From Candidatus Latescibacterota bacterium (lineage in GTDB: Bacteria > Latescibacterota > UBA2968 > GCA-2709665): DNA of 64,000 nucleotides. Where the stretch lies: the NCBI GenBank assembly GCA_965222075.1, contig OZ244937.1:288001-352000 (forward strand), read 5' to 3'. The translations under genes were made by a program, and so were the position numbers. The notes beneath the pieces are model-generated. The model did no database searches. It had not been told where the DNA came from and saw only the letters and a list, made by a program, of their open reading frames with translations. Shown in pieces: positions 1-64,000 of the stretch; position 1 is the stretch's first letter; every line of letters begins with the position of its first letter.

Positions 1-24
1 GACGACCACCTCAGAGAGGGTCCC

Positions 25-1836
25 ATGAAGTCGATCCTGGTTGTTAAGCCCGATGCGAACCTTGAGCATGATTTCTTGCCGGAGATCCTCAAGGCCGAGG
101 GGTTGTTTCATTTTGAGGTTCTGCCACAGGATGAGGTGGAGCCGTCGCGGTTGGGCGATGCGTCTGTGGTTGTGACGCTTCGGGGGTCTTTTGGAGGGCG
201 TGCGGCCGGTCTGCTGATGAACTATGTGCGTGAAGGAGGGAGCCTGCTGGCGGTGATGCCCGGGGGGGAGCTGGCGGCTGGACTGGGGGTGGCGCGGCGG
301 GTTGTGGTTTCGACGCAGAAGGTGGACCCGAACAAAGAGGCGGCGGCAGAGCGGGCGGCGGATGGGCCTGAGGTGGTGACGGACGGCAGGGTGGTTGTCC
401 ATCCGGCCTCCGGGTTCACGGCGCCTCCGGAGCCGCTGTACTGTCCGCAGGAGATGGGGCAGAGCATTGTGTGCGAGGGTGAAGAACTGGCTGCGCTGAT
501 TGACGATTTGGGCAAGCGCAGCGGTCCGGCGATTGTGCGGAAGCGCATTGGCCTGGGCCGGGTGTGTGTGCTGGCCTACGATGTGGTCGGGGCGGTGCTG
601 CGGCTTCGGCATGGGACGTGGGCGCTGGAACAGCATCCGAAGATGCTGCCGCTGCGGGGGCCGAGGCATATTTTCGGGCTGATCGGGATCGCGGAGCGGC
701 ATTCGCGGCAGCACCCGCTGGCCGATATCCACCAGGATTTGTTCCGGGAGGTGCTGCTGGACCTGCACGACGGGGGGATTGTGCCCCGCATCTGGCACAT
801 GCCCGAGGCGCAGCGCGTGGCGGTGTTTTTCAAGTCGGACGGGTGCGGGGAGGAGGGCGCTCCGGTGGGGATCGAGCTGGCGGAGCAGTACGGGCACAAG
901 CACAATTTTTTTCGGGCGCCGGTGAGCCGATACGACGGGAAGATTTATGGGTGGCAGGAGCGGGGCCACTTTATGTCGATCGAGGTGGATATTTTTCCGC
1001 TTACGTACAACCGCCTGCTGGAAGAGCTGGACGATGGGGTGCACGAACAGATCTGCGAGGAGATGGAGGCGCAGGCGCGGCGGTTTACGGATGAAGTGGG
1101 GCTTGAGGTGACGGATATTGTGATCCACGGGTGCCAGTGGACGGGTGTGCGGACCGCTTCGATTTTGACGGAGCACGGCTGGCGGATGCCGTTTCATTTT
1201 TGCGGGCACGATCCGCGGATGAACCGGTACGATTTCGGACCGTTCTCGCTGGCATCGGCGATGCCGATGCGGTATTTTGACCGGGAGGCGGGCGTGCTGG
1301 ACCTGTTTCTCCAGCCGTGCACGTTCGACGATTCGCAGAGTATTACGGAGCCGGGCGCAGGCACGCTGGGGCTCAACCAGGTGGAGTACGCGGAGGCGGC
1401 GGTGCGGTGGGTGGTCGAGTCGCGCGACCGCTGGCACGTGCCCCACATCGGCACGTTCCACCCGTGTTATCTCGTAAGACCCAAAGGCGATCCGCGCCGC
1501 ACGTTCGAGGCGGCCAATATCGTGTACGCTTCGCTGGCGGCGATGGGCATCGAGACGGGCAGCCTGCAGGACTGGTCCCGGTTCGTGCAGGCGCGGGATG
1601 CGCTGCGCGTTGCGCTGCTGAAATCCGACCGGGAACGGACGGTTGCCAGGCTGAGGGCCGCAGAGCCGATCGAGGGGCTGACGATTATCGCCGAGGGGCA
1701 CCGGGACGTCACCGGGGTGCTTCTGGACGGCCGGGAGCAGTCCCTTGTTACGCTTGAAGTGGAGGGGCGCCGGTGTTCGGGGGTTGTGATTTCCCTGGCC
1801 CGAAACCAGGAGGCGGAGCTGGAGATTGTGGCTTGA
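25..1836 (+). CDS. Hypothetical carbohydrate-active protein (GATase-like N-terminus, deacetylase-like barrel)
   Basis: 603-aa ORF with GAGAGG RBS; KSDGC, VIHG and TFHP segments resemble NodB/GH57-type barrels; similar layout to 36449-38184. Confidence 0.5.
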   Translation: MKSILVVKPDANLEHDFLPEILKAEGLFHFEVLPQDEVEPSRLGDASVVVTLRGSFGGRAAGLLMNYVREGGSLLAVMPGGELAAGLGVARRVVVSTQKVDPNKEAAAERAADGPEVVTDGRVVVHPASGFTAPPEPLYCPQEMGQSIVCEGEELAALIDDLGKRSGPAIVRKRIGLGRVCVLAYDVVGAVLRLRHGTWALEQHPKMLPLRGPRHIFGLIGIAERHSRQHPLADIHQDLFREVLLDLHDGGIVPRIWHMPEAQRVAVFFKSDGCGEEGAPVGIELAEQYGHKHNFFRAPVSRYDGKIYGWQERGHFMSIEVDIFPLTYNRLLEELDDGVHEQICEEMEAQARRFTDEVGLEVTDIVIHGCQWTGVRTASILTEHGWRMPFHFCGHDPRMNRYDFGPFSLASAMPMRYFDREAGVLDLFLQPCTFDDSQSITEPGAGTLGLNQVEYAEAAVRWVVESRDRWHVPHIGTFHPCYLVRPKGDPRRTFEAANIVYASLAAMGIETGSLQDWSRFVQARDALRVALLKSDRERTVARLRAAEPIEGLTIIAEGHRDVTGVLLDGREQSLVTLEVEGRRCSGVVISLARNQEAELEIVA

Positions 1837-1839
1837 CAC

Positions 1840-2949
1840 GTGTACCGCAGAGGCGACCTGCTGCGAGGGGGTTTTGTGGGATTTGTTGCGTTTGAACATC
1901 ACCGGCTGATCGTGGCGGCGGCGGATTTTCTGGTTGCGCACCAGACGGAGCGGGGGGATTTTCGGCCACCGAGTTCGCGGGCCGGGTACAATGAGATTTA
2001 CGATGCGAAGGGGATGTTTACGGTTCTTCAGGCTGCGTTTATGGTTAGGAAGCATTCGGCGCTGCTTGAGCGATACCTTGCGTGTCTGGATCGACGTCTT
2101 GCTCTGTTCGGGCGGTGCCAGCTGCCGGACGGATCGCTGCCGCTTGCGTGTATGGGAGACAAGCGGTTTGTTTTTACCACCGGTGTGGTGGCTGCGGTCG
2201 TGAAGATTTTTGGGGAGCTGGCGGATGAGCGGGCGCATCGAGCGATGGCCAGGCGGTGCGTGGACTACATGGTTGGTGTGTTTACCCCGCAGAGCGGGTT
2301 TCGGGACGGGACGAACGCCACCAAGCTGAGCGGACACGATCCGTATCCGCTCTACGCGCTCCACCTCTGGGGAGAGGAGTGGGCAGATGCGAAGGCCCTC
2401 GTCGGCCCGGCGACTGCGTACGTGGTGGGCGGGCAGGTCTGGAATGCGGAGGGGAGATTCTGGAAGGCGGGCTTCGAGGTGAGCAGGGGGGTCGATCTGC
2501 AGACGGTTCCCCATCCCACGCTGGATCTGGATATGATGTGGGTGCTGTTCGAGATCTATGGAGACCGGTACGCGGATCAGATGCGATCTTCAATCGAGGG
2601 AAACCGGAAGTATTTTGAAGCGATTGAGGCTTATTATACGGAGAACGGGAATCGGTACGCAGATGTCCGGGCGCGAACCTCCCTGGCGGGGATTATGGCC
2701 CTGTATGACCACTACACCGGTTCCCGGAAGTTTACGGGTTCGTCTCAATTTCAGGCGCAGGCGGACTGGACGGTGGGGCAGTTTGACGAGCAGGCGGGTG
2801 GGTTCAGAGAACGGGAGAATCTGAGTACTGGTGAGAAGGCGTATTTCGGGGTTCCCGCACAGTATCTGAGTCAGTATCTGTTTTCGTGCGGGGTGCTCAA
2901 CCGTAACGTGCCCGAAGCGGTTCTGGAGCACTATGCAGAAGGTAAGTAA
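1840..2949 (+). CDS. Hypothetical protein, possible alpha/alpha-toroid fold
   Basis: 369-aa ORF tightly coupled to neighbours; QTERGDF, QLPDGS and QFDEQAGGF turn motifs. Confidence 0.45.
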   Translation: MYRRGDLLRGGFVGFVAFEHHRLIVAAADFLVAHQTERGDFRPPSSRAGYNEIYDAKGMFTVLQAAFMVRKHSALLERYLACLDRRLALFGRCQLPDGSLPLACMGDKRFVFTTGVVAAVVKIFGELADERAHRAMARRCVDYMVGVFTPQSGFRDGTNATKLSGHDPYPLYALHLWGEEWADAKALVGPATAYVVGGQVWNAEGRFWKAGFEVSRGVDLQTVPHPTLDLDMMWVLFEIYGDRYADQMRSSIEGNRKYFEAIEAYYTENGNRYADVRARTSLAGIMALYDHYTGSRKFTGSSQFQAQADWTVGQFDEQAGGFRERENLSTGEKAYFGVPAQYLSQYLFSCGVLNRNVPEAVLEHYAEGK

Positions 2950-2961
2950 AAAGGGGGGACG

Positions 2962-4206
2962 ATGAGATTCGCACTCAGGCCGGAGAACGATTTTGCGGAT
3001 TATATCCGTACGTACTACGAAGCGTGCCGTTACCACTGCGACAAGATCGAGGCGATTGCGGGCAAGTGGATGTTCCGGGATCTGCTGCCGGGCATGAGCG
3101 ATTTTGACACGCGGTTTATTGTGAATGACAGTATGACGGTGGACGACTGGTGCCAATTGTCTACGGTGATGGGGGAGACGCACCTGAGGCTGTGCGAGAA
3201 GTACCCCTGTTGGGCACGGAATTTCGAACATCTACCGGGTGTAAATCTGACCTGGTCGGAGTTGAGTTCGGAGCGGAACTATTATCCGGAATACCAGCAG
3301 TGGACGTACTATTATACCCAGAACCAAAAGAATCTCAGCGCCGCATTGGACGGGTTTACCAGGCGGCCGTGGGATGAGAAGGACGAGTATTTTCATCTGA
3401 AGAAGTTCTGTTTGTATTACGGGCGTTATAACCGGACGATCGATCCGGCGATCAACCTGGGCGTTCACGAAAACAAGTACCCGCTGCACAGCCGGATTAT
3501 GCATTATTTCAATCCGCCGGTGCATTCGGCCGTCTGCGTTTTGGAGAAGCGGAATATCTGCGGGAAGCTGGATGCGTACGAGATCGCCGAGCGGCACTTT
3601 CCCGAGTTGCGCTGCTGGGATCTGATCAGAGAGATTCTGCACGCCCATTACGAGATTCCGAAGTGGTACGAAGAGCCGCACGTAACAGAGCTGGAGGATG
3701 TGCTGGAAGAGGCCCTGGGGGTGATTCTGGGGCGGTTGCGGGAGGCGGTTACGCTGATCCCTGAGGGTGCAGGCACCGATATGGGGGCATGGAAAGCGGC
3801 GCTGCAGGAGGTGCCTGTGGACCCGGCGCTGGTGATTTTTGACAATGCCAAGTTTTCCCGTCTGATGAAGGGACGGCTCCACTTTTACGGTCACGCGCCC
3901 GCCCATTTTGATACGACCTGGCTGATTCAGAACGAGCTGGGGCGGATCGGCAAAAATTTCTTCCGGGCGACGTTCCGGACGTTCTGGAAGATCAGAACAG
4001 GGGAGACGGTTGAAGATCCGGTGACGATTCTGGATCAGCTGGAGGGGGATGTGTTGACCGGGGCGGAGGTAGAGGGCACAAAGGCGTTTGCCCGGTTGAC
4101 GCCGGATGCGTGGGAAGCGGGCAAGGAGCACGAGATTGCAGCGGCGATTGTGGAGGTGTTTGACGATTTCTTCCGGGCGTTGAATAAGATCAGCGAGGCA
4201 GTGTAA
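2962..4206 (+). CDS. Hypothetical protein (possible nucleotidyltransferase-like N-terminus)
   Basis: 414-aa ORF with G-rich RBS; PGMSDFD motif resembles the pol-beta NTase SDxD signature. Confidence 0.5.
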   Translation: MRFALRPENDFADYIRTYYEACRYHCDKIEAIAGKWMFRDLLPGMSDFDTRFIVNDSMTVDDWCQLSTVMGETHLRLCEKYPCWARNFEHLPGVNLTWSELSSERNYYPEYQQWTYYYTQNQKNLSAALDGFTRRPWDEKDEYFHLKKFCLYYGRYNRTIDPAINLGVHENKYPLHSRIMHYFNPPVHSAVCVLEKRNICGKLDAYEIAERHFPELRCWDLIREILHAHYEIPKWYEEPHVTELEDVLEEALGVILGRLREAVTLIPEGAGTDMGAWKAALQEVPVDPALVIFDNAKFSRLMKGRLHFYGHAPAHFDTTWLIQNELGRIGKNFFRATFRTFWKIRTGETVEDPVTILDQLEGDVLTGAEVEGTKAFARLTPDAWEAGKEHEIAAAIVEVFDDFFRALNKISEAV

Positions 4207-4268
4207 GGGCAAAAGGCAGGGGGCAGGATTTTGTTGGAACGCCACCGTGAACAGGAAAGGAGAATCAG

Positions 4269-5411
4269 ATGCAGGTTGAGGCACTCAAATTGCAGGATGT
4301 GGATTACGGCGACCAGTGGGCTGAGGAGATCGAGGATCGCTGGGAATACGACGATTTCAAGGCCGATGCCGGCTGGCGCAAGGGCTGGATCAGTATGGAC
4401 AGTGTGTATTATAATGCGGATGACGACCGCGTCTACCTGGGGATTACTTCCTTCAACGCCGATATTTTCCGTGCATACGATCGGAAGAGCGGCGCGTTCG
4501 TGGATCTGGGGTACGGCAGGATCGCCGACCCGTTTGACGCCAAGTTTCACCGGTCGCTGGTGAAGTGGGAGAAGGACGGGTGTCTTTACGGGGCGATTGC
4601 GCTTTTGCACGATATCGACCGGTACTGGGAGGCGCCGGGGGGAGCGATTGTGAAGTACGATCCGAACAGCGGGGCGCTTGAGAAGGTCGGTATTCCGATG
4701 CCGCATATGTACATTCAGTCGATCTGTCTGGATCAGGAGCGGGGGGTGATTTACGGGATGACGTTTACGCCGGAGCGGATGTTCCGGTTCAATCTTGCAG
4801 ATGGCCGTTCGGATGATTTGGGACCGATCAGCAGCGGGATGGAGATGGCCCAGGGGGAGAATGTGGAGCTGGACGACGCGGGGTGCGTCTGGTGCGGCTG
4901 GAGCGTGACGCGGGCATGGCAGAATTTCGCAGGGGTGGACCGTAATCGGCTGTGCAAGTTCAACCCGGAGACCGACAGGATCGAGTATTTCGACGCAGGG
5001 CTTCCAAAGCCGGACGGCAGCTACGGGTATGAGAGGGTGGAGGGGATTTTCAACCTGGGCGAAGGCCGGATTTTCGCCAGCGGCGCCAACGGGTCGATTT
5101 ACCGGATCGATACGGAGACGGGGATGGGCACGTACCTGGGGACGCCGGTTGCGGACCGGCGCAGCCGGCTGACAACGCTGCGCCCGGGGCCGGATGGGGC
5201 CGCGTACGGCGTGACCGGGCGAGATGGGGCGTGTGAGGTGATCCGATTTGATGCCGATACGGAAAGATACGAATTGCTGGGACCGGTGTCGGACGGGGAT
5301 GCCCACTGCTGGCAGGTTCACGATGTGGCCGTGACGCCGGACGGGACGATTTACGCGGGGGAGAACGACAGCCCCTATCGCAGCGGGTACCTGTGGGAGA
5401 TCAGGATTTAA
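4269..5411 (+). CDS. Beta-propeller protein
   Basis: 380 aa with AGGAG RBS; repeated blades such as GPDGAAYG and VTPDGTIYAG. Confidence 0.65.
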   Translation: MQVEALKLQDVDYGDQWAEEIEDRWEYDDFKADAGWRKGWISMDSVYYNADDDRVYLGITSFNADIFRAYDRKSGAFVDLGYGRIADPFDAKFHRSLVKWEKDGCLYGAIALLHDIDRYWEAPGGAIVKYDPNSGALEKVGIPMPHMYIQSICLDQERGVIYGMTFTPERMFRFNLADGRSDDLGPISSGMEMAQGENVELDDAGCVWCGWSVTRAWQNFAGVDRNRLCKFNPETDRIEYFDAGLPKPDGSYGYERVEGIFNLGEGRIFASGANGSIYRIDTETGMGTYLGTPVADRRSRLTTLRPGPDGAAYGVTGRDGACEVIRFDADTERYELLGPVSDGDAHCWQVHDVAVTPDGTIYAGENDSPYRSGYLWEIRI

Positions 5412-5435
5412 GAAGTTGCTTGGAAAATAACCTTT

Positions 5436-8164
5436 CGGTAGAGAATTCAAAAAAATGCCAGGGGAGGTTTGCAGAGGGCCTGGCGCAGGAGGGGCTTTAT
5501 GAATCCGGAGGTGAAACATCCGGTTTTTTTTATGCGGGTGGACAATTCTCTGAGGGCCAGGAAGGTCTGGGAGATGGACCTGGAGGCGGCGCAGGAGGAG
5601 GCCGGGGTGGTGATGGGGATTGGTGATGAGACGCTGGATGCGTGGAATCCGCCGCTGGCCTGTTTTCTGACGGTGGGGTGTCCTCATTGCACGCTTGAGG
5701 ACCGGCACATGAGCTACCACTTCTCGTGGACGCCGGAGGAGCCGGAGCGGACGGTGTGTACGTTCTGCGGCCACGCGTATCCCAGTAAGGAGCATCCGTT
5801 GGACGAGGTGACGGAGGTGGTCTCTCCGGCCGGTACAGCGCAGCAATATCCCTATTTTCCGGGGAAGGACGGGCGGCGGTATTATATGGAATCTCAGCTG
5901 TACAATATCCGGCGGTTCTGGCTGCGGCAGCAGGCGGCGCTTTTGGCGCACCTTTACCGGGAGACGGGAGAGACGGATTATGCCCGGAAGGCGGGGGCGA
6001 TTATCAGGCGTTTTGCCGGGGTTTATCCCGAGATTCCGGTTCACGGGCCGGGAGAGCTGGCGAGTCCGGTTCTTTACGAGGTGGAGATTCTGCCGGTGCC
6101 ACCGGACGGGGTGCAGCCGGTGCCGGAGGCTTTCGGGCCCGAGGCGGGCAGGACGTACGACCCGCCCTACCCGAGGGCTTCGACCCGCTCCGGGTTGTGG
6201 AACCGGTATCCGTACGACGAGGTTCCGCTTTCGCTGATTCTTGCGTACGATCAGGTTGCCGGGGCGCTTGAGGCTGCTGACCGGGGCCTGATCGAAGATT
6301 ATTTCCGGCAGACGGTGAATTATCTGAGAACCTATCCCCACTACCTGGAGAATTACGATCCGATGCAGGCAAAGTGGGAGATCGTGTGCGGGCGCGTGAT
6401 TGGGGAGCCGGCGTTCGTACACGGAGGGATTGCCCGGTTGAAGCTGATGATGCAGCATGTGTTCTATCCCGATGGGATGTGGTGCGAGGGCGCGCCGCTG
6501 TACAGTTCGGCGGTTTTTCAGTTTCTGTGTGATGCCCTGAGAAGCGTGGAAGGCTACAGGGGCAGGGAGGACGGGCTGCATGATGCCGGGTTTGCGTCCG
6601 AAGCGATGAGGGGTATCGCCCACGTGAGGGGCGCGCTGGAGAAGATGGTGGTTCCGGATGGGAGTCTGGCCAGTGTGTACGATACGTTTGGCGCTTCGCT
6701 TTACACAAAAGGTGAGAAGGAGACCTATTTTGAACACGCGCCGCCGGCCGAGTCGGAGCCGTCGCTGCTGTGGGCGTGCGGGCATGCTGCGCTGGGGATG
6801 GGGCAGGGCGACCATCAGGTGCAGGCGCGGCTTCAGTTTATGGGGAGCGGGACGTTTTCACACAGCCATAACGACCGGTTGAGTCTCCAGGTGTTCGCCA
6901 GAGGGCGGGAGATGGTGTCCGATATCGGGTATTCGCAGAATACGCTTCGTCCCTATGCCACGTGTACGTTTGCGCACAATCTGGTGATGGTGGATGAGTC
7001 GAGCCAGTTTATCGGGTATTCGCCCGTGGGCGGGGCGTTGATCGCCTATGGAGATGGACATCCCCGGGTGCAGTTTGTGAGCGTGAGGGCACCGCAGGCG
7101 TACCCACAGACACGGGAGTACCGGCGTTCCCTGGTGCTGGTGAAGGTTTCGGAGGAGGATGCCTATCTGGTGGACCTTTTCGAGGTGAAGGGCGGGGCGC
7201 AGCACGACTGGCTGCTGCACGGGGACGCGGACCGGGACAGTGCGCTTGTGTCCGAGCTTGAGATGGAGGATCTGGAGGGGGCGCTTTTTGCGTCGGGGGA
7301 GACGTTCAGGATGTGGGATTCCGAGACGGGGTTCAAAGGGGGGCCCGGCGTGAGGCATCCGGACAATATCAAGAATGCGCTGGGGATGGTCCGGCAGGTT
7401 CGGAACACCCGGACCGATGATGCGTGGACGGCCACCTTCAGGCCATCGCCGGATGACGGTACCGCACTCCGGCTCTGGATGATGGGAGAGAAAGGGACGG
7501 AGGTGTTCTTCGGGGAGATGCCGTCGATCCGGCGCGCGGGGGACCGCAATGCTGAACTGCTGGATTACTGGATGCCACTGGTGATGGCGCGGCATAAGGG
7601 AGAGAACCTGGAGAGCAATTTTCTGGCCGTTCACGAACCTTATCAGGGTGCGCCGTTTATCACGTCCGTTTCGCGGGAGGGCCGGGCGCTGGTTGTGAAG
7701 ACGCCGGGGTTCACGGATGTTCATCTTTTGGGTGGGGGGAATGAGACGTACGAGATGGCGGGGTGTTACGGGTTTCTCCGGGTGGTGGACGATGCGGTTG
7801 TTTCGGCGTATCTGGCGGATGGGACAAGGCTTGGGTTCGGGGATTTTTCGCTGGCGCTTCCCGAAGCGGCGGAGGGTGTTGTACTCGGCGTCGAGGGGGC
7901 GACGCTCTGCTTGTCGGGGAAGGTGGATCTTGAGAATGCCGAACGGATCTACCTGTTTTTTCCGGGGGGACAGAGATATGCGATTCCCGTCCGGGAGGTG
8001 CGACATGGGGATAAGGACAGTGTGGCGGTGCTGGCGTACGATCCCCGGTTTACGCTTTCAGAGGATGGCCGCAAGGGGCGGTTGACCGCGTTTCCAGGTG
8101 AGGCGTTTGAGGGAGAGGTTCGGTACCGGGTTCCGAGGTACGGGGGATGTTGGTCACCGACGTA
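5436..8164 (+). repeat. ~2.73-kb direct repeat, copy 1 (copy 2 at 16508-19236)
   Basis: Colinear with copy 2 at offset 11,072; about two dozen substitutions by eye. Confidence 0.97.
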
Positions 8165-8165
8165 G
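5499..8165 (+). CDS. Heparinase II/III-like polysaccharide lyase, copy 1
   Basis: GGAGG RBS before ATG 5499; DGMWCEG..Y, HSHNDRL, DIGY and AHNLVMVD motifs; N-terminal CPHC/CTFC. Confidence 0.75.
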   Translation: MNPEVKHPVFFMRVDNSLRARKVWEMDLEAAQEEAGVVMGIGDETLDAWNPPLACFLTVGCPHCTLEDRHMSYHFSWTPEEPERTVCTFCGHAYPSKEHPLDEVTEVVSPAGTAQQYPYFPGKDGRRYYMESQLYNIRRFWLRQQAALLAHLYRETGETDYARKAGAIIRRFAGVYPEIPVHGPGELASPVLYEVEILPVPPDGVQPVPEAFGPEAGRTYDPPYPRASTRSGLWNRYPYDEVPLSLILAYDQVAGALEAADRGLIEDYFRQTVNYLRTYPHYLENYDPMQAKWEIVCGRVIGEPAFVHGGIARLKLMMQHVFYPDGMWCEGAPLYSSAVFQFLCDALRSVEGYRGREDGLHDAGFASEAMRGIAHVRGALEKMVVPDGSLASVYDTFGASLYTKGEKETYFEHAPPAESEPSLLWACGHAALGMGQGDHQVQARLQFMGSGTFSHSHNDRLSLQVFARGREMVSDIGYSQNTLRPYATCTFAHNLVMVDESSQFIGYSPVGGALIAYGDGHPRVQFVSVRAPQAYPQTREYRRSLVLVKVSEEDAYLVDLFEVKGGAQHDWLLHGDADRDSALVSELEMEDLEGALFASGETFRMWDSETGFKGGPGVRHPDNIKNALGMVRQVRNTRTDDAWTATFRPSPDDGTALRLWMMGEKGTEVFFGEMPSIRRAGDRNAELLDYWMPLVMARHKGENLESNFLAVHEPYQGAPFITSVSREGRALVVKTPGFTDVHLLGGGNETYEMAGCYGFLRVVDDAVVSAYLADGTRLGFGDFSLALPEAAEGVVLGVEGATLCLSGKVDLENAERIYLFFPGGQRYAIPVREVRHGDKDSVAVLAYDPRFTLSEDGRKGRLTAFPGEAFEGEVRYRVPRYGGCWSPT

Positions 8166-8169
8166 ACGT

Positions 8170-8624
8170 GCAAGCAGGCCGGGAGAGGGCAGAGGCGCCA
8201 ACACCGACATCGACACCCACTTCAAGCCAAAGCAATGGATCACATGCTTCTTACTCGAACGCACCGGATCTAGATAACAGCCGATCCCTGTAAGCTTCTC
8301 ACTAAAACTAAAACGTCGCTCAATCGTATCATCGGTGCCTAGGACCACAGGCGCATCCTCATCCAACAGCTTCAAAATCAGTTCCAACACAATCCGACTG
8401 CCTTGTAATGGGTTCCATACCGTCCGACTTAGCACCCGATGATAATTGATCTAATGGGGGGCTTGGGACAAACTTAGTGTGCGCAACACCGCGCTGATCG
8501 TGCGCTTGCCGGGGGTCAAGATCGCGCCGATCAGCAACACCTGTGCTTGCGGCTAGACCCGGACAGAAAACAGTGGCGCAAAGGTAGCAATAATGGGTAT
8601 GATATCTTCTAACAGAGCGAACAT
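8170..8624 (-). pseudogene. IS701-family transposase N-terminal remnant
   Basis: FAPLFS..LLIGAILTPGKRTISAVLR..YHRVLSR..DDTIERR..YLDPVRSS..FGLKW, with internal stops. Confidence 0.8.
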
Positions 8625-8681
8625 GGGCGTTCTCCTTATAATAGATGACTGTTTGGGACCATCATCTACATATATCTCAAA

Positions 8682-8894
8682 ATGGCTAAAGTCCAGTTTT
8701 TTATAGCTCCAAAGGAGGTGGCCACAGTGGCAGAGGACAAGGCAGAGGATAGGCTGGCTACATTAAAGGATATTAAGGCGTTGACAAAAGCCTACCATAG
8801 CGATATGCGCGCAATTTTGAAGAGATTGAACGAAATCGATACCAAGTTGAAGAAGTTGAACGAGATGTGCCACGTTAGCAACGAGAGCAAATGA
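8682..8894 (+). CDS. Small coiled-coil hypothetical protein
   Basis: 70-aa ORF; AAGGAGG precedes alternative GTG starts. Confidence 0.3.
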   Translation: MAKVQFFIAPKEVATVAEDKAEDRLATLKDIKALTKAYHSDMRAILKRLNEIDTKLKKLNEMCHVSNESK

Positions 8895-9038
8895 CGAAAA
8901 AACCCGCGCGGGAGCGCCCCAGGCGGAGTCCGTTGACAAACTGTATTTGGCGGCGGCAGGCCGGCAGGCGAGTTCTACCGGGAGGCGCTGGCGTTGTTGG
9001 ACAAGGCTGAGAACACGTAGCCTGGGTCGGAGCCGGAG

Positions 9039-9756
9039 ATGGTGGTGATTCCGGCGGGCCGTTTTCGGATGGGCTGTGTATCCTTTAGAGACTGCAGGGA
9101 CAACGAGCTGCCGGTGCGCGAGGTGGCGATCCGATCATTTGAACTGTCGAAGTACGAGGTGACGTTCACGGAGTACGATCGCTTCTCGGCAGCGACGGAT
9201 CGCGAGCGGCCGCACGACAGAGGCTGGGGCCGGAGATGGCGTCCGGTGATCGAGGTTTCGTGGAAGGACGCGGTGGCGTGTACACAGTGGCTGTCGTCGG
9301 AGATGGGCAAGAGCTACCGTTTGCCGAGCGAGGCGGAGTGGGAGTATGCGGCCTGCCTGTCCGAGGGACGCAGGCAGGCGCGTGCGGGCTCGGTGACGAA
9401 GTATAGTTGGGGGAATGAGATCGGTCGCACACCAGGCCAATTGCGAGGGGTGCGGCAGTCAGTGGGACAATGAGAAGACGGCATCGGTGGGTTCGTTCGG
9501 CCCCAACGCCTGGGGCTTGTACGACATGCACAGCAACGTGTGGGAGTGGGTGCAGGACTGCTGGCACGCCAGTTACCGGGGCGTGCCAGCGGACAGGTCG
9601 GCCTGGGAGAGCGGCCATTGCTCGGGTCGCGTGTTGCGCGGCGGCTCGTGGTTCAACTTACCCAGGTACCTCCGCGCCGCGTACCGCAGCAGGTTCACCA
9701 CCGACGTCCGCAACAACATCGACGGTTTCCGTGTTGCCCGGACGCTTACCCCTTGA
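9039..9756 (+). pseudogene. FGE-sulfatase (SUMF1/CLec-fold) protein, frameshifted near 9430
   Basis: MVVIPAGRFRMG, KYEVT, YRLPSEAEWEYA, NAWGLYDMHSNVWEW, RVLRGGSW and GFRVAR motifs split over two frames. Confidence 0.9.
9352..9378. mobile_element. 27-nt CCTGCCTG hairpin insertion, in frame in FGE gene
   Basis: CCTGCCTG-tcc-gag-gga-CG-CAGGCAGG; removal restores EWEYAARAG. Confidence 0.9.
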
Positions 9757-9812
9757 ATCCTTACTTCTTTACCTCCCTCCCTGCCAGCAACTTTTTGGCA
9801 GAGAGGGGGGTT

Positions 9813-9835
9813 CCAAGGGGGCATCGCCCCCCTGG
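9813..9835 (+). other. GC-rich hairpin downstream of the DGR-like variable region
   Basis: CCAAGGGGG-CATCG-CCCCCCTGG, about 57 bp after the stop codon. Confidence 0.6.
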
Positions 9836-9845
9836 ATGTTTTTGC

Positions 9846-9975
9846 CTTCGTGCCCAATGATCGTCCGTTTCGCGCCGACATGGTTGATTCGATAAAAGTT
9901 GCGATTCGCCATATTCAGACCTTCTATGCCGATCAGATGCAAGTGGCGGGCTACGGCAACAGAACCTTCCGCCAC
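9846..9975 (+). pseudogene. Fragment paralogous to the metallopeptidase region of 19725-24347
   Basis: FVPNDRPFRADMVDSIKVAIRHIQTFYADQMQ versus FLPNDRPFRADVVDSMKTMIRRIQKFYAEQMQ. Confidence 0.8.
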
Positions 9976-9993
9976 ACTTCCTAACAAAAGGGA

Positions 9994-10203
9994 GTGGGAG
10001 AGGATTTGTCGGCGAACGCGGCCTTGAAGGCGCTGGGGACGATCAAGCTGGTGGAGTGCGAGACGGAGGAGGGAACCAAGCAGCGCATCGTGACGCGAGC
10101 GTTCCGAGCAGGCGGTCAAGATCTTGAAGACGCTAAAGATCATGCGCCGTGTTCAGCCTCGTCCATGCCGCCTGCCAGTCACGGCGACAGCCGCTTGGGG
10201 TGA
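9994..10203 (+). pseudogene. Possible transposase C-terminal remnant (IS1634-like)
   Basis: LSANAALKALGTIKLVE tail resembles IS1634-type C-termini. Confidence 0.35.
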
Positions 10204-10341
10204 GAAAAAACCCCGTGTTGATCGCAACAGACTTAAGCGGCCAACCGTCATACACGGGCTAAGGTGAGCTTGAATAACATCTTAGGATATACATCTTCGC
10301 CCCCAAAACAGTGCAGGCCAGTAACGGGATAGCAAAGGATT

Positions 10342-13300
10342 ATGCCAGTGAAAGTGACCGATGAAGTCGTATCTAAGGACGACCCTGGCCGTCGAGGTCA
10401 GATCATTCGGGGGCCACGCAAGCGCTCCGACGGAAATGTCTTTCTCATACGTTGGGACGATAACACTACCAGTTGGGCACCGGAGTACTCGTTGGTAGTC
10501 GCGAGCGAAGAGTCTGAAGACCCCTTTGAACTTCTAGAAAAAAAACGCTTCGGCAGGGCAAACGATCTGCGCCGCAATCTCACGTTTATCCAGCTTAGCG
10601 GGAGGCTGGCCAATGTCGTATACGGCATGGACACAACGAACACCGAGTTCCTGCCGTACCAATACAAGCCCGTACTCACCTTCTTAGAATCTCCCTCGAA
10701 GGGGCTTCTTATTGCTGACGAGGTAGGGCTGGGAAAAACTATTGAAGCTGGCTTGATCTGGACCGAACTTCGCGCCAGATACGACGCACGCCGACTCGTC
10801 GTCGTTTGTCCTGCAATGCTCCGTGACAAGTGGAGTCTTGAGCTTGCAAACAGGTTCGGTGTCGACCCGGTCCAACTGAACGCTGCCGAACTCGCAGATG
10901 AGCTTCATAAGAACAAGAACGATACTCCAGAGAATAAAGGATTTATATGCAGCCTACAGGGGATAAGACCGCCGACAGGGTGGAGAGACAAGCAACTCGC
11001 AAACGGCCGGATTCGCCTGGCTAGACGGCTGGACGAGTTGACGGAATTAGAGCCCGCCATCGACCTATTGGTCATCGACGAAGCACATTACATGCGCAAC
11101 CCGGAGACACGTAGCGCGGCACTAGGAAGGATGCTGCGTGAGGTGAGCGAGCACATTGTCTTGCTATCGGCGACGCCGATCAATAACCGCGAGGACGACC
11201 TGTACCAACTCCTACGGCTGATTGACCCTGATTCATTTTACACGCGTGACCTCTTCCCACAGGTGCTGTCTGCAAACGAGCCACTGCTGCGCGCCCGCAA
11301 TCTTGTACTCGACCACCGGTCCACTGGCACGGAGATTACCAACGAACTCCGCGTCGCGATGCGCCACCCTCTACTCGTAGAGAACCGCCAGCTTCAAGGA
11401 CTTATCAAGGAGAACTTCGACAAACATTTTCTTGAAGAGCCAGGCAACCGTGTAGGTATCGCAAATCGCATTGATCGTATCAATCTATTGCGGCACACGA
11501 TCAATAGAACGCGAAAGCAGGAAGTCGAAGAGTGGAAGGTCATCCGTGAGCCACATGACCATTTCGTGGATTTAGATCCCGACGGGCCGGAGTGGGATTT
11601 TTACCATAAGGTCACGCATTCCATCAGATGTTATGCGTTTGAGCAAGGTATCAGCGACGGGTTTCTGCTATCGACTCCGCAGCGCCAAATGGCGAGCTGC
11701 ATGTACGCCGCTGCCAAGAGTTGGCGGGACACTTCTTCGCTCAAAGATGTGCCAAATCTTATTTATGAAGACCTCGGTGACCTCCGTAAGGCCGATACAA
11801 ATCCCGAAGATGCGCGTCCTTTGATCGAGCACATCGCCACAGAAGTGTTGCCTGGTTTCGACTTTGAAAGGCTGAAGGCAGAAGATTCCAAGTTCGACGC
11901 ATTTAAGCGCATAGTACACGAGTATCTGGACAGCAACCCAGGCGAGAAAGTTATCGTTTTCTCGTACTTCAAGGCCACCTTGCACTATCTTGAGGAGCGC
12001 TTCTCGTACTTAATGGTCCCGGTACAGGTTTTGCATGGCGGCGTCATGGAGAACAAACAAGAAGCTCTCAACCGATTCCGAGATGGAGATACACGAATCC
12101 TTCTCACTTCCGAGGTCTCAAGTGAGGGTGTTGACCTTCAGTTCTGCAGTTTCATAGTCAACTACGATTTACCTTGGAATCCGATGAAAATCGAGCAGCG
12201 TATCGGCCGTATCGACCGCATCGGGCAAAAAGCCGACAAGGTGTTGATCTGGAATCTCGGCTACGCCAACACGATCGACGAGCGGATCTACATTAGACTC
12301 TTGATCAAGCTCAAGATCTTTGAGCGCGCGTTGGGTGGAATGGAAGTCGTACTGGGTGAGAAAATCTCCGAACTGACAAGTGATTTGATGCGCCTGGAAC
12401 TCACACCGGAGCAAGAGGAAGAACGCATTGACCAAGCATTCATGGCCATCGAGAACGTGAAGAGACAACAGGACGAATTGGAAGCGAAGGCAGCCCATTT
12501 GATTGCCTACGGGGATTACATTCTCGAGCGGGTGAAGGCGGCGCACGAGTTTAAGAGACGCATTACGGATGAGGACCTCAAGGCGTACGTCAAAGACTAT
12601 CTCGACCGTCATGCCAAAGGTTTCGTCTTCACGGAAAGTGATAAGGATCCCCTGACGGTCGATATTCGGCTCTCGCCGAATCTTGCAACCCGCTTTGACG
12701 ACTTTGTCCGTCAGTCGCGCCTCCAAGGGCAGAGCCGCTTAACCTACGGGCGTACAGTACGATGCCAGTTCTGGAACAAGATCGATCGATTCACTCCCCA
12801 GAGAGAGATCGTCAGTCAGTTTCATCCCTTTGTCCGCTTCATCAGCCAAGAGCTACGGGAGCGCGCGGAGAAATTCTGTCCGCTTGTAGCGCTTACCGTG
12901 CCCAAACGAGCAGCACCGTACTTAACAAAGAGCACGTACGCATTCTCTGCGAAGCGCTGGTCGTTCAGCGGCCTGAGGACCGACGAGGAACTTCACGCGC
13001 GTGCGATCAACATAGAAAACAGCGACGATAATCTCGATTCGGATCAGTCTTGGGACCTGGTGAACGCAGCGAAAGTGGAAGGCTCCGACTGGTTGTCGAT
13101 TGCTAACGACATCGACGACATCGACAAGATAGCGTGCATCTTCGATAAGTGCGATATTCAACTAGAAAAAGACTACGCAATCACCAAACGCGACCGCAGG
13201 AACGAAAATGATGATCGGGTAGCGTTTCAGATTCAGACTGCAAGTCGGCATCGAGACCGTCTTCTCAAATCCCAAAACGAGCTTCTTGCACGTTACCGAG

Positions 13301-13455
13301 AACAAAACCAACAGCGGCTAATTCCGATGACAGAGGGACGTATCCGGTCAATCGAGAGGAAGTTCGAAAATCAAATTGAACGATTTCATCAACGGGGACA
13401 GATGTCAGCATCCGTCGCCGACATCTGCTACGGGATAATCCGGGTCACAGACTGA
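10342..13455 (+). CDS. SNF2/RapA-like SF2 helicase
   Basis: LLIADEVGLGKT, VIDEAH, LLSATP, EGVDLQ and YDLPWNPMKIEQRIGRIDRIGQ motifs. Confidence 0.93.
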   Translation: MPVKVTDEVVSKDDPGRRGQIIRGPRKRSDGNVFLIRWDDNTTSWAPEYSLVVASEESEDPFELLEKKRFGRANDLRRNLTFIQLSGRLANVVYGMDTTNTEFLPYQYKPVLTFLESPSKGLLIADEVGLGKTIEAGLIWTELRARYDARRLVVVCPAMLRDKWSLELANRFGVDPVQLNAAELADELHKNKNDTPENKGFICSLQGIRPPTGWRDKQLANGRIRLARRLDELTELEPAIDLLVIDEAHYMRNPETRSAALGRMLREVSEHIVLLSATPINNREDDLYQLLRLIDPDSFYTRDLFPQVLSANEPLLRARNLVLDHRSTGTEITNELRVAMRHPLLVENRQLQGLIKENFDKHFLEEPGNRVGIANRIDRINLLRHTINRTRKQEVEEWKVIREPHDHFVDLDPDGPEWDFYHKVTHSIRCYAFEQGISDGFLLSTPQRQMASCMYAAAKSWRDTSSLKDVPNLIYEDLGDLRKADTNPEDARPLIEHIATEVLPGFDFERLKAEDSKFDAFKRIVHEYLDSNPGEKVIVFSYFKATLHYLEERFSYLMVPVQVLHGGVMENKQEALNRFRDGDTRILLTSEVSSEGVDLQFCSFIVNYDLPWNPMKIEQRIGRIDRIGQKADKVLIWNLGYANTIDERIYIRLLIKLKIFERALGGMEVVLGEKISELTSDLMRLELTPEQEEERIDQAFMAIENVKRQQDELEAKAAHLIAYGDYILERVKAAHEFKRRITDEDLKAYVKDYLDRHAKGFVFTESDKDPLTVDIRLSPNLATRFDDFVRQSRLQGQSRLTYGRTVRCQFWNKIDRFTPQREIVSQFHPFVRFISQELRERAEKFCPLVALTVPKRAAPYLTKSTYAFSAKRWSFSGLRTDEELHARAINIENSDDNLDSDQSWDLVNAAKVEGSDWLSIANDIDDIDKIACIFDKCDIQLEKDYAITKRDRRNENDDRVAFQIQTASRHRDRLLKSQNELLARYREQNQQRLIPMTEGRIRSIERKFENQIERFHQRGQMSASVADICYGIIRVTD

Positions 13456-13470
13456 GATAGGAGAAACTTC

Positions 13471-14862
13471 GTGCTTTTCAAACGGATCTTGGACATGTTC
13501 TCGCGCAATACCGCTTCTGCAGACGAGTCACAGTGGATTCTGACTGACCGCACGCAGATTGAGCCGTCCAAGTCCGGTGATTCGCCAATTCAACTGGTAG
13601 TGGGACTCGATTTCGGGACTTCGTTCACCAAGGTTGTGGTGGGCGAATCACGCATACACTATGCGGTACCGTTCGGTAAAATTTCCCTGGGCAAGAATCC
13701 ATATCTTCTGCCGTCTGCCGTTTCAATCGTGGGAAGAGGCGACGAATGTATGCTCGGCGTTTGCGGTGACGCGACACAAGTGTTCGACAATCTCAAGATG
13801 CCGCTTATTGACCGAAACTTCGGTGAGCAGGCACAAGGACGGGCGGTCGTATTCCTGGCACTCGTACTCCGCTATGTACGAGGTTGGTTCTTCAATACTC
13901 ATGGACAGACGTATAAAAACCGTGAAATCCATTGGTTTATGAATATTGGGCTTCCTACGGACAGCTACGACGACAAAGACCTCACCAATGTATACCGAAA
14001 CATTGTCCATGCAGCGTGGCGGTCGAGTGTTGTGCGAGGACCGATTTCTCTGAAGCGTAGCATCGACTATCTGAGCGTCGGCGATTCGCGGGTCAAGCGA
14101 TTACCGGCGGAGTTTTCGGACCGATTTCTTCAAGACGATCGAATTAATGTGTTCCCGGAGTTCGCCGCACAACTTACTGGCTACACTCGTTCGCCAAGAC
14201 ATCAGAAAGACCTGCATGCGATGATAGATGTAGGGGGCGGTACCTTTGATGTCACGGTTTTCAACGTCATTCAGAGGCAAGGAGAGGATCTTTTCCCAAT
14301 CTTTGCGCGGACTGTCCGGCCGCTTGGCCCCCGATACCTGGTTCGGCATCGTTTCGGAGCGCTCGGTTTACCCGATACCGATGAAATTTCGCCGTTCGAC
14401 GACCTTCCGGACGACAAGGAGTTTGCCGATTTGTGCAGGGTATCCGTTGGGCTCCTCGCTGAGGTCGACAAACCGTTTCAACGGAAGATTAGAGAGTGCA
14501 TCGGCAATGCGGTCCTATACACCAAGCAGAATCGCCATCCGGATTCCAGACATTGGAAATCGGGGCTTCCGACGTTTTTCTGCGGCGGTGCGACATCATC
14601 CGAGTTCTACTTGAGACTTCTTGCGATCTTCAAGGAGGAACGCTGCCCTTTCCGGTTGCTGTCCACGGACCTTCCCCAACCCGAGGACCTTGAGACGCCC
14701 CTGCTCGATGGTGCTTCTTACAATCGACTCGTGGTTGCATACGGGTTATCTTTCGACCCCTTCGATATTGGCGGGATTATCCAGAGGAACGATATTGACG
14801 ACATGAAACCTGCCCCTCCAATTGATTACACCGACCGGTATATCTCGAAGAACATGGTGTAG
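13471..14862 (+). CDS. Hsp70/actin-like (ASKHA) ATPase-fold protein
   Basis: GLDFGTSFTK, FPEFAA, IDVGGGTFD and CGGA motifs; AGGAG RBS 15 bp after the helicase stop. Confidence 0.8.
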   Translation: MLFKRILDMFSRNTASADESQWILTDRTQIEPSKSGDSPIQLVVGLDFGTSFTKVVVGESRIHYAVPFGKISLGKNPYLLPSAVSIVGRGDECMLGVCGDATQVFDNLKMPLIDRNFGEQAQGRAVVFLALVLRYVRGWFFNTHGQTYKNREIHWFMNIGLPTDSYDDKDLTNVYRNIVHAAWRSSVVRGPISLKRSIDYLSVGDSRVKRLPAEFSDRFLQDDRINVFPEFAAQLTGYTRSPRHQKDLHAMIDVGGGTFDVTVFNVIQRQGEDLFPIFARTVRPLGPRYLVRHRFGALGLPDTDEISPFDDLPDDKEFADLCRVSVGLLAEVDKPFQRKIRECIGNAVLYTKQNRHPDSRHWKSGLPTFFCGGATSSEFYLRLLAIFKEERCPFRLLSTDLPQPEDLETPLLDGASYNRLVVAYGLSFDPFDIGGIIQRNDIDDMKPAPPIDYTDRYISKNMV

Positions 14863-15515
14863 CCCGAAGTTCCCTCGAATGGGCTGATCTATATAGTTGA
14901 TCATAAAAGACAAATTCAGAGATTTTATGTGTGGTTGACTGCGAACGTCCGAATCCGCTTTGAAATCGAAAGCATTTTGCAAGATACATTGGCCGATTGC
15001 GAGCGGCCTGCCTCTGCCTGTGACGAAGGCCTGCTTACCTCTCCCGGTAGGCAGGCCGGCCGGATGCCCGGTAGGCAGACGCAAACAGAGCAGCGAACAG
15101 TACCCCGTTCCGTATATTCGTTTACTTCAAAAGATCGCTCGGGAAACAGATTGGGAGACGCTTCCTCTCCACTTGCAGGATGCCGTTGACGCCATGTTAA
15201 TGGAAGAATCGAATGAGGAAAATAGCGAAACGCGGCCTTTGCGAGATTTGCTCCGTGAGACCGGAGAAGCACCTTAGCAATGGCTTACGCTGTTCACATG
15301 CATTCGGCTGCAGAACAAGGACGCCGTCTGGTACAGGGCCATATTAGCCACCGCCGCACCCTGCTGATGAGTACGGCAAGGTGGCGGATGTGCGGGAGTT
15401 GGTGGGGGGGTAGGGGGCAGTTTATTGCCTCGAACGGGGCGAAACCGAAGGTCATTTGGAGATGGACTGAATGAACGATCCTTGCAGAAGCGGACCGATT
15501 GCAATGGAGGTACCG

Positions 15516-15824
15516 ATGTCAGAGATGCTCGAAAGCAAGCTCGACGCCATCGCGAAAGCCTGCAAACGCCATGGCGCAACTCGGTTGGATGCCTTCGGAT
15601 CGGCTCTGCGCGATGACTTCCAGCCTGGTCGGAGCGATGTGGATCTATTGGTCGAACTTGGCCCGATGGAACCCTATGCTCGAGTCGATGCCTACTTCGG
15701 CCTGCTGGAAGACCTGAGAGCCATACTGGGGGAGCAAGTGGATCTGGTCGTTTCAGGAGCCGTGAAGAACCGCTATATCGCTCGTGAAATTGAGCAGACA
15801 AAAGAGTTACTGTATGCCGCGTGA
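15516..15824 (+). CDS. Minimal nucleotidyltransferase (MNT) antitoxin
   Basis: FGSALRDDF..SDVDLLVE..VDLV motif; GGAGG RBS. Confidence 0.9.
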   Translation: MSEMLESKLDAIAKACKRHGATRLDAFGSALRDDFQPGRSDVDLLVELGPMEPYARVDAYFGLLEDLRAILGEQVDLVVSGAVKNRYIAREIEQTKELLYAA

Positions 15825-16182
15825 TGCAAGAGCCTACCTGTCTGACGTGATCGAGGCCTGCGACGCTATCACCAACGCAGTCCGCGGCCTCGATTTGCGG
15901 AGCTACGCAGGCAACCGGCTCGTCCGGTCCTCGGTAGAGCGTGAGTTCATCATTATCGGCGAGGCTCTTGGGGCTCTTAACCGCCTGTCGGAGGAGACCT
16001 TCGGCAGCATCACACAGGCTCGGCGAATCGTGGACTTTCGCAATCAATTGACTCATCAGTATCCAAGCGTGGATGACGCTATCGTCTGGGCGATCATCGA
16101 GCGGGATGTTCCGGTGCTGCGCGGGGAGTGTGCGGGGCACTTTCACCGCATGAGCCCACCCGCTGAATCGGCACCGGAATAA
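15814..16182 (+). CDS. HEPN/DUF86 (HepT-like) RNase toxin
   Basis: RNQLTHQY (Rx4HxY) motif; overlaps the MNT gene. Confidence 0.9.
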   Translation: MPRDARAYLSDVIEACDAITNAVRGLDLRSYAGNRLVRSSVEREFIIIGEALGALNRLSEETFGSITQARRIVDFRNQLTHQYPSVDDAIVWAIIERDVPVLRGECAGHFHRMSPPAESAPE

Positions 16183-16234
16183 GGAACGCGACGGCGGCGC
16201 GAACACTCAACCGACCCCATCGCTCGCATCCTGG

Positions 16235-16463
16235 TGCCACAAGGAAATATCAACACCCCTGAAAGGCATACGTATGGGTTCACTTCTTGGTCGTTTTCGC
16301 AGAATGGAAAAAGCCTCGCCTAAGGGTCATGTGATGGTACGATTCTGCTGTGGGATACGTCGCCGTATATCACCCCTCAAACCCTTGGTCCCGACTTTGA
16401 TGGCGATGGGACTGTTGGCTTTGGCGATTTTGTGCAGTTTGCAGGCGTGTTCGGGTTAAGTTA
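16235..16463 (+). pseudogene. 3' remnant of a WD40 + dockerin/EF-hand-tag gene
   Basis: Degraded TLKGHT..DGTILLWDTSPYITP..PDFDGDGTVGFGDFVQFAGVFG. Confidence 0.75.
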
Positions 16464-16570
16464 AGGCGGCGGCCAATGCCGATATGTGACTGTCGAAGTC
16501 CAGGATGCGGTAGAGAATTCAGAAGAACGCCAGGGGAGGTTTGCAGAGGGCCTGGCGCAGGAGGGGCTTT

Positions 16571-19237
16571 ATGAATCCGGAGGTGAAACATCCGGTTTTT
16601 TTTATGCGGGTGGACAATTCTCTGAGGGCCAGGAAGGTCTGGGAGATGGACCTGGAGGCGGCGCAGGAGGAGGCCGGGGTGGTGATGGGGATTGGTGATG
16701 AGACGCTGGATGCGTGGAATCCGCCGCTGGCCTGTTTTCTGACGGTGGGGTGTCCTCACTGCACGCTTGAGGACCGACACAGGAGCTACCACTTCTCGTG
16801 GACGCCGGAGGAGCCGGAGCGGACGGTGTGTACGTTCTGCGGCCACGCGTATCCCAGTAAGGAGCATCCGTTGGACGAGGTGACGGAGGTGGTCTCTCCG
16901 GCCGGTACAGCGCAGCAATATCCCTATTTTCCGGGGAAGGACGGGCGGCGGTATTATATGGAATCTCAGCTGTACAATATCCGGCGGTTCTGGCTGCGGC
17001 AGCAGGCGGCGCTTTTGGCGCACCTTTACCGGGAGACGGGAGAGACGGATTATGCCCGGAAGGCGGGGGCGATTATCAGGCGTTTTGCCGGGGTTTATCC
17101 CGAGATTCCGGTTCACGGGCCGGGAGAGCTGGCGAGTCCGGTTCTTTACGAGGTGGAGATTCTGCCGGTGCCACCGGACGGGGTGCAGCCGGTGCCGGAG
17201 GCTTTCGGGCCCGAGGCGGGCAGGACGTACGACCCGCCCTACCCGAGGGCTTCGACCCGCTCCGGGTTGTGGAACCGGTATCCGTACGACGAGGTTCCGC
17301 TTTCGCTGATTCTTGCGTACGATCAGGTTGCCGGGGCGCTTGAGGCTGCTGACCGGGGCCTGATCGAAGATTATTTCCGGCAGACGGTGAATTATCTGAG
17401 AACCTATCCCCACTACCTGGGGAATTACGATCCGATGCAGGCAAAGTGGGAGATCGTGTGCGGGCGCGTGATTGGGGAGCCGGCGTTCGTACACGGAGGG
17501 ATTGCCCGGTTGAAGCTGATGATGCAGCATGTGTTCTATCCCGATGGGATGTGGTGCGAGGGCGCGCCGCTGTACAGTTCGGCGGTTTTTCAGTTTCTGT
17601 GTGATGCCCTGAGAAGCGTGGAAGGCTACAGGGGCAGGGAGGACGGGCTGCCTGATGCCGGGTTTGCGTCCGAAGCGATGAGGGGTATCGCCCACGTGAG
17701 GGGCGCGCTGGAGAAGATGGTGGTTCCGGATGGGAGTCTGGCCAGTGTGTACGATACGTTTGGCGCTTCGCTTTACACAAAAGGTGAGAAGGAGACCTAT
17801 TTTGAACACGCGCCGCCGGCCGAGTCGGAGCCGTCGCTGCTGTGGGCGTGCGGGCATGCTGCGCTGGGGATGGGGCAGGGCGACCATCAGGTGCAGGCGC
17901 GGCTTCAGTTTATGGGGAGCGGGACGTTTTCACACAGCCATAACGACCGGTTGAGTCTCCAGGTGTTCGCCAGAGGGCGGGAGATGGTGTCCGATATCGG
18001 GTATTCGCAGAATACGCTTCGTCCCTATGCCACGTGTACGTTTGCGCACAATCTGGTGATGGTGGATGAGTCGAGCCAGTTTATCGGGTATTCGCCCGTG
18101 GGCGGGGCGTTGATCGCCTATGGAGATGGACATCCCCGGGTGCAGTTTGTGAGCGTGAGGGCACCGCAGGCGTACCCACAGACACGGGAGTACCGGCGTT
18201 CCCTGGTGCTGGTGAAGGTTTCGGAGGAGGATGCCTATCTGGTGGACCTTTTCGAGGTGAAGGGCGGGGCGCAGCACGACTGGCTGCTGCACGGGGACGC
18301 GGACCGGGACAGCGCGCTTGTGTCCGAGCTTGAGATGGAGGATCTGGAGGGGGCGCTTTTTGCGTCGGGGGAGACGTTCAGGATGTGGGATTCCGAGACG
18401 GGGTTCAAAGGGGGCCCCGGCGTGAGGCATCCGGACAATATCAAGAATGCGCTGGGGATGGTCCGGCAGGTTCGGAACACCCGGACCGATGATGCCTGGA
18501 CGGCCACCTTCAGGCCATCGCCGGATGACGGTACCGCACTCCGGCTCTGGATGATGGGAGAGAAAGGGACGGAGGTGTTCTTCGGGGAGATGCCGTCGGT
18601 CCGGCGCGCGGGGGACCGCAATGCTGAACTGCTGGATTACTGGATGCCACTGGTGATGGCGCGGCAGAAGGGAGAGGATCTGGAGAGCAATTTTCTGGCC
18701 GTTCACGAACCTTATCAGGGTGTGCCGTTTATCACGTCCGTTTCGCGGGAGGGCCGGGCGCTGGTTGTGAAGACGCCGGGGTTCACGGATGTTCATCTTT
18801 TGGGTGGGGGGAATGCGACGTACGAGATGGCGGGGTGTTACGGGTTTCTCCGGGTGGTGGACGATGCGGTTGTTTCGGCGTATCTGGCGGATGGGACAAG
18901 GCTTGGGTTCGGGGAATTTTCGCTGGCGCTTCCCGAAGCGGCGGAGGGTGTTGTACTCGGAGTCGAGGGGGTGACGCTCTGCTTGTCGGGGAAGGTGGAT
19001 CTTGAGAATGCCGAACGGATCTACCTGTTTTTTCCGGGGGGACAGAGATATGCGATTCCCGTCCGGGAGGTGCGACATGGGGATAAGGACAGTGTGGCGG
19101 TGCTGGCGTACGATCCCCGGTTTACGCTTTCAGAGGATGGCCGCAAGGGGCGGTTGACCGCGTTTCCAGGTGAGGCGTTTGAGGGAGAGGTTCGGTACCG
19201 GGTTCCGAGGTACGGGGGATGTTGGGCGCCGACGTAA
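16571..19237 (+). CDS. Heparinase II/III-like polysaccharide lyase, copy 2
   Basis: Same length and motifs as copy 1; 11 amino-acid differences between the given translations. Confidence 0.75.
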   Translation: MNPEVKHPVFFMRVDNSLRARKVWEMDLEAAQEEAGVVMGIGDETLDAWNPPLACFLTVGCPHCTLEDRHRSYHFSWTPEEPERTVCTFCGHAYPSKEHPLDEVTEVVSPAGTAQQYPYFPGKDGRRYYMESQLYNIRRFWLRQQAALLAHLYRETGETDYARKAGAIIRRFAGVYPEIPVHGPGELASPVLYEVEILPVPPDGVQPVPEAFGPEAGRTYDPPYPRASTRSGLWNRYPYDEVPLSLILAYDQVAGALEAADRGLIEDYFRQTVNYLRTYPHYLGNYDPMQAKWEIVCGRVIGEPAFVHGGIARLKLMMQHVFYPDGMWCEGAPLYSSAVFQFLCDALRSVEGYRGREDGLPDAGFASEAMRGIAHVRGALEKMVVPDGSLASVYDTFGASLYTKGEKETYFEHAPPAESEPSLLWACGHAALGMGQGDHQVQARLQFMGSGTFSHSHNDRLSLQVFARGREMVSDIGYSQNTLRPYATCTFAHNLVMVDESSQFIGYSPVGGALIAYGDGHPRVQFVSVRAPQAYPQTREYRRSLVLVKVSEEDAYLVDLFEVKGGAQHDWLLHGDADRDSALVSELEMEDLEGALFASGETFRMWDSETGFKGGPGVRHPDNIKNALGMVRQVRNTRTDDAWTATFRPSPDDGTALRLWMMGEKGTEVFFGEMPSVRRAGDRNAELLDYWMPLVMARQKGEDLESNFLAVHEPYQGVPFITSVSREGRALVVKTPGFTDVHLLGGGNATYEMAGCYGFLRVVDDAVVSAYLADGTRLGFGEFSLALPEAAEGVVLGVEGVTLCLSGKVDLENAERIYLFFPGGQRYAIPVREVRHGDKDSVAVLAYDPRFTLSEDGRKGRLTAFPGEAFEGEVRYRVPRYGGCWAPT

Positions 19238-19339
19238 ATGAAGGGGGAGATTGGGCGTTTCAGTGTGGATAAACTGGTTAATATGCTGACGCGGGCGGGG
19301 ATGCAGGTCGAAATTTACGTCAAGCCACAAGCAGCTTAA
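19238..19339 (+). pseudogene. C-terminal remnant of an XRE-type HTH antitoxin
   Basis: GEIGRFSVDKLVNMLTRAGMQVEI resembles HTH_37 C-termini. Confidence 0.5.
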
Positions 19340-19359
19340 TCCAATAGGAGACAAACTTG

Positions 19360-19611
19360 ATGAACGAATCAGCAATCCGACTCCGTATCGAGCCACTGGA
19401 CGAAGGTGGTTTCCTGGCCACGAGTCCCGATGTCCCGGGCCTGGTTGCGGAAGGACGTAGCGTCACCGAGGCCGCCGAGATTGCGCAAGGTCTGGTACGC
19501 AAGATTGCAGAGTCGTGCATTGAGCACGGAGACCCGCTTCCTGGTGCATTGGCGACGCTCCCGGAGGGCAACGCCTCAATTGATCTGCTGGTACCCGTCA
19601 GCGTGCCGTAA
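19360..19611 (+). CDS. hicB: HicB-family antitoxin
   Basis: EPLDEGGFLATSPDVPGLVAEGRSVTEA..GDPLP. Confidence 0.85.
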   Translation: MNESAIRLRIEPLDEGGFLATSPDVPGLVAEGRSVTEAAEIAQGLVRKIAESCIEHGDPLPGALATLPEGNASIDLLVPVSVP

Positions 19612-19690
19612 TGGGGCGGCTCCCCGGGTTCAAGTATCGACCTGTAACGAAGTCAGACCGGGGTGCCCACGCATCCGGCGATCATAAGGG
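19611..19690 (+). pseudogene. HicA toxin remnant (internal deletion)
   Basis: TAATG coupling; MGRLPGFKYR then a stop, followed by a VPTHP fragment. Confidence 0.6.
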
Positions 19691-19724
19691 TCGGATGTTT
19701 GTCACTTGAATGGAGCAGGGGCCA

Positions 19725-22700
19725 ATGCAACGAACAGCATTTGATCAGGTCACCCCGCTGTTGATGCTGGCGACATGTTTTTTGGCATTGCTCTGCCTCC
19801 CTTCCGTCAGTTCCGCTTGGTCCCCGCCGGCCGACAGTGTGCATTTCTGCGCGCCGTTCGATTACGAGCAGTGGCGGCGGGATCACCCCCGTCCTGCGGC
19901 CAAGCCGCTGGGGGATCTGAACGTGGGGGAACCGCGCACGGTGCGGATGATCTACTTTCTGCCGAATGACCGGCCTTTTCGCGCCGACGTGGTTGATTCG
20001 ATGAAAACGATGATTCGCCGGATTCAGAAGTTCTACGCCGAGCAGATGCAGGCGCACGGCTACGGCGACATGACGTTTCGTATTGAGACCAATGCACAGG
20101 ACGACCCCGTCGTGCACCGCGTGGATGGTGAACACGCCGATAGTCATTATCTTGACAACACGGTGGGCCCTGTGTTGCGGGAGATTCAACAGTTGTATGA
20201 TGAGAGCAACAACATTCAATTCATCGTCATTGACAACAGTGCCGACCTGAACATTGGTGTTCACGGCCGCCAAATAGGCGGCGCTGGTGGTATTTCGGGT
20301 CCGCGGAAAAGGAGTGGTTATGTGCTGGTTCCTGGCGGATTCAGCTTCCACACGGCTGCCCACGAACTTGGCCATGCTTTCGGCTTGGGGCACGACTTCC
20401 GCGATGGCACCTACATCATGTCGTATGGCGGAGGACGGTATCGGTTATCGGCGTGCGCCGCGGGATTCCTCGCCGTGAATCCCTTCTTCAATCCGGATAT
20501 CCCACTTAAAGCCTTAACGGGCCCCACCATCGAACACGTTTCGTCCGCCCGGTATCCTGCCGGCTCGAAGAGTGTTTCCATCCAACTCAAGGTCGGCGAT
20601 ACGGACGGGCTTCACCAGGTGATCCTGCACGTTTTCACAACCGCTATATCCATTACTGCCGGATCCTCTGAAGTTAAGGCGTGTCGTGGACTGGCAGGAG
20701 AAAAAGAAACAGTCGTCGAATTCGAGTATGACGGCGTTGTTCCATCTTCTTTTGTTGGAAGTCTTTCCGAGCCTCCTGTACATCGCATTGGGGTTGAGGC
20801 GATTGATACGAATGGGGACGTAAGCACTGCCAGTTTCTATATTGCGCAAAGTTCGCCATACCTGATCACCACCCTTGAAGGGCATTCGTCAGATGTCCCT
20901 TCGGTGGCGTTTTCGTCCGATGGTAGCACACTGGCTTCCGGGTCGTGGGATAGCACGATCGTGCTGTGGGATATGGACACCCGGGAACGGATGGCCGTCC
21001 TGGAAGGACACACCCATGGCGTCACTTCGGTGGCGTTTTCGTCCGATGGTAGCACACTGGCTTCCGGATCGCTTGGTGGCGAGATCCTGCTGTGGGATGT
21101 GGCGGCCCGAGAAGCGGTCGGCGCTCTGGAGGGGTATACGGAACGCATCAGTGAGGTGGCATTCTCACCCGATGGTAGGACGCTGGCTGCCGGGGGGTGG
21201 TGGGATGATACGGTCAAACTGTGGGACGTGGCGACACGCGAAGAGGTTGCAACCGTGCAGATGCATACAGATCCGATCCTTTCGGTGGCATTTTCGCCCG
21301 ACGGTAGCATCCTGGCTTCCGCATTAGGGGACAACACAATCCTGCTGTGGGACGTGGCGGCCCAAGAAGAGATTGCCACCCTGAAGCGGCAATCAATCAT
21401 CTATGCGATGGTATTTTCGCCCGACGGTAGCATCCTGGCTTCCGCATCAGGGGACGGCACGACTGTGCTTTGGGACGTGGCGACACGCCGGAAGATTACC
21501 ACCATTGAAGGGGATTGGGCCTGGGTCAACTCGATGGCGTTTTCGCCCGATGGGTCCACTCTGGCATCCGGTACAGCCATTGGGACCGTCATAATGCAGA
21601 ATGTTCTGAGTGGAAATATAGACCAGAGGTTTCCGCATACAGGTGCCGTCACTTCGGTGGCCTTTTCGCCCGACGGTACCATGCTGGCTGCGGCATCAAC
21701 GGATGACAGGATAGAGTTGTGGGATACCTCCGAGTGGGTGCGTCCACGTCCTTTTCGCGTGATGAAAGTGTCCGGCGATGACCAGCAGGGTGCACCCGGC
21801 GACACGTTGGGCCAACCCCTGGTCGTGGAAGTGCGAGATCAGTACGGCAATCTTCTGCCCGATGTGCCCGTTACGTTCACGGTCACCGCCGGAAACGGTA
21901 CGCTGGGCGGAAGGTTCACGACTGAGCGCGCAGTGACCGATACCCACGGCCGGGTTGAGGTTTTCCTTACCCTTGGTTCCAATCCGGGCACAAACACCGT
22001 TGGGATATCTCTGGGTGTGGGTGAGCTGACGACGTTTCGTGCGGAGGGTGTCGGAACCGGCGTGATCGTCCGTGAGGAAGATTTCCGGACATGGCATCTG
22101 CCGGACGGTGCGATTGTCCGCCTGGGAAAGGGAACCATCAGTGAAAGCGACCGCGCCGTGGACTTTTCGAGGGATGGCCGATATCTGGCTGTGGCCAGTG
22201 ACATCGGCGTGTGGGTCTACGAGATGGCGACGTCCCGTGTTCTGGCGCTGTTACCTGCCGAGGATAGGGCCTATTCGGTGTCATTTTCCCCCGATGGCAC
22301 GACGCTGGCTTCGGCGTTGAACAATGGCAGGATCGAGCTGTGGCAGGTTAATACGGGTGCGCGGATTGGCACCCTCGACCGGCAGTCGTTATGGGTCCCT
22401 TCTGTGGTGTTTTCATCGGATGGGGCCACCCTGGCCTCGGGGTCAGGTGATGGCACAGTCCTGTTGTGGGACGTGTCGAGCCAAGCAGAGATCGCCGTGC
22501 TGGAGGGGCATACGAGTCGCGTCAGGTCGGTGGCGTTCACGCCCGACGGTACCATGCTGGCATCCGGGTCGGATGACGAAACCATCAAGTTGTGGGACGT
22601 GTCGAGCCGAGCAGAGATTGCCACTATAGAGGGGCATAGGCAAGAGGTCAGGTCGGTGGCGTTTTCTCCTGGTGGCGGCATCCTGGCTTCAGGGTCATGG

Positions 22701-24347
22701 GATGGTACCGCCAGACTGTGGGACGTGTCGAGCCGAGAAGAGATCGCCACATTGAATGTGCACAGGCGCGGGGTCACATCGGTGGCGTTCTCGCCGGACG
22801 GGCGCACGCTGACTACCGGGGCGTTGCGCACGATGATACAGTGGGATGTGGCGACCCGAGAACGTGTTGCCACCCTGAACGTGCACGGGTCCTGGATCAC
22901 TTCGCTGGCGTATTCGCCCGACGGCGCCATCCTCGTTTCCGGGTCCCCGGACGGTATGGTTCTGATGCGGTATGTGGAGACGGGAAGCACCGTCAGGCTC
23001 CCCGGGTTTATGGTTTTCGGCTCGATGGCGATTTCACCCGATGGAGCGAATCTGGCTTCCGGGACAGGGGATGGCGCGATCTTGTGGTGGGATCTGGCGA
23101 CCCGGGCAGAACTCCCCACGCTGGAGGGACATAGGGGTCTGGTCTATTCACTGGCGTTTTCGCCCGACGGTACCACACTGGCATCCGGGTCGGATGACGA
23201 AACCATCAGGTTGTGGGACGTGTCGACCCGGGAAGAGATCGCCGTGCTGGAAGGGCATACAGGTTGCGTCAGGTCGGTGGCGTTTTCGCCCGACGGTACC
23301 ACACTGGCATCCGGGTCGGATGACGAAACCATCAAGTTGTGGGATATGGCGGCCCGAGAAGAGATCGCCTCGCTGAAAGGGCATACAGGAAGGGTCAATT
23401 CGGTGGCGTTTTCGCCCGACGGTACTACACTGGCTTCAGGATCGTTCGACAAGACGGTGAAGTTGTGGGACGTGGCGGCCCGGGAAGAGATTGCCACTTT
23501 GGGGCACATGAAAGAGGTCACTTCGGTGGCGTTTTCGCCGGACGGTACTACACTGGCTTCTATTCAATGGTCTGACAGGACGGTCAAGCTGTGGGACGTG
23601 TCGACCCGAGAAGAGATCGCCTCCCTGGAAGGGCATACACGAAGTGTCACTTCGGTGGCGTTTTCGCCGGACGGGACCACGCTGGCCGCCGGGTTGTTTC
23701 GCATTAAACTATGGGACGTGGCGACCCGAGAAGAGATTGGCACTCTGGAGGGGCATACAGGTGGGATCAGGTCGCTGTTGTTCTCACCCGACGGAGCCAC
23801 GCTGGTTTCCGGCTCCTGGGATGGCACGATTCTGGTGTGGGATATGCAGCTTCTGCAACCACATCCCCAAACCCTGACCAGGGTCTCCGGGCTTGAACAG
23901 CAGGGACCGGCCGGTGCGGCGTTGGCCCAGCCGTTTGTCGTTTCGGTGCAGGATCAAAACGGGGATCCGTTTGGCGGGGCCACCGTCACCTTCTCGGTTA
24001 CCGCCGGGGGAGGGACGCTGTCTGTAGCGACCGCCACCACCGATGCCAACGGTCGCGCCGCCACTACCCTGACTCTGGGGAGCCAGCCGGGGACGAATAC
24101 CGTTGTCGCAACGGTAGCTGATCTTGAGCCGGTGGCCTTTACCGCCACTGCCAAAGCCAAGCCCGACTTTAATGGCGACGGTACCGTTGGCTTTGCCGAT
24201 TTTGTGCAGTTTGCAGCACGGTTCGGGTTAAGCCAGGGCGATGCGGGGTATGACGCGCGGTACGATCTGGATGGGAATGGGACCATCGGGTTTGGTGATT
24301 TTGTGATCTTTGCCAACGCCTTCGGCAAAGAAGGGTCATCAAATTGA
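19725..24347 (+). CDS. Secreted zincin metallopeptidase + WD40 repeats + Big_1 + dockerin/EF-hand-like tag
   Basis: Signal peptide; HELGHAFGLGH..IMSY; many GH..FSPDG..LWD repeats; Ig-like SGDDQQG modules; C-terminal PDFNGDG..DLDGNG. Confidence 0.88.
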   Translation: MQRTAFDQVTPLLMLATCFLALLCLPSVSSAWSPPADSVHFCAPFDYEQWRRDHPRPAAKPLGDLNVGEPRTVRMIYFLPNDRPFRADVVDSMKTMIRRIQKFYAEQMQAHGYGDMTFRIETNAQDDPVVHRVDGEHADSHYLDNTVGPVLREIQQLYDESNNIQFIVIDNSADLNIGVHGRQIGGAGGISGPRKRSGYVLVPGGFSFHTAAHELGHAFGLGHDFRDGTYIMSYGGGRYRLSACAAGFLAVNPFFNPDIPLKALTGPTIEHVSSARYPAGSKSVSIQLKVGDTDGLHQVILHVFTTAISITAGSSEVKACRGLAGEKETVVEFEYDGVVPSSFVGSLSEPPVHRIGVEAIDTNGDVSTASFYIAQSSPYLITTLEGHSSDVPSVAFSSDGSTLASGSWDSTIVLWDMDTRERMAVLEGHTHGVTSVAFSSDGSTLASGSLGGEILLWDVAAREAVGALEGYTERISEVAFSPDGRTLAAGGWWDDTVKLWDVATREEVATVQMHTDPILSVAFSPDGSILASALGDNTILLWDVAAQEEIATLKRQSIIYAMVFSPDGSILASASGDGTTVLWDVATRRKITTIEGDWAWVNSMAFSPDGSTLASGTAIGTVIMQNVLSGNIDQRFPHTGAVTSVAFSPDGTMLAAASTDDRIELWDTSEWVRPRPFRVMKVSGDDQQGAPGDTLGQPLVVEVRDQYGNLLPDVPVTFTVTAGNGTLGGRFTTERAVTDTHGRVEVFLTLGSNPGTNTVGISLGVGELTTFRAEGVGTGVIVREEDFRTWHLPDGAIVRLGKGTISESDRAVDFSRDGRYLAVASDIGVWVYEMATSRVLALLPAEDRAYSVSFSPDGTTLASALNNGRIELWQVNTGARIGTLDRQSLWVPSVVFSSDGATLASGSGDGTVLLWDVSSQAEIAVLEGHTSRVRSVAFTPDGTMLASGSDDETIKLWDVSSRAEIATIEGHRQEVRSVAFSPGGGILASGSWDGTARLWDVSSREEIATLNVHRRGVTSVAFSPDGRTLTTGALRTMIQWDVATRERVATLNVHGSWITSLAYSPDGAILVSGSPDGMVLMRYVETGSTVRLPGFMVFGSMAISPDGANLASGTGDGAILWWDLATRAELPTLEGHRGLVYSLAFSPDGTTLASGSDDETIRLWDVSTREEIAVLEGHTGCVRSVAFSPDGTTLASGSDDETIKLWDMAAREEIASLKGHTGRVNSVAFSPDGTTLASGSFDKTVKLWDVAAREEIATLGHMKEVTSVAFSPDGTTLASIQWSDRTVKLWDVSTREEIASLEGHTRSVTSVAFSPDGTTLAAGLFRIKLWDVATREEIGTLEGHTGGIRSLLFSPDGATLVSGSWDGTILVWDMQLLQPHPQTLTRVSGLEQQGPAGAALAQPFVVSVQDQNGDPFGGATVTFSVTAGGGTLSVATATTDANGRAATTLTLGSQPGTNTVVATVADLEPVAFTATAKAKPDFNGDGTVGFADFVQFAARFGLSQGDAGYDARYDLDGNGTIGFGDFVIFANAFGKEGSSN

Positions 24348-24481
24348 ACTGTCTGTGCGGGCACACTCAGACATGGTAAAAAGAAAATTATCCAACAGGG
24401 AAACGATAAAGGTGCGTTCTTGTAGACAACCGGGTTTTTACGTTGGCCCGGTGCTGATATCACCATCCGGAGGTGAGAGAT

Positions 24482-24697
24482 ATGAGTGCTCATCGCGTTG
24501 AAACGGTTATACGCCAGGGCAGAACGGTTGTGCTAAAGGATTTGCCTTTCCAGGTAGGCGAGTCGGTCGAAGTCATTATTTCTCATTGCTCGTCAGAACG
24601 CAACGAGAAAGACCGCTATCCATTGCGTGGCACTCCGATAAAATACGTCAATCCTGCTGAACCTGTAGCGCATGGGGATTGGAGCGTATCACAATGA
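24482..24697 (+). CDS. Putative VapB-type antitoxin
   Basis: GGAGG RBS; LPFQVGESVEVII..YPLRG; ATGA overlap with the PIN gene. Confidence 0.7.
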   Translation: MSAHRVETVIRQGRTVVLKDLPFQVGESVEVIISHCSSERNEKDRYPLRGTPIKYVNPAEPVAHGDWSVSQ

Positions 24698-25088
24698 TTG
24701 TGCTTGATACGCACATCTCCGGGTCTGGTGGGTTCATGGAGACGCTCGCCTCACCAGCCAGCAAGTGGCTTGGTTGCAACAATATGAGTCTCAAGGTCTT
24801 GGGGTGAGTGCAATTTCATGTTGGGAAGTTGCTAAATTAGTTGAGTACAAGCGGCTCGTATTGCCTTGTCCGGTTGATGCGTGGATGGATCAGGCGCTTT
24901 TATATCCGGGCATTCGGTTTCTGGATCTGACGCCGCAAATTGTAATTGAGTCATCGCAATTGCCCGTTGGATTCCACAGAGATCCAGTGGATCAGATTAT
25001 CGTTGCTACGGCGAGAGTCCACAATTGTCAATTGTTGACAGTGGATGCCAAGATACTTGATTATGGACATGTTAATACGCTGAAGTAA
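24694..25088 (+). pseudogene. vapC: VapC/PIN toxin with +2 frameshift at ~24719
   Basis: MIVLDTHI then an extra CC, resuming WVWWVH..SAISCWEVA..HRDPVDQIIVATA..LLTVD. Confidence 0.85.
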
Positions 25089-25270
25089 ACACGCCAAACC
25101 CGTTGTTAAAATAAGGCGATGGCGTGATTGGGCTTGGCGATTTTGTGATCTTTGCCAAGGCCTTCGGGAAAGAAGGTTGACCTATCTGCGCCTGCCAGAA
25201 GACAGGCAGGCGCAAGCAGAGCAGCGAACGGTACCCCGTTCCGTATGTTCGTTTACTGAGGTGTAAACCC

Positions 25271-26866
25271 ATGCGTTTTTTCAATACAGCCGGTCCCATC
25301 ATCCCAGAGGATCATTACCATATCCCACCGTTGGAACGGATTGATTTCGACGAAGTCCTGCTGCTGATTGAGCGAAAGAGGTACTTCGTGATGCACGCGC
25401 CCCGGCAGACGGGCAAGACGTCTTCTCTGCTGGCACTGATGGATGAACTGAACGGCGGCGGGCGGTATCGCTGCATGTACGTGAACGTGGAGATCGGTCA
25501 GTCCGCACGCGAGGACGTGGGGGCGGCCCTGCGGGCGATACTGGGTCAATTGGCTATGCGGGCGGAACGCATCCTGGGCGAGCGGATCGTGAAGGAGGTC
25601 TGGCGCGAGGCTCTTGAGGACTCAGGCCCCCACGGCGCGTTGCAGGAGGTGCTGAGCCGCTGGGCCGCGGCAGACGCCAGGCCGTTGGTGCTGATGATCG
25701 ACGAGATTGACGCGCTGATCGGCGACACGCTCCTGTCCGTGCTGCGGCAACTCCGTGCGGGCTATCCCGACCGGCCGCGCCAATACCCGCAGACGGTGAT
25801 CCTGTGCGGCGTGCGCGACGTGCGCGACTACCGCATCCAATCCACCGCAGAGAACGCGATCGTCGCAGGCGGCAGCGCGTTCAACATTCGCGCCGAGTCG
25901 TTGCGGCTGGACGATTTCACAGCGGACGAAGTGCATAAGCTCCTGGTGCAACACACCGAGACCACCGGACAGGTGTTTGCCGAGGAGGCGCAGAACGCGA
26001 TCCGGGAATTGACGCAGGGCCAGCCGTGGCTGGTGAATGCACTGGCTTATGAAGCCTGCTTCAGGAACAAGGCCGGGCGGGATCGCAGCCGGCCGGTCAC
26101 AGCCAATGCGATATGCGACGCCCGTGAACAGCTCATCCTGCGCCGCGAGACACACCTGGACCAACTTACCGACAAACTCCAGGAGGAGCGCGTGCGGCGC
26201 GTGGTCGAACCGCTGTTGAGCGGTGCCGAATACACCGAGGCGATTCCCCAGGACGATGTGGAATATGTCCGCGATTTGGGCCTTTTGCGTCGAGAAGATC
26301 CCATCGCCATCGCCAACCCAATCTATCAGGAGGTCATCCCCCGCGACCTGACCTACACCACGCAGGCATACCTCGCTCAAGACCCGGCCTGGTACGTGGA
26401 TGCGGACGGGCGTTTGCGCCTTGCCGATCTGCTGGCCGCGTTCCAGGGGTTCTTCCGTGAACATTCGGAACACTGGGTCGAGCGGTTTCAGTACAGGGAA
26501 GCCGGTCCGCAGCTGCTGCTGCAGGCGTTCTTGCAGCGTATCGTCAACAGCGGCGGGCGGATCGAGCGGGAGTATGGCCTGGGTCGGATGCGTACGGACC
26601 TGCTGATCCTGTGGCCGGCACCCGGCGACGCCCGGTCCGGTCAAGCGGTTCAGCAGGCGGTGGTCGAATGCAAGCTGCTTTACAAGAGCCTGGAACAGAC
26701 CGTGCGCGAGGGCCTGGAACAGACCCGCGCCTATATGGATCGCTGTGCCGCGGAGGAAGGCCACCTCGTGGTCTTTGACCGCACGGTGGACGTGTCGTGG
26801 GACGATAAGATCTTCCGCCGCGAGGAGGGTGTGGGGGATACGAAAGTTACGGTGTGGGGGATGTGA
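25271..26866 (+). CDS. AAA-like ATPase with C-terminal PD-(D/E)XK-like domain
   Basis: APRQTGKT Walker A; LMIDEID Walker B; GRMRTDLLI..VVECK. Confidence 0.85.
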   Translation: MRFFNTAGPIIPEDHYHIPPLERIDFDEVLLLIERKRYFVMHAPRQTGKTSSLLALMDELNGGGRYRCMYVNVEIGQSAREDVGAALRAILGQLAMRAERILGERIVKEVWREALEDSGPHGALQEVLSRWAAADARPLVLMIDEIDALIGDTLLSVLRQLRAGYPDRPRQYPQTVILCGVRDVRDYRIQSTAENAIVAGGSAFNIRAESLRLDDFTADEVHKLLVQHTETTGQVFAEEAQNAIRELTQGQPWLVNALAYEACFRNKAGRDRSRPVTANAICDAREQLILRRETHLDQLTDKLQEERVRRVVEPLLSGAEYTEAIPQDDVEYVRDLGLLRREDPIAIANPIYQEVIPRDLTYTTQAYLAQDPAWYVDADGRLRLADLLAAFQGFFREHSEHWVERFQYREAGPQLLLQAFLQRIVNSGGRIEREYGLGRMRTDLLILWPAPGDARSGQAVQQAVVECKLLYKSLEQTVREGLEQTRAYMDRCAAEEGHLVVFDRTVDVSWDDKIFRREEGVGDTKVTVWGM

Positions 26867-26973
26867 AGGGAAAAGTGTGAAGGATGAAAGGGGAAGAAAG
26901 AAGCAACCACAGCATGGGCAGGGCGTAAACCAACGCCACAACGTTAATACAACTCAGATTGAGGTAGGCAGGC

Positions 26974-27174
26974 ATGCTCGAAAAACCTCGTTCCCCCAAA
27001 TGGGTATATGATGACTCGGGTGAGGTCATTGAGGTAATACTTGGATATGACGATTTCAAGACGTTACTTCAAAAGATCGCTCGGGAAACGGATTGGGAGA
27101 CGCTTCCTCTCCACTTGCAGGATGCCGTTGACGCGATGTTAATGGAAGAATCGCCTGAATATACTGTGGAATGA
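26974..27174 (+). CDS. Small hypothetical protein (3' half repeated at 15122-15211)
   Basis: GAGG RBS; LLQKIARETDWETLPLHLQDAVDAMLMEES found at both sites. Confidence 0.5.
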   Translation: MLEKPRSPKWVYDDSGEVIEVILGYDDFKTLLQKIARETDWETLPLHLQDAVDAMLMEESPEYTVE

Positions 27175-27225
27175 TCGCGTTTCTATAATCCCCGGGACGG
27201 ATTACGAGGTCAGGAGCAGGGGCCA

Positions 27226-29652
27226 ATGAAAAAATGGATTTTTCATCTCACCGCACTAACCGGATTGAATGTTTGCATTTTCGCGTTGCTCTATCTCTTG
27301 TGTGCGGGCGATGCCTCTGCTCAGCAAATCCAGACGCCTGCTCCGCCGAGCATGGACGGTGATTTTCAGACGTGGCATTTGCCCGAAGGTGCCCTCGCCC
27401 GCCTGGGCAAGGGAGCCATTGGTGAAGGCGACCGGGCGGTGGCGCTTTCGTCTGACGGGAAATATCTCGCCGTGGCCAGTGGCGTCGGCGTGTGGCTGTA
27501 CGAGATGGCGACGTCCCGTGCCCTGGCGCTGCTACCCACTGCGAGTCCAGTCTATTCGGTGGCGTTTTCGCGCGGCACCATGCTCGCTTCGGGTTTGGTC
27601 AATGGCAGGATTGAGCTATGGGAGGTCAAAACGGGCACGCGGATTGCCATCTTTGAAGGGCGCAGGTGGGTTCGAGTTACTTCGGTGTTGTTTTCGCCTG
27701 ATGGTGCCACTCTCGTTTCCGGCTCTTATGATGGCGCGGTCAGGCTGTGGGATGTGGCGTCCCGAAAACGCATCGCCACCCTGGAAGGGCATACAGAGCA
27801 GGTCACTTCGGTGTCGTTTTCGCCTGATGGTGCCACTCTGGCTTCCGGGTCGCAGGATAAAGCGGTCAAGCTGTGGGATGTGGCGTCCCGAGAAGAGGTC
27901 GCTACCCTGGAAGGGCACTGGCATTTGGTCAGTTCGGTGTCGTTTTCTCCCGATGGCGACATTGTTGCTTCCGGGTCGTGGGATCGCACGGTCAGGCTGT
28001 GGGATGTGTCGGCCCGCGAAGAGATCACTACCCTGGGGAGGCACAGTTCTATTATCAGTTCGGTGTCGTTTTCGCCTGATGGCGCCACTCTGGCTTCCGG
28101 GGGAAGGGATCACACGGTCAGGCTGTGGGATGTGGCGTCCCGAGAAGAGGTCGCCACCCTGGAGGGGCATACGTATCGCGTCAATTCTGTGGTGTTTTCT
28201 CCTGATGGGACCACTCTCGTTTCCGGGGCAGCGGACGGTATGGTTCTGCTGCGGGATGTGGAGACGGGAAATGTCGCCAGGCTCTCCGGGTATATAAGTG
28301 TCAGCTCGTTGGCGTTTTCTCCCGATGGGACCACTCTGGCTTCCGGCTCTAATGATGAAACGATCAAGCTGTGGGATGTGGCGTCCCGAGAAGAGGTCGC
28401 CACCCTGGAGGGGCATACGTATCACGTCAATTCTGTGGTGTTTTCTCCCGATGGGACCACTTTGGCTTCCGGCTCTGAGGATGAAACGATCAAGCTGTGG
28501 GACGTGGCGGCCCGAGAAGAGGTCGCCACCCTGGAGGGGCATACGTATCGCGTCAATTCTGTGGTGTTTTCTCCCGATGGGACCACTTTGGCTTCCGGCT
28601 CTGAGGATGAAACGATCAAGCTGTGGGATGTGGCGACCCGAAAAGAGATCGCCACCCGGAAAGGGCACTGGTATGGAGTCAATTCTGTGGTGTTTTCTCC
28701 CGATGGGACCACTCTGGCTTCCGGGGGAGGGGATGGCACGGTCAGGCTGTGGGATGTGGCGTCCCGAAAAGAGGTCGCCACGCTGGAGGGGCATAGGAAT
28801 AGGATCAATTCTGTGGTGTTTTCTCCTGATGGGATCACCCTCGCTTCGGGGGGATCGGATCGCACGGTCAGGCTGTGGGACGTGGCGTCCCGAAAAGAGA
28901 TCGCTGCCTTTGAAGGGCATACGGATGAGGCCATTACGTCTGAGGTCAATTCTGTGGTGTTTTCTCGCGACGGGACCACTCTGGTTTCCGGCTCTTATGA
29001 TGGCGCGGTCAGGCTGTGGGATGTGGCGTCCCGAAAAGAGGTCGCCACTCTGGAGGGGCATACGGATGGGGTCATTTCTGTGGTGTTTTTGCCCTATAGG
29101 ACCACTCTGGTTTCCGGCTCTTATGATGGTACGATGTTGTTGTGGGATATGTTGCCGTACATCACCTCATGCACGCCGAGGCCGCCGGTGAAAATCTACG
29201 GCGACAAACAGGAAGGAATGGTCGGAACCGCTTTGGCCAAGCCGTTTGTCGTTTGGGTGTTGGATGAGAAGGGGGCGGCGTTTGAAGGCGTGCCGGTCTC
29301 GTTTGCTGTGACTGCAGGTGGGGGGAGGCTCTCTGTTGAGACCACGGTGACGGATGCGAATGGTCGAGCATCGAGCACGCTGACGCTTGGGAGTGAACCA
29401 GGCACAAACACCGTTGTGGTAAGGGTTGCAGGAACTGAGGAGACGGCGACCTTTGTCGCAGAAACTTTAGCTATGCCCGACTTTGACGGCGATGGTGCGG
29501 TGGGTTTTTCCGACTTTTTGCTGTTTGCCCAGCAGTTCGGGTTACGTCAAGGCGATGCGGGGTATGACGCGCGGTATGATCTGGATGGGGATGGGACCAT
29601 CGGGTTTGGGGATTTTGTGATTTTTGCCAAGGCCTTCGGGAAAGAAGGTTGA
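27226..29652 (+). CDS. Secreted WD40-repeat protein + Big_1 + dockerin/EF-hand-like tag
   Basis: Signal peptide; many 42-aa WD repeats; same GGAGCAGGGGCCA leader as 19725. Confidence 0.9.
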
Positions 29653-29769
29653 CCTATCTGCGCCTGCCTGTGTTCCTCCCACACGCAGGCCGGGTCTTCG
29701 GCAGGCAGGCGCAAACAGAGCAGCGAACGGTACCCCGTTCCGTATGTTCGTCTACTGAGGTGTAAACCG

Positions 29770-30041
29770 ATGCGTTTCTTCAACACGGCCGGTCCCATCA
29801 AGCCGGATATTCACTACGATGTCCCGCCGTTGGAACGGATTGACCTGGACGAGGTGCCGATGCTGATCGAGCAGCAGAGGTACTTTGTCATGCACGCGCC
29901 CCGGCAGACGGGCAAGACGTCCTCTCTGCTGGCCTTGATGGACGAGCTGAACGGCGGCGGGCGGTATCGCTGCATGTACGTGAACGTGGAGATCGGCCAG
30001 TCCGCACGCGGGATACGAAAGCTACGGTGTGGGGGATGTGA
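29770..30041 (+). pseudogene. Internally deleted copy of the 25271-26866 ATPase
   Basis: First ~240 nt joined directly to the last ~30 nt (GGATACGAAAG..GGGATGTGA). Confidence 0.9.
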
Positions 30042-30279
30042 AGGGAAATGACTCCGCAGTGATGATAGGAGAGTAGATCCATGAAACCCCCCGTTCTTTG
30101 TATTGCAGATCGAAAATTTATCGTATTGAACGTGATGTGTGACTTTAAATAGGAGAAAGGAGGTCTTAAGGCTACCTTGTAAGTATCACCAAAACGAGGC
30201 AGCCAACCCCCAACAGGAGGGACCTCCAAATGTATAATTTAGAACTATTCGTCATCGCTGTCTACTGTTTAATTGCCGA

Positions 30280-30312
30280 CCTGCCTGCCGCGCGGTGCTT
30301 GGCGCAGGCAGG
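30280..30312. mobile_element. 33-nt CCTGCCTG hairpin insertion
   Basis: Removal restores IADELYP. Confidence 0.88.
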
Positions 30313-30804
30313 TGAGTTGTATCCCAACTTCTGTCAAAGATATGGCCCCCCCCGTCGGGCAGGCTTTTCACCAACCCTGAGTGATGCGGAATGCCTGACG
30401 ATTGAAATCGTTGGACAATTTCTGGGCTATCCCAATCAAAAGCAACTCTTTGAGCGGATGCGTGAGCGCTTCGGCACCTGGTTTCCAGATCTAAAAGAGA
30501 GGGAGGCCTTTGTGCGCCAATCGGCCAATCTTTGGCAGGTCAAAGCCATTTTACACCAGCAGTTGGTGGAAAGGTTAGGTGGCCATCACGCCCCCTGTCA
30601 GATCATTGATACCCTGCCCGTTCCCATCTGTCACCTGGCACGGAGGTGGAGGCGAAAAATCTTCAAAACAGACCCCGTCTTTGATTTTCCAGACCCCACC
30701 AAGGGCTACTGTGCGGCCAAAAAGGAAGCATACTTTGGCTTCAAAGGGGGACTGCGGATCACAAAGGATGGCCTGATTGTTCACGCGCCGCTGTTGCAAG
30801 CCTA

Positions 30805-30837
30805 CCTGCCTGCAGCGCAGGGCACTGCGCAGGCAGG
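30805..30837. mobile_element. 33-nt CCTGCCTG hairpin insertion
   Basis: Removal restores LQAYGHD. Confidence 0.88.
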
Positions 30838-30894
30838 TGGTCATGACTCAAAGTGCCGCGACCAACTTCTGGAGGGAGTGCAACCCGATACCTT

Positions 30895-30921
30895 CTTGCC
30901 TGCGCGCAGCGCGCAAGCAGG
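30895..30921. mobile_element. 27-nt hairpin insertion (CTTGCCTG..CAAGCAGG)
   Basis: Removal restores DTFVLGD. Confidence 0.85.
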
Positions 30922-31095
30922 TGTGTTGGGCGATACCGCTTTTTTGGATCTAAACTGGCAGGAAGCGTGTCAAAAACGCCATCAGGTGCGGGTTTTAACC
31001 CCCATCAAATCCAATATGAAGCCAACCCCACAGCGCAAACCCTTTATACTATCTGGGGTGGGAAAAACCCTGCGACGGTTGATTGAAACCGTCTA

Positions 31096-31122
31096 CCTGC
31101 CTGTGCGTTGCACGCAGACAGG
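31096..31122. mobile_element. 27-nt hairpin insertion (CCTGCCTG..CAGACAGG)
   Basis: Removal restores IETVYAQL. Confidence 0.88.
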
Positions 31123-31223
31123 TGCACAACTGACCCAACGCTTTCAGGTGGCCAGAATGAGGGTGCGCGATGCCTGGCACTTCAGAACCTCTGGACCACC
31201 AAAATCTTAGCGCATACAGTCTG

Positions 31224-31275
31224 CCTGCTTGCCTGTCTGCCTTCGGCACAGGCAGGCGCGCTGCGCGCAGGCAAG
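31224..31275. mobile_element. Nested hairpin pair (27 nt + 25 nt)
   Basis: Removal restores HTVCVFLN; outer unit is the exact reverse complement of 30895-30921. Confidence 0.85.
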
Positions 31276-31420
31276 CGTGTTCCTCAATATCCAGCTGCAA
31301 CGAGATCCCTTAGATTTTGAGGGACTCGTCCGATTCTAAAAAAAGTCTCACATGACGTTTGCTTCTACTACAACACAATTGCCCATCAATCGTAACTGAT
31401 TGTGGGCTTGTTCGTTTTAT

Positions 31421-31456
31421 TGTTGCAAACTACAACACGCGTTGTAAATTGCAACA
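31421..31456. promoter_or_regulatory. Tandem dyad, candidate activator binding site
   Basis: TGTTGCAAACTACAACA followed by GTTGTAAATTGCAAC; whole stretch near-palindromic. Confidence 0.5.
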
Positions 31457-31647
31457 TTTTTCGTTCCCGCCTTACAACTTTTCCTATAACTACATTTATA
31501 AACAGGAAGTTATAAAATTCCTTCCGCATGGACTTGTTCTCCGGAGGGGTTTTTGCGTTGCATTTTGCGACAATTTCCAAAATTCCCGCTGCTCCCATAT
31601 TCTGCCTAACTCGTTCAATGGAAATGAGTTAGGCAGATTTTTGAGAT

Positions 31648-31664
31648 TTGGCACACATTTTGCA
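31648..31664 (+). promoter_or_regulatory. Sigma-54 (-24/-12) promoter
   Basis: TTGGCAC-ACATT-TTGCA matches TGGCAC-N5-TTGC. Confidence 0.7.
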
Positions 31665-31696
31665 TGTACAGTTGAAAAGATCGTGCCATCCATATC

Positions 31697-31807
31697 CCTG
31701 TCTGCCTGCTTGCCTGTCTGCCTGCTTGCGCGCTGCGCGCAGGCAAGCGTGCAACGCACAGGCAGGCGCGCTACGCGCAGGCAAGCGTGCGGTGACGCAC
31801 AGGCAGG
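31697..31807. mobile_element. Four-deep nested hairpin stack (30+27+27+27 = 111 nt)
   Basis: Four left arms followed by four stem + right-arm units; removal restores AIIDMDGT. Confidence 0.92.
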
Positions 31808-31973
31808 GATGATGGCCTGTTGGAAAAAGGTCTCATCCCGGGTCTTCCAGACTTTCACCCGAGCCTGATTGATGGCTTCCTGAAGATCGAGGATATCATC
31901 CTGCTTGAAACGATGCAGCAAATCGCCTGCGGTAGAGGGAGCAGGCAACCGTTCAACCTCAAGCGCATCCCTG

Positions 31974-32006
31974 CCTGCCTGCAGCGCGGTACGCCGCGCA
32001 GGCAGG
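31974..32006. mobile_element. 33-nt CCTGCCTG hairpin insertion
   Basis: CCTGCCTG-cagcg-cggta-cgccg-CG-CAGGCAGG. Confidence 0.85.
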
Positions 32007-32059
32007 CGACATGACTGTTCAATTCCGGGTCATTTCTCTCTTTGCGCTTCTGCCTCTCC

Positions 32060-32239
32060 AATTGTATCCGTCCGTTCCCGGGTCGCATCGCTCGGCCTGT
32101 TCTTTGGCTTCTCTTCATCTGCTTGTCAGGACACCTGGGTGAATCGGAAGCCTCAGCGGACGGATTCAGCGCCTTTGTTCGGAAGCCCTTTGACATTCAG
32201 CGTTTGGAGACAGTTGCCCGGATCATCAGAACAGCCTGA
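32060..32239 (+). pseudogene. Receiver-domain C-terminal remnant
   Basis: FICLSGH..GFSAFVRKPFDI parallels the receiver domain downstream. Confidence 0.55.
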
Positions 32240-32251
32240 AAAGCGCACAGG

Positions 32252-32311
32252 CCTGCCTGCCCGCCTGCGCGCTGCGCGCGGGCAGGCGCCGGACTACGGC
32301 CGGCAGGCAGG
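32252..32311. mobile_element. Nested hairpin pair (33 nt + 27 nt)
   Basis: CCTGCCTG[CCCGCCTG-CG-cgc-tgc-gcg-CGGGCAGG]CG..CAGGCAGG. Confidence 0.85.
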
Positions 32312-32686
32312 GAGGTTGCCTGTATTCTCCTGGTCGAAGATGCCCCCCTGGTGGCATGGCTGGTTCCCCATGCCCTGGCGAGGGAAGGCTACATCCTCAT
32401 TATCGTAGCGGACGGCAGGCAGGCGCTTTGGGTGCTGGAGCGGGAACTGCCCGATCTGATTTTGAGTGATCTCCGGCTGCCCCGCATGGACGGATGGGCG
32501 CTTTTCCAGGAAGTGCGGGAGCGCTACCCGCAGGTTCCCTTCATTGCAATGTCGGGACACTCGGACAGCGAGGAGGCCACCGGGAAGGGGTTCAATGCCT
32601 TTATTCAAAAGCCTTTTGACATCCAATACCTAATTATAACCGTTCGCCGGATCATCTATGAGGCAAAACAGAAAGAGCAGGACTAA
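32312..32686 (+). CDS. Response-regulator receiver domain (start unclear, possibly pseudogene)
   Basis: ILLVED..PDLILSDLRLPRMDG..AMSG..QKPF. Confidence 0.75.
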   Translation, partial: EVACILLVEDAPLVAWLVPHALAREGYILIIVADGRQALWVLERELPDLILSDLRLPRMDGWALFQEVRERYPQVPFIAMSGHSDSEEATGKGFNAFIQKPFDIQYLIITVRRIIYEAKQKEQD

Positions 32687-32776
32687 AACCTGCGACCGTC
32701 CTGGCCGATAGAACCTCATAAACCGCTATCTGTTGCTCACGATATTGATCATCACTTCTAACACGGGAGGTCCATC

Positions 32777-35104
32777 ATGTCTTCAACATCTTCGCTGTTC
32801 AGAAAAGTTCTAATGATGCGGAAGGTTCCTTCTCTTGTCCATTTAAAGTCACACATTACGTTCGTATTGATTGTAGCCATTGGCGCGATGGCCCTGCTGG
32901 CCACCGTCGAAACGGCACAGGCAGTTCCAGGTCAACCTGACAGACCGACACTTTTTGTTGATTACGATGAGGATGTTGTTGACAACTACATAGGCGCCTA
33001 CGCTGAGTTGACCGCTACGACCAACTCTGTCTCGGGTGCTGCGCGATACGAGTGGGATCTCCTGCGCGGGACGGTTTCAACAACGAGACCATCGGTAACC
33101 AGGGGCGTTTTCGTATCTGACAGCATTGCCACGGCGTCGGTCAAAGTGCGTGCGGTCGATAGCGAAGGCAACGCAGGTCAGTGGAGCAGCACAGCGTCAA
33201 CCAATATTTATTTCGCTCCACGTCCACCTATGCCGACCTTGAGCTTCGACGAAGAAGATAAGACCATTACCATATCGGTTTACGGGTACAGAGGAGCAAC
33301 GGAATACACAATCAAAATCACCGCCCCGGGCGGTAGTAAAACCAGAAAGACAGTCACCGATACGGTGTACGCCTACTCCGTGCCTTTGTCTGATCCATCA
33401 GGGACCTGGAAGGTCAGCGTGCAGGCCACGACAGCTACTCACCGTACCGCCTTCTCACGCACCGCATTATTGGCTGTGAAGGTTCCGGAACAGCCCGTCG
33501 AACTTTCGGCTGAAGCCGGCAACGGCCAGGTGACGCTTACCTGGAAGGATCCGGGCGATTCTGGTATCGCCAAATACCAACTGCAAGTGGACCACGGCGA
33601 GTGGACCGATATTGAGGGCAGCGACGCCGGCACGACCAGCCACACGGTTACGGGGCTCACCAACGGTACCAGGTATCTCTTTCAAATCCGTGCGGTGAGC
33701 AACAGCGGCGCGGGCGAGGCGTCCGACAGGGTGTTGGCGACGCCGGTGGCGTTACCGAAACCGACCGGGCTTGCCGCAACGTCCGACGACGGCCAGGTGA
33801 CGCTTACCTGGAAGGATCCGGGCGATTCTGGTATCACCAAATACCAACTGCGAGTGGACTACGGCGAGTGGACCGATATTGAGGGCAGCGACGCCGGCAC
33901 GACCAGCCACACGGTTACGGGGCTCACCAACGGTACCAGGTATCTCTTTCAAATCCGTGCGGTGAGCAACAGCGGCGCGGGCGAGGCGTCCGACAGGGTG
34001 TTGGCGACGCCGGTGGCGTTACCGAAACCGACCGGGCTTGCCGCAACGTCCGACGACGGCCAGGTGACGCTTACCTGGAAGGATCCGGGCGATTCTGGTA
34101 TCACCAAATACCAACTGCGAGTGGACTACGGCGAGTGGACCGATATTGAGGGCAGCGACGCCGGCACGACCAGCCACACGGTTACGGGGCTCACCAACGG
34201 TACCAGGTATCTCTTTCAAATCCGTGCGGTGAGCAACAGCGGCGTAGGCGAGGAATCGGACACCGTGTTGGCGTACCCGGAACCGGTTCCGGAGTTGGCG
34301 GCATCCGTACCGTCTTCGCTGACGGAGGCGACGCTGCATGGAAGCGTGGTGACGCTGAGATTGACAGGACGATCCTACTTGAACGCGGTCAGAAATAACG
34401 TGACGGTATCGGGCATTGAAGGTGTAACGTTCAGGTCGTCAACCGATGTGGATCGCGTGAGCGATACGGAGGTTACGGTGAAGCTGACGTTCAACGGCAA
34501 TATTGATTCCGATACGATGCTGGTGTTCACGGTGGGGGCAAGTGCGATAGCGGGCTATACGGGTCCCGCGCTCACGGCGGAGATTCCGGTCACTGCGGTG
34601 GCCGAATCGGTGGTCGCATCGGCTCCACAACCGTTGACAGAGGCGACGCTGCATGGGAGCGTGGTGACGCTGACGCTGAGCGGCGGCGCTTACGAGCGTT
34701 GGAACACGGTGAGAAACAACGTGACGGTATCGGGCATTGAAGGTGTAACGTTCAGGTCGTCAACCGATGTGGATCGCGTGAGCGATACGGAGGTTACGGT
34801 GAAGCTGACGTTCAACGGCAATATTGATTCCGATACGATGCTGGTGTTCACGGTGGGGGCAAGTGCGATAGCGGGCTACACCGGTCCGGCGTTCACAGCG
34901 GAGATTCCGGTCAGTGCTGACGAGGAAGCGGCGCCCGACTTTGATGGCGATGGGAGGGTTGATTTTTTCGACTTTATTCGCTTTACAGCCGTATTCGGGT
35001 CGAGTCAGGGCGATGCGAGGTACGACGCGCGGTATGATCTGGATGGGGATGGGACCATCGGGTTTGGGGATTTTCTGATCTTTGCCAACAGCTTTGGCAA
35101 ATAG
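32777..35104 (+). CDS. Secreted fibronectin type III repeat protein with dockerin/EF-hand-like tag
   Basis: VTLTW..YQL..TVTGLTNGTRYLFQIRA three times; C-terminal PDFDGDG..DLDGDG. Confidence 0.88.
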   Translation: MSSTSSLFRKVLMMRKVPSLVHLKSHITFVLIVAIGAMALLATVETAQAVPGQPDRPTLFVDYDEDVVDNYIGAYAELTATTNSVSGAARYEWDLLRGTVSTTRPSVTRGVFVSDSIATASVKVRAVDSEGNAGQWSSTASTNIYFAPRPPMPTLSFDEEDKTITISVYGYRGATEYTIKITAPGGSKTRKTVTDTVYAYSVPLSDPSGTWKVSVQATTATHRTAFSRTALLAVKVPEQPVELSAEAGNGQVTLTWKDPGDSGIAKYQLQVDHGEWTDIEGSDAGTTSHTVTGLTNGTRYLFQIRAVSNSGAGEASDRVLATPVALPKPTGLAATSDDGQVTLTWKDPGDSGITKYQLRVDYGEWTDIEGSDAGTTSHTVTGLTNGTRYLFQIRAVSNSGAGEASDRVLATPVALPKPTGLAATSDDGQVTLTWKDPGDSGITKYQLRVDYGEWTDIEGSDAGTTSHTVTGLTNGTRYLFQIRAVSNSGVGEESDTVLAYPEPVPELAASVPSSLTEATLHGSVVTLRLTGRSYLNAVRNNVTVSGIEGVTFRSSTDVDRVSDTEVTVKLTFNGNIDSDTMLVFTVGASAIAGYTGPALTAEIPVTAVAESVVASAPQPLTEATLHGSVVTLTLSGGAYERWNTVRNNVTVSGIEGVTFRSSTDVDRVSDTEVTVKLTFNGNIDSDTMLVFTVGASAIAGYTGPAFTAEIPVSADEEAAPDFDGDGRVDFFDFIRFTAVFGSSQGDARYDARYDLDGDGTIGFGDFLIFANSFGK
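33524..34260 (+). repeat. Three near-identical 267-bp FN3 units
   Basis: GGCCAGGTGACGCTTACCTGG at 33524, 33791 and 34058. Confidence 0.92.
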
Positions 35105-35394
35105 GTCCCTTCCTCTGGCAGTGACAGAGGAGGAGGTGGCGGTGGTGGCAGTAGTCAAACGTGCACTGTGAGGTTGGCGCTGAATCCGGGAGACGGATGC
35201 AGTGGCTCCGGTTACAGTCTTCGCAACGACGCAGGTGTATTGGTGGCGGACGGTACTATAGGTGGCATTACCATGAGCAATACGCGCTTCAGCGGCGGCA
35301 GTGTGCAATTGAACAGACTGCACCTGACCAGAAGCGGCAATGTCTGGACGATTGTCAGCCTGCCCTAACCGGATGTGCTTGCCAAATGGCGGCG

Positions 35395-36100
35395 TTACGG
35401 CTCGCCGTCACGCGTCACCGTCACCTTGTAGGTCCCCGTCGTCACCCCATCCTCCGCCGTCACCCGGATCTCTATCCTGTTCCTGCCGACCTGCAGGCCG
35501 TCGAACGTCACCGACTTCCGCGATGTGCCATCCATCGTGAGGCTCATACCGGTATTCCGAACCACCAGAGGGGTACCGTCCGCGGCCGTGCCGCTCTGAT
35601 TGTGCGTCATACTGGATGGATTGGAAATGGTTATCGTGACGGTTGTAGCAGTCGCTGCGACAGTTGCCTCGTACGAACTCGTGTTCCGGTCAAAAGCTGG
35701 CCGCAGTATGGAGTTTTTCGACGACACCCCGAAGAAGCCGGCCTTGCCCTCCGCCAGCGCCAGACCCGTAAGTTTCGTATCCCGGCTCGGCGCAATTCGG
35801 GTCACCGTGATGGTGTAACGCTCCGTTGCCTTTCCATCCTCGGCAGTAGCCACGAGATCCAGGGTATTCCGACCCACGGTCAGGCCGGAGACGTTCATCT
35901 TGTCGACCACGAGGGAGGACCCGCCTGCCGCAGTTCCCCTCAACCGGACGATCGTCGCCGCTTCCTTCCTCCTGACGGTGAACTTGAGACCCGTCACCCC
36001 GTAAGGGACGGCTGCCTGGTAGGTCTTTGTTTCCGGCTCAAACGTGGGTGTGAGGTTGCTCTTCGAGAGCGCCAGCGCAGTCAGCGCGGCATCGCTTCCA
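35395..36100 (-). CDS. Two cadherin-like beta-sandwich domains (probable 3' fragment)
   Basis: ALTALAL..LTPTF..Y..VGRN..TAEDG..YTITVTR twice; no convincing 5' end. Confidence 0.7.
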
Positions 36101-36448
36101 GGCGTGGTTGAGTCTCCGTGTGCGTCTCGTGCGGGGCCAATGCACGAGGCCGTTCCTGTTCCGTATCGGAATGACATAGCCAGGCTCCTTTCGGGATGCG
36201 AAAGCGCTCGCGATTTGCACACACCGAGGCCTGGGGTGGGGCAACCGGGTGGGTGCGGATGTTGTGTATGCATCATACGGTCTCTGGTGAAATTAAGCTG
36301 GAATAATTCGTCACAATTTTGTTTAATATAACATGCTTGAGATCACAAAAACAAAATATATTTCTCATTTAAAATCTGTATATTTACAATCTCCGGGTAG
36401 TCAACCGGCCTCAGCCAGAAATGTTGACATAAAAGGATGGAGAGAAAA

Positions 36449-38184
36449 ATGGTTGCAGACAGCGGGCGGGTGCAGCGAGAGCGACATTTGACTTCGGGCA
36501 ACGGCGCATTGCTGGTGGTCACTGACAGCGGGGGACCGTACTGGGAGCGGATGATTGTGGATGAGACGGTTCTGGTGGCGCTGGCGCATTTCGGCATGCC
36601 CTATCGGGTGCTGGATCTGGCAGGGGAACGACCGACACCGGAAGTCCTGAACCGGTGCGCAGGGATTGTTCTGGCGCAGAACGGTCTGGTGCGTGTTTGA
36701 GCGATGCGGAGACCGGTCTGATCGCCGATGCGGTTCGGAACGGCGCCGGACTGGTCAATTTCGATTACGATGTGAGGGCTTACAAGGCGCCCCTGCTGGA
36801 GATTTTTGGGTTCGAGCGGATCAACCCGCATCCCTATGCGACCAACACGGTGCGGGTTCGGGAGTGTGACCATTATATTACAGAGCTGCAATCGGCGGGA
36901 GAATTCCACGCGTTCGACCGTATGGTGACGGCGATTAGCGTGGAGAAATGGGGCGAGGAGGTGACACCGCTGGCGGACGGGATTCTGGGGAAGGAGCAGC
37001 TGGTCCATATCCGGCACCTGGCGCCGTGGAGCGCGTTTGAACCGCGCAATTTTCCCCTGGTGTTCGCCACGGAATGGGGAGAGGGGCGGGCGGTGCAGTT
37101 TACGCTGAATTCCCGGGTGTGGCGGAACGCGTTTTTCGGCCATGCAAGGGGGATGGACGATCTGTTCTGGCGGTCGATCCTGTGGACGGTGCGCAAGCCG
37201 TTTGCGGCGAACATGATTCCGCCGTTTGTGGCCATGTCGTGGGACGATTGCGAGGGGAGGCACGATTTCGCCTATGCCGATATCGCCGTTGCGCATGGGT
37301 ATGTTCCAATGCCCTCGCTGTTTGTGAAGCAGGTGCCGGAGCGGTTGTTTCCCAAAATCAGAGCGGGCCTGAAAAGCGGCAAGATCCAGTACAATACGCA
37401 TGCGCTGGATTATTACCGTTTGCTGGTCTACAATTTCGGCAAGGGGGAGTGCTCTGAGGGTGAACTGGAAGAGAATTTCGCTTTTCAGGACGCTTTCTGG
37501 AGGCAGGTGGGGGCTTATCCGGGAGCGACGCTGCGATTCCATTGGGGGGAGTACGGGGTGAGGGCGCTGCCCTTTTTGAAGGCGCGGGGCCACCGGTTTT
37601 TCTGCCCGGCCCTGCAGACCGGGCTGCATAAGGCCGATATGTGTATGCTGGACGGGTTCTGGCCGTACGGGTTGCAGACCTGTTATTACGATTATCTGCC
37701 GGATGATCACGACTTTTTCGCGTTCGCGGCCATGCTGGCCCGGCACCAGGAGGATTTTTTGACGGGGTGTACCCCCTATTTGCGGGAGAGCGAGAGGACC
37801 GATGTTGAGAAGGCGGCGGGGAATGCCGCCCTGCAGGTCCGGCACGGCCACCGCGCCGGGTTTTATGCGGAGATTGTGACGCACGAGCAGAAGTTCGACG
37901 CCCTTTCGATGGAGGAGTGGGATCGAATTTTGACCCGGGCCGATCAAATGACCGGGGGGTTTGAAAAGATCCACGCGAGCCACGACGAGATCGGGCACTA
38001 CCTGCAGGGGAAAGACGGCGTCCGGATCGCAGAGGCCACGGTAGACGGGGACAGCGTGCGCTGCAGGCTGGCAGGCAGAACCGCTGCGCCGCTGCGCCTG
38101 TCCGTATTCCGGGATGAAGGGGAGTCGGTGGCGCGTGAGTACAGGGTGATCGATGTGTTTGAGGGAGAGGCGGAGGTGGGGTGA
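36449..38184 (+). pseudogene. GATase-like/deacetylase-like protein with -1 frameshift at ~36688
   Basis: QNGL|GACLSDAE joins ORFs 36437-36700 and 36655-38184 if one G is added. Confidence 0.6.
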
Positions 38185-39149
38185 GGGCCAGGAAGGGTAC
38201 AGGTGAGGATAGGCTCGTGGAGAAGATTCTGTTTAATATTCAGGTTGATTGTGAATCCACACAGCGGAGCATCAACGATCCTGCGCTGGGCGAGCGGTCG
38301 ATTCGGGGGCTGGGGGAGATCTTTTCGGAGACCGGGGTGGTGGGGACGTTTGTGGTGATTCCTTCGGATATCCGTGTCCACGCGGATATTTACAGGGCGC
38401 TGGAGGCTGAGGGGCACGAGGTGGGTCTGCATATCCATCCGGCGGAACAGGGATATGGTGAGTTCTTCGGGGTGTACGGGCTTGAGGAGCAGGTGAAGAT
38501 TCTGCAGGAGGGTGTGGATGTGTTTGCCGGGTGTATGGGAAAGGCGCCCGAGGCGTTCACGCCGGGCTACTTTTCGGCCAATGACCATACCTATCCGGCG
38601 CTGGAGGCGCTGGGGTTCAGGCACGGTACGGTGTCGATGCCGACCCGGAACCTGCCGCAGTGCGCCTGCGTGTGGGGCAATTCTCCGCTGGATATCCACT
38701 ATCCGCATCGGTATAACCGCAGCCTGGTGGGAGATGTCGATTTTGTGGATGTGCCGCCCACGGTGGATGTGGCGTCCCGGATGTGGGGTGGGGCGCACCC
38801 GCAGGATCTGCGCATTGAGCTGGTGGACGCCAAGAATCACTGGTACACGATTCAAAAGAATGTGGTGCGGCAGGTGGAGGCGGGGGAGGAGGTTCCGGTG
38901 AAGTATCTGAAGGCGCTGACCCACAATATTTTCGATTACAGCAGGCCGCAGGATTTCCGGAGGGAGACGATGCTGGGGGTGATTTCGGCTGTACGGGAGA
39001 TTTGCGGGCAGCAGGGCTGTGAACTCGCGCCGGCGACGGTGGCGGAGATCGCCGCAGAGTACCGCCGCAGAGTTCCCCTGCCCGAAGGCGGCGTCAAACT
39101 GGACCTGGATACCCGGGGGCGTGCGGCCTGGACGTCGAAGGAATCCTGA
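38181..39149 (+). CDS. Polysaccharide deacetylase family protein
   Basis: VDCE, GTFVV, GHEVGLHIH and AFTPG motifs. Confidence 0.8.
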   Translation: MRARKGTGEDRLVEKILFNIQVDCESTQRSINDPALGERSIRGLGEIFSETGVVGTFVVIPSDIRVHADIYRALEAEGHEVGLHIHPAEQGYGEFFGVYGLEEQVKILQEGVDVFAGCMGKAPEAFTPGYFSANDHTYPALEALGFRHGTVSMPTRNLPQCACVWGNSPLDIHYPHRYNRSLVGDVDFVDVPPTVDVASRMWGGAHPQDLRIELVDAKNHWYTIQKNVVRQVEAGEEVPVKYLKALTHNIFDYSRPQDFRRETMLGVISAVREICGQQGCELAPATVAEIAAEYRRRVPLPEGGVKLDLDTRGRAAWTSKES

Positions 39150-39165
39150 CAGAGGAGGTGGTACG

Positions 39166-39903
39166 GTGGTGACGATCGATGGGTATTGTACGCTGGGTGA
39201 GGACCGGGAGTACGACCTGACGGAGACCGATCTGCTGCAGGCAATGGACGGGGCGGGGGTTGACCGGGCGGTGATTGCAGCGGTCGATCGCTGTTTGGCG
39301 GTGCACAACCGGGAGGGGAACGATTTTCTGCTGAAGGCGGCTGCGGCGCATGCAGACCGGTTGATTCCCTCCTGTTCGGCGAACCCGTGGTACGGGGATG
39401 CGGCGGTGGCGGAGTCGAAGCGGGCGATTGAAGGTGGGGCCCGACTGCTGGTGCTGCATCCGTTCGTTCAGGGGTACCAGGCGAACGACGAACTGGTCTG
39501 GCCGCTGCTTGAGGCGGCGGGGGAGGAGAAAGTTCCGGTTTACGTTCATACGGGGACGCCCGGGAATGCAACGCCGTGGCAGGTGGTGGATCTGGCCGAT
39601 CGGTATCCATCGGTGGACTTTATTATCGGGCACTGCGGGGCCACGGATTTCTGGAACGATATGGTGGAGGCCGGAAAGGCGTCCGATCGGGTCTATCTGG
39701 AGTCGTCACTGGCCAGGCCGTTTGTTTTTACCCGATATCTGGAGGAGGTGGGGGGGCACAAGGGGATTATGGGATCGTTTGCTCCGATTAATGCGTTGAC
39801 TTTTGAGTGGGAGCAGATGTACAGCGTTCTGCCGGAGGTGATGTGGCCGGATGTCTGCGGCGGCAACCTGCTCCGTTTGCTGGAAAAGCGAGGGACTTTA
39901 TGA
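39166..39903 (+). CDS. Amidohydrolase_2 family protein (degenerate metal motif)
   Basis: GAGGAGG RBS; IDGYC replaces DxHxH; LHP, VHTG and GHCG present. Confidence 0.75.
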   Translation: MVTIDGYCTLGEDREYDLTETDLLQAMDGAGVDRAVIAAVDRCLAVHNREGNDFLLKAAAAHADRLIPSCSANPWYGDAAVAESKRAIEGGARLLVLHPFVQGYQANDELVWPLLEAAGEEKVPVYVHTGTPGNATPWQVVDLADRYPSVDFIIGHCGATDFWNDMVEAGKASDRVYLESSLARPFVFTRYLEEVGGHKGIMGSFAPINALTFEWEQMYSVLPEVMWPDVCGGNLLRLLEKRGTL

Positions 39904-40646
39904 TTGTCGATTGCCATACGCACTGGGGGATGGTCTGGGAAGACCGGGACCGGGGCGATCCTGCCCGCTGGCTTGAGGTGCTGGACAGACACGGCGTGGA
40001 CAGGGCATTCCTGCTGGGGCACTACAATCTGCATCGTTGCGATAAGGCCCGGGAGGATAACGATCGGCTGGCAAATATTACGGCCCGGGGTCCGGACCGT
40101 TTTATCCCTTTTGGTACGGTCTGGCCGCAGATGGGCAGGGATGCGGTTGAGGAGGTCCGACGCTGTATTGAGGATCTGGGCCTGAAGGGCTTAAAGTTTC
40201 ACCCCTGGTTGCAGGGGTTCAGCACGGGCGATCCGGTGTTCGGCGAGATCTGCGGATTGGCCGGTGAGCTTGGCGTGCCGGTTTTTTTCCACGACGGTAC
40301 CCCGTGTTACAGCGTTTCGGAACAGATCGGGGGCCTGGCGCGCCGGTTTCCCGGCACCCGGCTGGTGCTGGGGCATTCGGGGTTGTTGTGGAATTGGCGC
40401 AGCGCGCTGGAGGCGGTGAGGCACCCCAATGTGTGGGCCTGTTTGTGCGGACCCCACATGCGGGCGGTTGAGGTTTTCTGCCAGCGGGCGGATCCGGACC
40501 GGCTTTTGTGGGGGACGGATTTCGGGTTCGGTTTTTCGGATCCGATAGACTACCGGCTGAATCTGGTCCTGCAGGCGAAGATTGACGATTCGCTGCGGGA
40601 AAGGATTCTGGGGGTCAACCCGCTGCGGCTGCTGGAAGAAGCGTGA
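39900..40646 (+). CDS. Amidohydrolase_2 family protein
   Basis: DCHTH, GLKFHP, FHDG, GHSG and WGTD motifs. Confidence 0.85.
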   Translation: MIVDCHTHWGMVWEDRDRGDPARWLEVLDRHGVDRAFLLGHYNLHRCDKAREDNDRLANITARGPDRFIPFGTVWPQMGRDAVEEVRRCIEDLGLKGLKFHPWLQGFSTGDPVFGEICGLAGELGVPVFFHDGTPCYSVSEQIGGLARRFPGTRLVLGHSGLLWNWRSALEAVRHPNVWACLCGPHMRAVEVFCQRADPDRLLWGTDFGFGFSDPIDYRLNLVLQAKIDDSLRERILGVNPLRLLEEA

Positions 40647-40804
40647 GAAGGGGCGAACCCGCCTATGAGAGGCGAGGGGCGCGTAGCCTCGACCTGCTTA
40701 AATTCGCCTCAAATTGGTCTTGACTTTGGGGTCCACTTCATTCAAATTGGCCACTGGCAGATTGACGCACAAAAGCGGATCGATCTTTTAAAGCCGGGAA
40801 CCAG

Positions 40805-43054
40805 ATGACGAACAAAAAGTTATATGCAACCAAATGCGAGATAGTTCAAAGCCTATTTGTTTGGAGTATGTCTTTTTTTTGTTTCGGTTTTGCCTTGTTT
40901 AGCACGCTTCCTTCTTTTGCAAAACAGAGGCCCCGAGTCGCACTTGTGCTCAGTGGGGGAGGCGCACGTGGGGGGGCACATATCGGCGTGTTGCGCGTGC
41001 TTGAGCGCGAAGGTGTACCCATTGATTTGATTGTGGGCGTGAGTTATGGTGCTCTGGTGGGAGGACTGTACGCTGCCGGATACTCTGTTGATAATGTCGA
41101 ACGCATTATTGTAGAAACAGACTGGTGGGAAATAACCAACAATAGCCCCGACCGCCGTCTGTCGAATTTGAATCGCAAACCAATGGCTGATCGTCAGATG
41201 CTTGCATTGCGCCTCGATAAATTGGAACTAAAATTGCCTTATGGGATTTTTGCCGGGCAAAAGATCCAGCATTTTCTCAATCAACTGACCCTTGGCGCAG
41301 CTTATCGGGCGCGAAACGATTTTGATCGGCTTCCAACGCCTTTTCGCGCAATTGCAACAGATATTTTATCTGGAGAACAGGTCGTGCTTAAAAATGGCTC
41401 GCTCGGCGCGGCAATCAGAGCGAGTATTTCTGTTCCCGGGGTGTTTGCGCCGGTAAGTACAGAACAAACCCATCTCGTAGATGGCGGCATTGTCAATAAT
41501 CTGCCTGTAGATATCGCATTAGACGCTGGAGCTGATTTTGTTATTGCCGTGGATTGTGCCACGCCTTTGCGTAATCAAAAGCACGAAATTGAAGATATCA
41601 TCGACGTCATCGATCAAGCTGTCAGTTTTCGAATTGAAGAAAAAAAAATGGCAAATCGAAAACGCGCTCATGTGCTGATAATGCCCAATTTGAAAAGATT
41701 TGATCCAGACGATTTTAATCGGTCATATACCTTGATTCCAATTGGAGAAAAAGAAACCGAAAAACATTTGGATGCGATCTGGAAGGCTCTGCAAACACTC
41801 GGAATTTCAAAGCGTGTTGGAAAGTCAAGACCGTCGATATTGCCAGATGAGTTTGGTTTCAAAACCTGGGCGGATATACCATCGGATATTGTAATTGATC
41901 GGGTTCGGATTGAGGGTTTAGAGCGCTATTCACAAGAGGCATTTACATCGCATTTGGAAAAGTTCATCAATAAGCCTATATCGTTTCGGAAACTGGAACG
42001 CGAATCTGGCCGGTTGTATGCAACCGGATTATTTCAAACGGTGGATTACCAGGTTATCTACCAGGAAAGCCACGCCGACTTGGTTTTTCGGGTGCTTGAA
42101 AACCCCCCCAGTGAGGTGAAAGTGGGACTTCGTTACGACAACGATTTTCGGGTTTCGGCACTGTGCGAGTTTGCACATCAAGATACTTATGGCCGCGTAG
42201 CAGAGTTTTATTTGCGCGGCCTATTGGGCAATTTGAATTTTGCTGAAATGAATTTAATTTTTCGCTCATCTAAGGTCCTGGGTTTTCTCGGGGAGATTCA
42301 AGGTTGGAGTCAAGATCGGTTGTATTTTCAAAATGGGCAACGCCAGGACGCGTATAACGAGAGGCGTCTTCGCACGCGATTGGGCATACAGGCTTTGTTC
42401 CACAGTTGGGGAGGTTTCAAAGTTGGGTATCAAGTTGAGCATGTCCGCATTCGCAATGCGGACCGTTCAATAGGCAATGCGTCTAAATATCTACCCGGCT
42501 TCTGGTTATCCGCAGGTATTGACACGCGAGACGATGCGTTTTTGCCAAAGCGGGGCATCTATTTTCAAACCCGGGGAAAATGGGTTTATCGGGCATTATC
42601 ACAAAAGCAGGTGCAAACACAGGTCGCGTACTTCGCCAGTCCCCATCCGAGATTGAGCGTGGGCCTTTGGTCGCACGGAGGCTATGTGACACAGTCTGCA
42701 CCGATTTATGAACGCTTCACATTAGGTGGTGCAGGACACTTTAGTAGCGCAGCATTGCGCGTTGTCGGTCTCAAACGAGATGAACTGAGGGTTTCCAGGT
42801 TCGTATCGGCGGGCATTTCTATTTGGATCCACCTGAAATTTTGGGAATCCATACCGCGCAGTGCTGTTGGAATTTTCTATCAGGGCGGTCTGTACAATTT
42901 GACTCCCAATCCGCATCGACCCAATACCCATATCCATGGTTTTGGTATTGGGGGTTATATCAACACAACGATTTTAGGCCCCATTCGTGTTGAGATTGTG
43001 AGCACAGAAAAAAAAGATATCCAGATTTATACCGCAATCGGATTTGCGTTTTGA
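40805..43054 (+). CDS. Patatin phospholipase + POTRA + beta-barrel (PlpD-like)
   Basis: LSGGGARG, GVSYG and DGG motifs; POTRA LYATGLF; C-terminal IGFAF. Confidence 0.85.
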   Translation: MTNKKLYATKCEIVQSLFVWSMSFFCFGFALFSTLPSFAKQRPRVALVLSGGGARGGAHIGVLRVLEREGVPIDLIVGVSYGALVGGLYAAGYSVDNVERIIVETDWWEITNNSPDRRLSNLNRKPMADRQMLALRLDKLELKLPYGIFAGQKIQHFLNQLTLGAAYRARNDFDRLPTPFRAIATDILSGEQVVLKNGSLGAAIRASISVPGVFAPVSTEQTHLVDGGIVNNLPVDIALDAGADFVIAVDCATPLRNQKHEIEDIIDVIDQAVSFRIEEKKMANRKRAHVLIMPNLKRFDPDDFNRSYTLIPIGEKETEKHLDAIWKALQTLGISKRVGKSRPSILPDEFGFKTWADIPSDIVIDRVRIEGLERYSQEAFTSHLEKFINKPISFRKLERESGRLYATGLFQTVDYQVIYQESHADLVFRVLENPPSEVKVGLRYDNDFRVSALCEFAHQDTYGRVAEFYLRGLLGNLNFAEMNLIFRSSKVLGFLGEIQGWSQDRLYFQNGQRQDAYNERRLRTRLGIQALFHSWGGFKVGYQVEHVRIRNADRSIGNASKYLPGFWLSAGIDTRDDAFLPKRGIYFQTRGKWVYRALSQKQVQTQVAYFASPHPRLSVGLWSHGGYVTQSAPIYERFTLGGAGHFSSAALRVVGLKRDELRVSRFVSAGISIWIHLKFWESIPRSAVGIFYQGGLYNLTPNPHRPNTHIHGFGIGGYINTTILGPIRVEIVSTEKKDIQIYTAIGFAF

Positions 43055-43084
43055 TGCGTTAAAAATTTCTGATCCATCTGTTCA

Positions 43085-43484
43085 GCTTCGGGTTATCCCA
43101 ATCACCTTGATAGGAATATTGATGATCAGGCAGATTCAGTGTGGCATCAATGGGATACACACGGCCTCCATCGGGATGAGCATATCCCGCGCGAAAGATC
43201 GTGATCTGTCCGAAGATGGAGACATAGGACGAGTTCACCGTCTCCTTATACCTCATCGGAAGATTTTCTTCCGAAAGGGGTGGATTCAAGGCTTCATACC
43301 CGTCGCCAGACAAAGCGACAAAAGCCTCCAGAAAGCCCCGGCCTACCCTCTGAATCCGGCGAAACAGAGTCTGTTCGACTTCGTGGAGCTCTTCTTGGCC
43401 CACAGCCCCTACAACATATTCCTTGATCTGGGCAAAGGCTTCATCCAGGCTTTCAAAAAGGGCTTCTTTTTCGTTGCGGAGCAC
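43085..43484 (-). pseudogene. ISKra4-like transposase N-terminal fragment
   Basis: LHEVE..YVSIFG..YPIDATLNLP..YSY. Confidence 0.6.
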
Positions 43485-43566
43485 GCAGACAGGTCGCTTT
43501 ATGCAAATAATTCAACTACCGATTTTACAAGCAATTGATACGCCCATGATTTCCTACACACTCAAA

Positions 43567-46284
43567 ATGATATTTTCCAAACAGAACGCCATTTTACTCT
43601 TGTCAGTGCTCACTTTTTCTGTTCCGATAGAATCCACACCTCAGGAGGATTTACCTCCACCAGGATACAGGATTCACCGATCTATTCCTCCGCAGGGTGC
43701 CAGGACCTACATGGTAATTCCAGGGGAAAGGTTTCGGGCCAGCGGGTTCAAACGCTGGTTCTACGGCAGCAATTACCGGGATCTCTGGACCACCCCTATC
43801 GAGGTTGCGGTCCTTGACCTCGACAGCGTAGGAGGTGGCTTGACGCCGCTTCGCACCGGCGGATTCGGACAGTCCATCTCTCTTCACTTTACGGGACAAG
43901 ACGGTCGTCGATATACGGTTCGTTCCCTGGATAAAGATCCTACCAAAAGAATATGGGACGAACTCAAGGGTACGGTCGTGGACGACGTCCTTCAGGACTT
44001 GATCAGCGCGCTTCTACCGACAGGAGCACTCGTGGTTGACCCGCTGATGGAAGCCACTGGTATCCTCCATTCCAAGCATAGGCTCGTAGTAATTCCGGAT
44101 GATCCGAAGCTGGGAGAATACCGCGAAGAGTTTGCTGGCCTTATCGGAATGCTGCAAGAACATCCGTCTGAAGGGGCGGACGATACACCCGGCTTTGCGG
44201 GTTCCCGGAAGATCAGTGGAACGGAGAAGTTATGGGAACACCTTGAAGAAAGTCCTTGCAACCGCGTTGATGCCCGTGCCTATCTAAAAGCGAAACTGAT
44301 GGATTTTCTCATCAACGACAAAGACCGCCATTACGGCCAGTGGAGATGGGCGCGGTTCCCCGATGGCGATTGTCATACCTATCTTCCAATACCCGAGGAT
44401 CGCGACCAGGCTTTTATCGGCTTCAAGGGATTTGCTATGGCAGTGGCGCGCAAAAGGCTCCCCAGACAAATCAAGTTCGACGCCACGTATCCGGATCTGG
44501 TGGGCCTATCGACTACTGGCTGGGAGATGGACCGCGAGTTTCTGGTCGAACTCGATAAGACCGCGTGGGATTCGGTAGTAACGGTGTTTCGCAGAGACCT
44601 ACCCGACCAGGTCATTGCGGATGCCGTGCGGAAGCTCCCACCACCGTATTACAAGATGGTTGGGGAAGCTCTTGCAAAGGCCCTCAAATCGAGACGGGAC
44701 GCATTGCCTGAATTTGCCAGCAGATACTATGAATTGATTACCCGCCAGGCCGAAATCCAGGCGACCGATCAGGACGAGTACGTCCAGTGTGAGCACATGC
44801 CGAACGGTGATCTCGTGGTCCGTATCGGTCTGATAGAAGGCACTGGTGGAGAAAGGAAGACGCCCTATTTCCAAAGAACGTTCCACCCCGAAGAAACTCG
44901 GGAAGTCCGAATATACCTCCGGGGAGGAGATGATCGTGCGGACATATCAGGGACAAAGGGGCAGATTGTCGTTCGCATTGATGGTGGCGGTGGAGATGAC
45001 ACACTCACAAACTTATCCGAGGCTGGTGCCTCAAAGACCCGGTTTTATGATTTTCGTGGAAAAAATCGGTTCGCAAAAGGCAAAGGAGCGAAACTCGACG
45101 AGCGACCCTACAAGCGTCCTCCCGCACGGCTTCTCCGTGCAAGGTATGCACTGGATTGGGGCATGCAGACTGGTACTTTCCCGATTATCAGGGTAAATCC
45201 AGATCTGGATGTATTCGTGGGAGTGACCAACCAGCGGCAGTATTTCGGCTATCGAAAAGATCCTTTCTCTTCGGAACATTTTTTTAGGATCGGGCTGGCG
45301 AAAGACAATGATCTCGAGGGGATCAAGCCCTTTGTCTCCTATACCGGAAACTTTCGCCAACTAATGCGCGACTTCGATACCAGAATCTACTTCAAGTACT
45401 CCGGAATCCAGGTAATCCGGTTCAACGGATTCGGTAACAAAACGGAGATTCCGCATCCTTCTTCCTTCTATAAGGTGGAGCAAAATCATTTCGTTTTCGC
45501 ACCGGCCTTCGAATTTCGAGGAGGAGAGTATAAAGAAGATATGCCTCGTGTTGGTATGGAATCGCTTCGCTCGAAATTAACCATTGACTTTGGGCCGATT
45601 ATCAAGTATTCAAACACACCACTCAGTTCCAATAAGGAAAAATTTATCGGTTCGCTTGATCACTCACTGTACGGTACGGGTTCCTTCGGTCAGGTAGGCG
45701 CACAGGGTGAAGTCGTGTACGACACGCGTAACAGTCCAGGGTATCCCACTCATGGGGTCAGGGTCAGGGTTGCCGGAGCCATCTATCCGGGAGTCTGGAA
45801 TGTAGAATCGACCTTTGGCAGCATAGATGGGGAAGCCAGTACTTACCTGACTGCTCGTATTCCGACTAACCCCACCCTTGCCTTAAGGGCGGGTAGCAAG
45901 AAGGTGTGGGGGACCTTTCCCTTCTACGAGAGTGCCTTTCTGGGCGGGTCTGGTTTTGTCGGCAGCGGCATATCCAGTGACAATTTACGCGGTTTCCGGA
46001 AAAATCGGTTCGCTGGAGGTACCTCGCTGTATGGAAATTCCGAACTGCGGCTGGTTCTGACCAAAATCAAGCTTTTGGTGTCGGGAGAGTTGGGCTTGTT
46101 CGGTGCGGCTGATGCTGGACAGGTGATTTATGACGAAGATCTGGACAATGCTGGTAAATGGCACACCAGTATCGGAGGTGGATTCTGGCTGTCTTTCCTC
46201 CAGCGCCAGCAGACCTTGAGCGCGGCAGTCGTAAAAGGCGATGACTTGACGGGCGTATATCTGCGCGCTGGTTTTATGTTCTAA
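43567..46284 (+). CDS. Omp85/BamA-type barrel protein with kinase-like N-terminal region
   Basis: YRDLW, GGFGQS and DKDRHYGQWRW motifs; LRGFRKNRFAG; C-terminal AGFMF. Confidence 0.75.
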   Translation: MIFSKQNAILLLSVLTFSVPIESTPQEDLPPPGYRIHRSIPPQGARTYMVIPGERFRASGFKRWFYGSNYRDLWTTPIEVAVLDLDSVGGGLTPLRTGGFGQSISLHFTGQDGRRYTVRSLDKDPTKRIWDELKGTVVDDVLQDLISALLPTGALVVDPLMEATGILHSKHRLVVIPDDPKLGEYREEFAGLIGMLQEHPSEGADDTPGFAGSRKISGTEKLWEHLEESPCNRVDARAYLKAKLMDFLINDKDRHYGQWRWARFPDGDCHTYLPIPEDRDQAFIGFKGFAMAVARKRLPRQIKFDATYPDLVGLSTTGWEMDREFLVELDKTAWDSVVTVFRRDLPDQVIADAVRKLPPPYYKMVGEALAKALKSRRDALPEFASRYYELITRQAEIQATDQDEYVQCEHMPNGDLVVRIGLIEGTGGERKTPYFQRTFHPEETREVRIYLRGGDDRADISGTKGQIVVRIDGGGGDDTLTNLSEAGASKTRFYDFRGKNRFAKGKGAKLDERPYKRPPARLLRARYALDWGMQTGTFPIIRVNPDLDVFVGVTNQRQYFGYRKDPFSSEHFFRIGLAKDNDLEGIKPFVSYTGNFRQLMRDFDTRIYFKYSGIQVIRFNGFGNKTEIPHPSSFYKVEQNHFVFAPAFEFRGGEYKEDMPRVGMESLRSKLTIDFGPIIKYSNTPLSSNKEKFIGSLDHSLYGTGSFGQVGAQGEVVYDTRNSPGYPTHGVRVRVAGAIYPGVWNVESTFGSIDGEASTYLTARIPTNPTLALRAGSKKVWGTFPFYESAFLGGSGFVGSGISSDNLRGFRKNRFAGGTSLYGNSELRLVLTKIKLLVSGELGLFGAADAGQVIYDEDLDNAGKWHTSIGGGFWLSFLQRQQTLSAAVVKGDDLTGVYLRAGFMF

Positions 46285-46363
46285 CCTTGATTCGTCAATA
46301 AGGTAGCGGGATTTCGGGGTATTGAAAACGAAGGTGTAATGTGAAGAAATCCATATTTTCCTA

Positions 46364-47299
46364 ATGAAGGAGGATGCTATGTTCAACAACATCATCATAC
46401 GTCTCGCCGTTTACTATATCACCTGGCTTTTGATTCTCAATGCGATTTTTCACCTCTTCCCCCAAATTCTCCATTACGTCGCCCAGGAGCGTGAACGCAT
46501 ATTCGTAGGGCAATCCCTTGACTCCGGGTCCGATGTTTCCGTTCCACTTGGAAACATTAAAGAAGGGATAAACCGGCTTTCCGATCCGGAACACACGATT
46601 CCAGTTGTGGTCGCTATGGTGCTGGCCTTCGCGGTTACCCTGCCAATTACCTGGGTATATGGCTGGACGCGGCCGCCCAAGAAATACAGTCAATCCTTTG
46701 CACACACTCTGCTCGTGATGCCTGTCGTCATAGCGCTGGTTGTTTTTTTGGTTAAGGGTAGTCTTGCCCTTGCGTTCAGCCTGGCGGGCATCGTGGCCGC
46801 CGTCAGTTTTCGGATCTCGCTCAAAGAGACCATGGATGCCGTGTACATGTTTATGGCCATCGGGATAGGGCTGGCGGCTGGCACACAGCTTACTACAGTG
46901 GCCTACCTCGTATCGTTGGCTTTCGTCACCATAATACTGAGCGTGTGGAAAACCAATTATGGAGCACAACCACCAGTACTATCCGGCTGGAGAATTGTTC
47001 CACCTGATCACTCGGTCCATACCTCTGAAGCAAAGGCCATTGCCACCGGAAATCCCTATGATGCCCAGATTACAGTACATACCAAAGAGGTCAAATCGAC
47101 GCAAAAAGCAACAGCTCAAATCTTGAAATCCAGTACCAAACAGTGGCAGGTAGCAAATGTGATCGAGAATGAGGATGGAACGGCCATCGTTGTGTATGAT
47201 GTTTCGTTAAAACAATCCGTCAATCTGCCTGCCCTTATCCGGGATATAGAAAAAAACGGAAAAAAGCACATCAAAAGCGTAGAACTAACCGGAGTTTAG
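46364..47299 (+). CDS. DUF4956-like membrane protein
   Basis: SLALAFSLAGIVAAVSFR..YMFMAIGIGLAAG. Confidence 0.75.
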   Translation: MKEDAMFNNIIIRLAVYYITWLLILNAIFHLFPQILHYVAQERERIFVGQSLDSGSDVSVPLGNIKEGINRLSDPEHTIPVVVAMVLAFAVTLPITWVYGWTRPPKKYSQSFAHTLLVMPVVIALVVFLVKGSLALAFSLAGIVAAVSFRISLKETMDAVYMFMAIGIGLAAGTQLTTVAYLVSLAFVTIILSVWKTNYGAQPPVLSGWRIVPPDHSVHTSEAKAIATGNPYDAQITVHTKEVKSTQKATAQILKSSTKQWQVANVIENEDGTAIVVYDVSLKQSVNLPALIRDIEKNGKKHIKSVELTGV

Positions 47300-47397
47300 A
47301 CAAATTGAAGGTTGTAATCAGTAATCTCAAAGCCTCCCTGCATCAGAGAGGTCAGATAGGCACAAACTGAAGAGAACTTATAACAGTATAATTGCAA

Positions 47398-48384
47398 ATG
47401 AAGAATCACACAGATAAATTCCTGCTGGGCTTCCTTGGTTTTGGCATTTTTCTCTACCTGTTGTCGATGGGCTATAGAGAGGATCTATCCTCAGATCTTA
47501 GTGGAAACACATCAAATACAGATCCAGATACTTCGATTTCAGATACTTCGATCGTCCTCCCTTTGGCGGACACAATGGCTGTATTACAAAGGAAAATATC
47601 TCTCGAAAGCTATACACTAAACGCAGAGACCGCGACGCACTGGAAGCTACCCATGCCTCTTGAGGAGATATCTGGTTTGGCAATGACCAGAGACAACCGA
47701 CTCCTGGCGCACAATGATGAAAAAGGGGCCATTTTCGAGATTGATTATCAGAATGGGTCAATCGTAAAAGCATTCCAACTGGCGGATATAAAGCACCCGG
47801 TTGCCGGTGATTTCGAGGGCATTGCAACAATTGGCGACCAGATCTATTTGGTCACAAGTTCAGGGCGACTATACGAGTGTCGTGAGGGAATAGCTGGCGA
47901 GTCCGTTCTCTTTAATGTCTATACGACTGGGGTCGGCAGAGATTGCGAAATAGAGGGCTTGACGTATGACGAGAGCCAGCGAGCACTCTTACTGATGTGC
48001 AAGGACTCTCGTAGCGCAGACATGGAGGGACAGTTGGCAGTATATCATTGGTCAATTGACGAGAAACAGCTAAGAGAAGATGCACATACTGTAATACCTG
48101 TCGTTGAATTCTCTCGGCACATCAAGGGAAAGAAATTCCAGCCTTCCGGAATTGAGCGACACCCTGTGTCAGGAAATTACTTTGTTGTAGCTGCTCGTCA
48201 GGGGGCTATCGCGGAGATCACGCCGGGTGGCAAGGTCGTTGCAGTCAGGCAATTTCCTGCCCGGTGGCATCTTCAGGTTGAAGGGATTACTTTCGCTGCG
48301 GACGGCACGCTAATCGTTGCCGATGAAGGCGCAGGGAGAAAAGCGAGACTAACCCTTTACCCGGTCTCTGATAGTCGGCAATAA
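47398..48384 (+). CDS. SdiA-regulated (YjiK-like) beta-propeller protein
   Basis: EISGL, HNDE, DFEGI, EIEGL, PSGI, QVEGITF and ADEG motifs. Confidence 0.75.
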   Translation: MKNHTDKFLLGFLGFGIFLYLLSMGYREDLSSDLSGNTSNTDPDTSISDTSIVLPLADTMAVLQRKISLESYTLNAETATHWKLPMPLEEISGLAMTRDNRLLAHNDEKGAIFEIDYQNGSIVKAFQLADIKHPVAGDFEGIATIGDQIYLVTSSGRLYECREGIAGESVLFNVYTTGVGRDCEIEGLTYDESQRALLLMCKDSRSADMEGQLAVYHWSIDEKQLREDAHTVIPVVEFSRHIKGKKFQPSGIERHPVSGNYFVVAARQGAIAEITPGGKVVAVRQFPARWHLQVEGITFAADGTLIVADEGAGRKARLTLYPVSDSRQ

Positions 48385-48441
48385 CAGCAACACCATAAAC
48401 CAAAGCTATTTCAAAGTCGCTCATAACAAAAGTTAGTATTC

Positions 48442-48512
48442 GGGACGGCACGGGGACCGTTCCCTACAATGATATTTTATCGGTTTATAGGGGCGCCCCC
48501 CTGTGGTCGCCC
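48442..48512. repeat. Pair of GTAG-type REP-like palindromes
   Basis: Minus strand GTAGGGAACGG..CCGTCCC; plus strand ATAGGGGCG..CGCCC. Confidence 0.55.
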
Positions 48513-48548
48513 GCGCCACGCGCAACACAACGCCAGTAATCCACATAA

Positions 48549-48581
48549 ACAAAGCCCGCCGGAAAAACCGACGGGCTTTGT
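48549..48581. terminator. Intrinsic terminator downstream of tRNA-CAT
   Basis: ACAAAGCCCG..CGGGCTTTGT stem with T-rich flanks. Confidence 0.7.
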
Positions 48582-48592
48582 TATTTTTCTAA

Positions 48593-48665
48593 TAGCGGCG
48601 GAGGGACTCGAACCCCCGACCCATGGATTATGATTCCACTGCTCTACCAGCTGAGCTACGCCGCC
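48593..48665 (-). tRNA. tRNA anticodon CAT (elongator Met likely; Ile2 not excluded); CCA not encoded
   Basis: GGCGGCGTAGCTCAGCTGGTAGAGCAGTGGAATCATAATCCATGGGTCGGGGGTTCGAGTCCCTCCGCCGCTA. Confidence 0.93.
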
Positions 48666-48684
48666 ACCCTGGTTTTGTGGAGAA

Positions 48685-48713
48685 AAAATACAAGGAACCC
48701 CCGGGGTTGTCAA
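48685..48713 (-). promoter_or_regulatory. Sigma-70 promoter for the tRNA
   Basis: TTGACA-N17-TATTTT. Confidence 0.6.
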
Positions 48714-48736
48714 GGGCGAATGTCGTGAGAAAACCA

Positions 48737-48765
48737 TTGACAACCGTCCCGCGATATGGTACACT
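48737..48765 (+). promoter_or_regulatory. Sigma-70 promoter for the nfeD operon
   Basis: TTGACA-N17-TACACT with extended TG. Confidence 0.7.
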
Positions 48766-48817
48766 GAAAGTGGATAAAAGGGGATATTCCGTAAAGCTGT
48801 TTTGATAGGGACCTGCT

Positions 48818-50167
48818 ATGATGCGTGGGTTGTGTTTTGTCCTGGCTGCGGGGCTGATGTTGGGCCTGAGCGTTTCCCCATCGGCGGGAGAAACGGTCTA
48901 TGTGGTGCCGATTCAGGGGACCATTGAGAAGGGGCTGGCCGCCTTTGTTTCCCGGGTGATGGACGAGGCTGAGGAGGTGGGGGCCGCGGCGGTGATTTTT
49001 GAGATTGACACGCCGGGGGGGGCGCTGGATGCAGCACTGACGGTCCGGGACGCGATCCTCTACAGCGATGTGAATACGATCGCTTTTATCAATCCCCGGG
49101 CGATTTCGGCGGGTGCGCTGATTTCGCTGGCGACCAGACACATCGTGATGGTGGAGGGGGGCACGATCGGCGCGGCCACGGCCGTGAATATGCAGGGGGA
49201 AAAGGCCAGTGAGAAGATTATTTCCTATTTCCGGAATGAGATGAAGGCAACGGCCGAGAAGACGGGCCGCCCGCCCGAGCTGGCCGAGGCGATGGTGGAT
49301 GAAGATGTGGACGTGCCCGAACTGGCCCCGAAGGGGAAGCTGCTGACGCTGACGACCGAAGAGGCGGTCGCGCAGAAGGTGGCCGAATATAAGGTCGCCT
49401 CGACGCACGAAGAGGAAAAACTCCGGGAGGTGCTCAAGTTCTACGGGCTGGAAGGGGCTGCTGTTTTCCACCAGTCGGTGAACTGGGCGGAGCAGGTTGT
49501 CCGCTGGCTCACGTATCCTTATGTTGCATCGCTTCTGCTTTCTCTGGGTTTTCTGGGGCTGATCTTTGAGATTCAGAGTCCGGGCTGGGGCGTGGGCGGG
49601 ACGGTCGGCCTGATCTGCCTGGGGTTTTTTTTCGGCAGCCATCTGCTGGTTGAGCTGGCCGACTGGAGCGAGGTGCTGCTGTTCCTGATCGGCGTTCTCC
49701 TTGTGGTGGCCGACCTCTTTTTCATCAACGGCTTCGGCGTGCTGGGCATTCCCGGAATCGCGCTGATGTTCGCCGGTATTTTTCTCAGCCTGATGGGGCG
49801 GTCCGAACTCTGGACCTGGGAGGCGGTTAGTGAGATTGCAGAGCCCCTGCTGCTGAGTTTCGTTGTTACAGTCGTTCTGGCCATTCTGATGTTGAGAGGC
49901 CTGCCCCGCACATCCGCCTGGAGCCGGCTTGTGCTTCATACCGAAGAGAAGGCTGAAGAGGGGTATCGGGCGACTTCCGGGTACGAGGATCTGGTGGGCG
50001 CAAAAGGGGTGGCTTTTACCCCCCTCCGGCCGGGGGGCACGGGCGTCTTTGACGGGCGCAGGCTCAGCGTGGCTACCGAAGGCGATTTCATCGAAAAGGA
50101 TACGCCGATTACCATCATGGAAGTCGAGGGCAACCGGATCGTGGTCCGAAAGGCCGACGAGGCCTGA
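48818..50167 (+). CDS. nfeD: NfeD-family membrane-bound serine protease
   Basis: [14 protein letters not shown] and LLTLT motifs; TM region; C-terminal LRPGG OB domain. Confidence 0.9.
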
Positions 50168-50193
50168 GACACTTATCATTAAAGGAGTTATCT

Positions 50194-51186
50194 ATGGCAG
50201 GCTTTACGCTTCTGCTGGGAGTGATCGGCCTGATCGTGTTGGCATTGCTGTTTTTCTACTTTATCCCGGTGGCGCTCTGGATTTCCGCCCTGGCGGCGCG
50301 TGTGCGGATCGGCATTGGGGAGTTGATCGGAATGCGCCTGCGCCGGGTGCCGCCCCGGGTTATCCTGGGGTCTCAGATCAGCGCCACGAAGGCCGGGCTG
50401 GATATCCCGACGGCGTTCTTAGAGGCCCACTTTTTGGCCGGAGGGATGGTTGAAAACGTGGTTACCGCCCTGATTGCGGCGGACAAGGCGGGCATTTCGC
50501 TGAGCCATGAGAGGGCTGCGGCCATTGATCTGGCCGGCCGGGACGTGCTGGAGGCGGTGCAGGTCAGCGTCAACCCAAAGGTGATTTCCACGCCGATGGT
50601 GACGGCGGTGGCCAAAGACGGCATCCAGGTGAAGGCCACGTCCCGGGTTACGGTACGGGCAAATATCGAACGGCTGGTGGGGGGCGCGGGGGAAGAGACG
50701 ATTGTTGCGCGGGTGGGGGAGGGAATTGTGACGACCATCGGGTCTGCAGAGACCCATAAGGATGTGCTTGAAAACCCCGATCGGATTTCCAAGACGGTGC
50801 TGGACAAGGGGTTGGACTCGGGGACGGCTTACGAGATCCTCTCTATCGATATCGCCGATGTGGATGTGGGAGACAATATCGGCGCGAAGCTTCAGACCGA
50901 TCAGGCCGAGGCCGATTTGAAGATCGCCCGGGCAAAGGCCGAGGAGCGGCGGGCAATGGCGGTGGCACACGAGCAGGAGATGAGCGCCCGGGTCGAGGAG
51001 ATGCGCGCCCGGGTGGTCGAGGCCGAGGCCGAGGTGCCCCGGGCGATGGCCGAGGCCTTCCGGAGCGGCAACTTAGGGGTGATGGATTACTACCGGATGC
51101 GCAATATCCAGGCCGATACGTCGATGCGCGAGGGGATTGCCGGGGAGCAGGAAGAAGAAGGGGGTCAGGAAGGCAGCAGCCCGTGA
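50194..51186 (+). CDS. floA: Flotillin-like protein FloA
   Basis: [32 protein letters not shown] and GVMDYY motifs. Confidence 0.95.
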
Positions 51187-51668
51187 ACTATGAGATTCTG
51201 ATCCTCCTTTTTCTCCTGTTCGCTGTGATTTCCTCGATAATCAACAAATTGCAGGCGAGGCGGCGTTCGCAGGAGCTTGAGGAGGAGGATTTACCGGAGT
51301 CGGTCTATCGTCCCGAAAAAGACGAGGTTGACCTGTCTGAGTGGGAGGTGTTTCCCCAGGTCGAACCCCCCCGGGCCGAGCCGGCCGAACAGGAGTTTCA
51401 AGAGGTGCGGGGCGCACGCCGCGTGGAGGAGACCGATACCGGGAAGGAGTTTCAGGAGGTCAGGGGCGCACGTCCTGTGACCGAGCCCTCTCCTTTTGCG
51501 GCCACCAGCGCGCCGGAGCCGGAATTGACCGTAGCAGACCAGCGTTCCATAAGCCCGGTGCGGAAGCGGCGGAAGAAGCGCCTCGGTTTTAAACGGGATA
51601 CGGTGCGAAGGGCCATCCTCTACAACGAGATTCTCGGCCCGCCCCGGGCGGATCGCATGCCCTGGTGA
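51183..51668 (+). CDS. YqfB-like hypothetical protein
   Basis: N-terminal TM; C-terminal [13 protein letters not shown]; follows floA. Confidence 0.65.
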
Positions 51669-51701
51669 TTGAGGAAAAGGGGTCAGTCCCTGCCTTTTTC
51701 C

Positions 51702-51730
51702 TTGACAGTGTGGACGGTGATTGAGATATT
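51702..51730 (+). promoter_or_regulatory. Sigma-70 promoter for tRNA-Leu
   Basis: TTGACA-N17-GATATT with extended TG. Confidence 0.55.
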
Positions 51731-51751
51731 GTTGCTTCCGGATATTGATGT

Positions 51752-51838
51752 GCCGAAGTGGTGGAATTGGTAGACGCGCCGGACTCAAAATCCGGTGGCC
51801 GCAAGGCCGTGTGGGTTCGAGTCCCACCTTCGGCACCA
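51752..51838 (+). tRNA. tRNA-Leu(CAA)
   Basis: GCCGAAG acceptor stem, CAA anticodon, long variable arm, TTCGA, 3' CCA. Confidence 0.96.
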
Positions 51839-51854
51839 GGAATATGGTTCATAA

Positions 51855-51906
51855 AATAAAAGCACTTATGTTCCCCTCTTGCCGGGGCGGCGTAAGTGCT
51901 TTTATT
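51855..51906. terminator. Bidirectional terminator-like hairpin
   Basis: AATAAAAGCACTTA..TAAGTGCTTTTATT between convergent genes. Confidence 0.65.
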
Positions 51907-52661
51907 CAAAATACGCCACACCTCTGCTGGAGAACAAATCGTAATATCGCCATGCCAACCCTGCCGGCGTTTCCGATAACCGCGACAGATAGAAACAGCA
52001 GGAGCGCGCTCCAGACAATCGTGAAGTCCCGCATCCTGCTTCTATATCGGGCACCCGAACCCGGTGCCCCGTAGAGCAGGACTGCGGTAAACCAGACAAG
52101 AAGATATGTCGAGAATTTAATCAGATACAGATACGAACCCCAGGGCGTCCTTGCCTCGTACATCACCTGGGAAGCCGCTGTCAGGGCGATAAACACCCCC
52201 CCCACGCCCAGCACTCTGTAATCGAATTTACTGATGCGAATAGACCACCCCTTCGCCAGCGCGTCTATCAGTGCACAGACAAAAGCAATCCCGGCCAGCA
52301 GAACGCTTATCCCGAAGTACGAAGACAGATGATACTCCGGAGATCCCTTCCCCAGCTTTGCCGTAACCGGCTCGAACTGGGTCATAACGAACATGAACCC
52401 CAGAGCCAGCAGGCGGGGAAAGTAACTCCACGCCCAGATATGGTCGTCATCATCAGCATCAGGCTGCCCATCACGCTCATCGGAATCAGCAGGAGACTTT
52501 ATCCATTTGAGGAAAAGAGAACGATGTTTTATCCCGATATACCAGAGCCCGGCGGTAGCAGCAGCCACCAGGACCGTGTTCCACCAGGTGAGCCTGAAGA
52601 CAGCCTCCAGAGCCCATATCAGCAAAAGGATCAAACAGACGCTGGCTATTCGTGCGTGCAT
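51906..52661 (-). CDS. Hypothetical polytopic membrane protein
   Basis: About 7 hydrophobic segments from MHARIAS; AAGGTGA RBS. Confidence 0.65.
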   Translation of the reverse strand: MHARIASVCLILLLIWALEAVFRLTWWNTVLVAAATAGLWYIGIKHRSLFLKWIKSPADSDERDGQPDADDDDHIWAWSYFPRLLALGFMFVMTQFEPVTAKLGKGSPEYHLSSYFGISVLLAGIAFVCALIDALAKGWSIRISKFDYRVLGVGGVFIALTAASQVMYEARTPWGSYLYLIKFSTYLLVWFTAVLLYGAPGSGARYRSRMRDFTIVWSALLLFLSVAVIGNAGRVGMAILRFVLQQRCGVF

Positions 52662-52672
52662 TTGGTCACCTT

Positions 52673-53815
52673 CTATTTTTCGCGCACCGCCAGCCGCACT
52701 TGCTTCGGTTTGACGTCGAGGACCGTCAGATCGGTCGTGTGGCGTACGGACTCTGAAGACACCTTGAAGGTTCTGCGCCCCAATGGAACGAGCCTGGCGT
52801 CGATAACGAGCCGAAAATCCACCCGGCGCGCCAGCAGCAGCGCCCGCCGAGGCCCGGACACGGTTACATCCACCATCGCGGGGCTGACACCCTCCAGCAC
52901 ATAGCCCTGCGGTATATTCTCCACCGTCACCCTCACCGGATGCGTCGATTTCTGGACCGCCGCGCCCGGCACCAGGACCAGCCACGCGCCGAAGGCCAGC
53001 GCAAAGGACAAAAGCCCCTCCACGAGATGCCGTCCCAACCGGCCCCGCTCGACCCGGCGGGCACCCACCCCCACGCGCTTCGAGTGGTCCTGCACCCTGG
53101 CCAGCAATGCGTCCGGATCGTCCAGAATCTCGAGTCGGCCTTGCGCCGCGATGGTGATCGTGCCGCGCTCCTCCGAAACCACCAGGCACAGGGCATCGCT
53201 GCGCTCGGCCAGGCCCAATGCCGCGGCGTGGCGCGTGCCCCCCGCCCCCAGTTCGTCGCGGTTTTCGGAAAGCGGCAAGTACACGGCAAAGCGCTCGAGC
53301 CTGTTTTCGCGCATCACCAACGCGCCGTCGTGTCCGTCCGAACTGGGGTCAAAGAGGCTGTCTAAAAGCTCCTCGCTGATCGCCGCTTTCAGCAAGACCC
53401 CGCCTTGCAAGTACCGCTCCACCGGATCGCGTCCCGGCAGGACCACCAGGGCTCCATGCCGCTTCGCGGCCAGCTGGTGCAAGCTCCGAACCAACACCCC
53501 CAGACTGCCACCCCCGGGCTGCGAGGCCCTCCGGCGCAGACCCAACGCGGCGATCTGCTCGAAAAGCCGCCGCAGATCGTCCTGGAAAACCACCACGACC
53601 ACCACGACCAGCACCGCGAAAAAACCCTGGAAGATCCAGGCCGTCAGCTGCAGCTCGAATTGCCGCGCCAGCAGGTAGAAGATACCCAAAAAAGCCAGGC
53701 CCAGCAGTGCCATCCGCGCGTGCATCCGGCGAGTCCAGGCCACCAGGCCCCAGAGCAGCAAACCGACTACCACGATGTCGACGAGGTCGGTGAGTGCGAT
53801 GTCGAGTAGGGTCAT
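52673..53815 (-). CDS. dacA: Diadenylate cyclase (CdaA-type) with YbbR-like C-terminal domain
   Basis: Three TMs; VFQDDLRR; HDGA; GTRHAAA; VVSEERG. Confidence 0.9.
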   Translation of the reverse strand: MTLLDIALTDLVDIVVVGLLLWGLVAWTRRMHARMALLGLAFLGIFYLLARQFELQLTAWIFQGFFAVLVVVVVVVFQDDLRRLFEQIAALGLRRRASQPGGGSLGVLVRSLHQLAAKRHGALVVLPGRDPVERYLQGGVLLKAAISEELLDSLFDPSSDGHDGALVMRENRLERFAVYLPLSENRDELGAGGTRHAAALGLAERSDALCLVVSEERGTITIAAQGRLEILDDPDALLARVQDHSKRVGVGARRVERGRLGRHLVEGLLSFALAFGAWLVLVPGAAVQKSTHPVRVTVENIPQGYVLEGVSPAMVDVTVSGPRRALLLARRVDFRLVIDARLVPLGRRTFKVSSESVRHTTDLTVLDVKPKQVRLAVREK

Positions 53816-54153
53816 GTCCAAAAATAATCCGGTCGCCAGAAGGAAACAATGGGGGACTGGGGGGAGGATGTGCCAATACCCACGTTGTCGTAGCACCGAA
53901 ATATGGGTAATATTTTACAATTCGTCAAGACCATCTGGACAGGTATCTGCTGCGGGCGGAACGGCTGATAGCAGAAAAAGACTATGGTGCCGCTCCGGAG
54001 GCGCTGGATAAGGTCGTCGCTCTGCTGGCTGGTCTGGAGCACCCACGCTGGAGCCGTTTTCTGCTATGAATTTTACATTGATAATAGAACCAGGGTTGGC
54101 TATATTTTACACGATTACCGTGAAATCGATAAAAGTTAAAAGAAGAACACTTC

Positions 54154-54265
54154 ATGACTGAATCATTTGGAGACCCTGCAACAGAAGATTTATTTCATAA
54201 CAGACAAACGCGACGCGCCCGCAGCTTTCCGCCGGATATTGTACGCGCCGCTTTAAGGAAATTAT
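54154..54265 (+). pseudogene. HigB-like toxin N-terminal remnant
   Basis: SFGDPATEDLF..PPDIVRAALRKL, then similarity ends. Confidence 0.65.
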
Positions 54266-54290
54266 CTATAACAACCCGTTTTTGTACAGG

Positions 54291-55502
54291 ATGTTGCAGA
54301 TGCTATTCTCCGGTATTCAAGGGAAGCCGGAAGATGCCCCGCCGGCCAAGACGCTTCCGGGGATATCGAATGTCCTCTCGGGTCGGTTCAGCGTCGGCGA
54401 ACTCCAAACGATTGATACCAGCGCGCTTCTGGGACGAGAGGAGGTTGTTCTAAATCTGGATGCGGTCGCCGACTACCTGAAAGAGAAGAAGGTTCTGGTT
54501 ACGGGGGCGGGGGGGTCTATCGGGTCGGAGCTTTGCCGGCAGATTGTGACGTACAATCCAGCGCTTTTGATTATGCTGGGAAGGGGTGAGAACAGCATTT
54601 ATGAGATCGAGAACGAACTTGGGGGTGAATGCGGGCAGGTGACCCTTGAAACCGTGATTGCGGATACCATAGATTGGGACAAGGTGGACCGGGTTTTTGC
54701 AGATTACCGTCCCGATGTGGTGTTCCACGCAGCAGCGCATAAACATGTGACCCTGATGGAACGGCATCCGGACGAGGCCGTGAAGAACAATGTGTTTGGC
54801 ACGCTGAATGTGGGGCGGGCCGCTCGAGACCAGGGCGCATCTGTTTTTGTACTGATTTCCACGGATAAGGCCGTGAACCCCGAGAATGTGATGGGGGCGA
54901 CCAAGAAGGTGGCCGAGATGATCGTTCAAGACCTTGCCAGAGCGGGAAAGACGAAGTTTTTGGTTGTGAGGTTCGGGAATGTGATCCGGAGCCGGGGGAG
55001 TGTGATTCCGCTGTTTGAAAAACAGATCCGGAACGGCGGGCCGGTTACGATCACCCATCCGGAAGTAACGCGGTATTTTATGAGTATATCCGAAGCCGCG
55101 CATCTGGTCCTCCAAAGCGGCGCCGTGGCCGATAGGGGGAGTATCTGTGTGCTGGATATGGGGGAACCTGTCAGAATTTTGGACCTGGCCCGAAATCTGA
55201 TCCGCATGGCAGGCCTGCGGCCCGATGAAGATGTTCGAATTGAGTTTACAGGACTCAGGCCGGGCGATAAACTGGTTGAGGAACTCCTGACGAGCAGAAA
55301 AAATATGAAGGCAACCAGGTTCGAGAAAATTTTTTTAGATGAACCCGATCAGGTGGGGGGCAAAAAGTTACACGATGGTTTGAAAAAGCTCGAAGCGTGT
55401 GTTAAAAGGTTCGACCGTTCCGGCACGATTTCTCTGTTGCAGGAGATTGTCCCCACCTACAGGGTGCAGCATTCCGATTCGGTTTCTGAAAAGAGAGGGT
55501 AA
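54291..55502 (+). CDS. CapD-like nucleotide-sugar 4,6-dehydratase (no N-terminal TM region)
   Basis: VTGAGGSIGSEL, HAAAHKHV, ISTDKAV, RFGNV and GLRPGDKL motifs. Confidence 0.88.
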   Translation: MLQMLFSGIQGKPEDAPPAKTLPGISNVLSGRFSVGELQTIDTSALLGREEVVLNLDAVADYLKEKKVLVTGAGGSIGSELCRQIVTYNPALLIMLGRGENSIYEIENELGGECGQVTLETVIADTIDWDKVDRVFADYRPDVVFHAAAHKHVTLMERHPDEAVKNNVFGTLNVGRAARDQGASVFVLISTDKAVNPENVMGATKKVAEMIVQDLARAGKTKFLVVRFGNVIRSRGSVIPLFEKQIRNGGPVTITHPEVTRYFMSISEAAHLVLQSGAVADRGSICVLDMGEPVRILDLARNLIRMAGLRPDEDVRIEFTGLRPGDKLVEELLTSRKNMKATRFEKIFLDEPDQVGGKKLHDGLKKLEACVKRFDRSGTISLLQEIVPTYRVQHSDSVSEKRG

Positions 55503-55593
55503 ACGAATCCGATAGGTACTATTGTCTCTGGCCGAATTGTTCGCCGTTTGGTCCATGAGATTCGGAAGACCGATGAAGCGGCGCTCCGTTTCA

Positions 55594-55656
55594 CCTGCCT
55601 GCGCCGGATGCCCTGCCTGCGCCGAGTTCTGCTCGGCAGGCAGGTCGGCAGGCAGG
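55594..55656. mobile_element. Nested hairpin pair (30 nt + 33 nt), intergenic
   Basis: CCTGCCTG-CG-ccgg-atgc[CCTGCCTG-CG-ccgag-ttctg-ctcgg-CAGGCAGG]tcgg-CAGGCAGG. Confidence 0.9.
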
Positions 55657-55680
55657 TTCACTGTTTGACGGGTCAGACAA

Positions 55681-57150
55681 GTGAGCAGAAGATTCGAACC
55701 GATTGACCTCTCGCGTGTCCGAACCTTTCCCCTTTCGGAACGCCCCGGCAAGGTCTCTCTGGCCGGCTTCGCCACCCCGCCACAGGCGGGCGTCTCGTTC
55801 GGTGGTTTCTTAAGGGGGCTGCCGGAGATCCTGATCGGCGCGGAGTTCCGGAGCTTTGTCCGGGACCTTTCAGCGGCGGTTCGGGCGGAGAAGACCGTGG
55901 TCGCCGGGGTCGGCGGTCACGTGATTAAGTGCGGTCTTGCCCCTCTTCTTATCGATCTGATGCGCCGCGGGTGGGTCTCCGCCCTTTGTATGAACGGCGC
56001 AACGGCTATCCATGATGTTGAAATCGCGATGTGCGGCAGTACCTCCGACCTGCCTGCAGCGCAGGACGCTGCGCAGGCAGGGGACGTCTCCGCAGGGTTA
56101 GGGGATGGCTCCTTTGGCATGGCCAGGGAGACCGGCACGTTTATAAACGGCGCGATCCGGGACGCACCGGAGGGCTATGGGGCCACGCTGGGCCGCAAGA
56201 TCGTGGAGGCGGACCTCCCCTACAGGGAGCAGAGCGTGCTGGCCACAGCGTCTGAACTGGGGCTTACGGCAACGGTTCACGTGGCCGTTGGCGCCGATAT
56301 CGTCCACCAGCATCCCTCGGCCGACGGTGGAGACATCGGGCGGGCGTCATTCGAAGATTTCCGCATCTTCTGCGCCGTCGTCGCCAGCCTCCAGGGGGGG
56401 GCTTACATCAACATCGGATCGGCTGTACTCCTCCCGGAGGTCTTTCTCAAGGCCCTCACGGTGGCCCGCAACCTGGGGCATGGCGTTGCGAATTTTGTCA
56501 CCGCCAATTTCGATATGATTCAGCACTACCGCCCCCGGGTCAACGTGGTGGAGCGGCCCACCCTGGGCGGGGGCCGGGGCTATACCTTCACCGGCCACCA
56601 CGAACTCCTCATTCCCCTCCTGGCACAGTCCCTGCACGAGGCGCTCGAAGATCGGGCCGCGGCTGCCGAACGCAAAGTCGTCTCTTTGGACGAGGCCCTG
56701 GCCATTCGGGACCGCATGCGCGACATCGGCGCTACCGTCATTTTTACCAACGGCTGTTTCGATCTGCTTCACCAGGGCCACGTCACCTACCTGCAGAAGG
56801 CCCGTTCGCTGGGCGATGTGCTGATCCTGGGACTCAACAGCGACGATTCCGTCGGCCGCATCAAGGGCGCCGGCCGGCCTATCCTCCCCCTGGAAGACCG
56901 CGCCAGGGTGCTCGCCGGGCTTGAAGCGGTCGATTACATCTGCGTCTTCGCAGAGGATACGCCGCGTAATCTCATCCAGGCCCTCCTGCCTGACGTTCTT
57001 GTGAAGGGAGGGGACTATAAGGTGGATGAAGTCGTCGGACGAGAGGAGGTTGAGGCCGCCGGAGGCCGGGTGACCACGGTTCCGTTCGTCAAAGGCTGTT
57101 CCACGACGGATATTGTACAGCGGGTGCTCAAGACAGGGAGAGAGAGGTGA
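55681..57150 (+). CDS. Fusion: DHS-like-fold domain + heptose-1-P adenylyltransferase (RfaE domain II)
   Basis: GGHVIKCGL..GSAVLLPEVFLKA..GHHE; C-terminal FTNGCFDLLHQGH, GLNSD and VKGGDY. Confidence 0.8.
   Translation: MSRRFEPIDLSRVRTFPLSERPGKVSLAGFATPPQAGVSFGGFLRGLPEILIGAEFRSFVRDLSAAVRAEKTVVAGVGGHVIKCGLAPLLIDLMRRGWVSALCMNGATAIHDVEIAMCGSTSDLPAAQDAAQAGDVSAGLGDGSFGMARETGTFINGAIRDAPEGYGATLGRKIVEADLPYREQSVLATASELGLTATVHVAVGADIVHQHPSADGGDIGRASFEDFRIFCAVVASLQGGAYINIGSAVLLPEVFLKALTVARNLGHGVANFVTANFDMIQHYRPRVNVVERPTLGGGRGYTFTGHHELLIPLLAQSLHEALEDRAAAAERKVVSLDEALAIRDRMRDIGATVIFTNGCFDLLHQGHVTYLQKARSLGDVLILGLNSDDSVGRIKGAGRPILPLEDRARVLAGLEAVDYICVFAEDTPRNLIQALLPDVLVKGGDYKVDEVVGREEVEAAGGRVTTVPFVKGCSTTDIVQRVLKTGRER
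56049..56081. mobile_element. 33-nt CCTGCCTG hairpin insertion, in frame in a core gene
   Basis: CCTGCCTG-cagcg-cagga-cgctg-CG-CAGGCAGG; removal restores GSTSEDVSAGL. Confidence 0.9.
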
Positions 57151-58163
57151 TGGACCCGGAGCGGCTGAGGGAAATTCTGTCGGGGTTTGCCGGTAAGCGG
57201 GTGCTTGTTATCGGAGACCTGATGCTGGACCACTACCTCTGGGGACACACCGACCGTATCTCTCCGGAGGCCCCGGTGCCGGTGGTCGAGATCGAATCCG
57301 AGACGTTCCGTCCCGGCGGGGCGGGAAACGTGATCCACAACCTGCACGAACTGGGGGCTGAAGTTGCCGCTGCTGGTGTGATCGGTGACGATATCGAGGG
57401 GGAAAAACTCAAGGAACTCTTAGCTGCCGAGCGGGTTGACCTGAGCGGGATCGTTGTGGACCCGGCCCGGCCCACCACCTCCAAAACGCGCATTATCGCC
57501 CGCCGGATTATGGAGAGGGGAGGAGAGAGGGGGCTGGGCCAGCATATCGTGCGGGCCGATCGGGAAGTGCGCACACCGATTGCCGGGGCTGCACAGCGGG
57601 GGCTGACTGACCGCATTCGTGAAGTCCGAGGTGTGGATGCGCTTTTCGTGTCCGACTACGCCAAGGGGGTGGTTACCCCGGATCTGATGGATGCGGTGCG
57701 AGAAGGGATGCAGCGTCTGGATCGACCCGCAGTTGTGGACCCCAAGGGGCGCAGCTTTGAAAAATATCATGGCGTAACCGCCATTTCGCCCAATCAGGCC
57801 GAGGCCTTGGGTGCCTTCAACCTGGAAAGCATCGATGAGGAGACCGTTGTTGCCGCCGGCCACGAGCTGGTCAAACGGTTTTATCTCCAGACTGTCTTTA
57901 TGACCCGGAGCGAAAAAGGGGTCAGCCTCTTTGAGCAGAACGGCCAGGCTGTCCACATTCCTTCAACGGCCCGGGAGGTCCACGATGTTTCGGGGGCGGG
58001 GGATACGACGGCCGCCGTGTACACGCTTGCCCTTTTAGCAGAAGCTTCACACCGGGAAGCCGCCTGCGTTGGCAACCTGGCCGGAGGGGTTGTGGTCGGA
58101 AAGGTCGGTGTTGTGCCCGTGTCTGTTGAGGAGCTTCTCAAGGCCGGGAAGGATGTTTCTTAA
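57150..58163 (+). CDS. rfaE1: Heptose-7-phosphate kinase (RfaE domain I)
   Basis: GDLMLD, RISPEAPVPV, SDYAKG, VDPK and DVSGAGDT motifs. Confidence 0.9.
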   Translation: MDPERLREILSGFAGKRVLVIGDLMLDHYLWGHTDRISPEAPVPVVEIESETFRPGGAGNVIHNLHELGAEVAAAGVIGDDIEGEKLKELLAAERVDLSGIVVDPARPTTSKTRIIARRIMERGGERGLGQHIVRADREVRTPIAGAAQRGLTDRIREVRGVDALFVSDYAKGVVTPDLMDAVREGMQRLDRPAVVDPKGRSFEKYHGVTAISPNQAEALGAFNLESIDEETVVAAGHELVKRFYLQTVFMTRSEKGVSLFEQNGQAVHIPSTAREVHDVSGAGDTTAAVYTLALLAEASHREAACVGNLAGGVVVGKVGVVPVSVEELLKAGKDVS

Positions 58164-58178
58164 CGGAATACCCGATCG

Positions 58179-59207
58179 ATGATCCCCAATCTTGTGACGA
58201 TCTTTCTCGTGGCAGTCGCCGTTGCCTGGGGAGCGACGGCGACGGTCCGATTCTGGATGGTTCGCATCGGTATTCTGGATGTTCCCAACAAGCGGAGTTC
58301 CCACAGCCGTCCGACGCCTACCCTGGGGGGCATCGGTATCATCGTTGGGACGGGAGTTGCGCTGGCCCTGGGTTATGGACTGCTGGACTTTCCGCCTCTT
58401 CCCTTTCTCAAAGCGCTGGCCGGGAGTACGCTGATCCTGGGCATTCTGTGTTATGATGAGATTCGCCCGATGGGGAGGCTCTCAAAGCTGGCTGTACAGG
58501 CGGGCGCATCCCTGGTGCTGGTTGGGGCGGGGGTTGTTTTACACCGGATCTCTGTTCCGGGTGTCGGGGAGGTTGCGCTTGGCTGGATGGCGCTGCCCGT
58601 GACTCTGCTCTGGCTGTTCGGGCTGCAGAATTTCTACAATTTTATGGATGGGATCGACGGGATCGCCGGGGTGGAGGGGGTGCTGTTTGGGGGTCTGATT
58701 GCCGGGCTTTCGGTTGGATATGCGCCTGTGCTAACGCCGCTTAGCACAGCGCTTGCCGGCGCCACTCTGGGGTTTCTTTTCCTGAATTTTCCACCGGCCA
58801 GAATTTTTATGGGGGATACGGGCGGGCATTTCCTGGGGTTGACATTTGGCGCAATCGCTGTTGTGGGGGAGGCCGAGGGCCTTCCTTTTGTTGTAACGCT
58901 GCTTTTTCTGGGGGCTTTTCTCTTCGATTCGGTCTATACGATTTTTCGGCGTCTTGTTCGGGGGGAGAATATCACCTTAGCGCACCGCAGTCATATCTAT
59001 CAGCGGCTCAATATCCTGGGATGGAGTCACCTGCGCGTGGACCTCTGGTTTGCTTTATGCACGCTCCTGCTGGGAGGGGCAGGTTATCTGGCGGTTTACG
59101 GATATGTTGTCCCGGCACTCGTCGCTTGCGCGCTGGCAGGCACACTCATCATAGGGGGCACCGTTTGGGTGGAGAGCCGGTGGCGACACCATAGGGCCAT
59201 TGAGTGA
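58179..59207 (+). CDS. MraY/WecA-family (GT4) prenyl-phosphate sugar-1-P transferase
   Basis: DVPNKRSSH..PTLGG, NFMDGIDG, IFMGDTG and HRSHIYQ motifs. Confidence 0.9.
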   Translation: MIPNLVTIFLVAVAVAWGATATVRFWMVRIGILDVPNKRSSHSRPTPTLGGIGIIVGTGVALALGYGLLDFPPLPFLKALAGSTLILGILCYDEIRPMGRLSKLAVQAGASLVLVGAGVVLHRISVPGVGEVALGWMALPVTLLWLFGLQNFYNFMDGIDGIAGVEGVLFGGLIAGLSVGYAPVLTPLSTALAGATLGFLFLNFPPARIFMGDTGGHFLGLTFGAIAVVGEAEGLPFVVTLLFLGAFLFDSVYTIFRRLVRGENITLAHRSHIYQRLNILGWSHLRVDLWFALCTLLLGGAGYLAVYGYVVPALVACALAGTLIIGGTVWVESRWRHHRAIE

Positions 59208-59793
59208 TACCGTGAACAGGACGCGTCCAGCCGTTTTCTTAGATCGGGACGGTACGATTAACGTTGATGTGAATTACCTCAGCCGGCCGGAGGACCTCCA
59301 GTTCATCCCGGGTGCGGCCCGGGCAATGGCACGCCTGCGGGATGGTGGGTATTCGCTTGTTGTGGTTACCAACCAATCCGCTGTTGCAAGGGGGCTGATT
59401 ACCGAAGCCGACCTGGGAGAAATCCACCGCGAGCTGCAGCGACAATTGCGCGATGCCGGGGCAGAGGTGGATGGTGTTTATTATTGTCCGCACCATCCGG
59501 AGTACGGGAGTCCTCCCTACCGCCAGGTCTGCGTCTGCCGCAAGCCAAATCCCGGCCTCCTGGAGCGCGCGGCCCTGGAACTTGGGCTTGACCTGGAAGG
59601 TTCCTATATGGTAGGGGACAGTCTGACGGACCTGCAGGCGGGCTGGAACGCCGGCTGTGGGGTTGTACTGGTTCTTACCGGCTGTGGAACAGAGGCCCAT
59701 CGGGAGGCAGATGCGGAAACATTAGATCGCATCGACTATATTGCCGGGGATTTATCAGAGGCCGCAGATTGGATTGTGGGGCAGCAGGTGTGA
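59200..59793 (+). CDS. gmhB: Heptose 1,7-bisphosphate phosphatase
   Basis: FLDRDGTI, VTNQS, CPHH..CRKP and GDSLTD motifs. Confidence 0.92.
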   Translation: MSDTVNRTRPAVFLDRDGTINVDVNYLSRPEDLQFIPGAARAMARLRDGGYSLVVVTNQSAVARGLITEADLGEIHRELQRQLRDAGAEVDGVYYCPHHPEYGSPPYRQVCVCRKPNPGLLERAALELGLDLEGSYMVGDSLTDLQAGWNAGCGVVLVLTGCGTEAHREADAETLDRIDYIAGDLSEAADWIVGQQV

Positions 59794-59830
59794 CATGTTC
59801 GGAGAGAAGATAGGTCCAGGCCGGGGATGG

Positions 59831-60169
59831 TTAAAGCGCATCGGGACCGGTTTCGCCGGTTCGGATGCGTACGGCCTGATCGAGGGTCGTGACGAAGATT
59901 TTGCCGTCTCCGACATTGCCGGTTTTGGCGGTCCGTTCGATGGCGTCAATGGCGCGCTCTACCAGGTCGTCGCTCAAGGCGATTTCAAGTTTGGCTTTGG
60001 GAAGAAAATCGATCACGTATTCCGCGCCCCGGTAGACCTCCCGGTGTCCCTTCTGTCGTCCGAACCCCCGGGCTTCGATGACGGTCATGCCCTGGATGCC
60101 GATTTCGGATAAGGCTTCCCGTACGTCGTCCAATTTGTGGGGCTGGATGACTGCCATGACGAGTTTCAT
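59831..60169 (-). CDS. glnB: P-II nitrogen regulator (GlnB/GlnK)
   Basis: 112 aa; GFGRQKG, YRGAEY, GDGKIF and RIRTGE motifs. Confidence 0.93.
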   Translation of the reverse strand: MKLVMAVIQPHKLDDVREALSEIGIQGMTVIEARGFGRQKGHREVYRGAEYVIDFLPKAKLEIALSDDLVERAIDAIERTAKTGNVGDGKIFVTTLDQAVRIRTGETGPDAL

Positions 60170-60414
60170 GGGATTCTCCTCCGCGATAAGGGCAATCAGG
60201 AATTTTAAGACAGCTTCTTATTCGATTTGGTCGACAAATATAGACGGTCTTTGTTTCGATGTGATTTCGCAAATGTTAAGAATGTGTTAACTTCAAAGGT
60301 TTTGACAAAGCCGGTGGGGACAACTATATTTGCGCTGCCCCCGAACCGAACCGAGTATTCCGACGGTTTGCAGGGGCGCACGGCTGTGTGCCCGCCTTGT
60401 GAAAGGAGAAAGAA

Positions 60415-61395
60415 ATGAACCAACCCCCTGAGACGTTTATTCGGGTGCCGCGCCAGGGGCTGCAGGGGTTTGTGTCGAAGGCGGCGCAGACGGTGGGACT
60501 GCCAGAGGACAAGGCGGAACTGCTGGGGGAGCTGCTGACGGCCAACGATCTGCGGGGGACGTTCAGCCACGGGACGAAGCAGATTGCGACGTATGCGATT
60601 CTGATGCGGGACGGGAGGCTGAACAACACACCGGAGGTGCGGGTGGGGCAGGAGACGCCGGTGAGTCTGGTGATGGATGGAGACGGGGGGCTGGGCTACT
60701 TCCCGGCGTATGAGGGCACGGTGCGGATGATTGACAAGGCCAGGGCGCAGGGGATGGCGGTGATGCAGAGCCGGAACCACGGGCATTTCGGAGCGGCTGG
60801 AATCTATTCGCGGATGACGCTGGGGCACGATCTGGTGACGTTCGTGACGTCTGGGCACCAGTTGAATCTGTCGCCGGGAGATCCGATTTACAACTCGGCC
60901 GGCGGGTCGCCGATGTCGTTTTGCGCACCGACGGAGAAGGAGCATCCACTGGTGCTCGATTTTGGGACGATGCACGATTTATACGCCGGCTCTCCCCACC
61001 AGGAAGAGATCGCCCGGATGGCTCCCGGGGTCGTTTTCCGGTTGATCGGGTTGGGGGCGGTCTGCCAGGCCTGGGGGGGGATCTTAGCGGGTGTGCCGCT
61101 GGATGAGGCCCGTGTGGTGAAGGATTATCCGGGGGCCAATCAGGGGTCGCTGGTGGTGACGTTTCAGATCGCTCTGTTTATGGATCCGGCGCAGTTCAAG
61201 CGGGAGATGGACGAGTACGTGCGCCGGGTGCGGTCCCTGAAGCCGGTAGAGGGGTTCAACCAGGCCTATCTGCCGGGCGGACCGGAGGCGGAGCGAGAGC
61301 GGGTTTACCGGGAGGAAGGAATCCCTGTGGGGCCACCGCATCAGGAGCGGCTGGAGAAGCTGGCCGGGGAACTTGGGATAGACGTGCCCTGGTAA
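60415..61395 (+). CDS. Ldh_2-family oxidoreductase
   Basis: DLRGTFSHG, DGDGGLG, NHGHFGAAG and YLPGGPE motifs. Confidence 0.85.
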   Translation: MNQPPETFIRVPRQGLQGFVSKAAQTVGLPEDKAELLGELLTANDLRGTFSHGTKQIATYAILMRDGRLNNTPEVRVGQETPVSLVMDGDGGLGYFPAYEGTVRMIDKARAQGMAVMQSRNHGHFGAAGIYSRMTLGHDLVTFVTSGHQLNLSPGDPIYNSAGGSPMSFCAPTEKEHPLVLDFGTMHDLYAGSPHQEEIARMAPGVVFRLIGLGAVCQAWGGILAGVPLDEARVVKDYPGANQGSLVVTFQIALFMDPAQFKREMDEYVRRVRSLKPVEGFNQAYLPGGPEAERERVYREEGIPVGPPHQERLEKLAGELGIDVPW

Positions 61396-61457
61396 TCTCA
61401 CGGAAGGGTCACGAAGGATGCGAAACCGCCCATCGCCACCCACCTGCCGGGTTCGGG

Positions 61458-62357
61458 CTATCCCCCGGAGGTTGGGTACGCAGTATCCGTCAGTACGCCG
61501 AGGAGTTTCCGGGTGGCCGATGAGAGGCTTCGACCGCGCTTTTGGAGGATGCCCAGGGGTCTGACAAGCGGCTCTCCTTTTAACGTCAGGACCTTCAGGG
61601 TTCCCTTGCGTTTCTCCAGCTCGACAGAGGGTGCAGGGACAACAGAGATGCCCAGGTCGACCTCAACAGAATCTTTGATGATGTCAATATGATCGAGTTC
61701 TATCGCTACTTTGGGGTTCGCCCGATGTTTTCGGAAGAAGCGGTCGATGGCCTGCCGGGTGTGCGTTTCCGGGTTAAAGAGGACCATCGGGTAATTTTCG
61801 AGGGCTTTGAGATCGATGCTTTCCTGTGCCGCCAGGGGATTTGAAGGATGACAGATGACCACCATCCGGTCTTCTGAGAACGGGATCACCTCGACGTTTC
61901 GCTGCGGCCGGGGATAGGCCACGATGCCCAGGTCGATTTCGCTGCTGGCCACGTCGGTGTAGATCTTTGGCGCCAGGTTGTAGTCCAGCCGGAAGTTTAC
62001 CCTGGGATAGGCCTTGAGATAGACTTTGAGGTAGGGACCCAGTTCCCGCATGCCAACGCTGTAGATGGCCGAGAGACGGACGGTTCCCGATATCACACCG
62101 TCGAGCGCTTCGATCCGGTGCTGCATTTCTTCGTAGCGCTGGACGATCTCGCGTGCGCCCCGATAGAATACCTCGCCTTCCGCCGTCAGGGAGATTCGAC
62201 GTTTCTCCCGTTCCAGCAGGGGCTTTCCCTGGCGTTTCTCTATGCTCTTGATCTGCTGGCTCACAGCGGACTGGGTCACCGAGTTGAGGACGGCAGTTTT
62301 GGAAAACCTCTGGGTATCGATCAGGTCGCGGAAGATTTTCAGGCTTTGGACTAACAC
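61458..62357 (-). CDS. LysR-family transcriptional regulator
   Basis: FSKTA..TQSAVSQQIK HTH; AAGGAG RBS before GTG. Confidence 0.9.
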   Translation of the reverse strand: MLVQSLKIFRDLIDTQRFSKTAVLNSVTQSAVSQQIKSIEKRQGKPLLEREKRRISLTAEGEVFYRGAREIVQRYEEMQHRIEALDGVISGTVRLSAIYSVGMRELGPYLKVYLKAYPRVNFRLDYNLAPKIYTDVASSEIDLGIVAYPRPQRNVEVIPFSEDRMVVICHPSNPLAAQESIDLKALENYPMVLFNPETHTRQAIDRFFRKHRANPKVAIELDHIDIIKDSVEVDLGISVVPAPSVELEKRKGTLKVLTLKGEPLVRPLGILQKRGRSLSSATRKLLGVLTDTAYPTSGG

Positions 62358-62558
62358 GGAGATGTTCTCCTTACGGTGTGAAGTGGAAAGATGAGGTAAA
62401 CGCAAATAAAGGGGCGTGAAAACAGAAAGTGTAAATATAAGGAAAGGTAATTTAAAACGCAAGTCTGAACAGAAAATATTAATCATTCATGAACACAGAT
62501 ACACACAGATCATGCAGGGGCGACCGGACGGTCGCCCATTCTGGTTGAGGGGAGAGAT

Positions 62559-63950
62559 ATGGGATACCGAATCGAAACCGACAGTATGGGAGAGATCCAG
62601 GTTCCGGAAGATCGTTATTACGGAGCGCAAACCGCACGTTCGCTGATCCATTTCGACATCGGCGAGGAGCGGATGCCCCGGGAGCTGATCCGGGCGTTCG
62701 GAATTTTGAAGAAGGCTGCGGCGTTTGTGAATCAAGAACTGGGCAAGCTGCCTGCGGAAAAGGCCGAGTTGCTTGTTCAGGCGGCGGATGAGGTCATTGA
62801 GGGAATATTAGACGACCACTTTCCGCTACGGATCTGGCAGACGGGCAGCGGGACGCAGACGAATATGAACGCCAACGAGGTGATTTCCAACCGGGCGATC
62901 CAGCTTGCCGGCGGGCAGATGGGCAGCAAGCACCCGATCCACCCGAACGACCACGTGAATATGGGCCAGTCGTCCAACGATACGTTTCCGACCGCGATGC
63001 ACATCGCCGCCGCAAGCGAGATCCACCGGCGGCTGATTCCGATGGTCACGCAGCTGCGAGATACGCTGGCGCAGAAGGCGGAGGCGTTCAAGGAGATTAT
63101 CAAGATCGGGCGGACGCACCTGATGGATGCAGTGCCGCTTACGCTGGGACAGGAGTTTTCGGGGTACGTGACGCAGCTGAACAAGGGGCTTGAACGGATC
63201 GAACGGTGTCTGCCGAATCTCTACGAGTTGGCCTTAGGAGGGACGGCGGTGGGTACGGGGCTGAATACGCATCCCGAGTTTGCCGATCGGGCGGTGGAGA
63301 GGATCTCCGAACTGACGGGCTACCCGTTTGTGTCGGCGGGGAATAAGTTTGAGTCGCTGGCGGCGCACGATGCGATCGTGGAGGGCAGCGGAGCCCTGAA
63401 GACCCTGGCCTGTTCGCTGATGAAGGTCGCCAATGACATCCGGTGGCTGGCCTCGGGGCCGCGCTGCGGGATTGGAGAGCTAACGATTCCAGCGAACGAA
63501 CCGGGCAGTTCGATTATGCCGGGGAAGGTGAATCCGACGCAGTGCGAGGCGATCACGATGGTGGCCGCACAGGTGATTGGAAACGATACGGCCGTGGCGG
63601 TGGGCGGTTCTTCGGGCAATTTTGAGTTGAATGTGTTCAAGCCGGTGATGATTTACAATCTGCTGCAGTCGATCCGGTTGCTTGCGGATGCGTGCGAGGC
63701 GTTCAACGATCACTGCGCGGTGGGAATCGAACCGAACCGGGAGAATATCGAGCGGTACCTGAAGCAGTCGCTGATGCTGGTGACTGCGCTGAATCCGCAT
63801 ATCGGGTACGATAACGCGGCAAAGGTGGCGAAGGTGGCGTTTGCAGAGAACCTGACCTTGAAAGCGTCTGCGGTGGCGCTGGGGCTTTTGAGCGAGGCGG
63901 AATTCGATAAAGCCGTGCGGCCGGAGGAGATGATCGGGCCGAAAGCATAG
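62559..63950 (+). CDS. fumC: Class II fumarate hydratase
   Basis: [19 protein letters not shown] and [13 protein letters not shown] motifs. Confidence 0.97.
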
Positions 63951-64000
63951 GCCTTCACGTTTTGTTCAAGACGTAAAGAAAAGCGCCCGCGATCCGCCGG

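Follow-up and report, generated by a model that had tools for sequence, protein, structure and literature searches.

Short palindromic units in a Latescibacterota genome: a probable miniature insertion element mobilised in trans

The window analysed here is a stretch of 64,000 nt of Candidatus Latescibacterota bacterium (GenBank assembly GCA_965222075.1, contig OZ244937.1, positions 288,001 to 352,000 of the forward strand), and all coordinates refer to it unless genome coordinates are indicated. Inspection of the raw sequence together with a script that peels nested units innermost-first resolved 17 short palindromic units; the approximately 16 units of the original prediction were all found in place. 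The units and the main gene concerned are the following:

9352..9378: 27-nt unit inside an ORF of the FGE-sulfatase family (9039-9473), read as CLSEGRRQA between EYAA and RAG
30230..31343 (plus strand): IS982-family transposase pseudogene with one frameshift near 31190 and six units
30280..30312: 33-nt unit in the IS982-family pseudogene, where IAD is followed by the extra LPAARCLAQAG
30805..30837: 33-nt unit of the IS982 gene, where QAY is followed by the extra LPAAQGTAQAG
30895..30921: 27-nt unit with arms CTTGCCTG/CAAGCAGG in the IS982 gene, adding LPARSAQAG
31096..31122: 27-nt unit with arms CCTGCCTG/CAGACAGG in the IS982 gene, adding LPVRCTQTG
31224..31275: nested pair of 52 nt, with a 25-nt guest (31232-31256) inserted behind position 8 of a 27-nt host (31224-31231 and 31257-31275)
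31697..31807: four nested units, 111 nt together, one of 30 nt (at 31697) and three of 27 nt (at 31705, 31713 and 31721-31747)
31974..32006: 33-nt unit with an extra CCTG directly before it, in a remnant ORF
32252..32311: nested pair, with a 33-nt host (32252-32259 and 32287-32311) and a 27-nt guest (32260-32286) with arms CCCGCCTG/CGGGCAGG
55594..55656: intergenic nested pair, with a 30-nt host (55594-55611 and 55645-55656) and a 33-nt guest (55612-55644) in the host loop
56049..56081: 33-nt unit in an intact conserved gene of 489 aa (55681-57150)

Most of these units are situated in pseudogenes or intergenic DNA. The host gene of the FGE-sulfatase family is split over two frames near 9415-9473, and the 52 nt of the pair at 31224 break the frame of the IS982 pseudogene at TVC|VFLN. 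No Pfam domain is recognised in the interrupted IS982 protein, whereas its homologues possess PF01609/PF13612. In the stack at 31697, every guest sits after position 8 of its host unit, and the whole stack is in frame within a transposase-like remnant ORF on the minus strand (31496-31948). The pair at 32252 either lies a short way before a response-regulator gene or falls at its N-terminus, and the 33-mer of the guest at 55612-55644 recurs with 100% identity at many places in genomes G002, G003, G009 and G021. Identical units exist in both orientations, as had been claimed: 31096 and 31713 are reverse complements of each other, as are 30895 and 31224/31721.

Concerning the anatomy of the units, each one is a single imperfect hairpin, in which an outer stem of 7-9 bp is followed by a bulge of 2 nt, an inner stem with covarying pairs and a loop of 3-5 nt. 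The arms of the outer stem are of the type CCTGCCT.../...AGGCAGG with T or C variants, and in all units both ends are symmetric and of the CCTG/CAGG type. A layout of 7+2+6+5+6+7 fits all 36 distinct oriented 33-mers; in this register, Watson-Crick pairs fill 187 of 216 inner-stem cells vs 30-57 in shifted registers, and two inner-stem positions exhibit two to three pair types. No Rfam family matches the units. Peeled over the whole genome, they measure 21-36 nt, with 33 and 27 nt as the commonest sizes. The lengths of 27, 30 and 33 nt originally proposed hold for the tendency towards multiples of three (250/328 units) but not as a rule, as 25- and 31-nt members also occur. Most family members are free of stop codons in any frame.

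The unit at 56049 lies in a gene whose C-terminus is cytidylyltransferase-like, and changes TSE|DV to TSD-LPAAQDAAQAG-DV. These 11 residues are absent from all ten orthologues, down to 63% identity, which disfavours an ancestral peptide; in the DNA of L007 and L008 the corresponding 33-nt gap is situated at TCCGA|GGA, where a shift of the boundary is impossible. A contig of 9444 nt from run X9, which represents a near-identical strain, skips exactly 56049-56081 and differs over 1641 nt in two further places; in run X5 the insert is present. In the IS982 gene, the unit at 30280 is missing in eight of 11 aligned homologues and common to P0002 and P0003, the one at 30805 is shared by P0002 only, the one at 30895 is unique to the copy of the window, and the one at 31096 is common to P0002, P0003 and P0008, with an additional nested insert in the P0002 copy. 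Eight of the 11 homologues are without all four inserts, and those of other assemblies contain varying subsets as well as extra and nested inserts. For the unit at 9352, gap-free paralogous empty sites exist, e.g., at genome positions 556439-556544. Comparisons with orthologues, paralogues, strains and homologues hence all support the proposed arm-to-arm insertion, adding LPA..QAG or CL..RQA peptides and leaving no target-site duplication (TSD).

That the extra peptides are ancestral and were lost elsewhere by hairpin-mediated precise deletion, or that they are assembly or adapter artefacts, is highly improbable. Palindromes are prone to deletion, and the strain polymorphism, which is compatible with either insertion or precise excision, gives by itself no direction; however, the IS982 homologues, the orthologues at 56049 and the empty allele of X9 contradict this explanation, and the same units occur in hundreds of unrelated contexts. 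Concerning artefacts, the inserts are carried by independent assemblies, by 20 runs of eight studies and by contigs of RNA libraries. One such RNA-library contig of 172 nt spans 55995-56166 with the insert and without any difference, although DNA may be present in such libraries. It also bears on the idea that the hairpins are excised from the RNA in the manner of mini-introns and leave the proteins unaffected, for which nothing but the stable hairpin speaks; as coding copies are moreover enriched in multiples of three and lack stops, we consider it scarcely credible.

In 20 gap-free paralogous pairs of filled and empty sites, the 6+6 nt at the junction are identical in 13, one pair has flanks identical at 120 of 120 positions, and the boundary is ambiguous by 0-2 nt in 18. 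Neither in these 20 pairs nor at the exact junction of 56049 was a TSD seen, in agreement with what had been predicted. Non-coding DNA, genes and other units all serve as insertion sites; the entry points of nested guests are the bulge, the stem junction and the loop of the host, and the outer stem is always spared. The flanks vary, as had been noted (164 different flank pairs), but not freely: a purine occupies position -1 in 146 of 164 sites, and a pyrimidine position +1 in 138 of 164. Apart from the purine at -1 and a scarcity of A at -2, the 5' flank is loose, with CCGA as the top 4-mer in 23 of 264 half-sites.

The commonest target is G|C (60/164 sites), and end-to-end joining of a unit, as read from its sequence, creates the palindrome CAGG|CCTG, which is centred on GC. 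Both features would suit a double-strand recombinase, e.g., an IS607-like serine transposase, for which the 8-9 bp arms would serve as minimal inverted repeats, with strand exchange at the central GC and TSD-free insertion mainly into G|C. A double-strand reaction would also fit the absence of strand bias: when the genome is divided by cumulative GC skew into its two replichores, the orientations of the units are balanced in both (21+/22- and 26+/29-). However, 104 of the 164 sites are not G|C, and at 56049, where the A|G target is unambiguous, the break must fall exactly between two bases rather than leave a 2-nt overlap, such that we regard a recombinase of this kind as unlikely. A MITE of a DDE transposon was rejected; the arms could pass as inverted repeats of 8-9 bp, but no target duplication was seen.

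Genome-wide, innermost-first peeling yields about 330 units (328) at 283 places, vs 30 in a reversed-sequence control. A degenerate pattern matches 242 times vs three times in the reversed genome, and a strict pattern matches six times in the window vs 0.00 expected from 100 shuffles; control matches are zero in each of 168 genomes. A single unit is present at 246 of the 283 places, and multiples are nested, not side by side. The places are clustered, with 28 neighbours at distances of up to 150 nt vs 2.2 expected, and 12 neighbours within 60 nt. According to our own codon-usage classifier, which was used in place of a gene finder, non-coding DNA holds 122 of 177 isolated units, vs about 21% of random positions. 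Insertion into genes in frame, as originally described, therefore applies to the coding copies, where 48 of 55 have lengths that are multiples of three and none of these 48 contains a stop, but was overstated for the family as a whole.

The preference for non-coding DNA, the clustering and the many copies carried in IS remnants and in a repeat of approximately 250 nt could indicate that the units are mainly structural signals useful to the host (similar to REP transcript stabilisers, terminators or protein-binding sites), which multiply chiefly by duplication and gene conversion of their carriers rather than by transposition. Insertions in unique contexts of conserved genes and phage genes, the diversity of flank pairs, the nesting, the empty allele at strain level in a single-copy gene, the absence of an Rfam match and the lack of sense/antisense (transcription-strand) bias (22/19) stand against such signals and make them an improbable explanation. 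Concerning the ~250-nt repeat, nine of 35 copies hold the identical 33-mer at the identical site; the filled copies are scattered on the tree (nine changes; AU test vs one clade, p=4e-5), which could reflect recurrent gain or loss at one site or else gene conversion between copies.

Across 22 genomes of one family, unit counts range from 0 to 79, and a relative of the same genus has five. The same 33-mer is found with 100% identity in genera whose genes are 73-81% identical. Units are present in capsid ORFs of phages, and 38 of 96 viral or metagenome loci that were fetched contain units with the same architecture.

The search for a mobilising enzyme tied no candidate gene to the unit family: Y1_Tnp counts do not track unit counts across genomes, no Y1 homologue was found in 576 kb around units (96 outside loci), and the IS200 copy present in the genome has end hairpins that bear no relation to the units. 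The RAYT-like gene of G000 (genome positions 3242104-3242871) is flanked by a CTAC hairpin, without any unit within 6 kb. The RAYT-like loci of G000 and seven relatives are flanked by other hairpins of the GTAG/CTAC type, and a unit adjoins the gene in only one of these eight loci (L099). Thus, the HUH/Y1 lead of the original prediction gained no specific support from the surroundings of Y1/RAYT genes, from the outside loci or from strand bias.

It is nevertheless possible, though doubtful, that a RAYT-like Y1/HUH transposase acts on the folded single strand and that the units are a true REP family. A RAYT-like profile has a strong match in 14 of the 22 family genomes, including 11 of 11 genomes with at least three strict units, whereas the eight genomes without match have 0-2 units; the threshold of this association was chosen post hoc, and the genomes are related to one another. 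In G021, the stop codon of the RAYT-like gene is followed by a unit at a distance of 9 nt, and hairpins with a conserved bulge and TSD-free junctions fit HUH chemistry. On the other hand, G014, G015 and G017 possess the gene and yet 0-1 units, class-1 genes have GTAG-tagged repeats of their own on their flanks, class 2 is without the tyrosine, and the units themselves carry neither a GTAG nor a CGTC tag. The lacking replichore bias counts against transposition of the IS200/IS605 type, because single-strand transposition is expected to leave such a bias; the mismatch types, too, show no strand specificity.

IS200/IS605 elements depend on a pair of different subterminal hairpins, enter their target 3' of a fixed tetra- or pentanucleotide and are biased with respect to the replication strand. 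They share with the units a seamless, TSD-free insertion and excision through hairpin recognition; a miniature derivative of them was rejected, as the units exhibit neither two different hairpins nor a fixed target nor an orientation bias. RPE-1, a Rickettsia palindromic element that is not known from other genera, is likewise palindromic, in frame in protein genes and translated, but with approximately 100-150 nt it is three to five times longer than the units (21-36 nt). Short GC-rich palindromes that proliferate, sometimes into coding sequence, are known as mobile GC clusters or hairpin elements from mitochondria of fungi, sponges and placozoans; they differ from the units in residing in organelle genomes, in sequence and in size. 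The small dispersed repeats (SDRs) of heterocystous cyanobacteria, which Elhai et al. are said to have described in 2008, are reportedly dispersed repeats of 21-27 nt, proposed to be mobile and nested in other repeats. By this description, both are very small, dispersed and proposed to be mobile, but the phylum differs and the sequences are presumably unrelated.

REPINs, on which Bertels and Rainey (2011, PMC3116915) reported, are proposed to move in trans via a single-copy domesticated Y1 transposase. Like the units, they are miniature non-autonomous palindromic DNA with bursts of single variants within genomes, but they are REP doublets that flank or match a RAYT, whereas the units act as singlets and RAYT-like genes carry other repeats. 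An identity with REPINs was rejected, since the replicating unit of two inverted REPs is not found and 246 of the 283 places are single. REPs themselves, as described by Di Nocera et al. (2013, PMC3733652), resemble the units as GC-rich imperfect stem-loops of 20-40 nt with bulges and covarying stems, which are present in high copy number and in several subfamilies per genome, are mostly intergenic (as are the isolated units) and vary strongly between related genomes. The same authors report that a dedicated transposase is lacking for CGTC REPs, and that REPs can lie within ORFs and be translated as additional residues, in O. terrae and, as RPE-4 and RPE-6, in R. conorii. The GTAG or CGTC end tag described there is absent from the units, and so is a REPtron, i.e., a cognate RAYT flanked by the same repeats. 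Furthermore, the units are mostly single, not inverted dimers, and nest in one another. Exact TSD-free junctions and empty alleles at strain level, as documented here for the units, set them apart from REPs.

The units thus resemble known small palindromic repeats of bacteria. Their anatomy, exact junctions without target duplication, filled/empty polymorphism among paralogues, strains and species, patchy distribution among lineages and occurrence in phage genes are observed directly. They are best read as an untagged REP/SDR-like miniature mobile element that would be moved in trans; we give a probability of about 0.8 to a non-autonomous, trans-mobilised miniature insertion element, the identity of the enzyme not being included in this figure. 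A complete unit of 25-36 nt is placed between two adjacent target bases, preferably purine|pyrimidine, with no base duplicated or lost; an enzyme encoded elsewhere may recognise the folded or inverted-repeat arms and cut and join at the foot of the stem. As a leading, tentative guess, the mobiliser might be a hairpin-specific nuclease or transposase for single-stranded DNA of the HUH/Y1 kind.

Since most units are multiples of three without stops, copies of the element inside genes add 9-12 residues by read-through and can be retained where the gene still works; the enrichment of multiples of three and the lack of stops among coding copies suggest that the inserts are translated. The peptides read through are of the types LPA..QAG, PAC..AGR and CL..RQA.

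The hairpin units make up a genuine and well-supported family of miniature mobile elements, for which recent gain or loss is directly evidenced. At the places where the original prediction had located them, 17 units were resolved by sequence inspection and innermost-first peeling, including the claimed nests (four-deep at 31697-31807; two-deep at 31224, 32252, and 55594), and both reverse-complement identities it had reported between window units are exact. The window corresponds to positions 288001-352000 of a single contig of 5.36 Mb (59.3% G+C). The strict pattern, with both 8-nt arms and 9-17 nt between them, has 6 matches in the window, whereas 100 shuffles that preserve dinucleotides gave 0.00 on average, and the proposed genome-wide scan with the degenerate pattern yielded 242 matches versus 3 in the reversed, uncomplemented genome. 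With a looser, orientation-symmetric pattern and peeling, 328 units were found genome-wide (287, 36, 4, and 1 over four rounds), compared to 30 in the control. They occupy 283 places, of which 246 hold a single unit, 32 two, 2 three, and 3 four. The prevailing unit lengths are 33 nt (106 units) and 27 nt (90), ahead of 30 nt (27), 25 nt (18), and 36 nt (18), and the length is divisible by three in 250 of the 328.

One plan accommodates all 36 distinct 33-mers with CCTGCCTG/CAGGCAGG arms once they are suitably oriented; it consists, in this order, of an outer arm of 7 nt, a GC bulge of 2 nt, an inner arm of 6 nt, a loop of 5 nt, the second inner arm (6 nt), and the second outer arm (7 nt). Watson-Crick pairs fill 187 of the 216 inner-stem cells in the plan register, versus 30-57 after a shift of the register by one or two; two inner-stem positions exhibit two or three Watson-Crick pair types (e.g., GCAGCG/CGCTGC, GCCGAG/CTCGGC, GCCGCG/CGCGGC, GCCGTG/CACGGC), and the loop is freely variable. 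The 27-nt units occur with the arms CCTGTCTG and CAGGCAGG (around 113 copies over both orientations) or CCTGCTTG and CAGGCAAG (around 22 copies). Judging from the sequences and the translated peptides, the common units are stop-free in every reading frame. Rfam returned no family for the cluster at 29.5-33 kb, only a sub-threshold miRNA match (E=0.66). G-T wobbles were rejected as a marker of one functional strand, the outer stem containing 12 T-G versus 10 C-A. An extra CCTG precedes three units (window 31970-31973; genome 1230585 and 3119316), such that the arm tetranucleotide is found three times; this may reflect slippage or a boundary variant.

The units are insertions, as is evident from five independent comparisons, i.e., with orthologues, with IS982 homologues, among paralogues, between strains, and within nests. 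The first concerns the 33-nt unit at 56049-56081 in the gene for a protein of 489 aa (55681-57150), for which 10 orthologous records of Latescibacterota type exist (63-93% identity). As the original prediction had held, the extra peptide is not ancestral: all 10 orthologues read TSE-DV where the window has TSD-LPAAQDAAQAG-DV. The DNA of the two closest records exhibits one 33-nt gap at this site (TCCGA|GGA), and because the flanking bases (A, G) differ from the end bases of the unit (G, C), the boundary cannot be shifted and no base is duplicated. A 9444-nt contig of sequencing run X9 spans 55627-56048 and resumes at 56082-57300; precisely 33 nt (ends CC..GG) are skipped, and 2 other differences occur over 1641 nt, whereas contigs of run X5, from a different study, reach into the unit from either side; the insert is thus polymorphic between near-identical strains.

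The IS982 transposase (30230-31210) has 438 database homologues, typically of 312 aa. Since the genome contains no close paralogue of the window's copy with which filled and empty sites could be compared at the DNA level, protein homologues were used. In the alignment with 11 homologues, four additional stretches of the window copy (11, 11, 9, and 9 residues) are missing from 8 of the 11; the homologues P0003, P0002, and P0008 have two, three, and one of them, respectively, in common with the window copy. P0002 and P0008 contain two further inserts at other positions, and P0002 also one nested insert. Besides its six hairpin units, the transposase gene (30230-31343) exhibits a 1-nt frameshift near 31190.

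Concerning paralogues, the flanks of each of the 242 hits were joined and searched against the genome. A junction-spanning match was found for 57, and 20 of these are gap-free, at least 85% identical, and covered over at least 25 nt on each side. The junction is identical over 6+6 nt in 13 of these 20 pairs, and the boundary ambiguity amounts to 0-2 nt per side in 18. One pair consists of a filled site at genome position 4120107 and an empty one at 4093271-4093390, with flanks identical at 120/120 positions. Within nests, deletion of the guest recreates a host unit that is found intact elsewhere in the genome. Ancestral peptides, an artefact, and ordinary target duplications, the three grounds for doubt that the original prediction had named, are all dismissed by these five comparisons.

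A purine precedes the unit at 146 and a pyrimidine follows it at 138 of 164 distinct sites, the commonest flank pairs being G|C (60) and A|T (34); at these sites T is never found at +2, and A only 5 times at -2. Owing to these flank preferences, the palindrome is frequently extended by exactly one pair (45% versus 19% at random junctions), with no further extension. Oriented by the bulge, the 3' flank leans to Y-C/G-G/T-G, with TCGG as the commonest 4-mer. Target choice follows a preference rather than a fixed site. Guests are situated, in the 41 host units that contain one, after host position 8, at its mirror position, in the inner stem, or in the loop, and never within the outer 7 nt of either host arm. 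Such nesting would be expected if the target were read while folded, although the sample is small and R|Y steps are rare in the arms.

A dispersed repeat family of around 250 nt, with around 42 copies, is a hot spot for hairpin units:

Genome 4093226-4093495 and around 41 other places, e.g., 881398, 3238882, and 3772437 (outside the window): repeat of around 250 nt with an internal inverted repeat TGGCCTTTTTCTTG...CAAGAAAAAGGCC

The same 33-mer is found at the same site and in the same orientation in 9 of the 35 usable copies. These filled copies, 9 in number, are scattered on the tree of the family, which requires 9 changes (shuffled mean 8.2), and a single clade of filled copies is rejected by the AU test (p=4e-5). 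Recurrent insertion could produce this pattern, as could recurrent precise excision or gene conversion.

Longest ORFs are uninformative as to whether units lie in genes, with 93.6% of random positions inside ORFs of at least 150 codons, and coding calls were instead made by a codon-usage log-likelihood trained on long ORFs. By this score, coding sequence holds 55 of 177 isolated units compared to 79% of 3000 random positions, such that the family, like REPs, is depleted from genes. Among the coding units, 48 of 55 have a length divisible by three, and none of these 48 introduces a stop; since 93 of 122 non-coding units are multiples of three as well, three-fold length is a property of the family and not just a filter acting per site. 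The reading phases of the coding units are uneven (32, 14, and 9), the favoured one yielding x-L-P-A...Q-A-G, frequently where the unit follows the GA| that starts a codon. The unit at 56049 is the only one in the window to interrupt a conserved gene that is apparently intact; the other 16 are distributed as follows:

IS982 pseudogene: 6 units
Second transposase-like remnant: 5 units
Frame-split FGE-sulfatase paralogue: 1 unit
Intergenic: 4 units

Removal of the hairpin from the transcript would leave the protein of 489 aa without the extra peptide; against this speaks an RNA-library contig of 172 nt that matches 55995-56166 without difference, the whole insert included, although DNA may contaminate RNA libraries. 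The RNA libraries containing part of the stretch are labelled 'sponge metagenome' in the run table. The AlphaFold model of this protein (mean pLDDT 45.9; residues 1-167 below 50) is too poor around the insert to place it. Pfam gives no match for the interrupted IS982 transposase, whereas its homologues carry PF01609/PF13612, so that such inserts can hide protein domains. The FGE-sulfatase-family gene (9039-9756) consists of two overlapping frames, split near 9415-9473, and represents either a decaying paralogue or a sequencing indel; several FGE-sulfatase paralogues elsewhere in the genome are without a hairpin unit.

Co-occurrence with Y1/RAYT genes, which the original prediction had suggested examining, shows a pattern by one measure and fails by another. 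A RAYT-like profile matches strongly in all 11 family genomes with at least 3 units, and the 8 genomes without such a match have 0-2, in a comparison among kin with a cut chosen post hoc and with three genomes that possess a RAYT-like gene and hold 0-1 units. Pfam Y1_Tnp counts, in contrast, do not track unit counts, with 32 matches in G004 and 75 in G038, two comparison genomes with 0 units each. The Y1 genes of the window's own genome comprise one intact IS200-type TnpA, one broken copy, and one RAYT-like gene:

Genome 3242104-3242871 (locus L108, 1138-1905): RAYT-like Y1 gene, intact, 256 aa

There are no units within 6 kb of the TnpA copies or of the RAYT-like gene in this genome. The terminal hairpins of the IS200 copy are unrelated to the units. 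Compared to its relatives, the RAYT-like protein exhibits an extra segment of 22 residues, located between the HxH motif and the tyrosine motif. Just downstream of the gene lies a hairpin with a CTAC tag, a GTAG REP in reverse complement; a similar motif is also found inside the extra segment, and the genome contains its 13-mer only rarely (3+1 copies). The class-1 RAYT-like genes of relatives are flanked on both sides by their own GTAG-tagged repeats and thus form classical REPtrons, and class-2 proteins are without the catalytic tyrosine. A unit lies beside a RAYT-like gene at only one of 8 loci (in G021).

Loci L098-L102 (comparison genomes G009, G021, G020, G002, and G018): classical REPtrons, in which the RAYT-like genes neighbour a large helicase gene and have several stem-loops of the GTAGGGCAGGGATGCCCTCG type, with a GTAG tag, on both sides

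This conventional REP family of the GTAGGGCAGGGATGCCCTCG type coexists with the CCTGCCTG family in relatives. RAYT-like domains also occur within open frames of 1200-1441 aa in four relatives (G002:C2:164046-170352, G003:C1:3070581-3072665, G020:C1:1912803, and G021:C1:4547700), which may be fusions or read-through from neighbours.

No Y1 homologue was found in 576 kb of unit-bearing loci outside the genome (for the metagenome part, among the matches listed). A candidate mover gene with units on both sides was sought in the 33 stretches of 250-3500 nt that separate neighbouring places; their longest ORFs read as ordinary genes and IS fragments, and tblastn with Y1 queries gave no match in any of them. 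The units show no orientation bias with respect to replichore (21+/22-, 26+/29-) or transcription (22 sense, 19 antisense), and stem mismatches are found on both strands, which argues against a lagging-strand mechanism of the IS200/IS605 style and against a role at the RNA level. The leading guess for the mover is a structure-specific single-strand nuclease/ligase, which best fits junctions that are seamless and lie at the foot of a hairpin that is conserved and bulged. A live alternative is a double-strand recombinase for which the arms would serve as minimal inverted repeats.

Across the phylum, the strict 33-mer is found in 20 of 168 genomes, with zero control matches in all. Within the own family, 15 of the 21 other genomes are positive, with counts of 1 to 75, and only four carriers, with 1-4 copies each, lie outside it among the 168. 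The window's own genome has 79 strict 33-mers compared to 5 in a relative of the same genus. The dominant variant differs by genome, one accounting for most of the 74 copies in G003. The 33-nt guest unit at 55612-55644 is found 100% identical at many places in the comparison genomes G002, G003, G009, and G021, whose orthologous genes are only 73-81% identical to the window. Of the 96 loci from outside (the metagenome part being among the matches listed), 38 have an inner stem of at least 5 pairs, and only 5 of these 38 have ORFs more than 60% identical to the own genome. Among the 80 metagenome loci in the matches listed, 33 possess a 33-mer whose inner stem has 4 or more pairs, and 16 possess more than one unit, on contigs of 0.40-0.70 G+C. 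Sixteen IMG/VR contigs match, two of which carry 4 units each and encode head modules of tailed phages (portal, prohead protease-capsid fusion):

L112, 7655-10078: prohead protease-capsid fusion ORF with units, still open (807 aa)
L120, 9071-11506: prohead protease-capsid fusion ORF with units, still open (811 aa)

The insertion context of these capsid ORFs is also present in locus L119, from another metagenome. Together, the outside loci and the phage contigs indicate that the unit family extends well past this lineage, with phages as plausible carriers.

Among described classes, the REP superfamily is the nearest. According to Di Nocera et al. (PMC3733652), REPs are stem-loops of 20-40 nt with bulges and G-T pairs that vary strongly between strains and may lie within ORFs, encoding additional residues, and CGTC REPs are described there as having no dedicated transposase. 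In contrast to REPs, the hairpin units possess neither a terminal GTAG/CGTC tag nor a REPtron (both were tested), and they are mostly single and self-nesting. Cyanobacterial small dispersed repeats (Elhai 2008) are probably closest in behaviour. Rickettsia RPE-1, IS200/IS605 derivatives, DDE MITEs, and mitochondrial GC clusters each resemble the units in one or two traits and differ in others. In the open-access literature searched, no published description of this unit family was found, and the arm sequences occur only in unrelated primer or repeat papers. The family is a new, untagged variety of the REP/SDR kind, not a new category. We would give only about one chance in five to the wider reading that no self-defined mobile DNA for which recent insertions are proven is smaller than the units, that their mover lies outside the known transposase classes (no tag, target duplication, or strand bias; other hairpins entered only where they are unpaired), that phages bear them between bacterial lineages, and that their length and stop-free sequence evolved for survival in genes.

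To our knowledge, the movement of REP-like sequences is a long-standing question whose in-vivo mechanism has never been demonstrated. For this question the units are unusually clean material, with base-exact boundaries, a purine|pyrimidine target preference, a recurrent hot spot, self-nesting only at unpaired positions, and filled and empty alleles between strains differing at around 0.1% of bases, such that insertion and excision become directly measurable in natural populations; they also supply a defined 33-nt substrate for biochemistry. Their value lies in the combination of junction exactness, strain-level polymorphism, and phage carriage, which opens the movement question to experiment. 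As multiples of three that are stop-free in all frames, they are an instance of a selfish element limiting its own cost, and the small peptides they add to proteins, phage capsid proteins included, are a minor but real source of protein variation. Annotation has to reckon with hairpin inserts able to mask protein domains.

Two large proteins of the window, one with WD40 repeats (27226-29652) and one with fibronectin-III repeats (32777-35104), appear from their sequences to end in a similar, putatively calcium-binding, dockerin-like C-terminal tail (DFDGDG...).

Follow-up and report, generated by a model that had tools for sequence, protein, structure and literature searches.

Short palindromic repeats with lengths in steps of three nucleotides, very probably a mobile element, within and between the genes of a Latescibacterota bacterium

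Introduction

Small palindromic repeats are common, and to our knowledge it is not known how most of them move. IS200/IS605 elements and their miniature derivatives lack the usual terminal inverted repeats and make no target duplication. They are recognised through imperfect hairpins that contain unpaired bases, and one of their flanks shows a weak preference for certain sequences; IS608-type elements display a replication-strand bias. In attC sites, a conserved basal stem is combined with unpaired bases that confer polarity and with a variable terminal stem-loop.

Two further systems come close to the repeats described here. Intragenic GTAG- and CGTC-tagged REPs have been described (Di Nocera et al. 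2013, PMC3733652); passages of that study place some tagged REPs in frame inside genes, including uvrA, and state that the CGTC class "apparently lacks a dedicated transposase". Rickettsia palindromic elements (RPE) are, in the relevant part of PMC10969869, about 150 bp long, encode a conserved peptide and are confined to one genus. A full-text search with the arm sequences of our element returned unrelated primers and genes only. Topic searches of the literature brought up general work on REPs and RPEs but not this element, and the spreadsheets of PMC3733652 may list related families.

Results

The host genome (5.36 Mb, 59% GC) contains 193 copies of an element of the form CCTGCCTG-CG-inner hairpin-CAGGCAGG. 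Its anatomy comprises 8-bp arms (CCTGCCTG/CAGGCAGG), a 2-nt CG asymmetry and a core that is self-complementary, varies between copies and measures 9, 12, 15 or 18 nt. These copies were obtained from a genome scan for arm pairs with at most one mismatch per arm and a spacing of 9–22 nt (396 pairs), where a pair was kept if CG adjoined one arm and the inner hairpin had at least 3 bp; an unbulged continuing stem occurred in just 5 of the other 201 candidates. In the window, by which we mean the whole 64-kb stretch of DNA analysed, the exact-arm pattern matched 9 times compared with 0.01 expected (100 shuffles). Rfam gave no relevant match at E ≤ 1 for the window region, 20 loci of other phyla and four genome loci.

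Element lengths were 27 nt (75 copies), 30 nt (19), 33 nt (71), 36 nt (10) and other (18), and 175 of the 193 copies obey 18+3n. The classes differ by steps of 3 nt in the loop, with many 33-mers folding 6+3 and many 27-mers 4+1, so that the "stem n / loop n" proposed in an earlier note on this DNA is one drawing of a 3n inner segment rather than an independent rule. The same note took an unpaired CG to give the element polarity. This applies to the 169 copies (of 193) with an asymmetric CG on one side; in the other 24, of the CGCGCTGCGCG inner type, the CG lies inside a continuous palindrome that has no polarity.

The inner sequence varies while its pairing is kept through compensatory changes, as the earlier note had described. 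In covariation sets picked by arms and CG alone, 96% of the inner-stem cells were paired in 31 unique 27-mers, 86% in 14 30-mers, 85% in 42 33-mers and 81% in 17 36-mers; each inner-stem position showed several kinds of Watson-Crick pair. The observed pairing was matched by 0 of 1000 column shuffles, a count that is not a probability because the copies share descent, and slid registers reached 9–70%. Single-copy folds of seven copies gave z-scores of −2.0 to −4.7; in three of these seven, the bulge was shifted by one base or placed on the opposite side, and two subfamilies leave 3 nt unpaired at the 3′ side in predicted folds.

From the covariation, the earlier note had concluded that the structure is recognised as ssDNA or RNA, a claim that drew no support from base-pair asymmetry or orientation. 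Counts of G·T versus A·C, examined as a pointer to the folding strand, were inconsistent among the four length classes (25:13, 7:2, 9:16 and 14:1), with no one strand consistently favoured. Element orientation showed no bias relative to replication (93:76, p = 0.22; origin and terminus from GC skew) or, for genic copies, relative to transcription (35 same, 44 opposite, p = 0.37).

The window contains a nested pair at 55594–55656 on the plus strand, which our analysis confirmed. The host 30-mer, CCTGCCTG-CG-CCGG-ATGC^TCGG-CAGGCAGG (^ = entry point), is broken after its loop into a 5′ part at 55594..55611 (arm CCTGCCTG, CG, inner stem CCGG, loop ATGC) and a 3′ part at 55645..55656 (TCGG and arm CAGGCAGG). 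Between them lies a complete 33-nt element at 55612..55644 (CG-CCGAG-TTCTG-CTCGG), in a 179-nt gap separating two genes. The inner sequence of the split 30-mer recurs in four intact 30-mers elsewhere in the genome. The nested 33-mer has a predicted DNA fold of −13.8 kcal/mol (z −4.35), and the 63-nt composite is predicted to fold as a hairpin within a hairpin (z −4.85).

Likewise confirmed was the opposite-orientation 33-mer at 56049..56081, with its CG side on the minus strand. It lies in frame in an RfaE-like gene (55681..57150, plus strand; 489 aa, C-terminal cytidylyltransferase-like domain, PF01467, E 2.6e-18) and is read as LPAAQDAAQAG. The host protein was modelled with AlphaFold2 from 9 sequences at a mean pLDDT of 60.9; the insert would lie within segment 119–146, between two helices, where pLDDT is <50, too weak for a surface-loop claim. 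Metatranscriptome contigs of run X15 cover parts of 55681..57150, none of them across the insert.

Elsewhere in the window, a 27-nt copy at 9352..9378 reads CG-TCC-CTC-GGA on the minus strand, and a 33-nt copy at 30280..30312 (minus strand; CCAAG..CGCGG type) has a poorly paired inner part and an irregular predicted fold (z −2.03). A decayed transposase-like ORF at 30230–31210 contains a 33-nt copy at 30805..30837 (minus strand). Further copies are a 27-mer of the CGCGCAGCGCG type with ambiguous polarity at 30895..30921 (arm variant CTTGCCTG..CAAGCAGG), a 27-mer of the CCTGTCTG-arm family at 31096..31122 (minus strand), a 33-mer at 31974..32006 (minus strand) and, with no strand assigned, 27-mers at 31721..31747 (arm variant CCTGCTTG..CAGGCAAG) and 32260..32286 (arm variant CCCGCCTG..CGGGCAGG).

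Four filled and empty sites compared at the DNA level, together holding five elements, revealed exact insertion, and target duplication was absent in 4/4. In the RfaE-like gene, 33 nt are inserted at TCCGA^GGA, and this copy is missing from the orthologues in nine relatives. A UvrA of 1922 aa holds two insertions, namely 36 nt at TGTA^TCGG and a nested 27+33 nt at GGCG^TCCC, with the same-genus genome G001 as the empty reference. At the fourth site, a 30-nt copy occupies one unit of a 153-nt tandem array whose adjacent unit is empty (1-nt boundary ambiguity). In-frame insertion was verified against orthologues for the RfaE-like and UvrA cases, and a protein-level comparison showed 9 extra aa in a methylase of G021 relative to G003. 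In exact insertions, the inserted unit starts with CCTG and ends with CAGG. Insertion thus involves an exact unit and leaves neither target duplication nor footprint.

A 9444-nt contig from another metagenome (run X9) joins 56048 straight to 56082, skipping the 33 nt, and differs from the window in one other letter over ~840 nt. Because the site is polymorphic between such near-identical populations, the element is active now. Synteny with G001 across window positions 22000–41000 and genome positions 1655000–1674999 added zero empty sites, the element-rich parts having no counterpart there. Altogether, we consider it very likely that these repeats are a mobile element.

Some copies were found nested in one another, and others had entered palindromic repeats of different kinds at their loops. 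Among 156 unique flank pairs, position −1 was a purine in 136, +1 a pyrimidine in 143 and +4 a G in 93, which amounts to only an R^Y and a weak ..GG preference; the −1 and +1 bases were complementary in 94 pairs versus 65 expected. Intergenic copies were commoner in divergent (32) than in convergent (9) gaps, and 28 neighbour pairs lay within 300 nt of each other in mixed orientation and spacing.

Genes harbour 88 of the 193 copies, in both orientations and using all three frames; this split and the 85% coding share of the genome rest on our own crude gene caller. A single decayed transposase ORF contains four copies. All six frames were free of stops in 176 of the 193 copies; random windows were stop-free in 1344 of 5000 cases and shuffled sequences in 935 of 2100. 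Lengths of 3n occurred in 81/88 genic and 92/101 intergenic copies, and also in 25/30 copies within gaps of ≤500 nt. The 18+3n rule therefore extends outside genes, as the earlier note had seen in two intergenic copies, and length modulo 3 is non-random between genes.

Because 3n holds between genes too, triplet length is a property of lineages and not the outcome of filtering insertion by insertion. The earlier suggestion that it is built into the element stands in this sense; a mechanical ruler is not required. With 85% of the sequence coding, multiplication is open only to lineages that are 3n long and free of stops, and selection at this level is sufficient to explain the 3n lengths. Copy-by-copy filtering is visible in the encoded peptide, as the LPA..QAG frame is in excess (45 of 81 in-frame genic copies). 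With a 3n length and six frames free of stops, an insertion into a gene would add merely 9–12 residues; the coding share would thus be open to the element, and 3n lineages alone would reach abundance.

In 41 relatives, the copy number varied between 0 and 117, which indicates bursts. The same arms and CG were found in many phyla: a cross-phylum scan of genome contigs yielded at least 118 loci, and among the titles of the first 80, at least 22 loci with 5–6 bp inner stems were not labelled Latescibacterota. Thiorhodospira sibirica ATCC 700588 carries 40 copies and a Lentisphaerae MAG 16. Judged by these sequence matches, the element has crossed phylum boundaries. A defence-island DNA methylase has one copy at the matching codon position in an Acidobacteria MAG and a Thermodesulfobacteriota MAG, and is a plausible transfer vehicle.

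Among the Y1, RAYT-like and DUF559 genes of the genome, no candidate enzyme gene was bracketed by the element, and in a self-comparison of the genome no repeat unit of ≥500 bp ended in it. Other hairpins adjoin the IS200-like Y1 gene (genome 2071937–2072296); neither this gene nor a ~1.56-kb repeat with ~8 copies, which we take to be its tnpB-type partner, had CCTGCCTG arms next to the single copy examined. The RAYT-like gene (3242104–3242868) lies between ~140-nt direct repeats with GTAG-tagged palindromes of another family, with no CCTGCCTG copy within 6 kb. Three intact and one partial DUF559 gene are bracketed by C-rich/G-rich hairpins of the CCCCTCCCC-GAAA type rather than by the element, and a 1.9-kb duplicate adjoining two copies appears to be an ordinary 639-aa gene.

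RAYT-like ORFs exist in T. sibirica and in the Lentisphaerae MAG. Of two small RAYT-like ORFs of relatives, one has a single element copy ~90 nt away; that of T. sibirica has none. In G009 and G021, GAGGGCA-TCC-TGCCCTC palindromes lie on either side of the RAYT-like gene. A RAYT-like match (E ≤ 1e-6 against the host genome's copy) was present in 8/8 relatives with at least 10 copies versus 8/33 with fewer, and within the family in 8/8 high-copy genomes versus 7/14, an association that is confounded because the genomes are kin. No RAYT-like match was found in G024, which has 9 copies. Pfam Y1_Tnp matches did not track element copy number (matches/elements: G004 32/0, G038 75/0, G019 0/28).

Discussion

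We lean, by a small degree, towards a REP-like single-strand hairpin transposon that is untagged and non-autonomous and that can live in genes because it is 3n long and free of stops. The element would be moved in trans by an enzyme acting on folded single-stranded DNA, and for this single-strand hairpin mechanism we put the chances slightly above even. The likeliest mover would be a HUH/Y1 tyrosine transposase of the RAYT or IS200/IS605 kind that recognises the arms together with the CG asymmetry and inserts the hairpin where single-stranded DNA is exposed. Naming a RAYT-like or IS200-like enzyme specifically is tentative and falls somewhat short of an even chance. A bolder reading, which we find rather doubtful, is that the repeats are a new and so far the smallest kind of bacterial transposable element: one codon-quantised hairpin with identical ends over many phyla, whose mover, an enzyme or a universal host activity, has not yet been tied to any repeat family, which prefers single-stranded loops and whose 3n length evolved for genes.

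The failure to find a partner gene among the Y1, RAYT-like and DUF559 genes or the repeats of ≥500 bp could also mean that there is no dedicated transposase and that the repeats spread via host replication and repair alone, for example by template switching at stalled forks with hairpins or by ligation of a hairpin oligonucleotide, extruded or excised, into a lagging-strand nick, the self-complementary arms setting the exact boundaries. Insertions frequently hit hairpin loops or stem-loop junctions, at which polymerases stall; flank bases tend to add one stem pair (94 versus 65 expected); target duplication is absent; and the element thrives in unrelated phyla. We nevertheless judge this route unlikely, since the 8-nt arms and CG are constant over phyla while the core is free, which looks like sequence-specific recognition. 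Other stable hairpins of the same genome show no comparable exact-unit spread into genes, and sister genomes with the same replication machinery carry from 0 to >100 copies. An integron-integrase-type or Xer-type tyrosine recombinase, recognising a folded strand by its shape and extrahelical bases, would by analogy suit the architecture (a conserved 8-bp base, a one-sided 2-nt asymmetry and a covarying variable top) as well as the lack of target duplication. It is, however, very unlikely: the element has no attC-like core site, its 27–36 nt are far under known cassette sizes, and its targets are diverse rather than one attachment site.

That the repeats are instead kept for a cellular function and are selfish DNA at most secondarily seems to us extremely improbable; such a function could be that of an RNA hairpin (termination, mRNA stability), of a site bound by a protein or of a peptide that benefits the cell. 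One subfamily does sit in a ~140-nt composite repeat followed by a terminator-like T-rich run on one strand, element sequence is present in metatranscriptome contigs, and the LPA..QAG frame is in excess (45/81). Against this, genic copies occur in both orientations (35 same, 44 opposite) and all three frames, copies lie in decayed transposase genes (four in one ORF) and in each other, presence varies between near-identical strains and sister genomes, and an Rfam family match is absent.

With its exact boundaries, lack of target duplication and live presence/absence polymorphism, the family offers clean material for the study of repeat mobility, and T. sibirica ATCC 700588 provides a culturable host with 40 near-identical copies. 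It also shows selfish DNA shaped for harmlessness in coding sequence, through 3n length, freedom from stops and a mild peptide in the preferred frame, and it supplies 9–12-residue insertions to proteins, among them UvrA and sugar-nucleotide enzymes. For assembly and annotation, such repeats break short-read contigs and give proteins spurious-looking inserts.

Like the IS200/IS605 family, the element combines an imperfect hairpin and a weak flank preference with the lack of target duplication, but it consists of one hairpin instead of separate left and right ends and shows no lagging-strand bias (93 versus 76, p = 0.22). DDE-type MITEs differ from it in their target-site duplication, which was absent at 4/4 empty/filled sites. 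With REPs and REPINs, as set out in parts of PMC3733652, it shares an imperfect palindrome of 20–40 nt in tens to hundreds of dispersed copies, subfamilies with compensatory stem changes and G·T pairs, a patchy distribution over phyla, and in-frame genic copies with uvrA affected in both, here by two insertions in UvrA. It differs in lacking both a tail and an unpaired GTAG or CGTC tag at an end, in its 88 genic copies out of 193 and in lengths quantised to 3n. It also forms single units rather than the inverted doublets at fixed spacing of REPINs (28 pairs within 300 nt), and the palindrome on the flanks of the resident RAYT-like gene is another one that carries a GTAG tag. As with RPE in the part of PMC10969869 noted above, it is palindromic selfish DNA that lies in frame in unrelated, often essential genes and is co-translated; in contrast to RPE, it measures 27–36 nt, adds 9–12 residues, inserts in either orientation and has arms that are identical over phyla.

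A family of hairpin repeats

Three copies of one repeat lie within positions 55594-56081 of the window. A complete 33-mer (55612-55644; CCTGCCTG-CG-CCGAG-TTCTG-CTCGG-CAGGCAGG) splits a 30-mer into halves at 55594-55611 and 55645-55656, and this nested pair sits in the 179 nt that separate a polysaccharide-synthesis gene (54282-55502) from a 489-aa gene with a C-terminal cytidylyltransferase-like domain (55681-57150). The third copy (56049-56081), 33 nt long and opposite in orientation to the one at 55612-55644, lies in frame within the latter gene and encodes LPAAQDAAQAG. Exact-arm matches in the window number 9, against 0.01 expected. Most of its copies fall within ~23850-36400, a region of ~12.5 kb that has no counterpart in a same-genus genome (G001) between flanking syntenic blocks and that includes a decayed transposase-like ORF, 30230-31210, into which four copies have inserted.

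The window belongs to a single contig of 5.36 Mb and 59.3% GC; its relatives in the public collection bear the label Candidatus Latescibacterota. Allowing at most one mismatch per arm and requiring a CG beside one arm and 3 bp or more in the inner hairpin, we kept 193 elements from 396 arm pairs genome-wide, while an unbulged continuing stem was found in only 5 of 201 other candidates. Element lengths were 27 nt (n = 75), 30 nt (n = 19), 33 nt (n = 71), 36 nt (n = 10) and other (n = 18). Copies are mostly single, with 28 neighbour pairs, in mixed orientation, no more than 300 nt apart. The lineage with arm CCTGCCTG has cores of the form CCG.., CAGCG.. or CGGCG.., and that with arm CCTGTCTG has TGC, TGCG, TGCGT or TGCGTG.

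Arm variants CCTGCTTG..CAGGCAAG and CCCGCCTG..CGGGCAGG (30895-30921, 31721-31747, 32260-32286 and genome-wide) change in direct rather than mirror order, each giving one C.A mismatch and one T.G pair instead of the expected compensated pair; hairpin selection does not explain them. A composite repeat of ~100-150 nt, consisting of an AT-rich hairpin, a 33-mer and a GC-rich tail, occurs in 11 copies (genome positions, counted on the whole contig, 1155652, 2396304, 3405274, 4120097, 4342531, 4835807 and five more). In a relative's genome (G003) its flanks are the same, but the 33-mer differs in its core and has its CG on the opposite side; this 33-mer is by far the commonest among the G003 matches listed.

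Exact and recent insertion

The element is mobile and inserts exactly. Orthologues of the 489-aa gene in nine relatives, including the same-genus genome (95% protein identity), lack 11 residues; at the DNA level the empty site is TCCGA^GGAT, interrupted in the window by exactly 33 nt without duplicated bases. In contigs from a public metagenome run of another study (X9), this gene has 56048 joined straight to 56082 ('skips 33') and differs from the window by one other letter over ~840 nt, whereas the element at 56049-56081 is present in runs X3 and X5, so this insertion is very recent and polymorphic. Compared with the same-genus genome, UvrA (1922 aa) shows an exact gain of 36 nt at one site and of 60 nt at a second, the latter a 27-mer with a 33-mer nested inside. 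The UvrA gene (genome 1821500-1827268) apparently comprises two fused UvrA-like halves; it carries two element insertions.

The hairpin gagggca tcc tgccctc is empty in the last unit of a 153-nt tandem array (L167; genome 1138900-1139450) and contains a 30-mer within its loop in the remaining units. Every unit holds two different elements, each in the loop of a separate older hairpin. A methylase in relative G021 has 9 additional residues from a 27-mer that is absent in G003. Among 41 relatives the exact pattern occurs between 0 and 117 times, sister genomes being two orders of magnitude apart; in a phylum sample, any copy was found in 22 of 168 genomes, and all 8 genomes with at least 10 copies come from one family.

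Length quantisation

Altogether, 175 of the 193 copies measure 18+3n nt. Genes were called with our own crude caller, which scored ORFs by codon usage and gave 3870 genes with 85% of the genome coding; by these calls, 81/88 genic, 92/101 intergenic and 2/4 edge copies are of 3n length. Among intergenic copies, this holds for 25/30 in gaps of at most 500 nt and 52/59 in gaps of at most 800 nt. The earlier note's claim that intergenic copies also keep triplet length is thus borne out. The LPA..QAG frame is used by 45 of 81 in-frame genic copies and the remaining frames by 21 and 15 (chi-square p ~9e-5), so post-insertion filtering on the encoded peptide is also visible. All six frames are stop-free in 176/193 copies; the share is 27% among random windows of the genome and 45% among shuffled elements.

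Within each lineage, successive length classes gain 3 nt in the loop, as in the CCG-type series CCGA-C-TCGG, CCGA-GTGC-TCGG, CCGAG-TTCTG-CTCGG and the TGCG-type series TGCG-A-CGCA, TGCG-GACA-CGCA. Cores can be read as (stem, loop) = (4,1), (4,4)=(5,2), (5,5)=(6,3) or (6,6), and the equal stem and loop previously put forward as a rule is merely one way to draw a 3n core.

Covariation and fold

Alignment sets were picked by arms and CG alone, so inner pairing was not preselected. Inner positions were paired in 96, 86, 85 and 81% of cells in the 27-, 30-, 33- and 36-nt classes, compared with 9-70% in slid registers, and several Watson-Crick types occurred per position (CG 15 / TA 14 at one 27-mer pair; CG 12 / AT 11 / GC 2 / TA 1 at one 33-mer pair). 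Column shuffles reached the observed pairing in 0/1000 cases, which, the copies being related by descent, is a strong description and not a calibrated test. Pairing is thus kept while sequence varies, as had been noted.

Folded as ssDNA, seven single copies gave z-scores of -2.0 to -4.7. The bulge slides by one base or sits on the opposite side in 3/7, in two subfamilies as a 3-nt bulge on the 3' side, and the copy at 30280 folds irregularly. A CG beside one arm, said in the earlier note to give the element polarity, is present by definition in all 193 copies; the unpaired bases are not fixed in the folds, and in the 24 copies of the CGCGCTGCGCG type the CG lies within a continuous palindrome and these copies have no polarity. 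Counts of G.T against A.C revealed no consistent choice of one strand. Overall, the observation in the earlier note is confirmed and its interpretation partly supported.

Insertion sites

With the CG placed 5', 156 unique flank pairs show a purine at -1 in 136 cases, a pyrimidine at +1 in 143 and G at +4 in 93; -1/+1 are complementary in 94 (65 expected), and -2/+2 more rarely than expected (27 vs 50). Many copies are nested in others, at G^C steps beside the arm, beside the CG or at stem-loop junctions, and most of 26 inspected copies in Thiorhodospira sit inside another copy or in the loop of one of two other palindromic repeats. Decayed transposase genes gather copies, up to four in one ORF. 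Neither replication strand (93:76) nor gene sense strand (35:44) showed a bias. Copies between genes are commoner in divergent gaps (32) than in convergent ones (9), opposite to the gap preference reported for classical REPs; gaps longer than 30 nt number 404 divergent and 358 convergent genome-wide.

Candidate mobilising activity

Folded single strands are the substrate of HUH/Y1 transposases such as those of the IS200/IS605 and RAYT groups. The absence of target duplication, the hairpin with an asymmetric unpaired dinucleotide and the taste for exposed loops fit such folded-strand enzymes, and a transposase of this kind may be the mover. We lean slightly towards a hairpin/single-strand mechanism; the assignment of a RAYT-like or IS200-like enzyme as mover is more tentative. 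Spread of the hairpin by a protein-free replication or repair route seems unlikely, and movement by a structure-reading tyrosine recombinase more improbable still.

Candidate partners in the genome are a single intact IS200-like gene, a single RAYT-like gene (best NCBIfam match REP-associated tyrosine transposase, 55.6 bits, under the 80-bit cut-off) and three intact and one partial DUF559 genes, each bracketed by its own, different hairpins and not by the element. Within genome 3241490-3242970 the RAYT-like gene lies between two direct ~140-nt copies with GTAG-tagged palindromes, and only 11 such tagged motifs were counted genome-wide; tandem DUF559 nuclease cassettes (genome 3759079-3760404, 3773600-3774524) are each bracketed by C-rich/G-rich GAAA-loop hairpins. 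In relatives, large DNA-methylase-like ORFs of 1203-1441 aa (loci L175 in G021 and L178 in G003; also G002 and G020) contain an in-frame RAYT-like domain, an insert that the homologue in the source genome lacks.

Pfam Y1_Tnp match counts did not track copy number among the relatives. A RAYT-like protein search matched 8/8 relatives with at least 10 copies vs 8/33 with fewer (8/8 vs 7/14 within the family), and gave no match in one genome with 9 copies; this co-occurrence is suggestive, but relatedness among the genomes limits its weight.

Distribution beyond the phylum

A scan of a single genome from each species for 33-nt elements with invariant arms and CG yielded at least 118 loci. Labels other than Latescibacterota among the loci listed include Verrucomicrobiota, Lentisphaerae, Kiritimatiellae, Methylomirabilota, Omnitrophota, Acidobacteria, Thermodesulfobacteriota, Planctomycetota, Elusimicrobia, Patescibacteria-group, Thiorhodospira and Pelomicrobium. 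When the titles of the first 80 loci were matched to stem lengths, inner stems of 5-6 bp were present at no fewer than 22 foreign loci; a handful match by chance, and a Bacteroidales type has these arms around a different core. Copies number 40 in the cultured isolate Thiorhodospira sibirica ATCC 700588, where most are identical, and 16 in a Lentisphaerae MAG. In both an Acidobacteria MAG and a Thermodesulfobacteriota MAG, a copy occupies the same codon position of a ~900-aa DNA methylase in a defence island, a gene that could carry copies between phyla.

Comparison with known systems

In the literature searched in full text, we found no precedent for codon-quantised lengths, a six-frame stop-free design, identity of arms and CG across many phyla or direct evidence of exact current insertion. 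The mobilising activity of the element is a testable question. The nearest described elements are REPs, with Rickettsia palindromic elements (RPEs) also close (PMC10969869). Di Nocera et al. (PMC3733652) catalogue REPs, including intragenic GTAG- and CGTC-tagged ones, and describe uvrA genes as hosts and one REP class without a dedicated transposase. In contrast to REP/RAYT systems, our element has no tag, no flanked RAYT and no doublets; unlike classical MITEs, it makes no target duplication, and it differs from RPEs in size and in their conserved peptide, so that it falls outside all three by their defining features. Like RPEs, it functions as translated selfish DNA.
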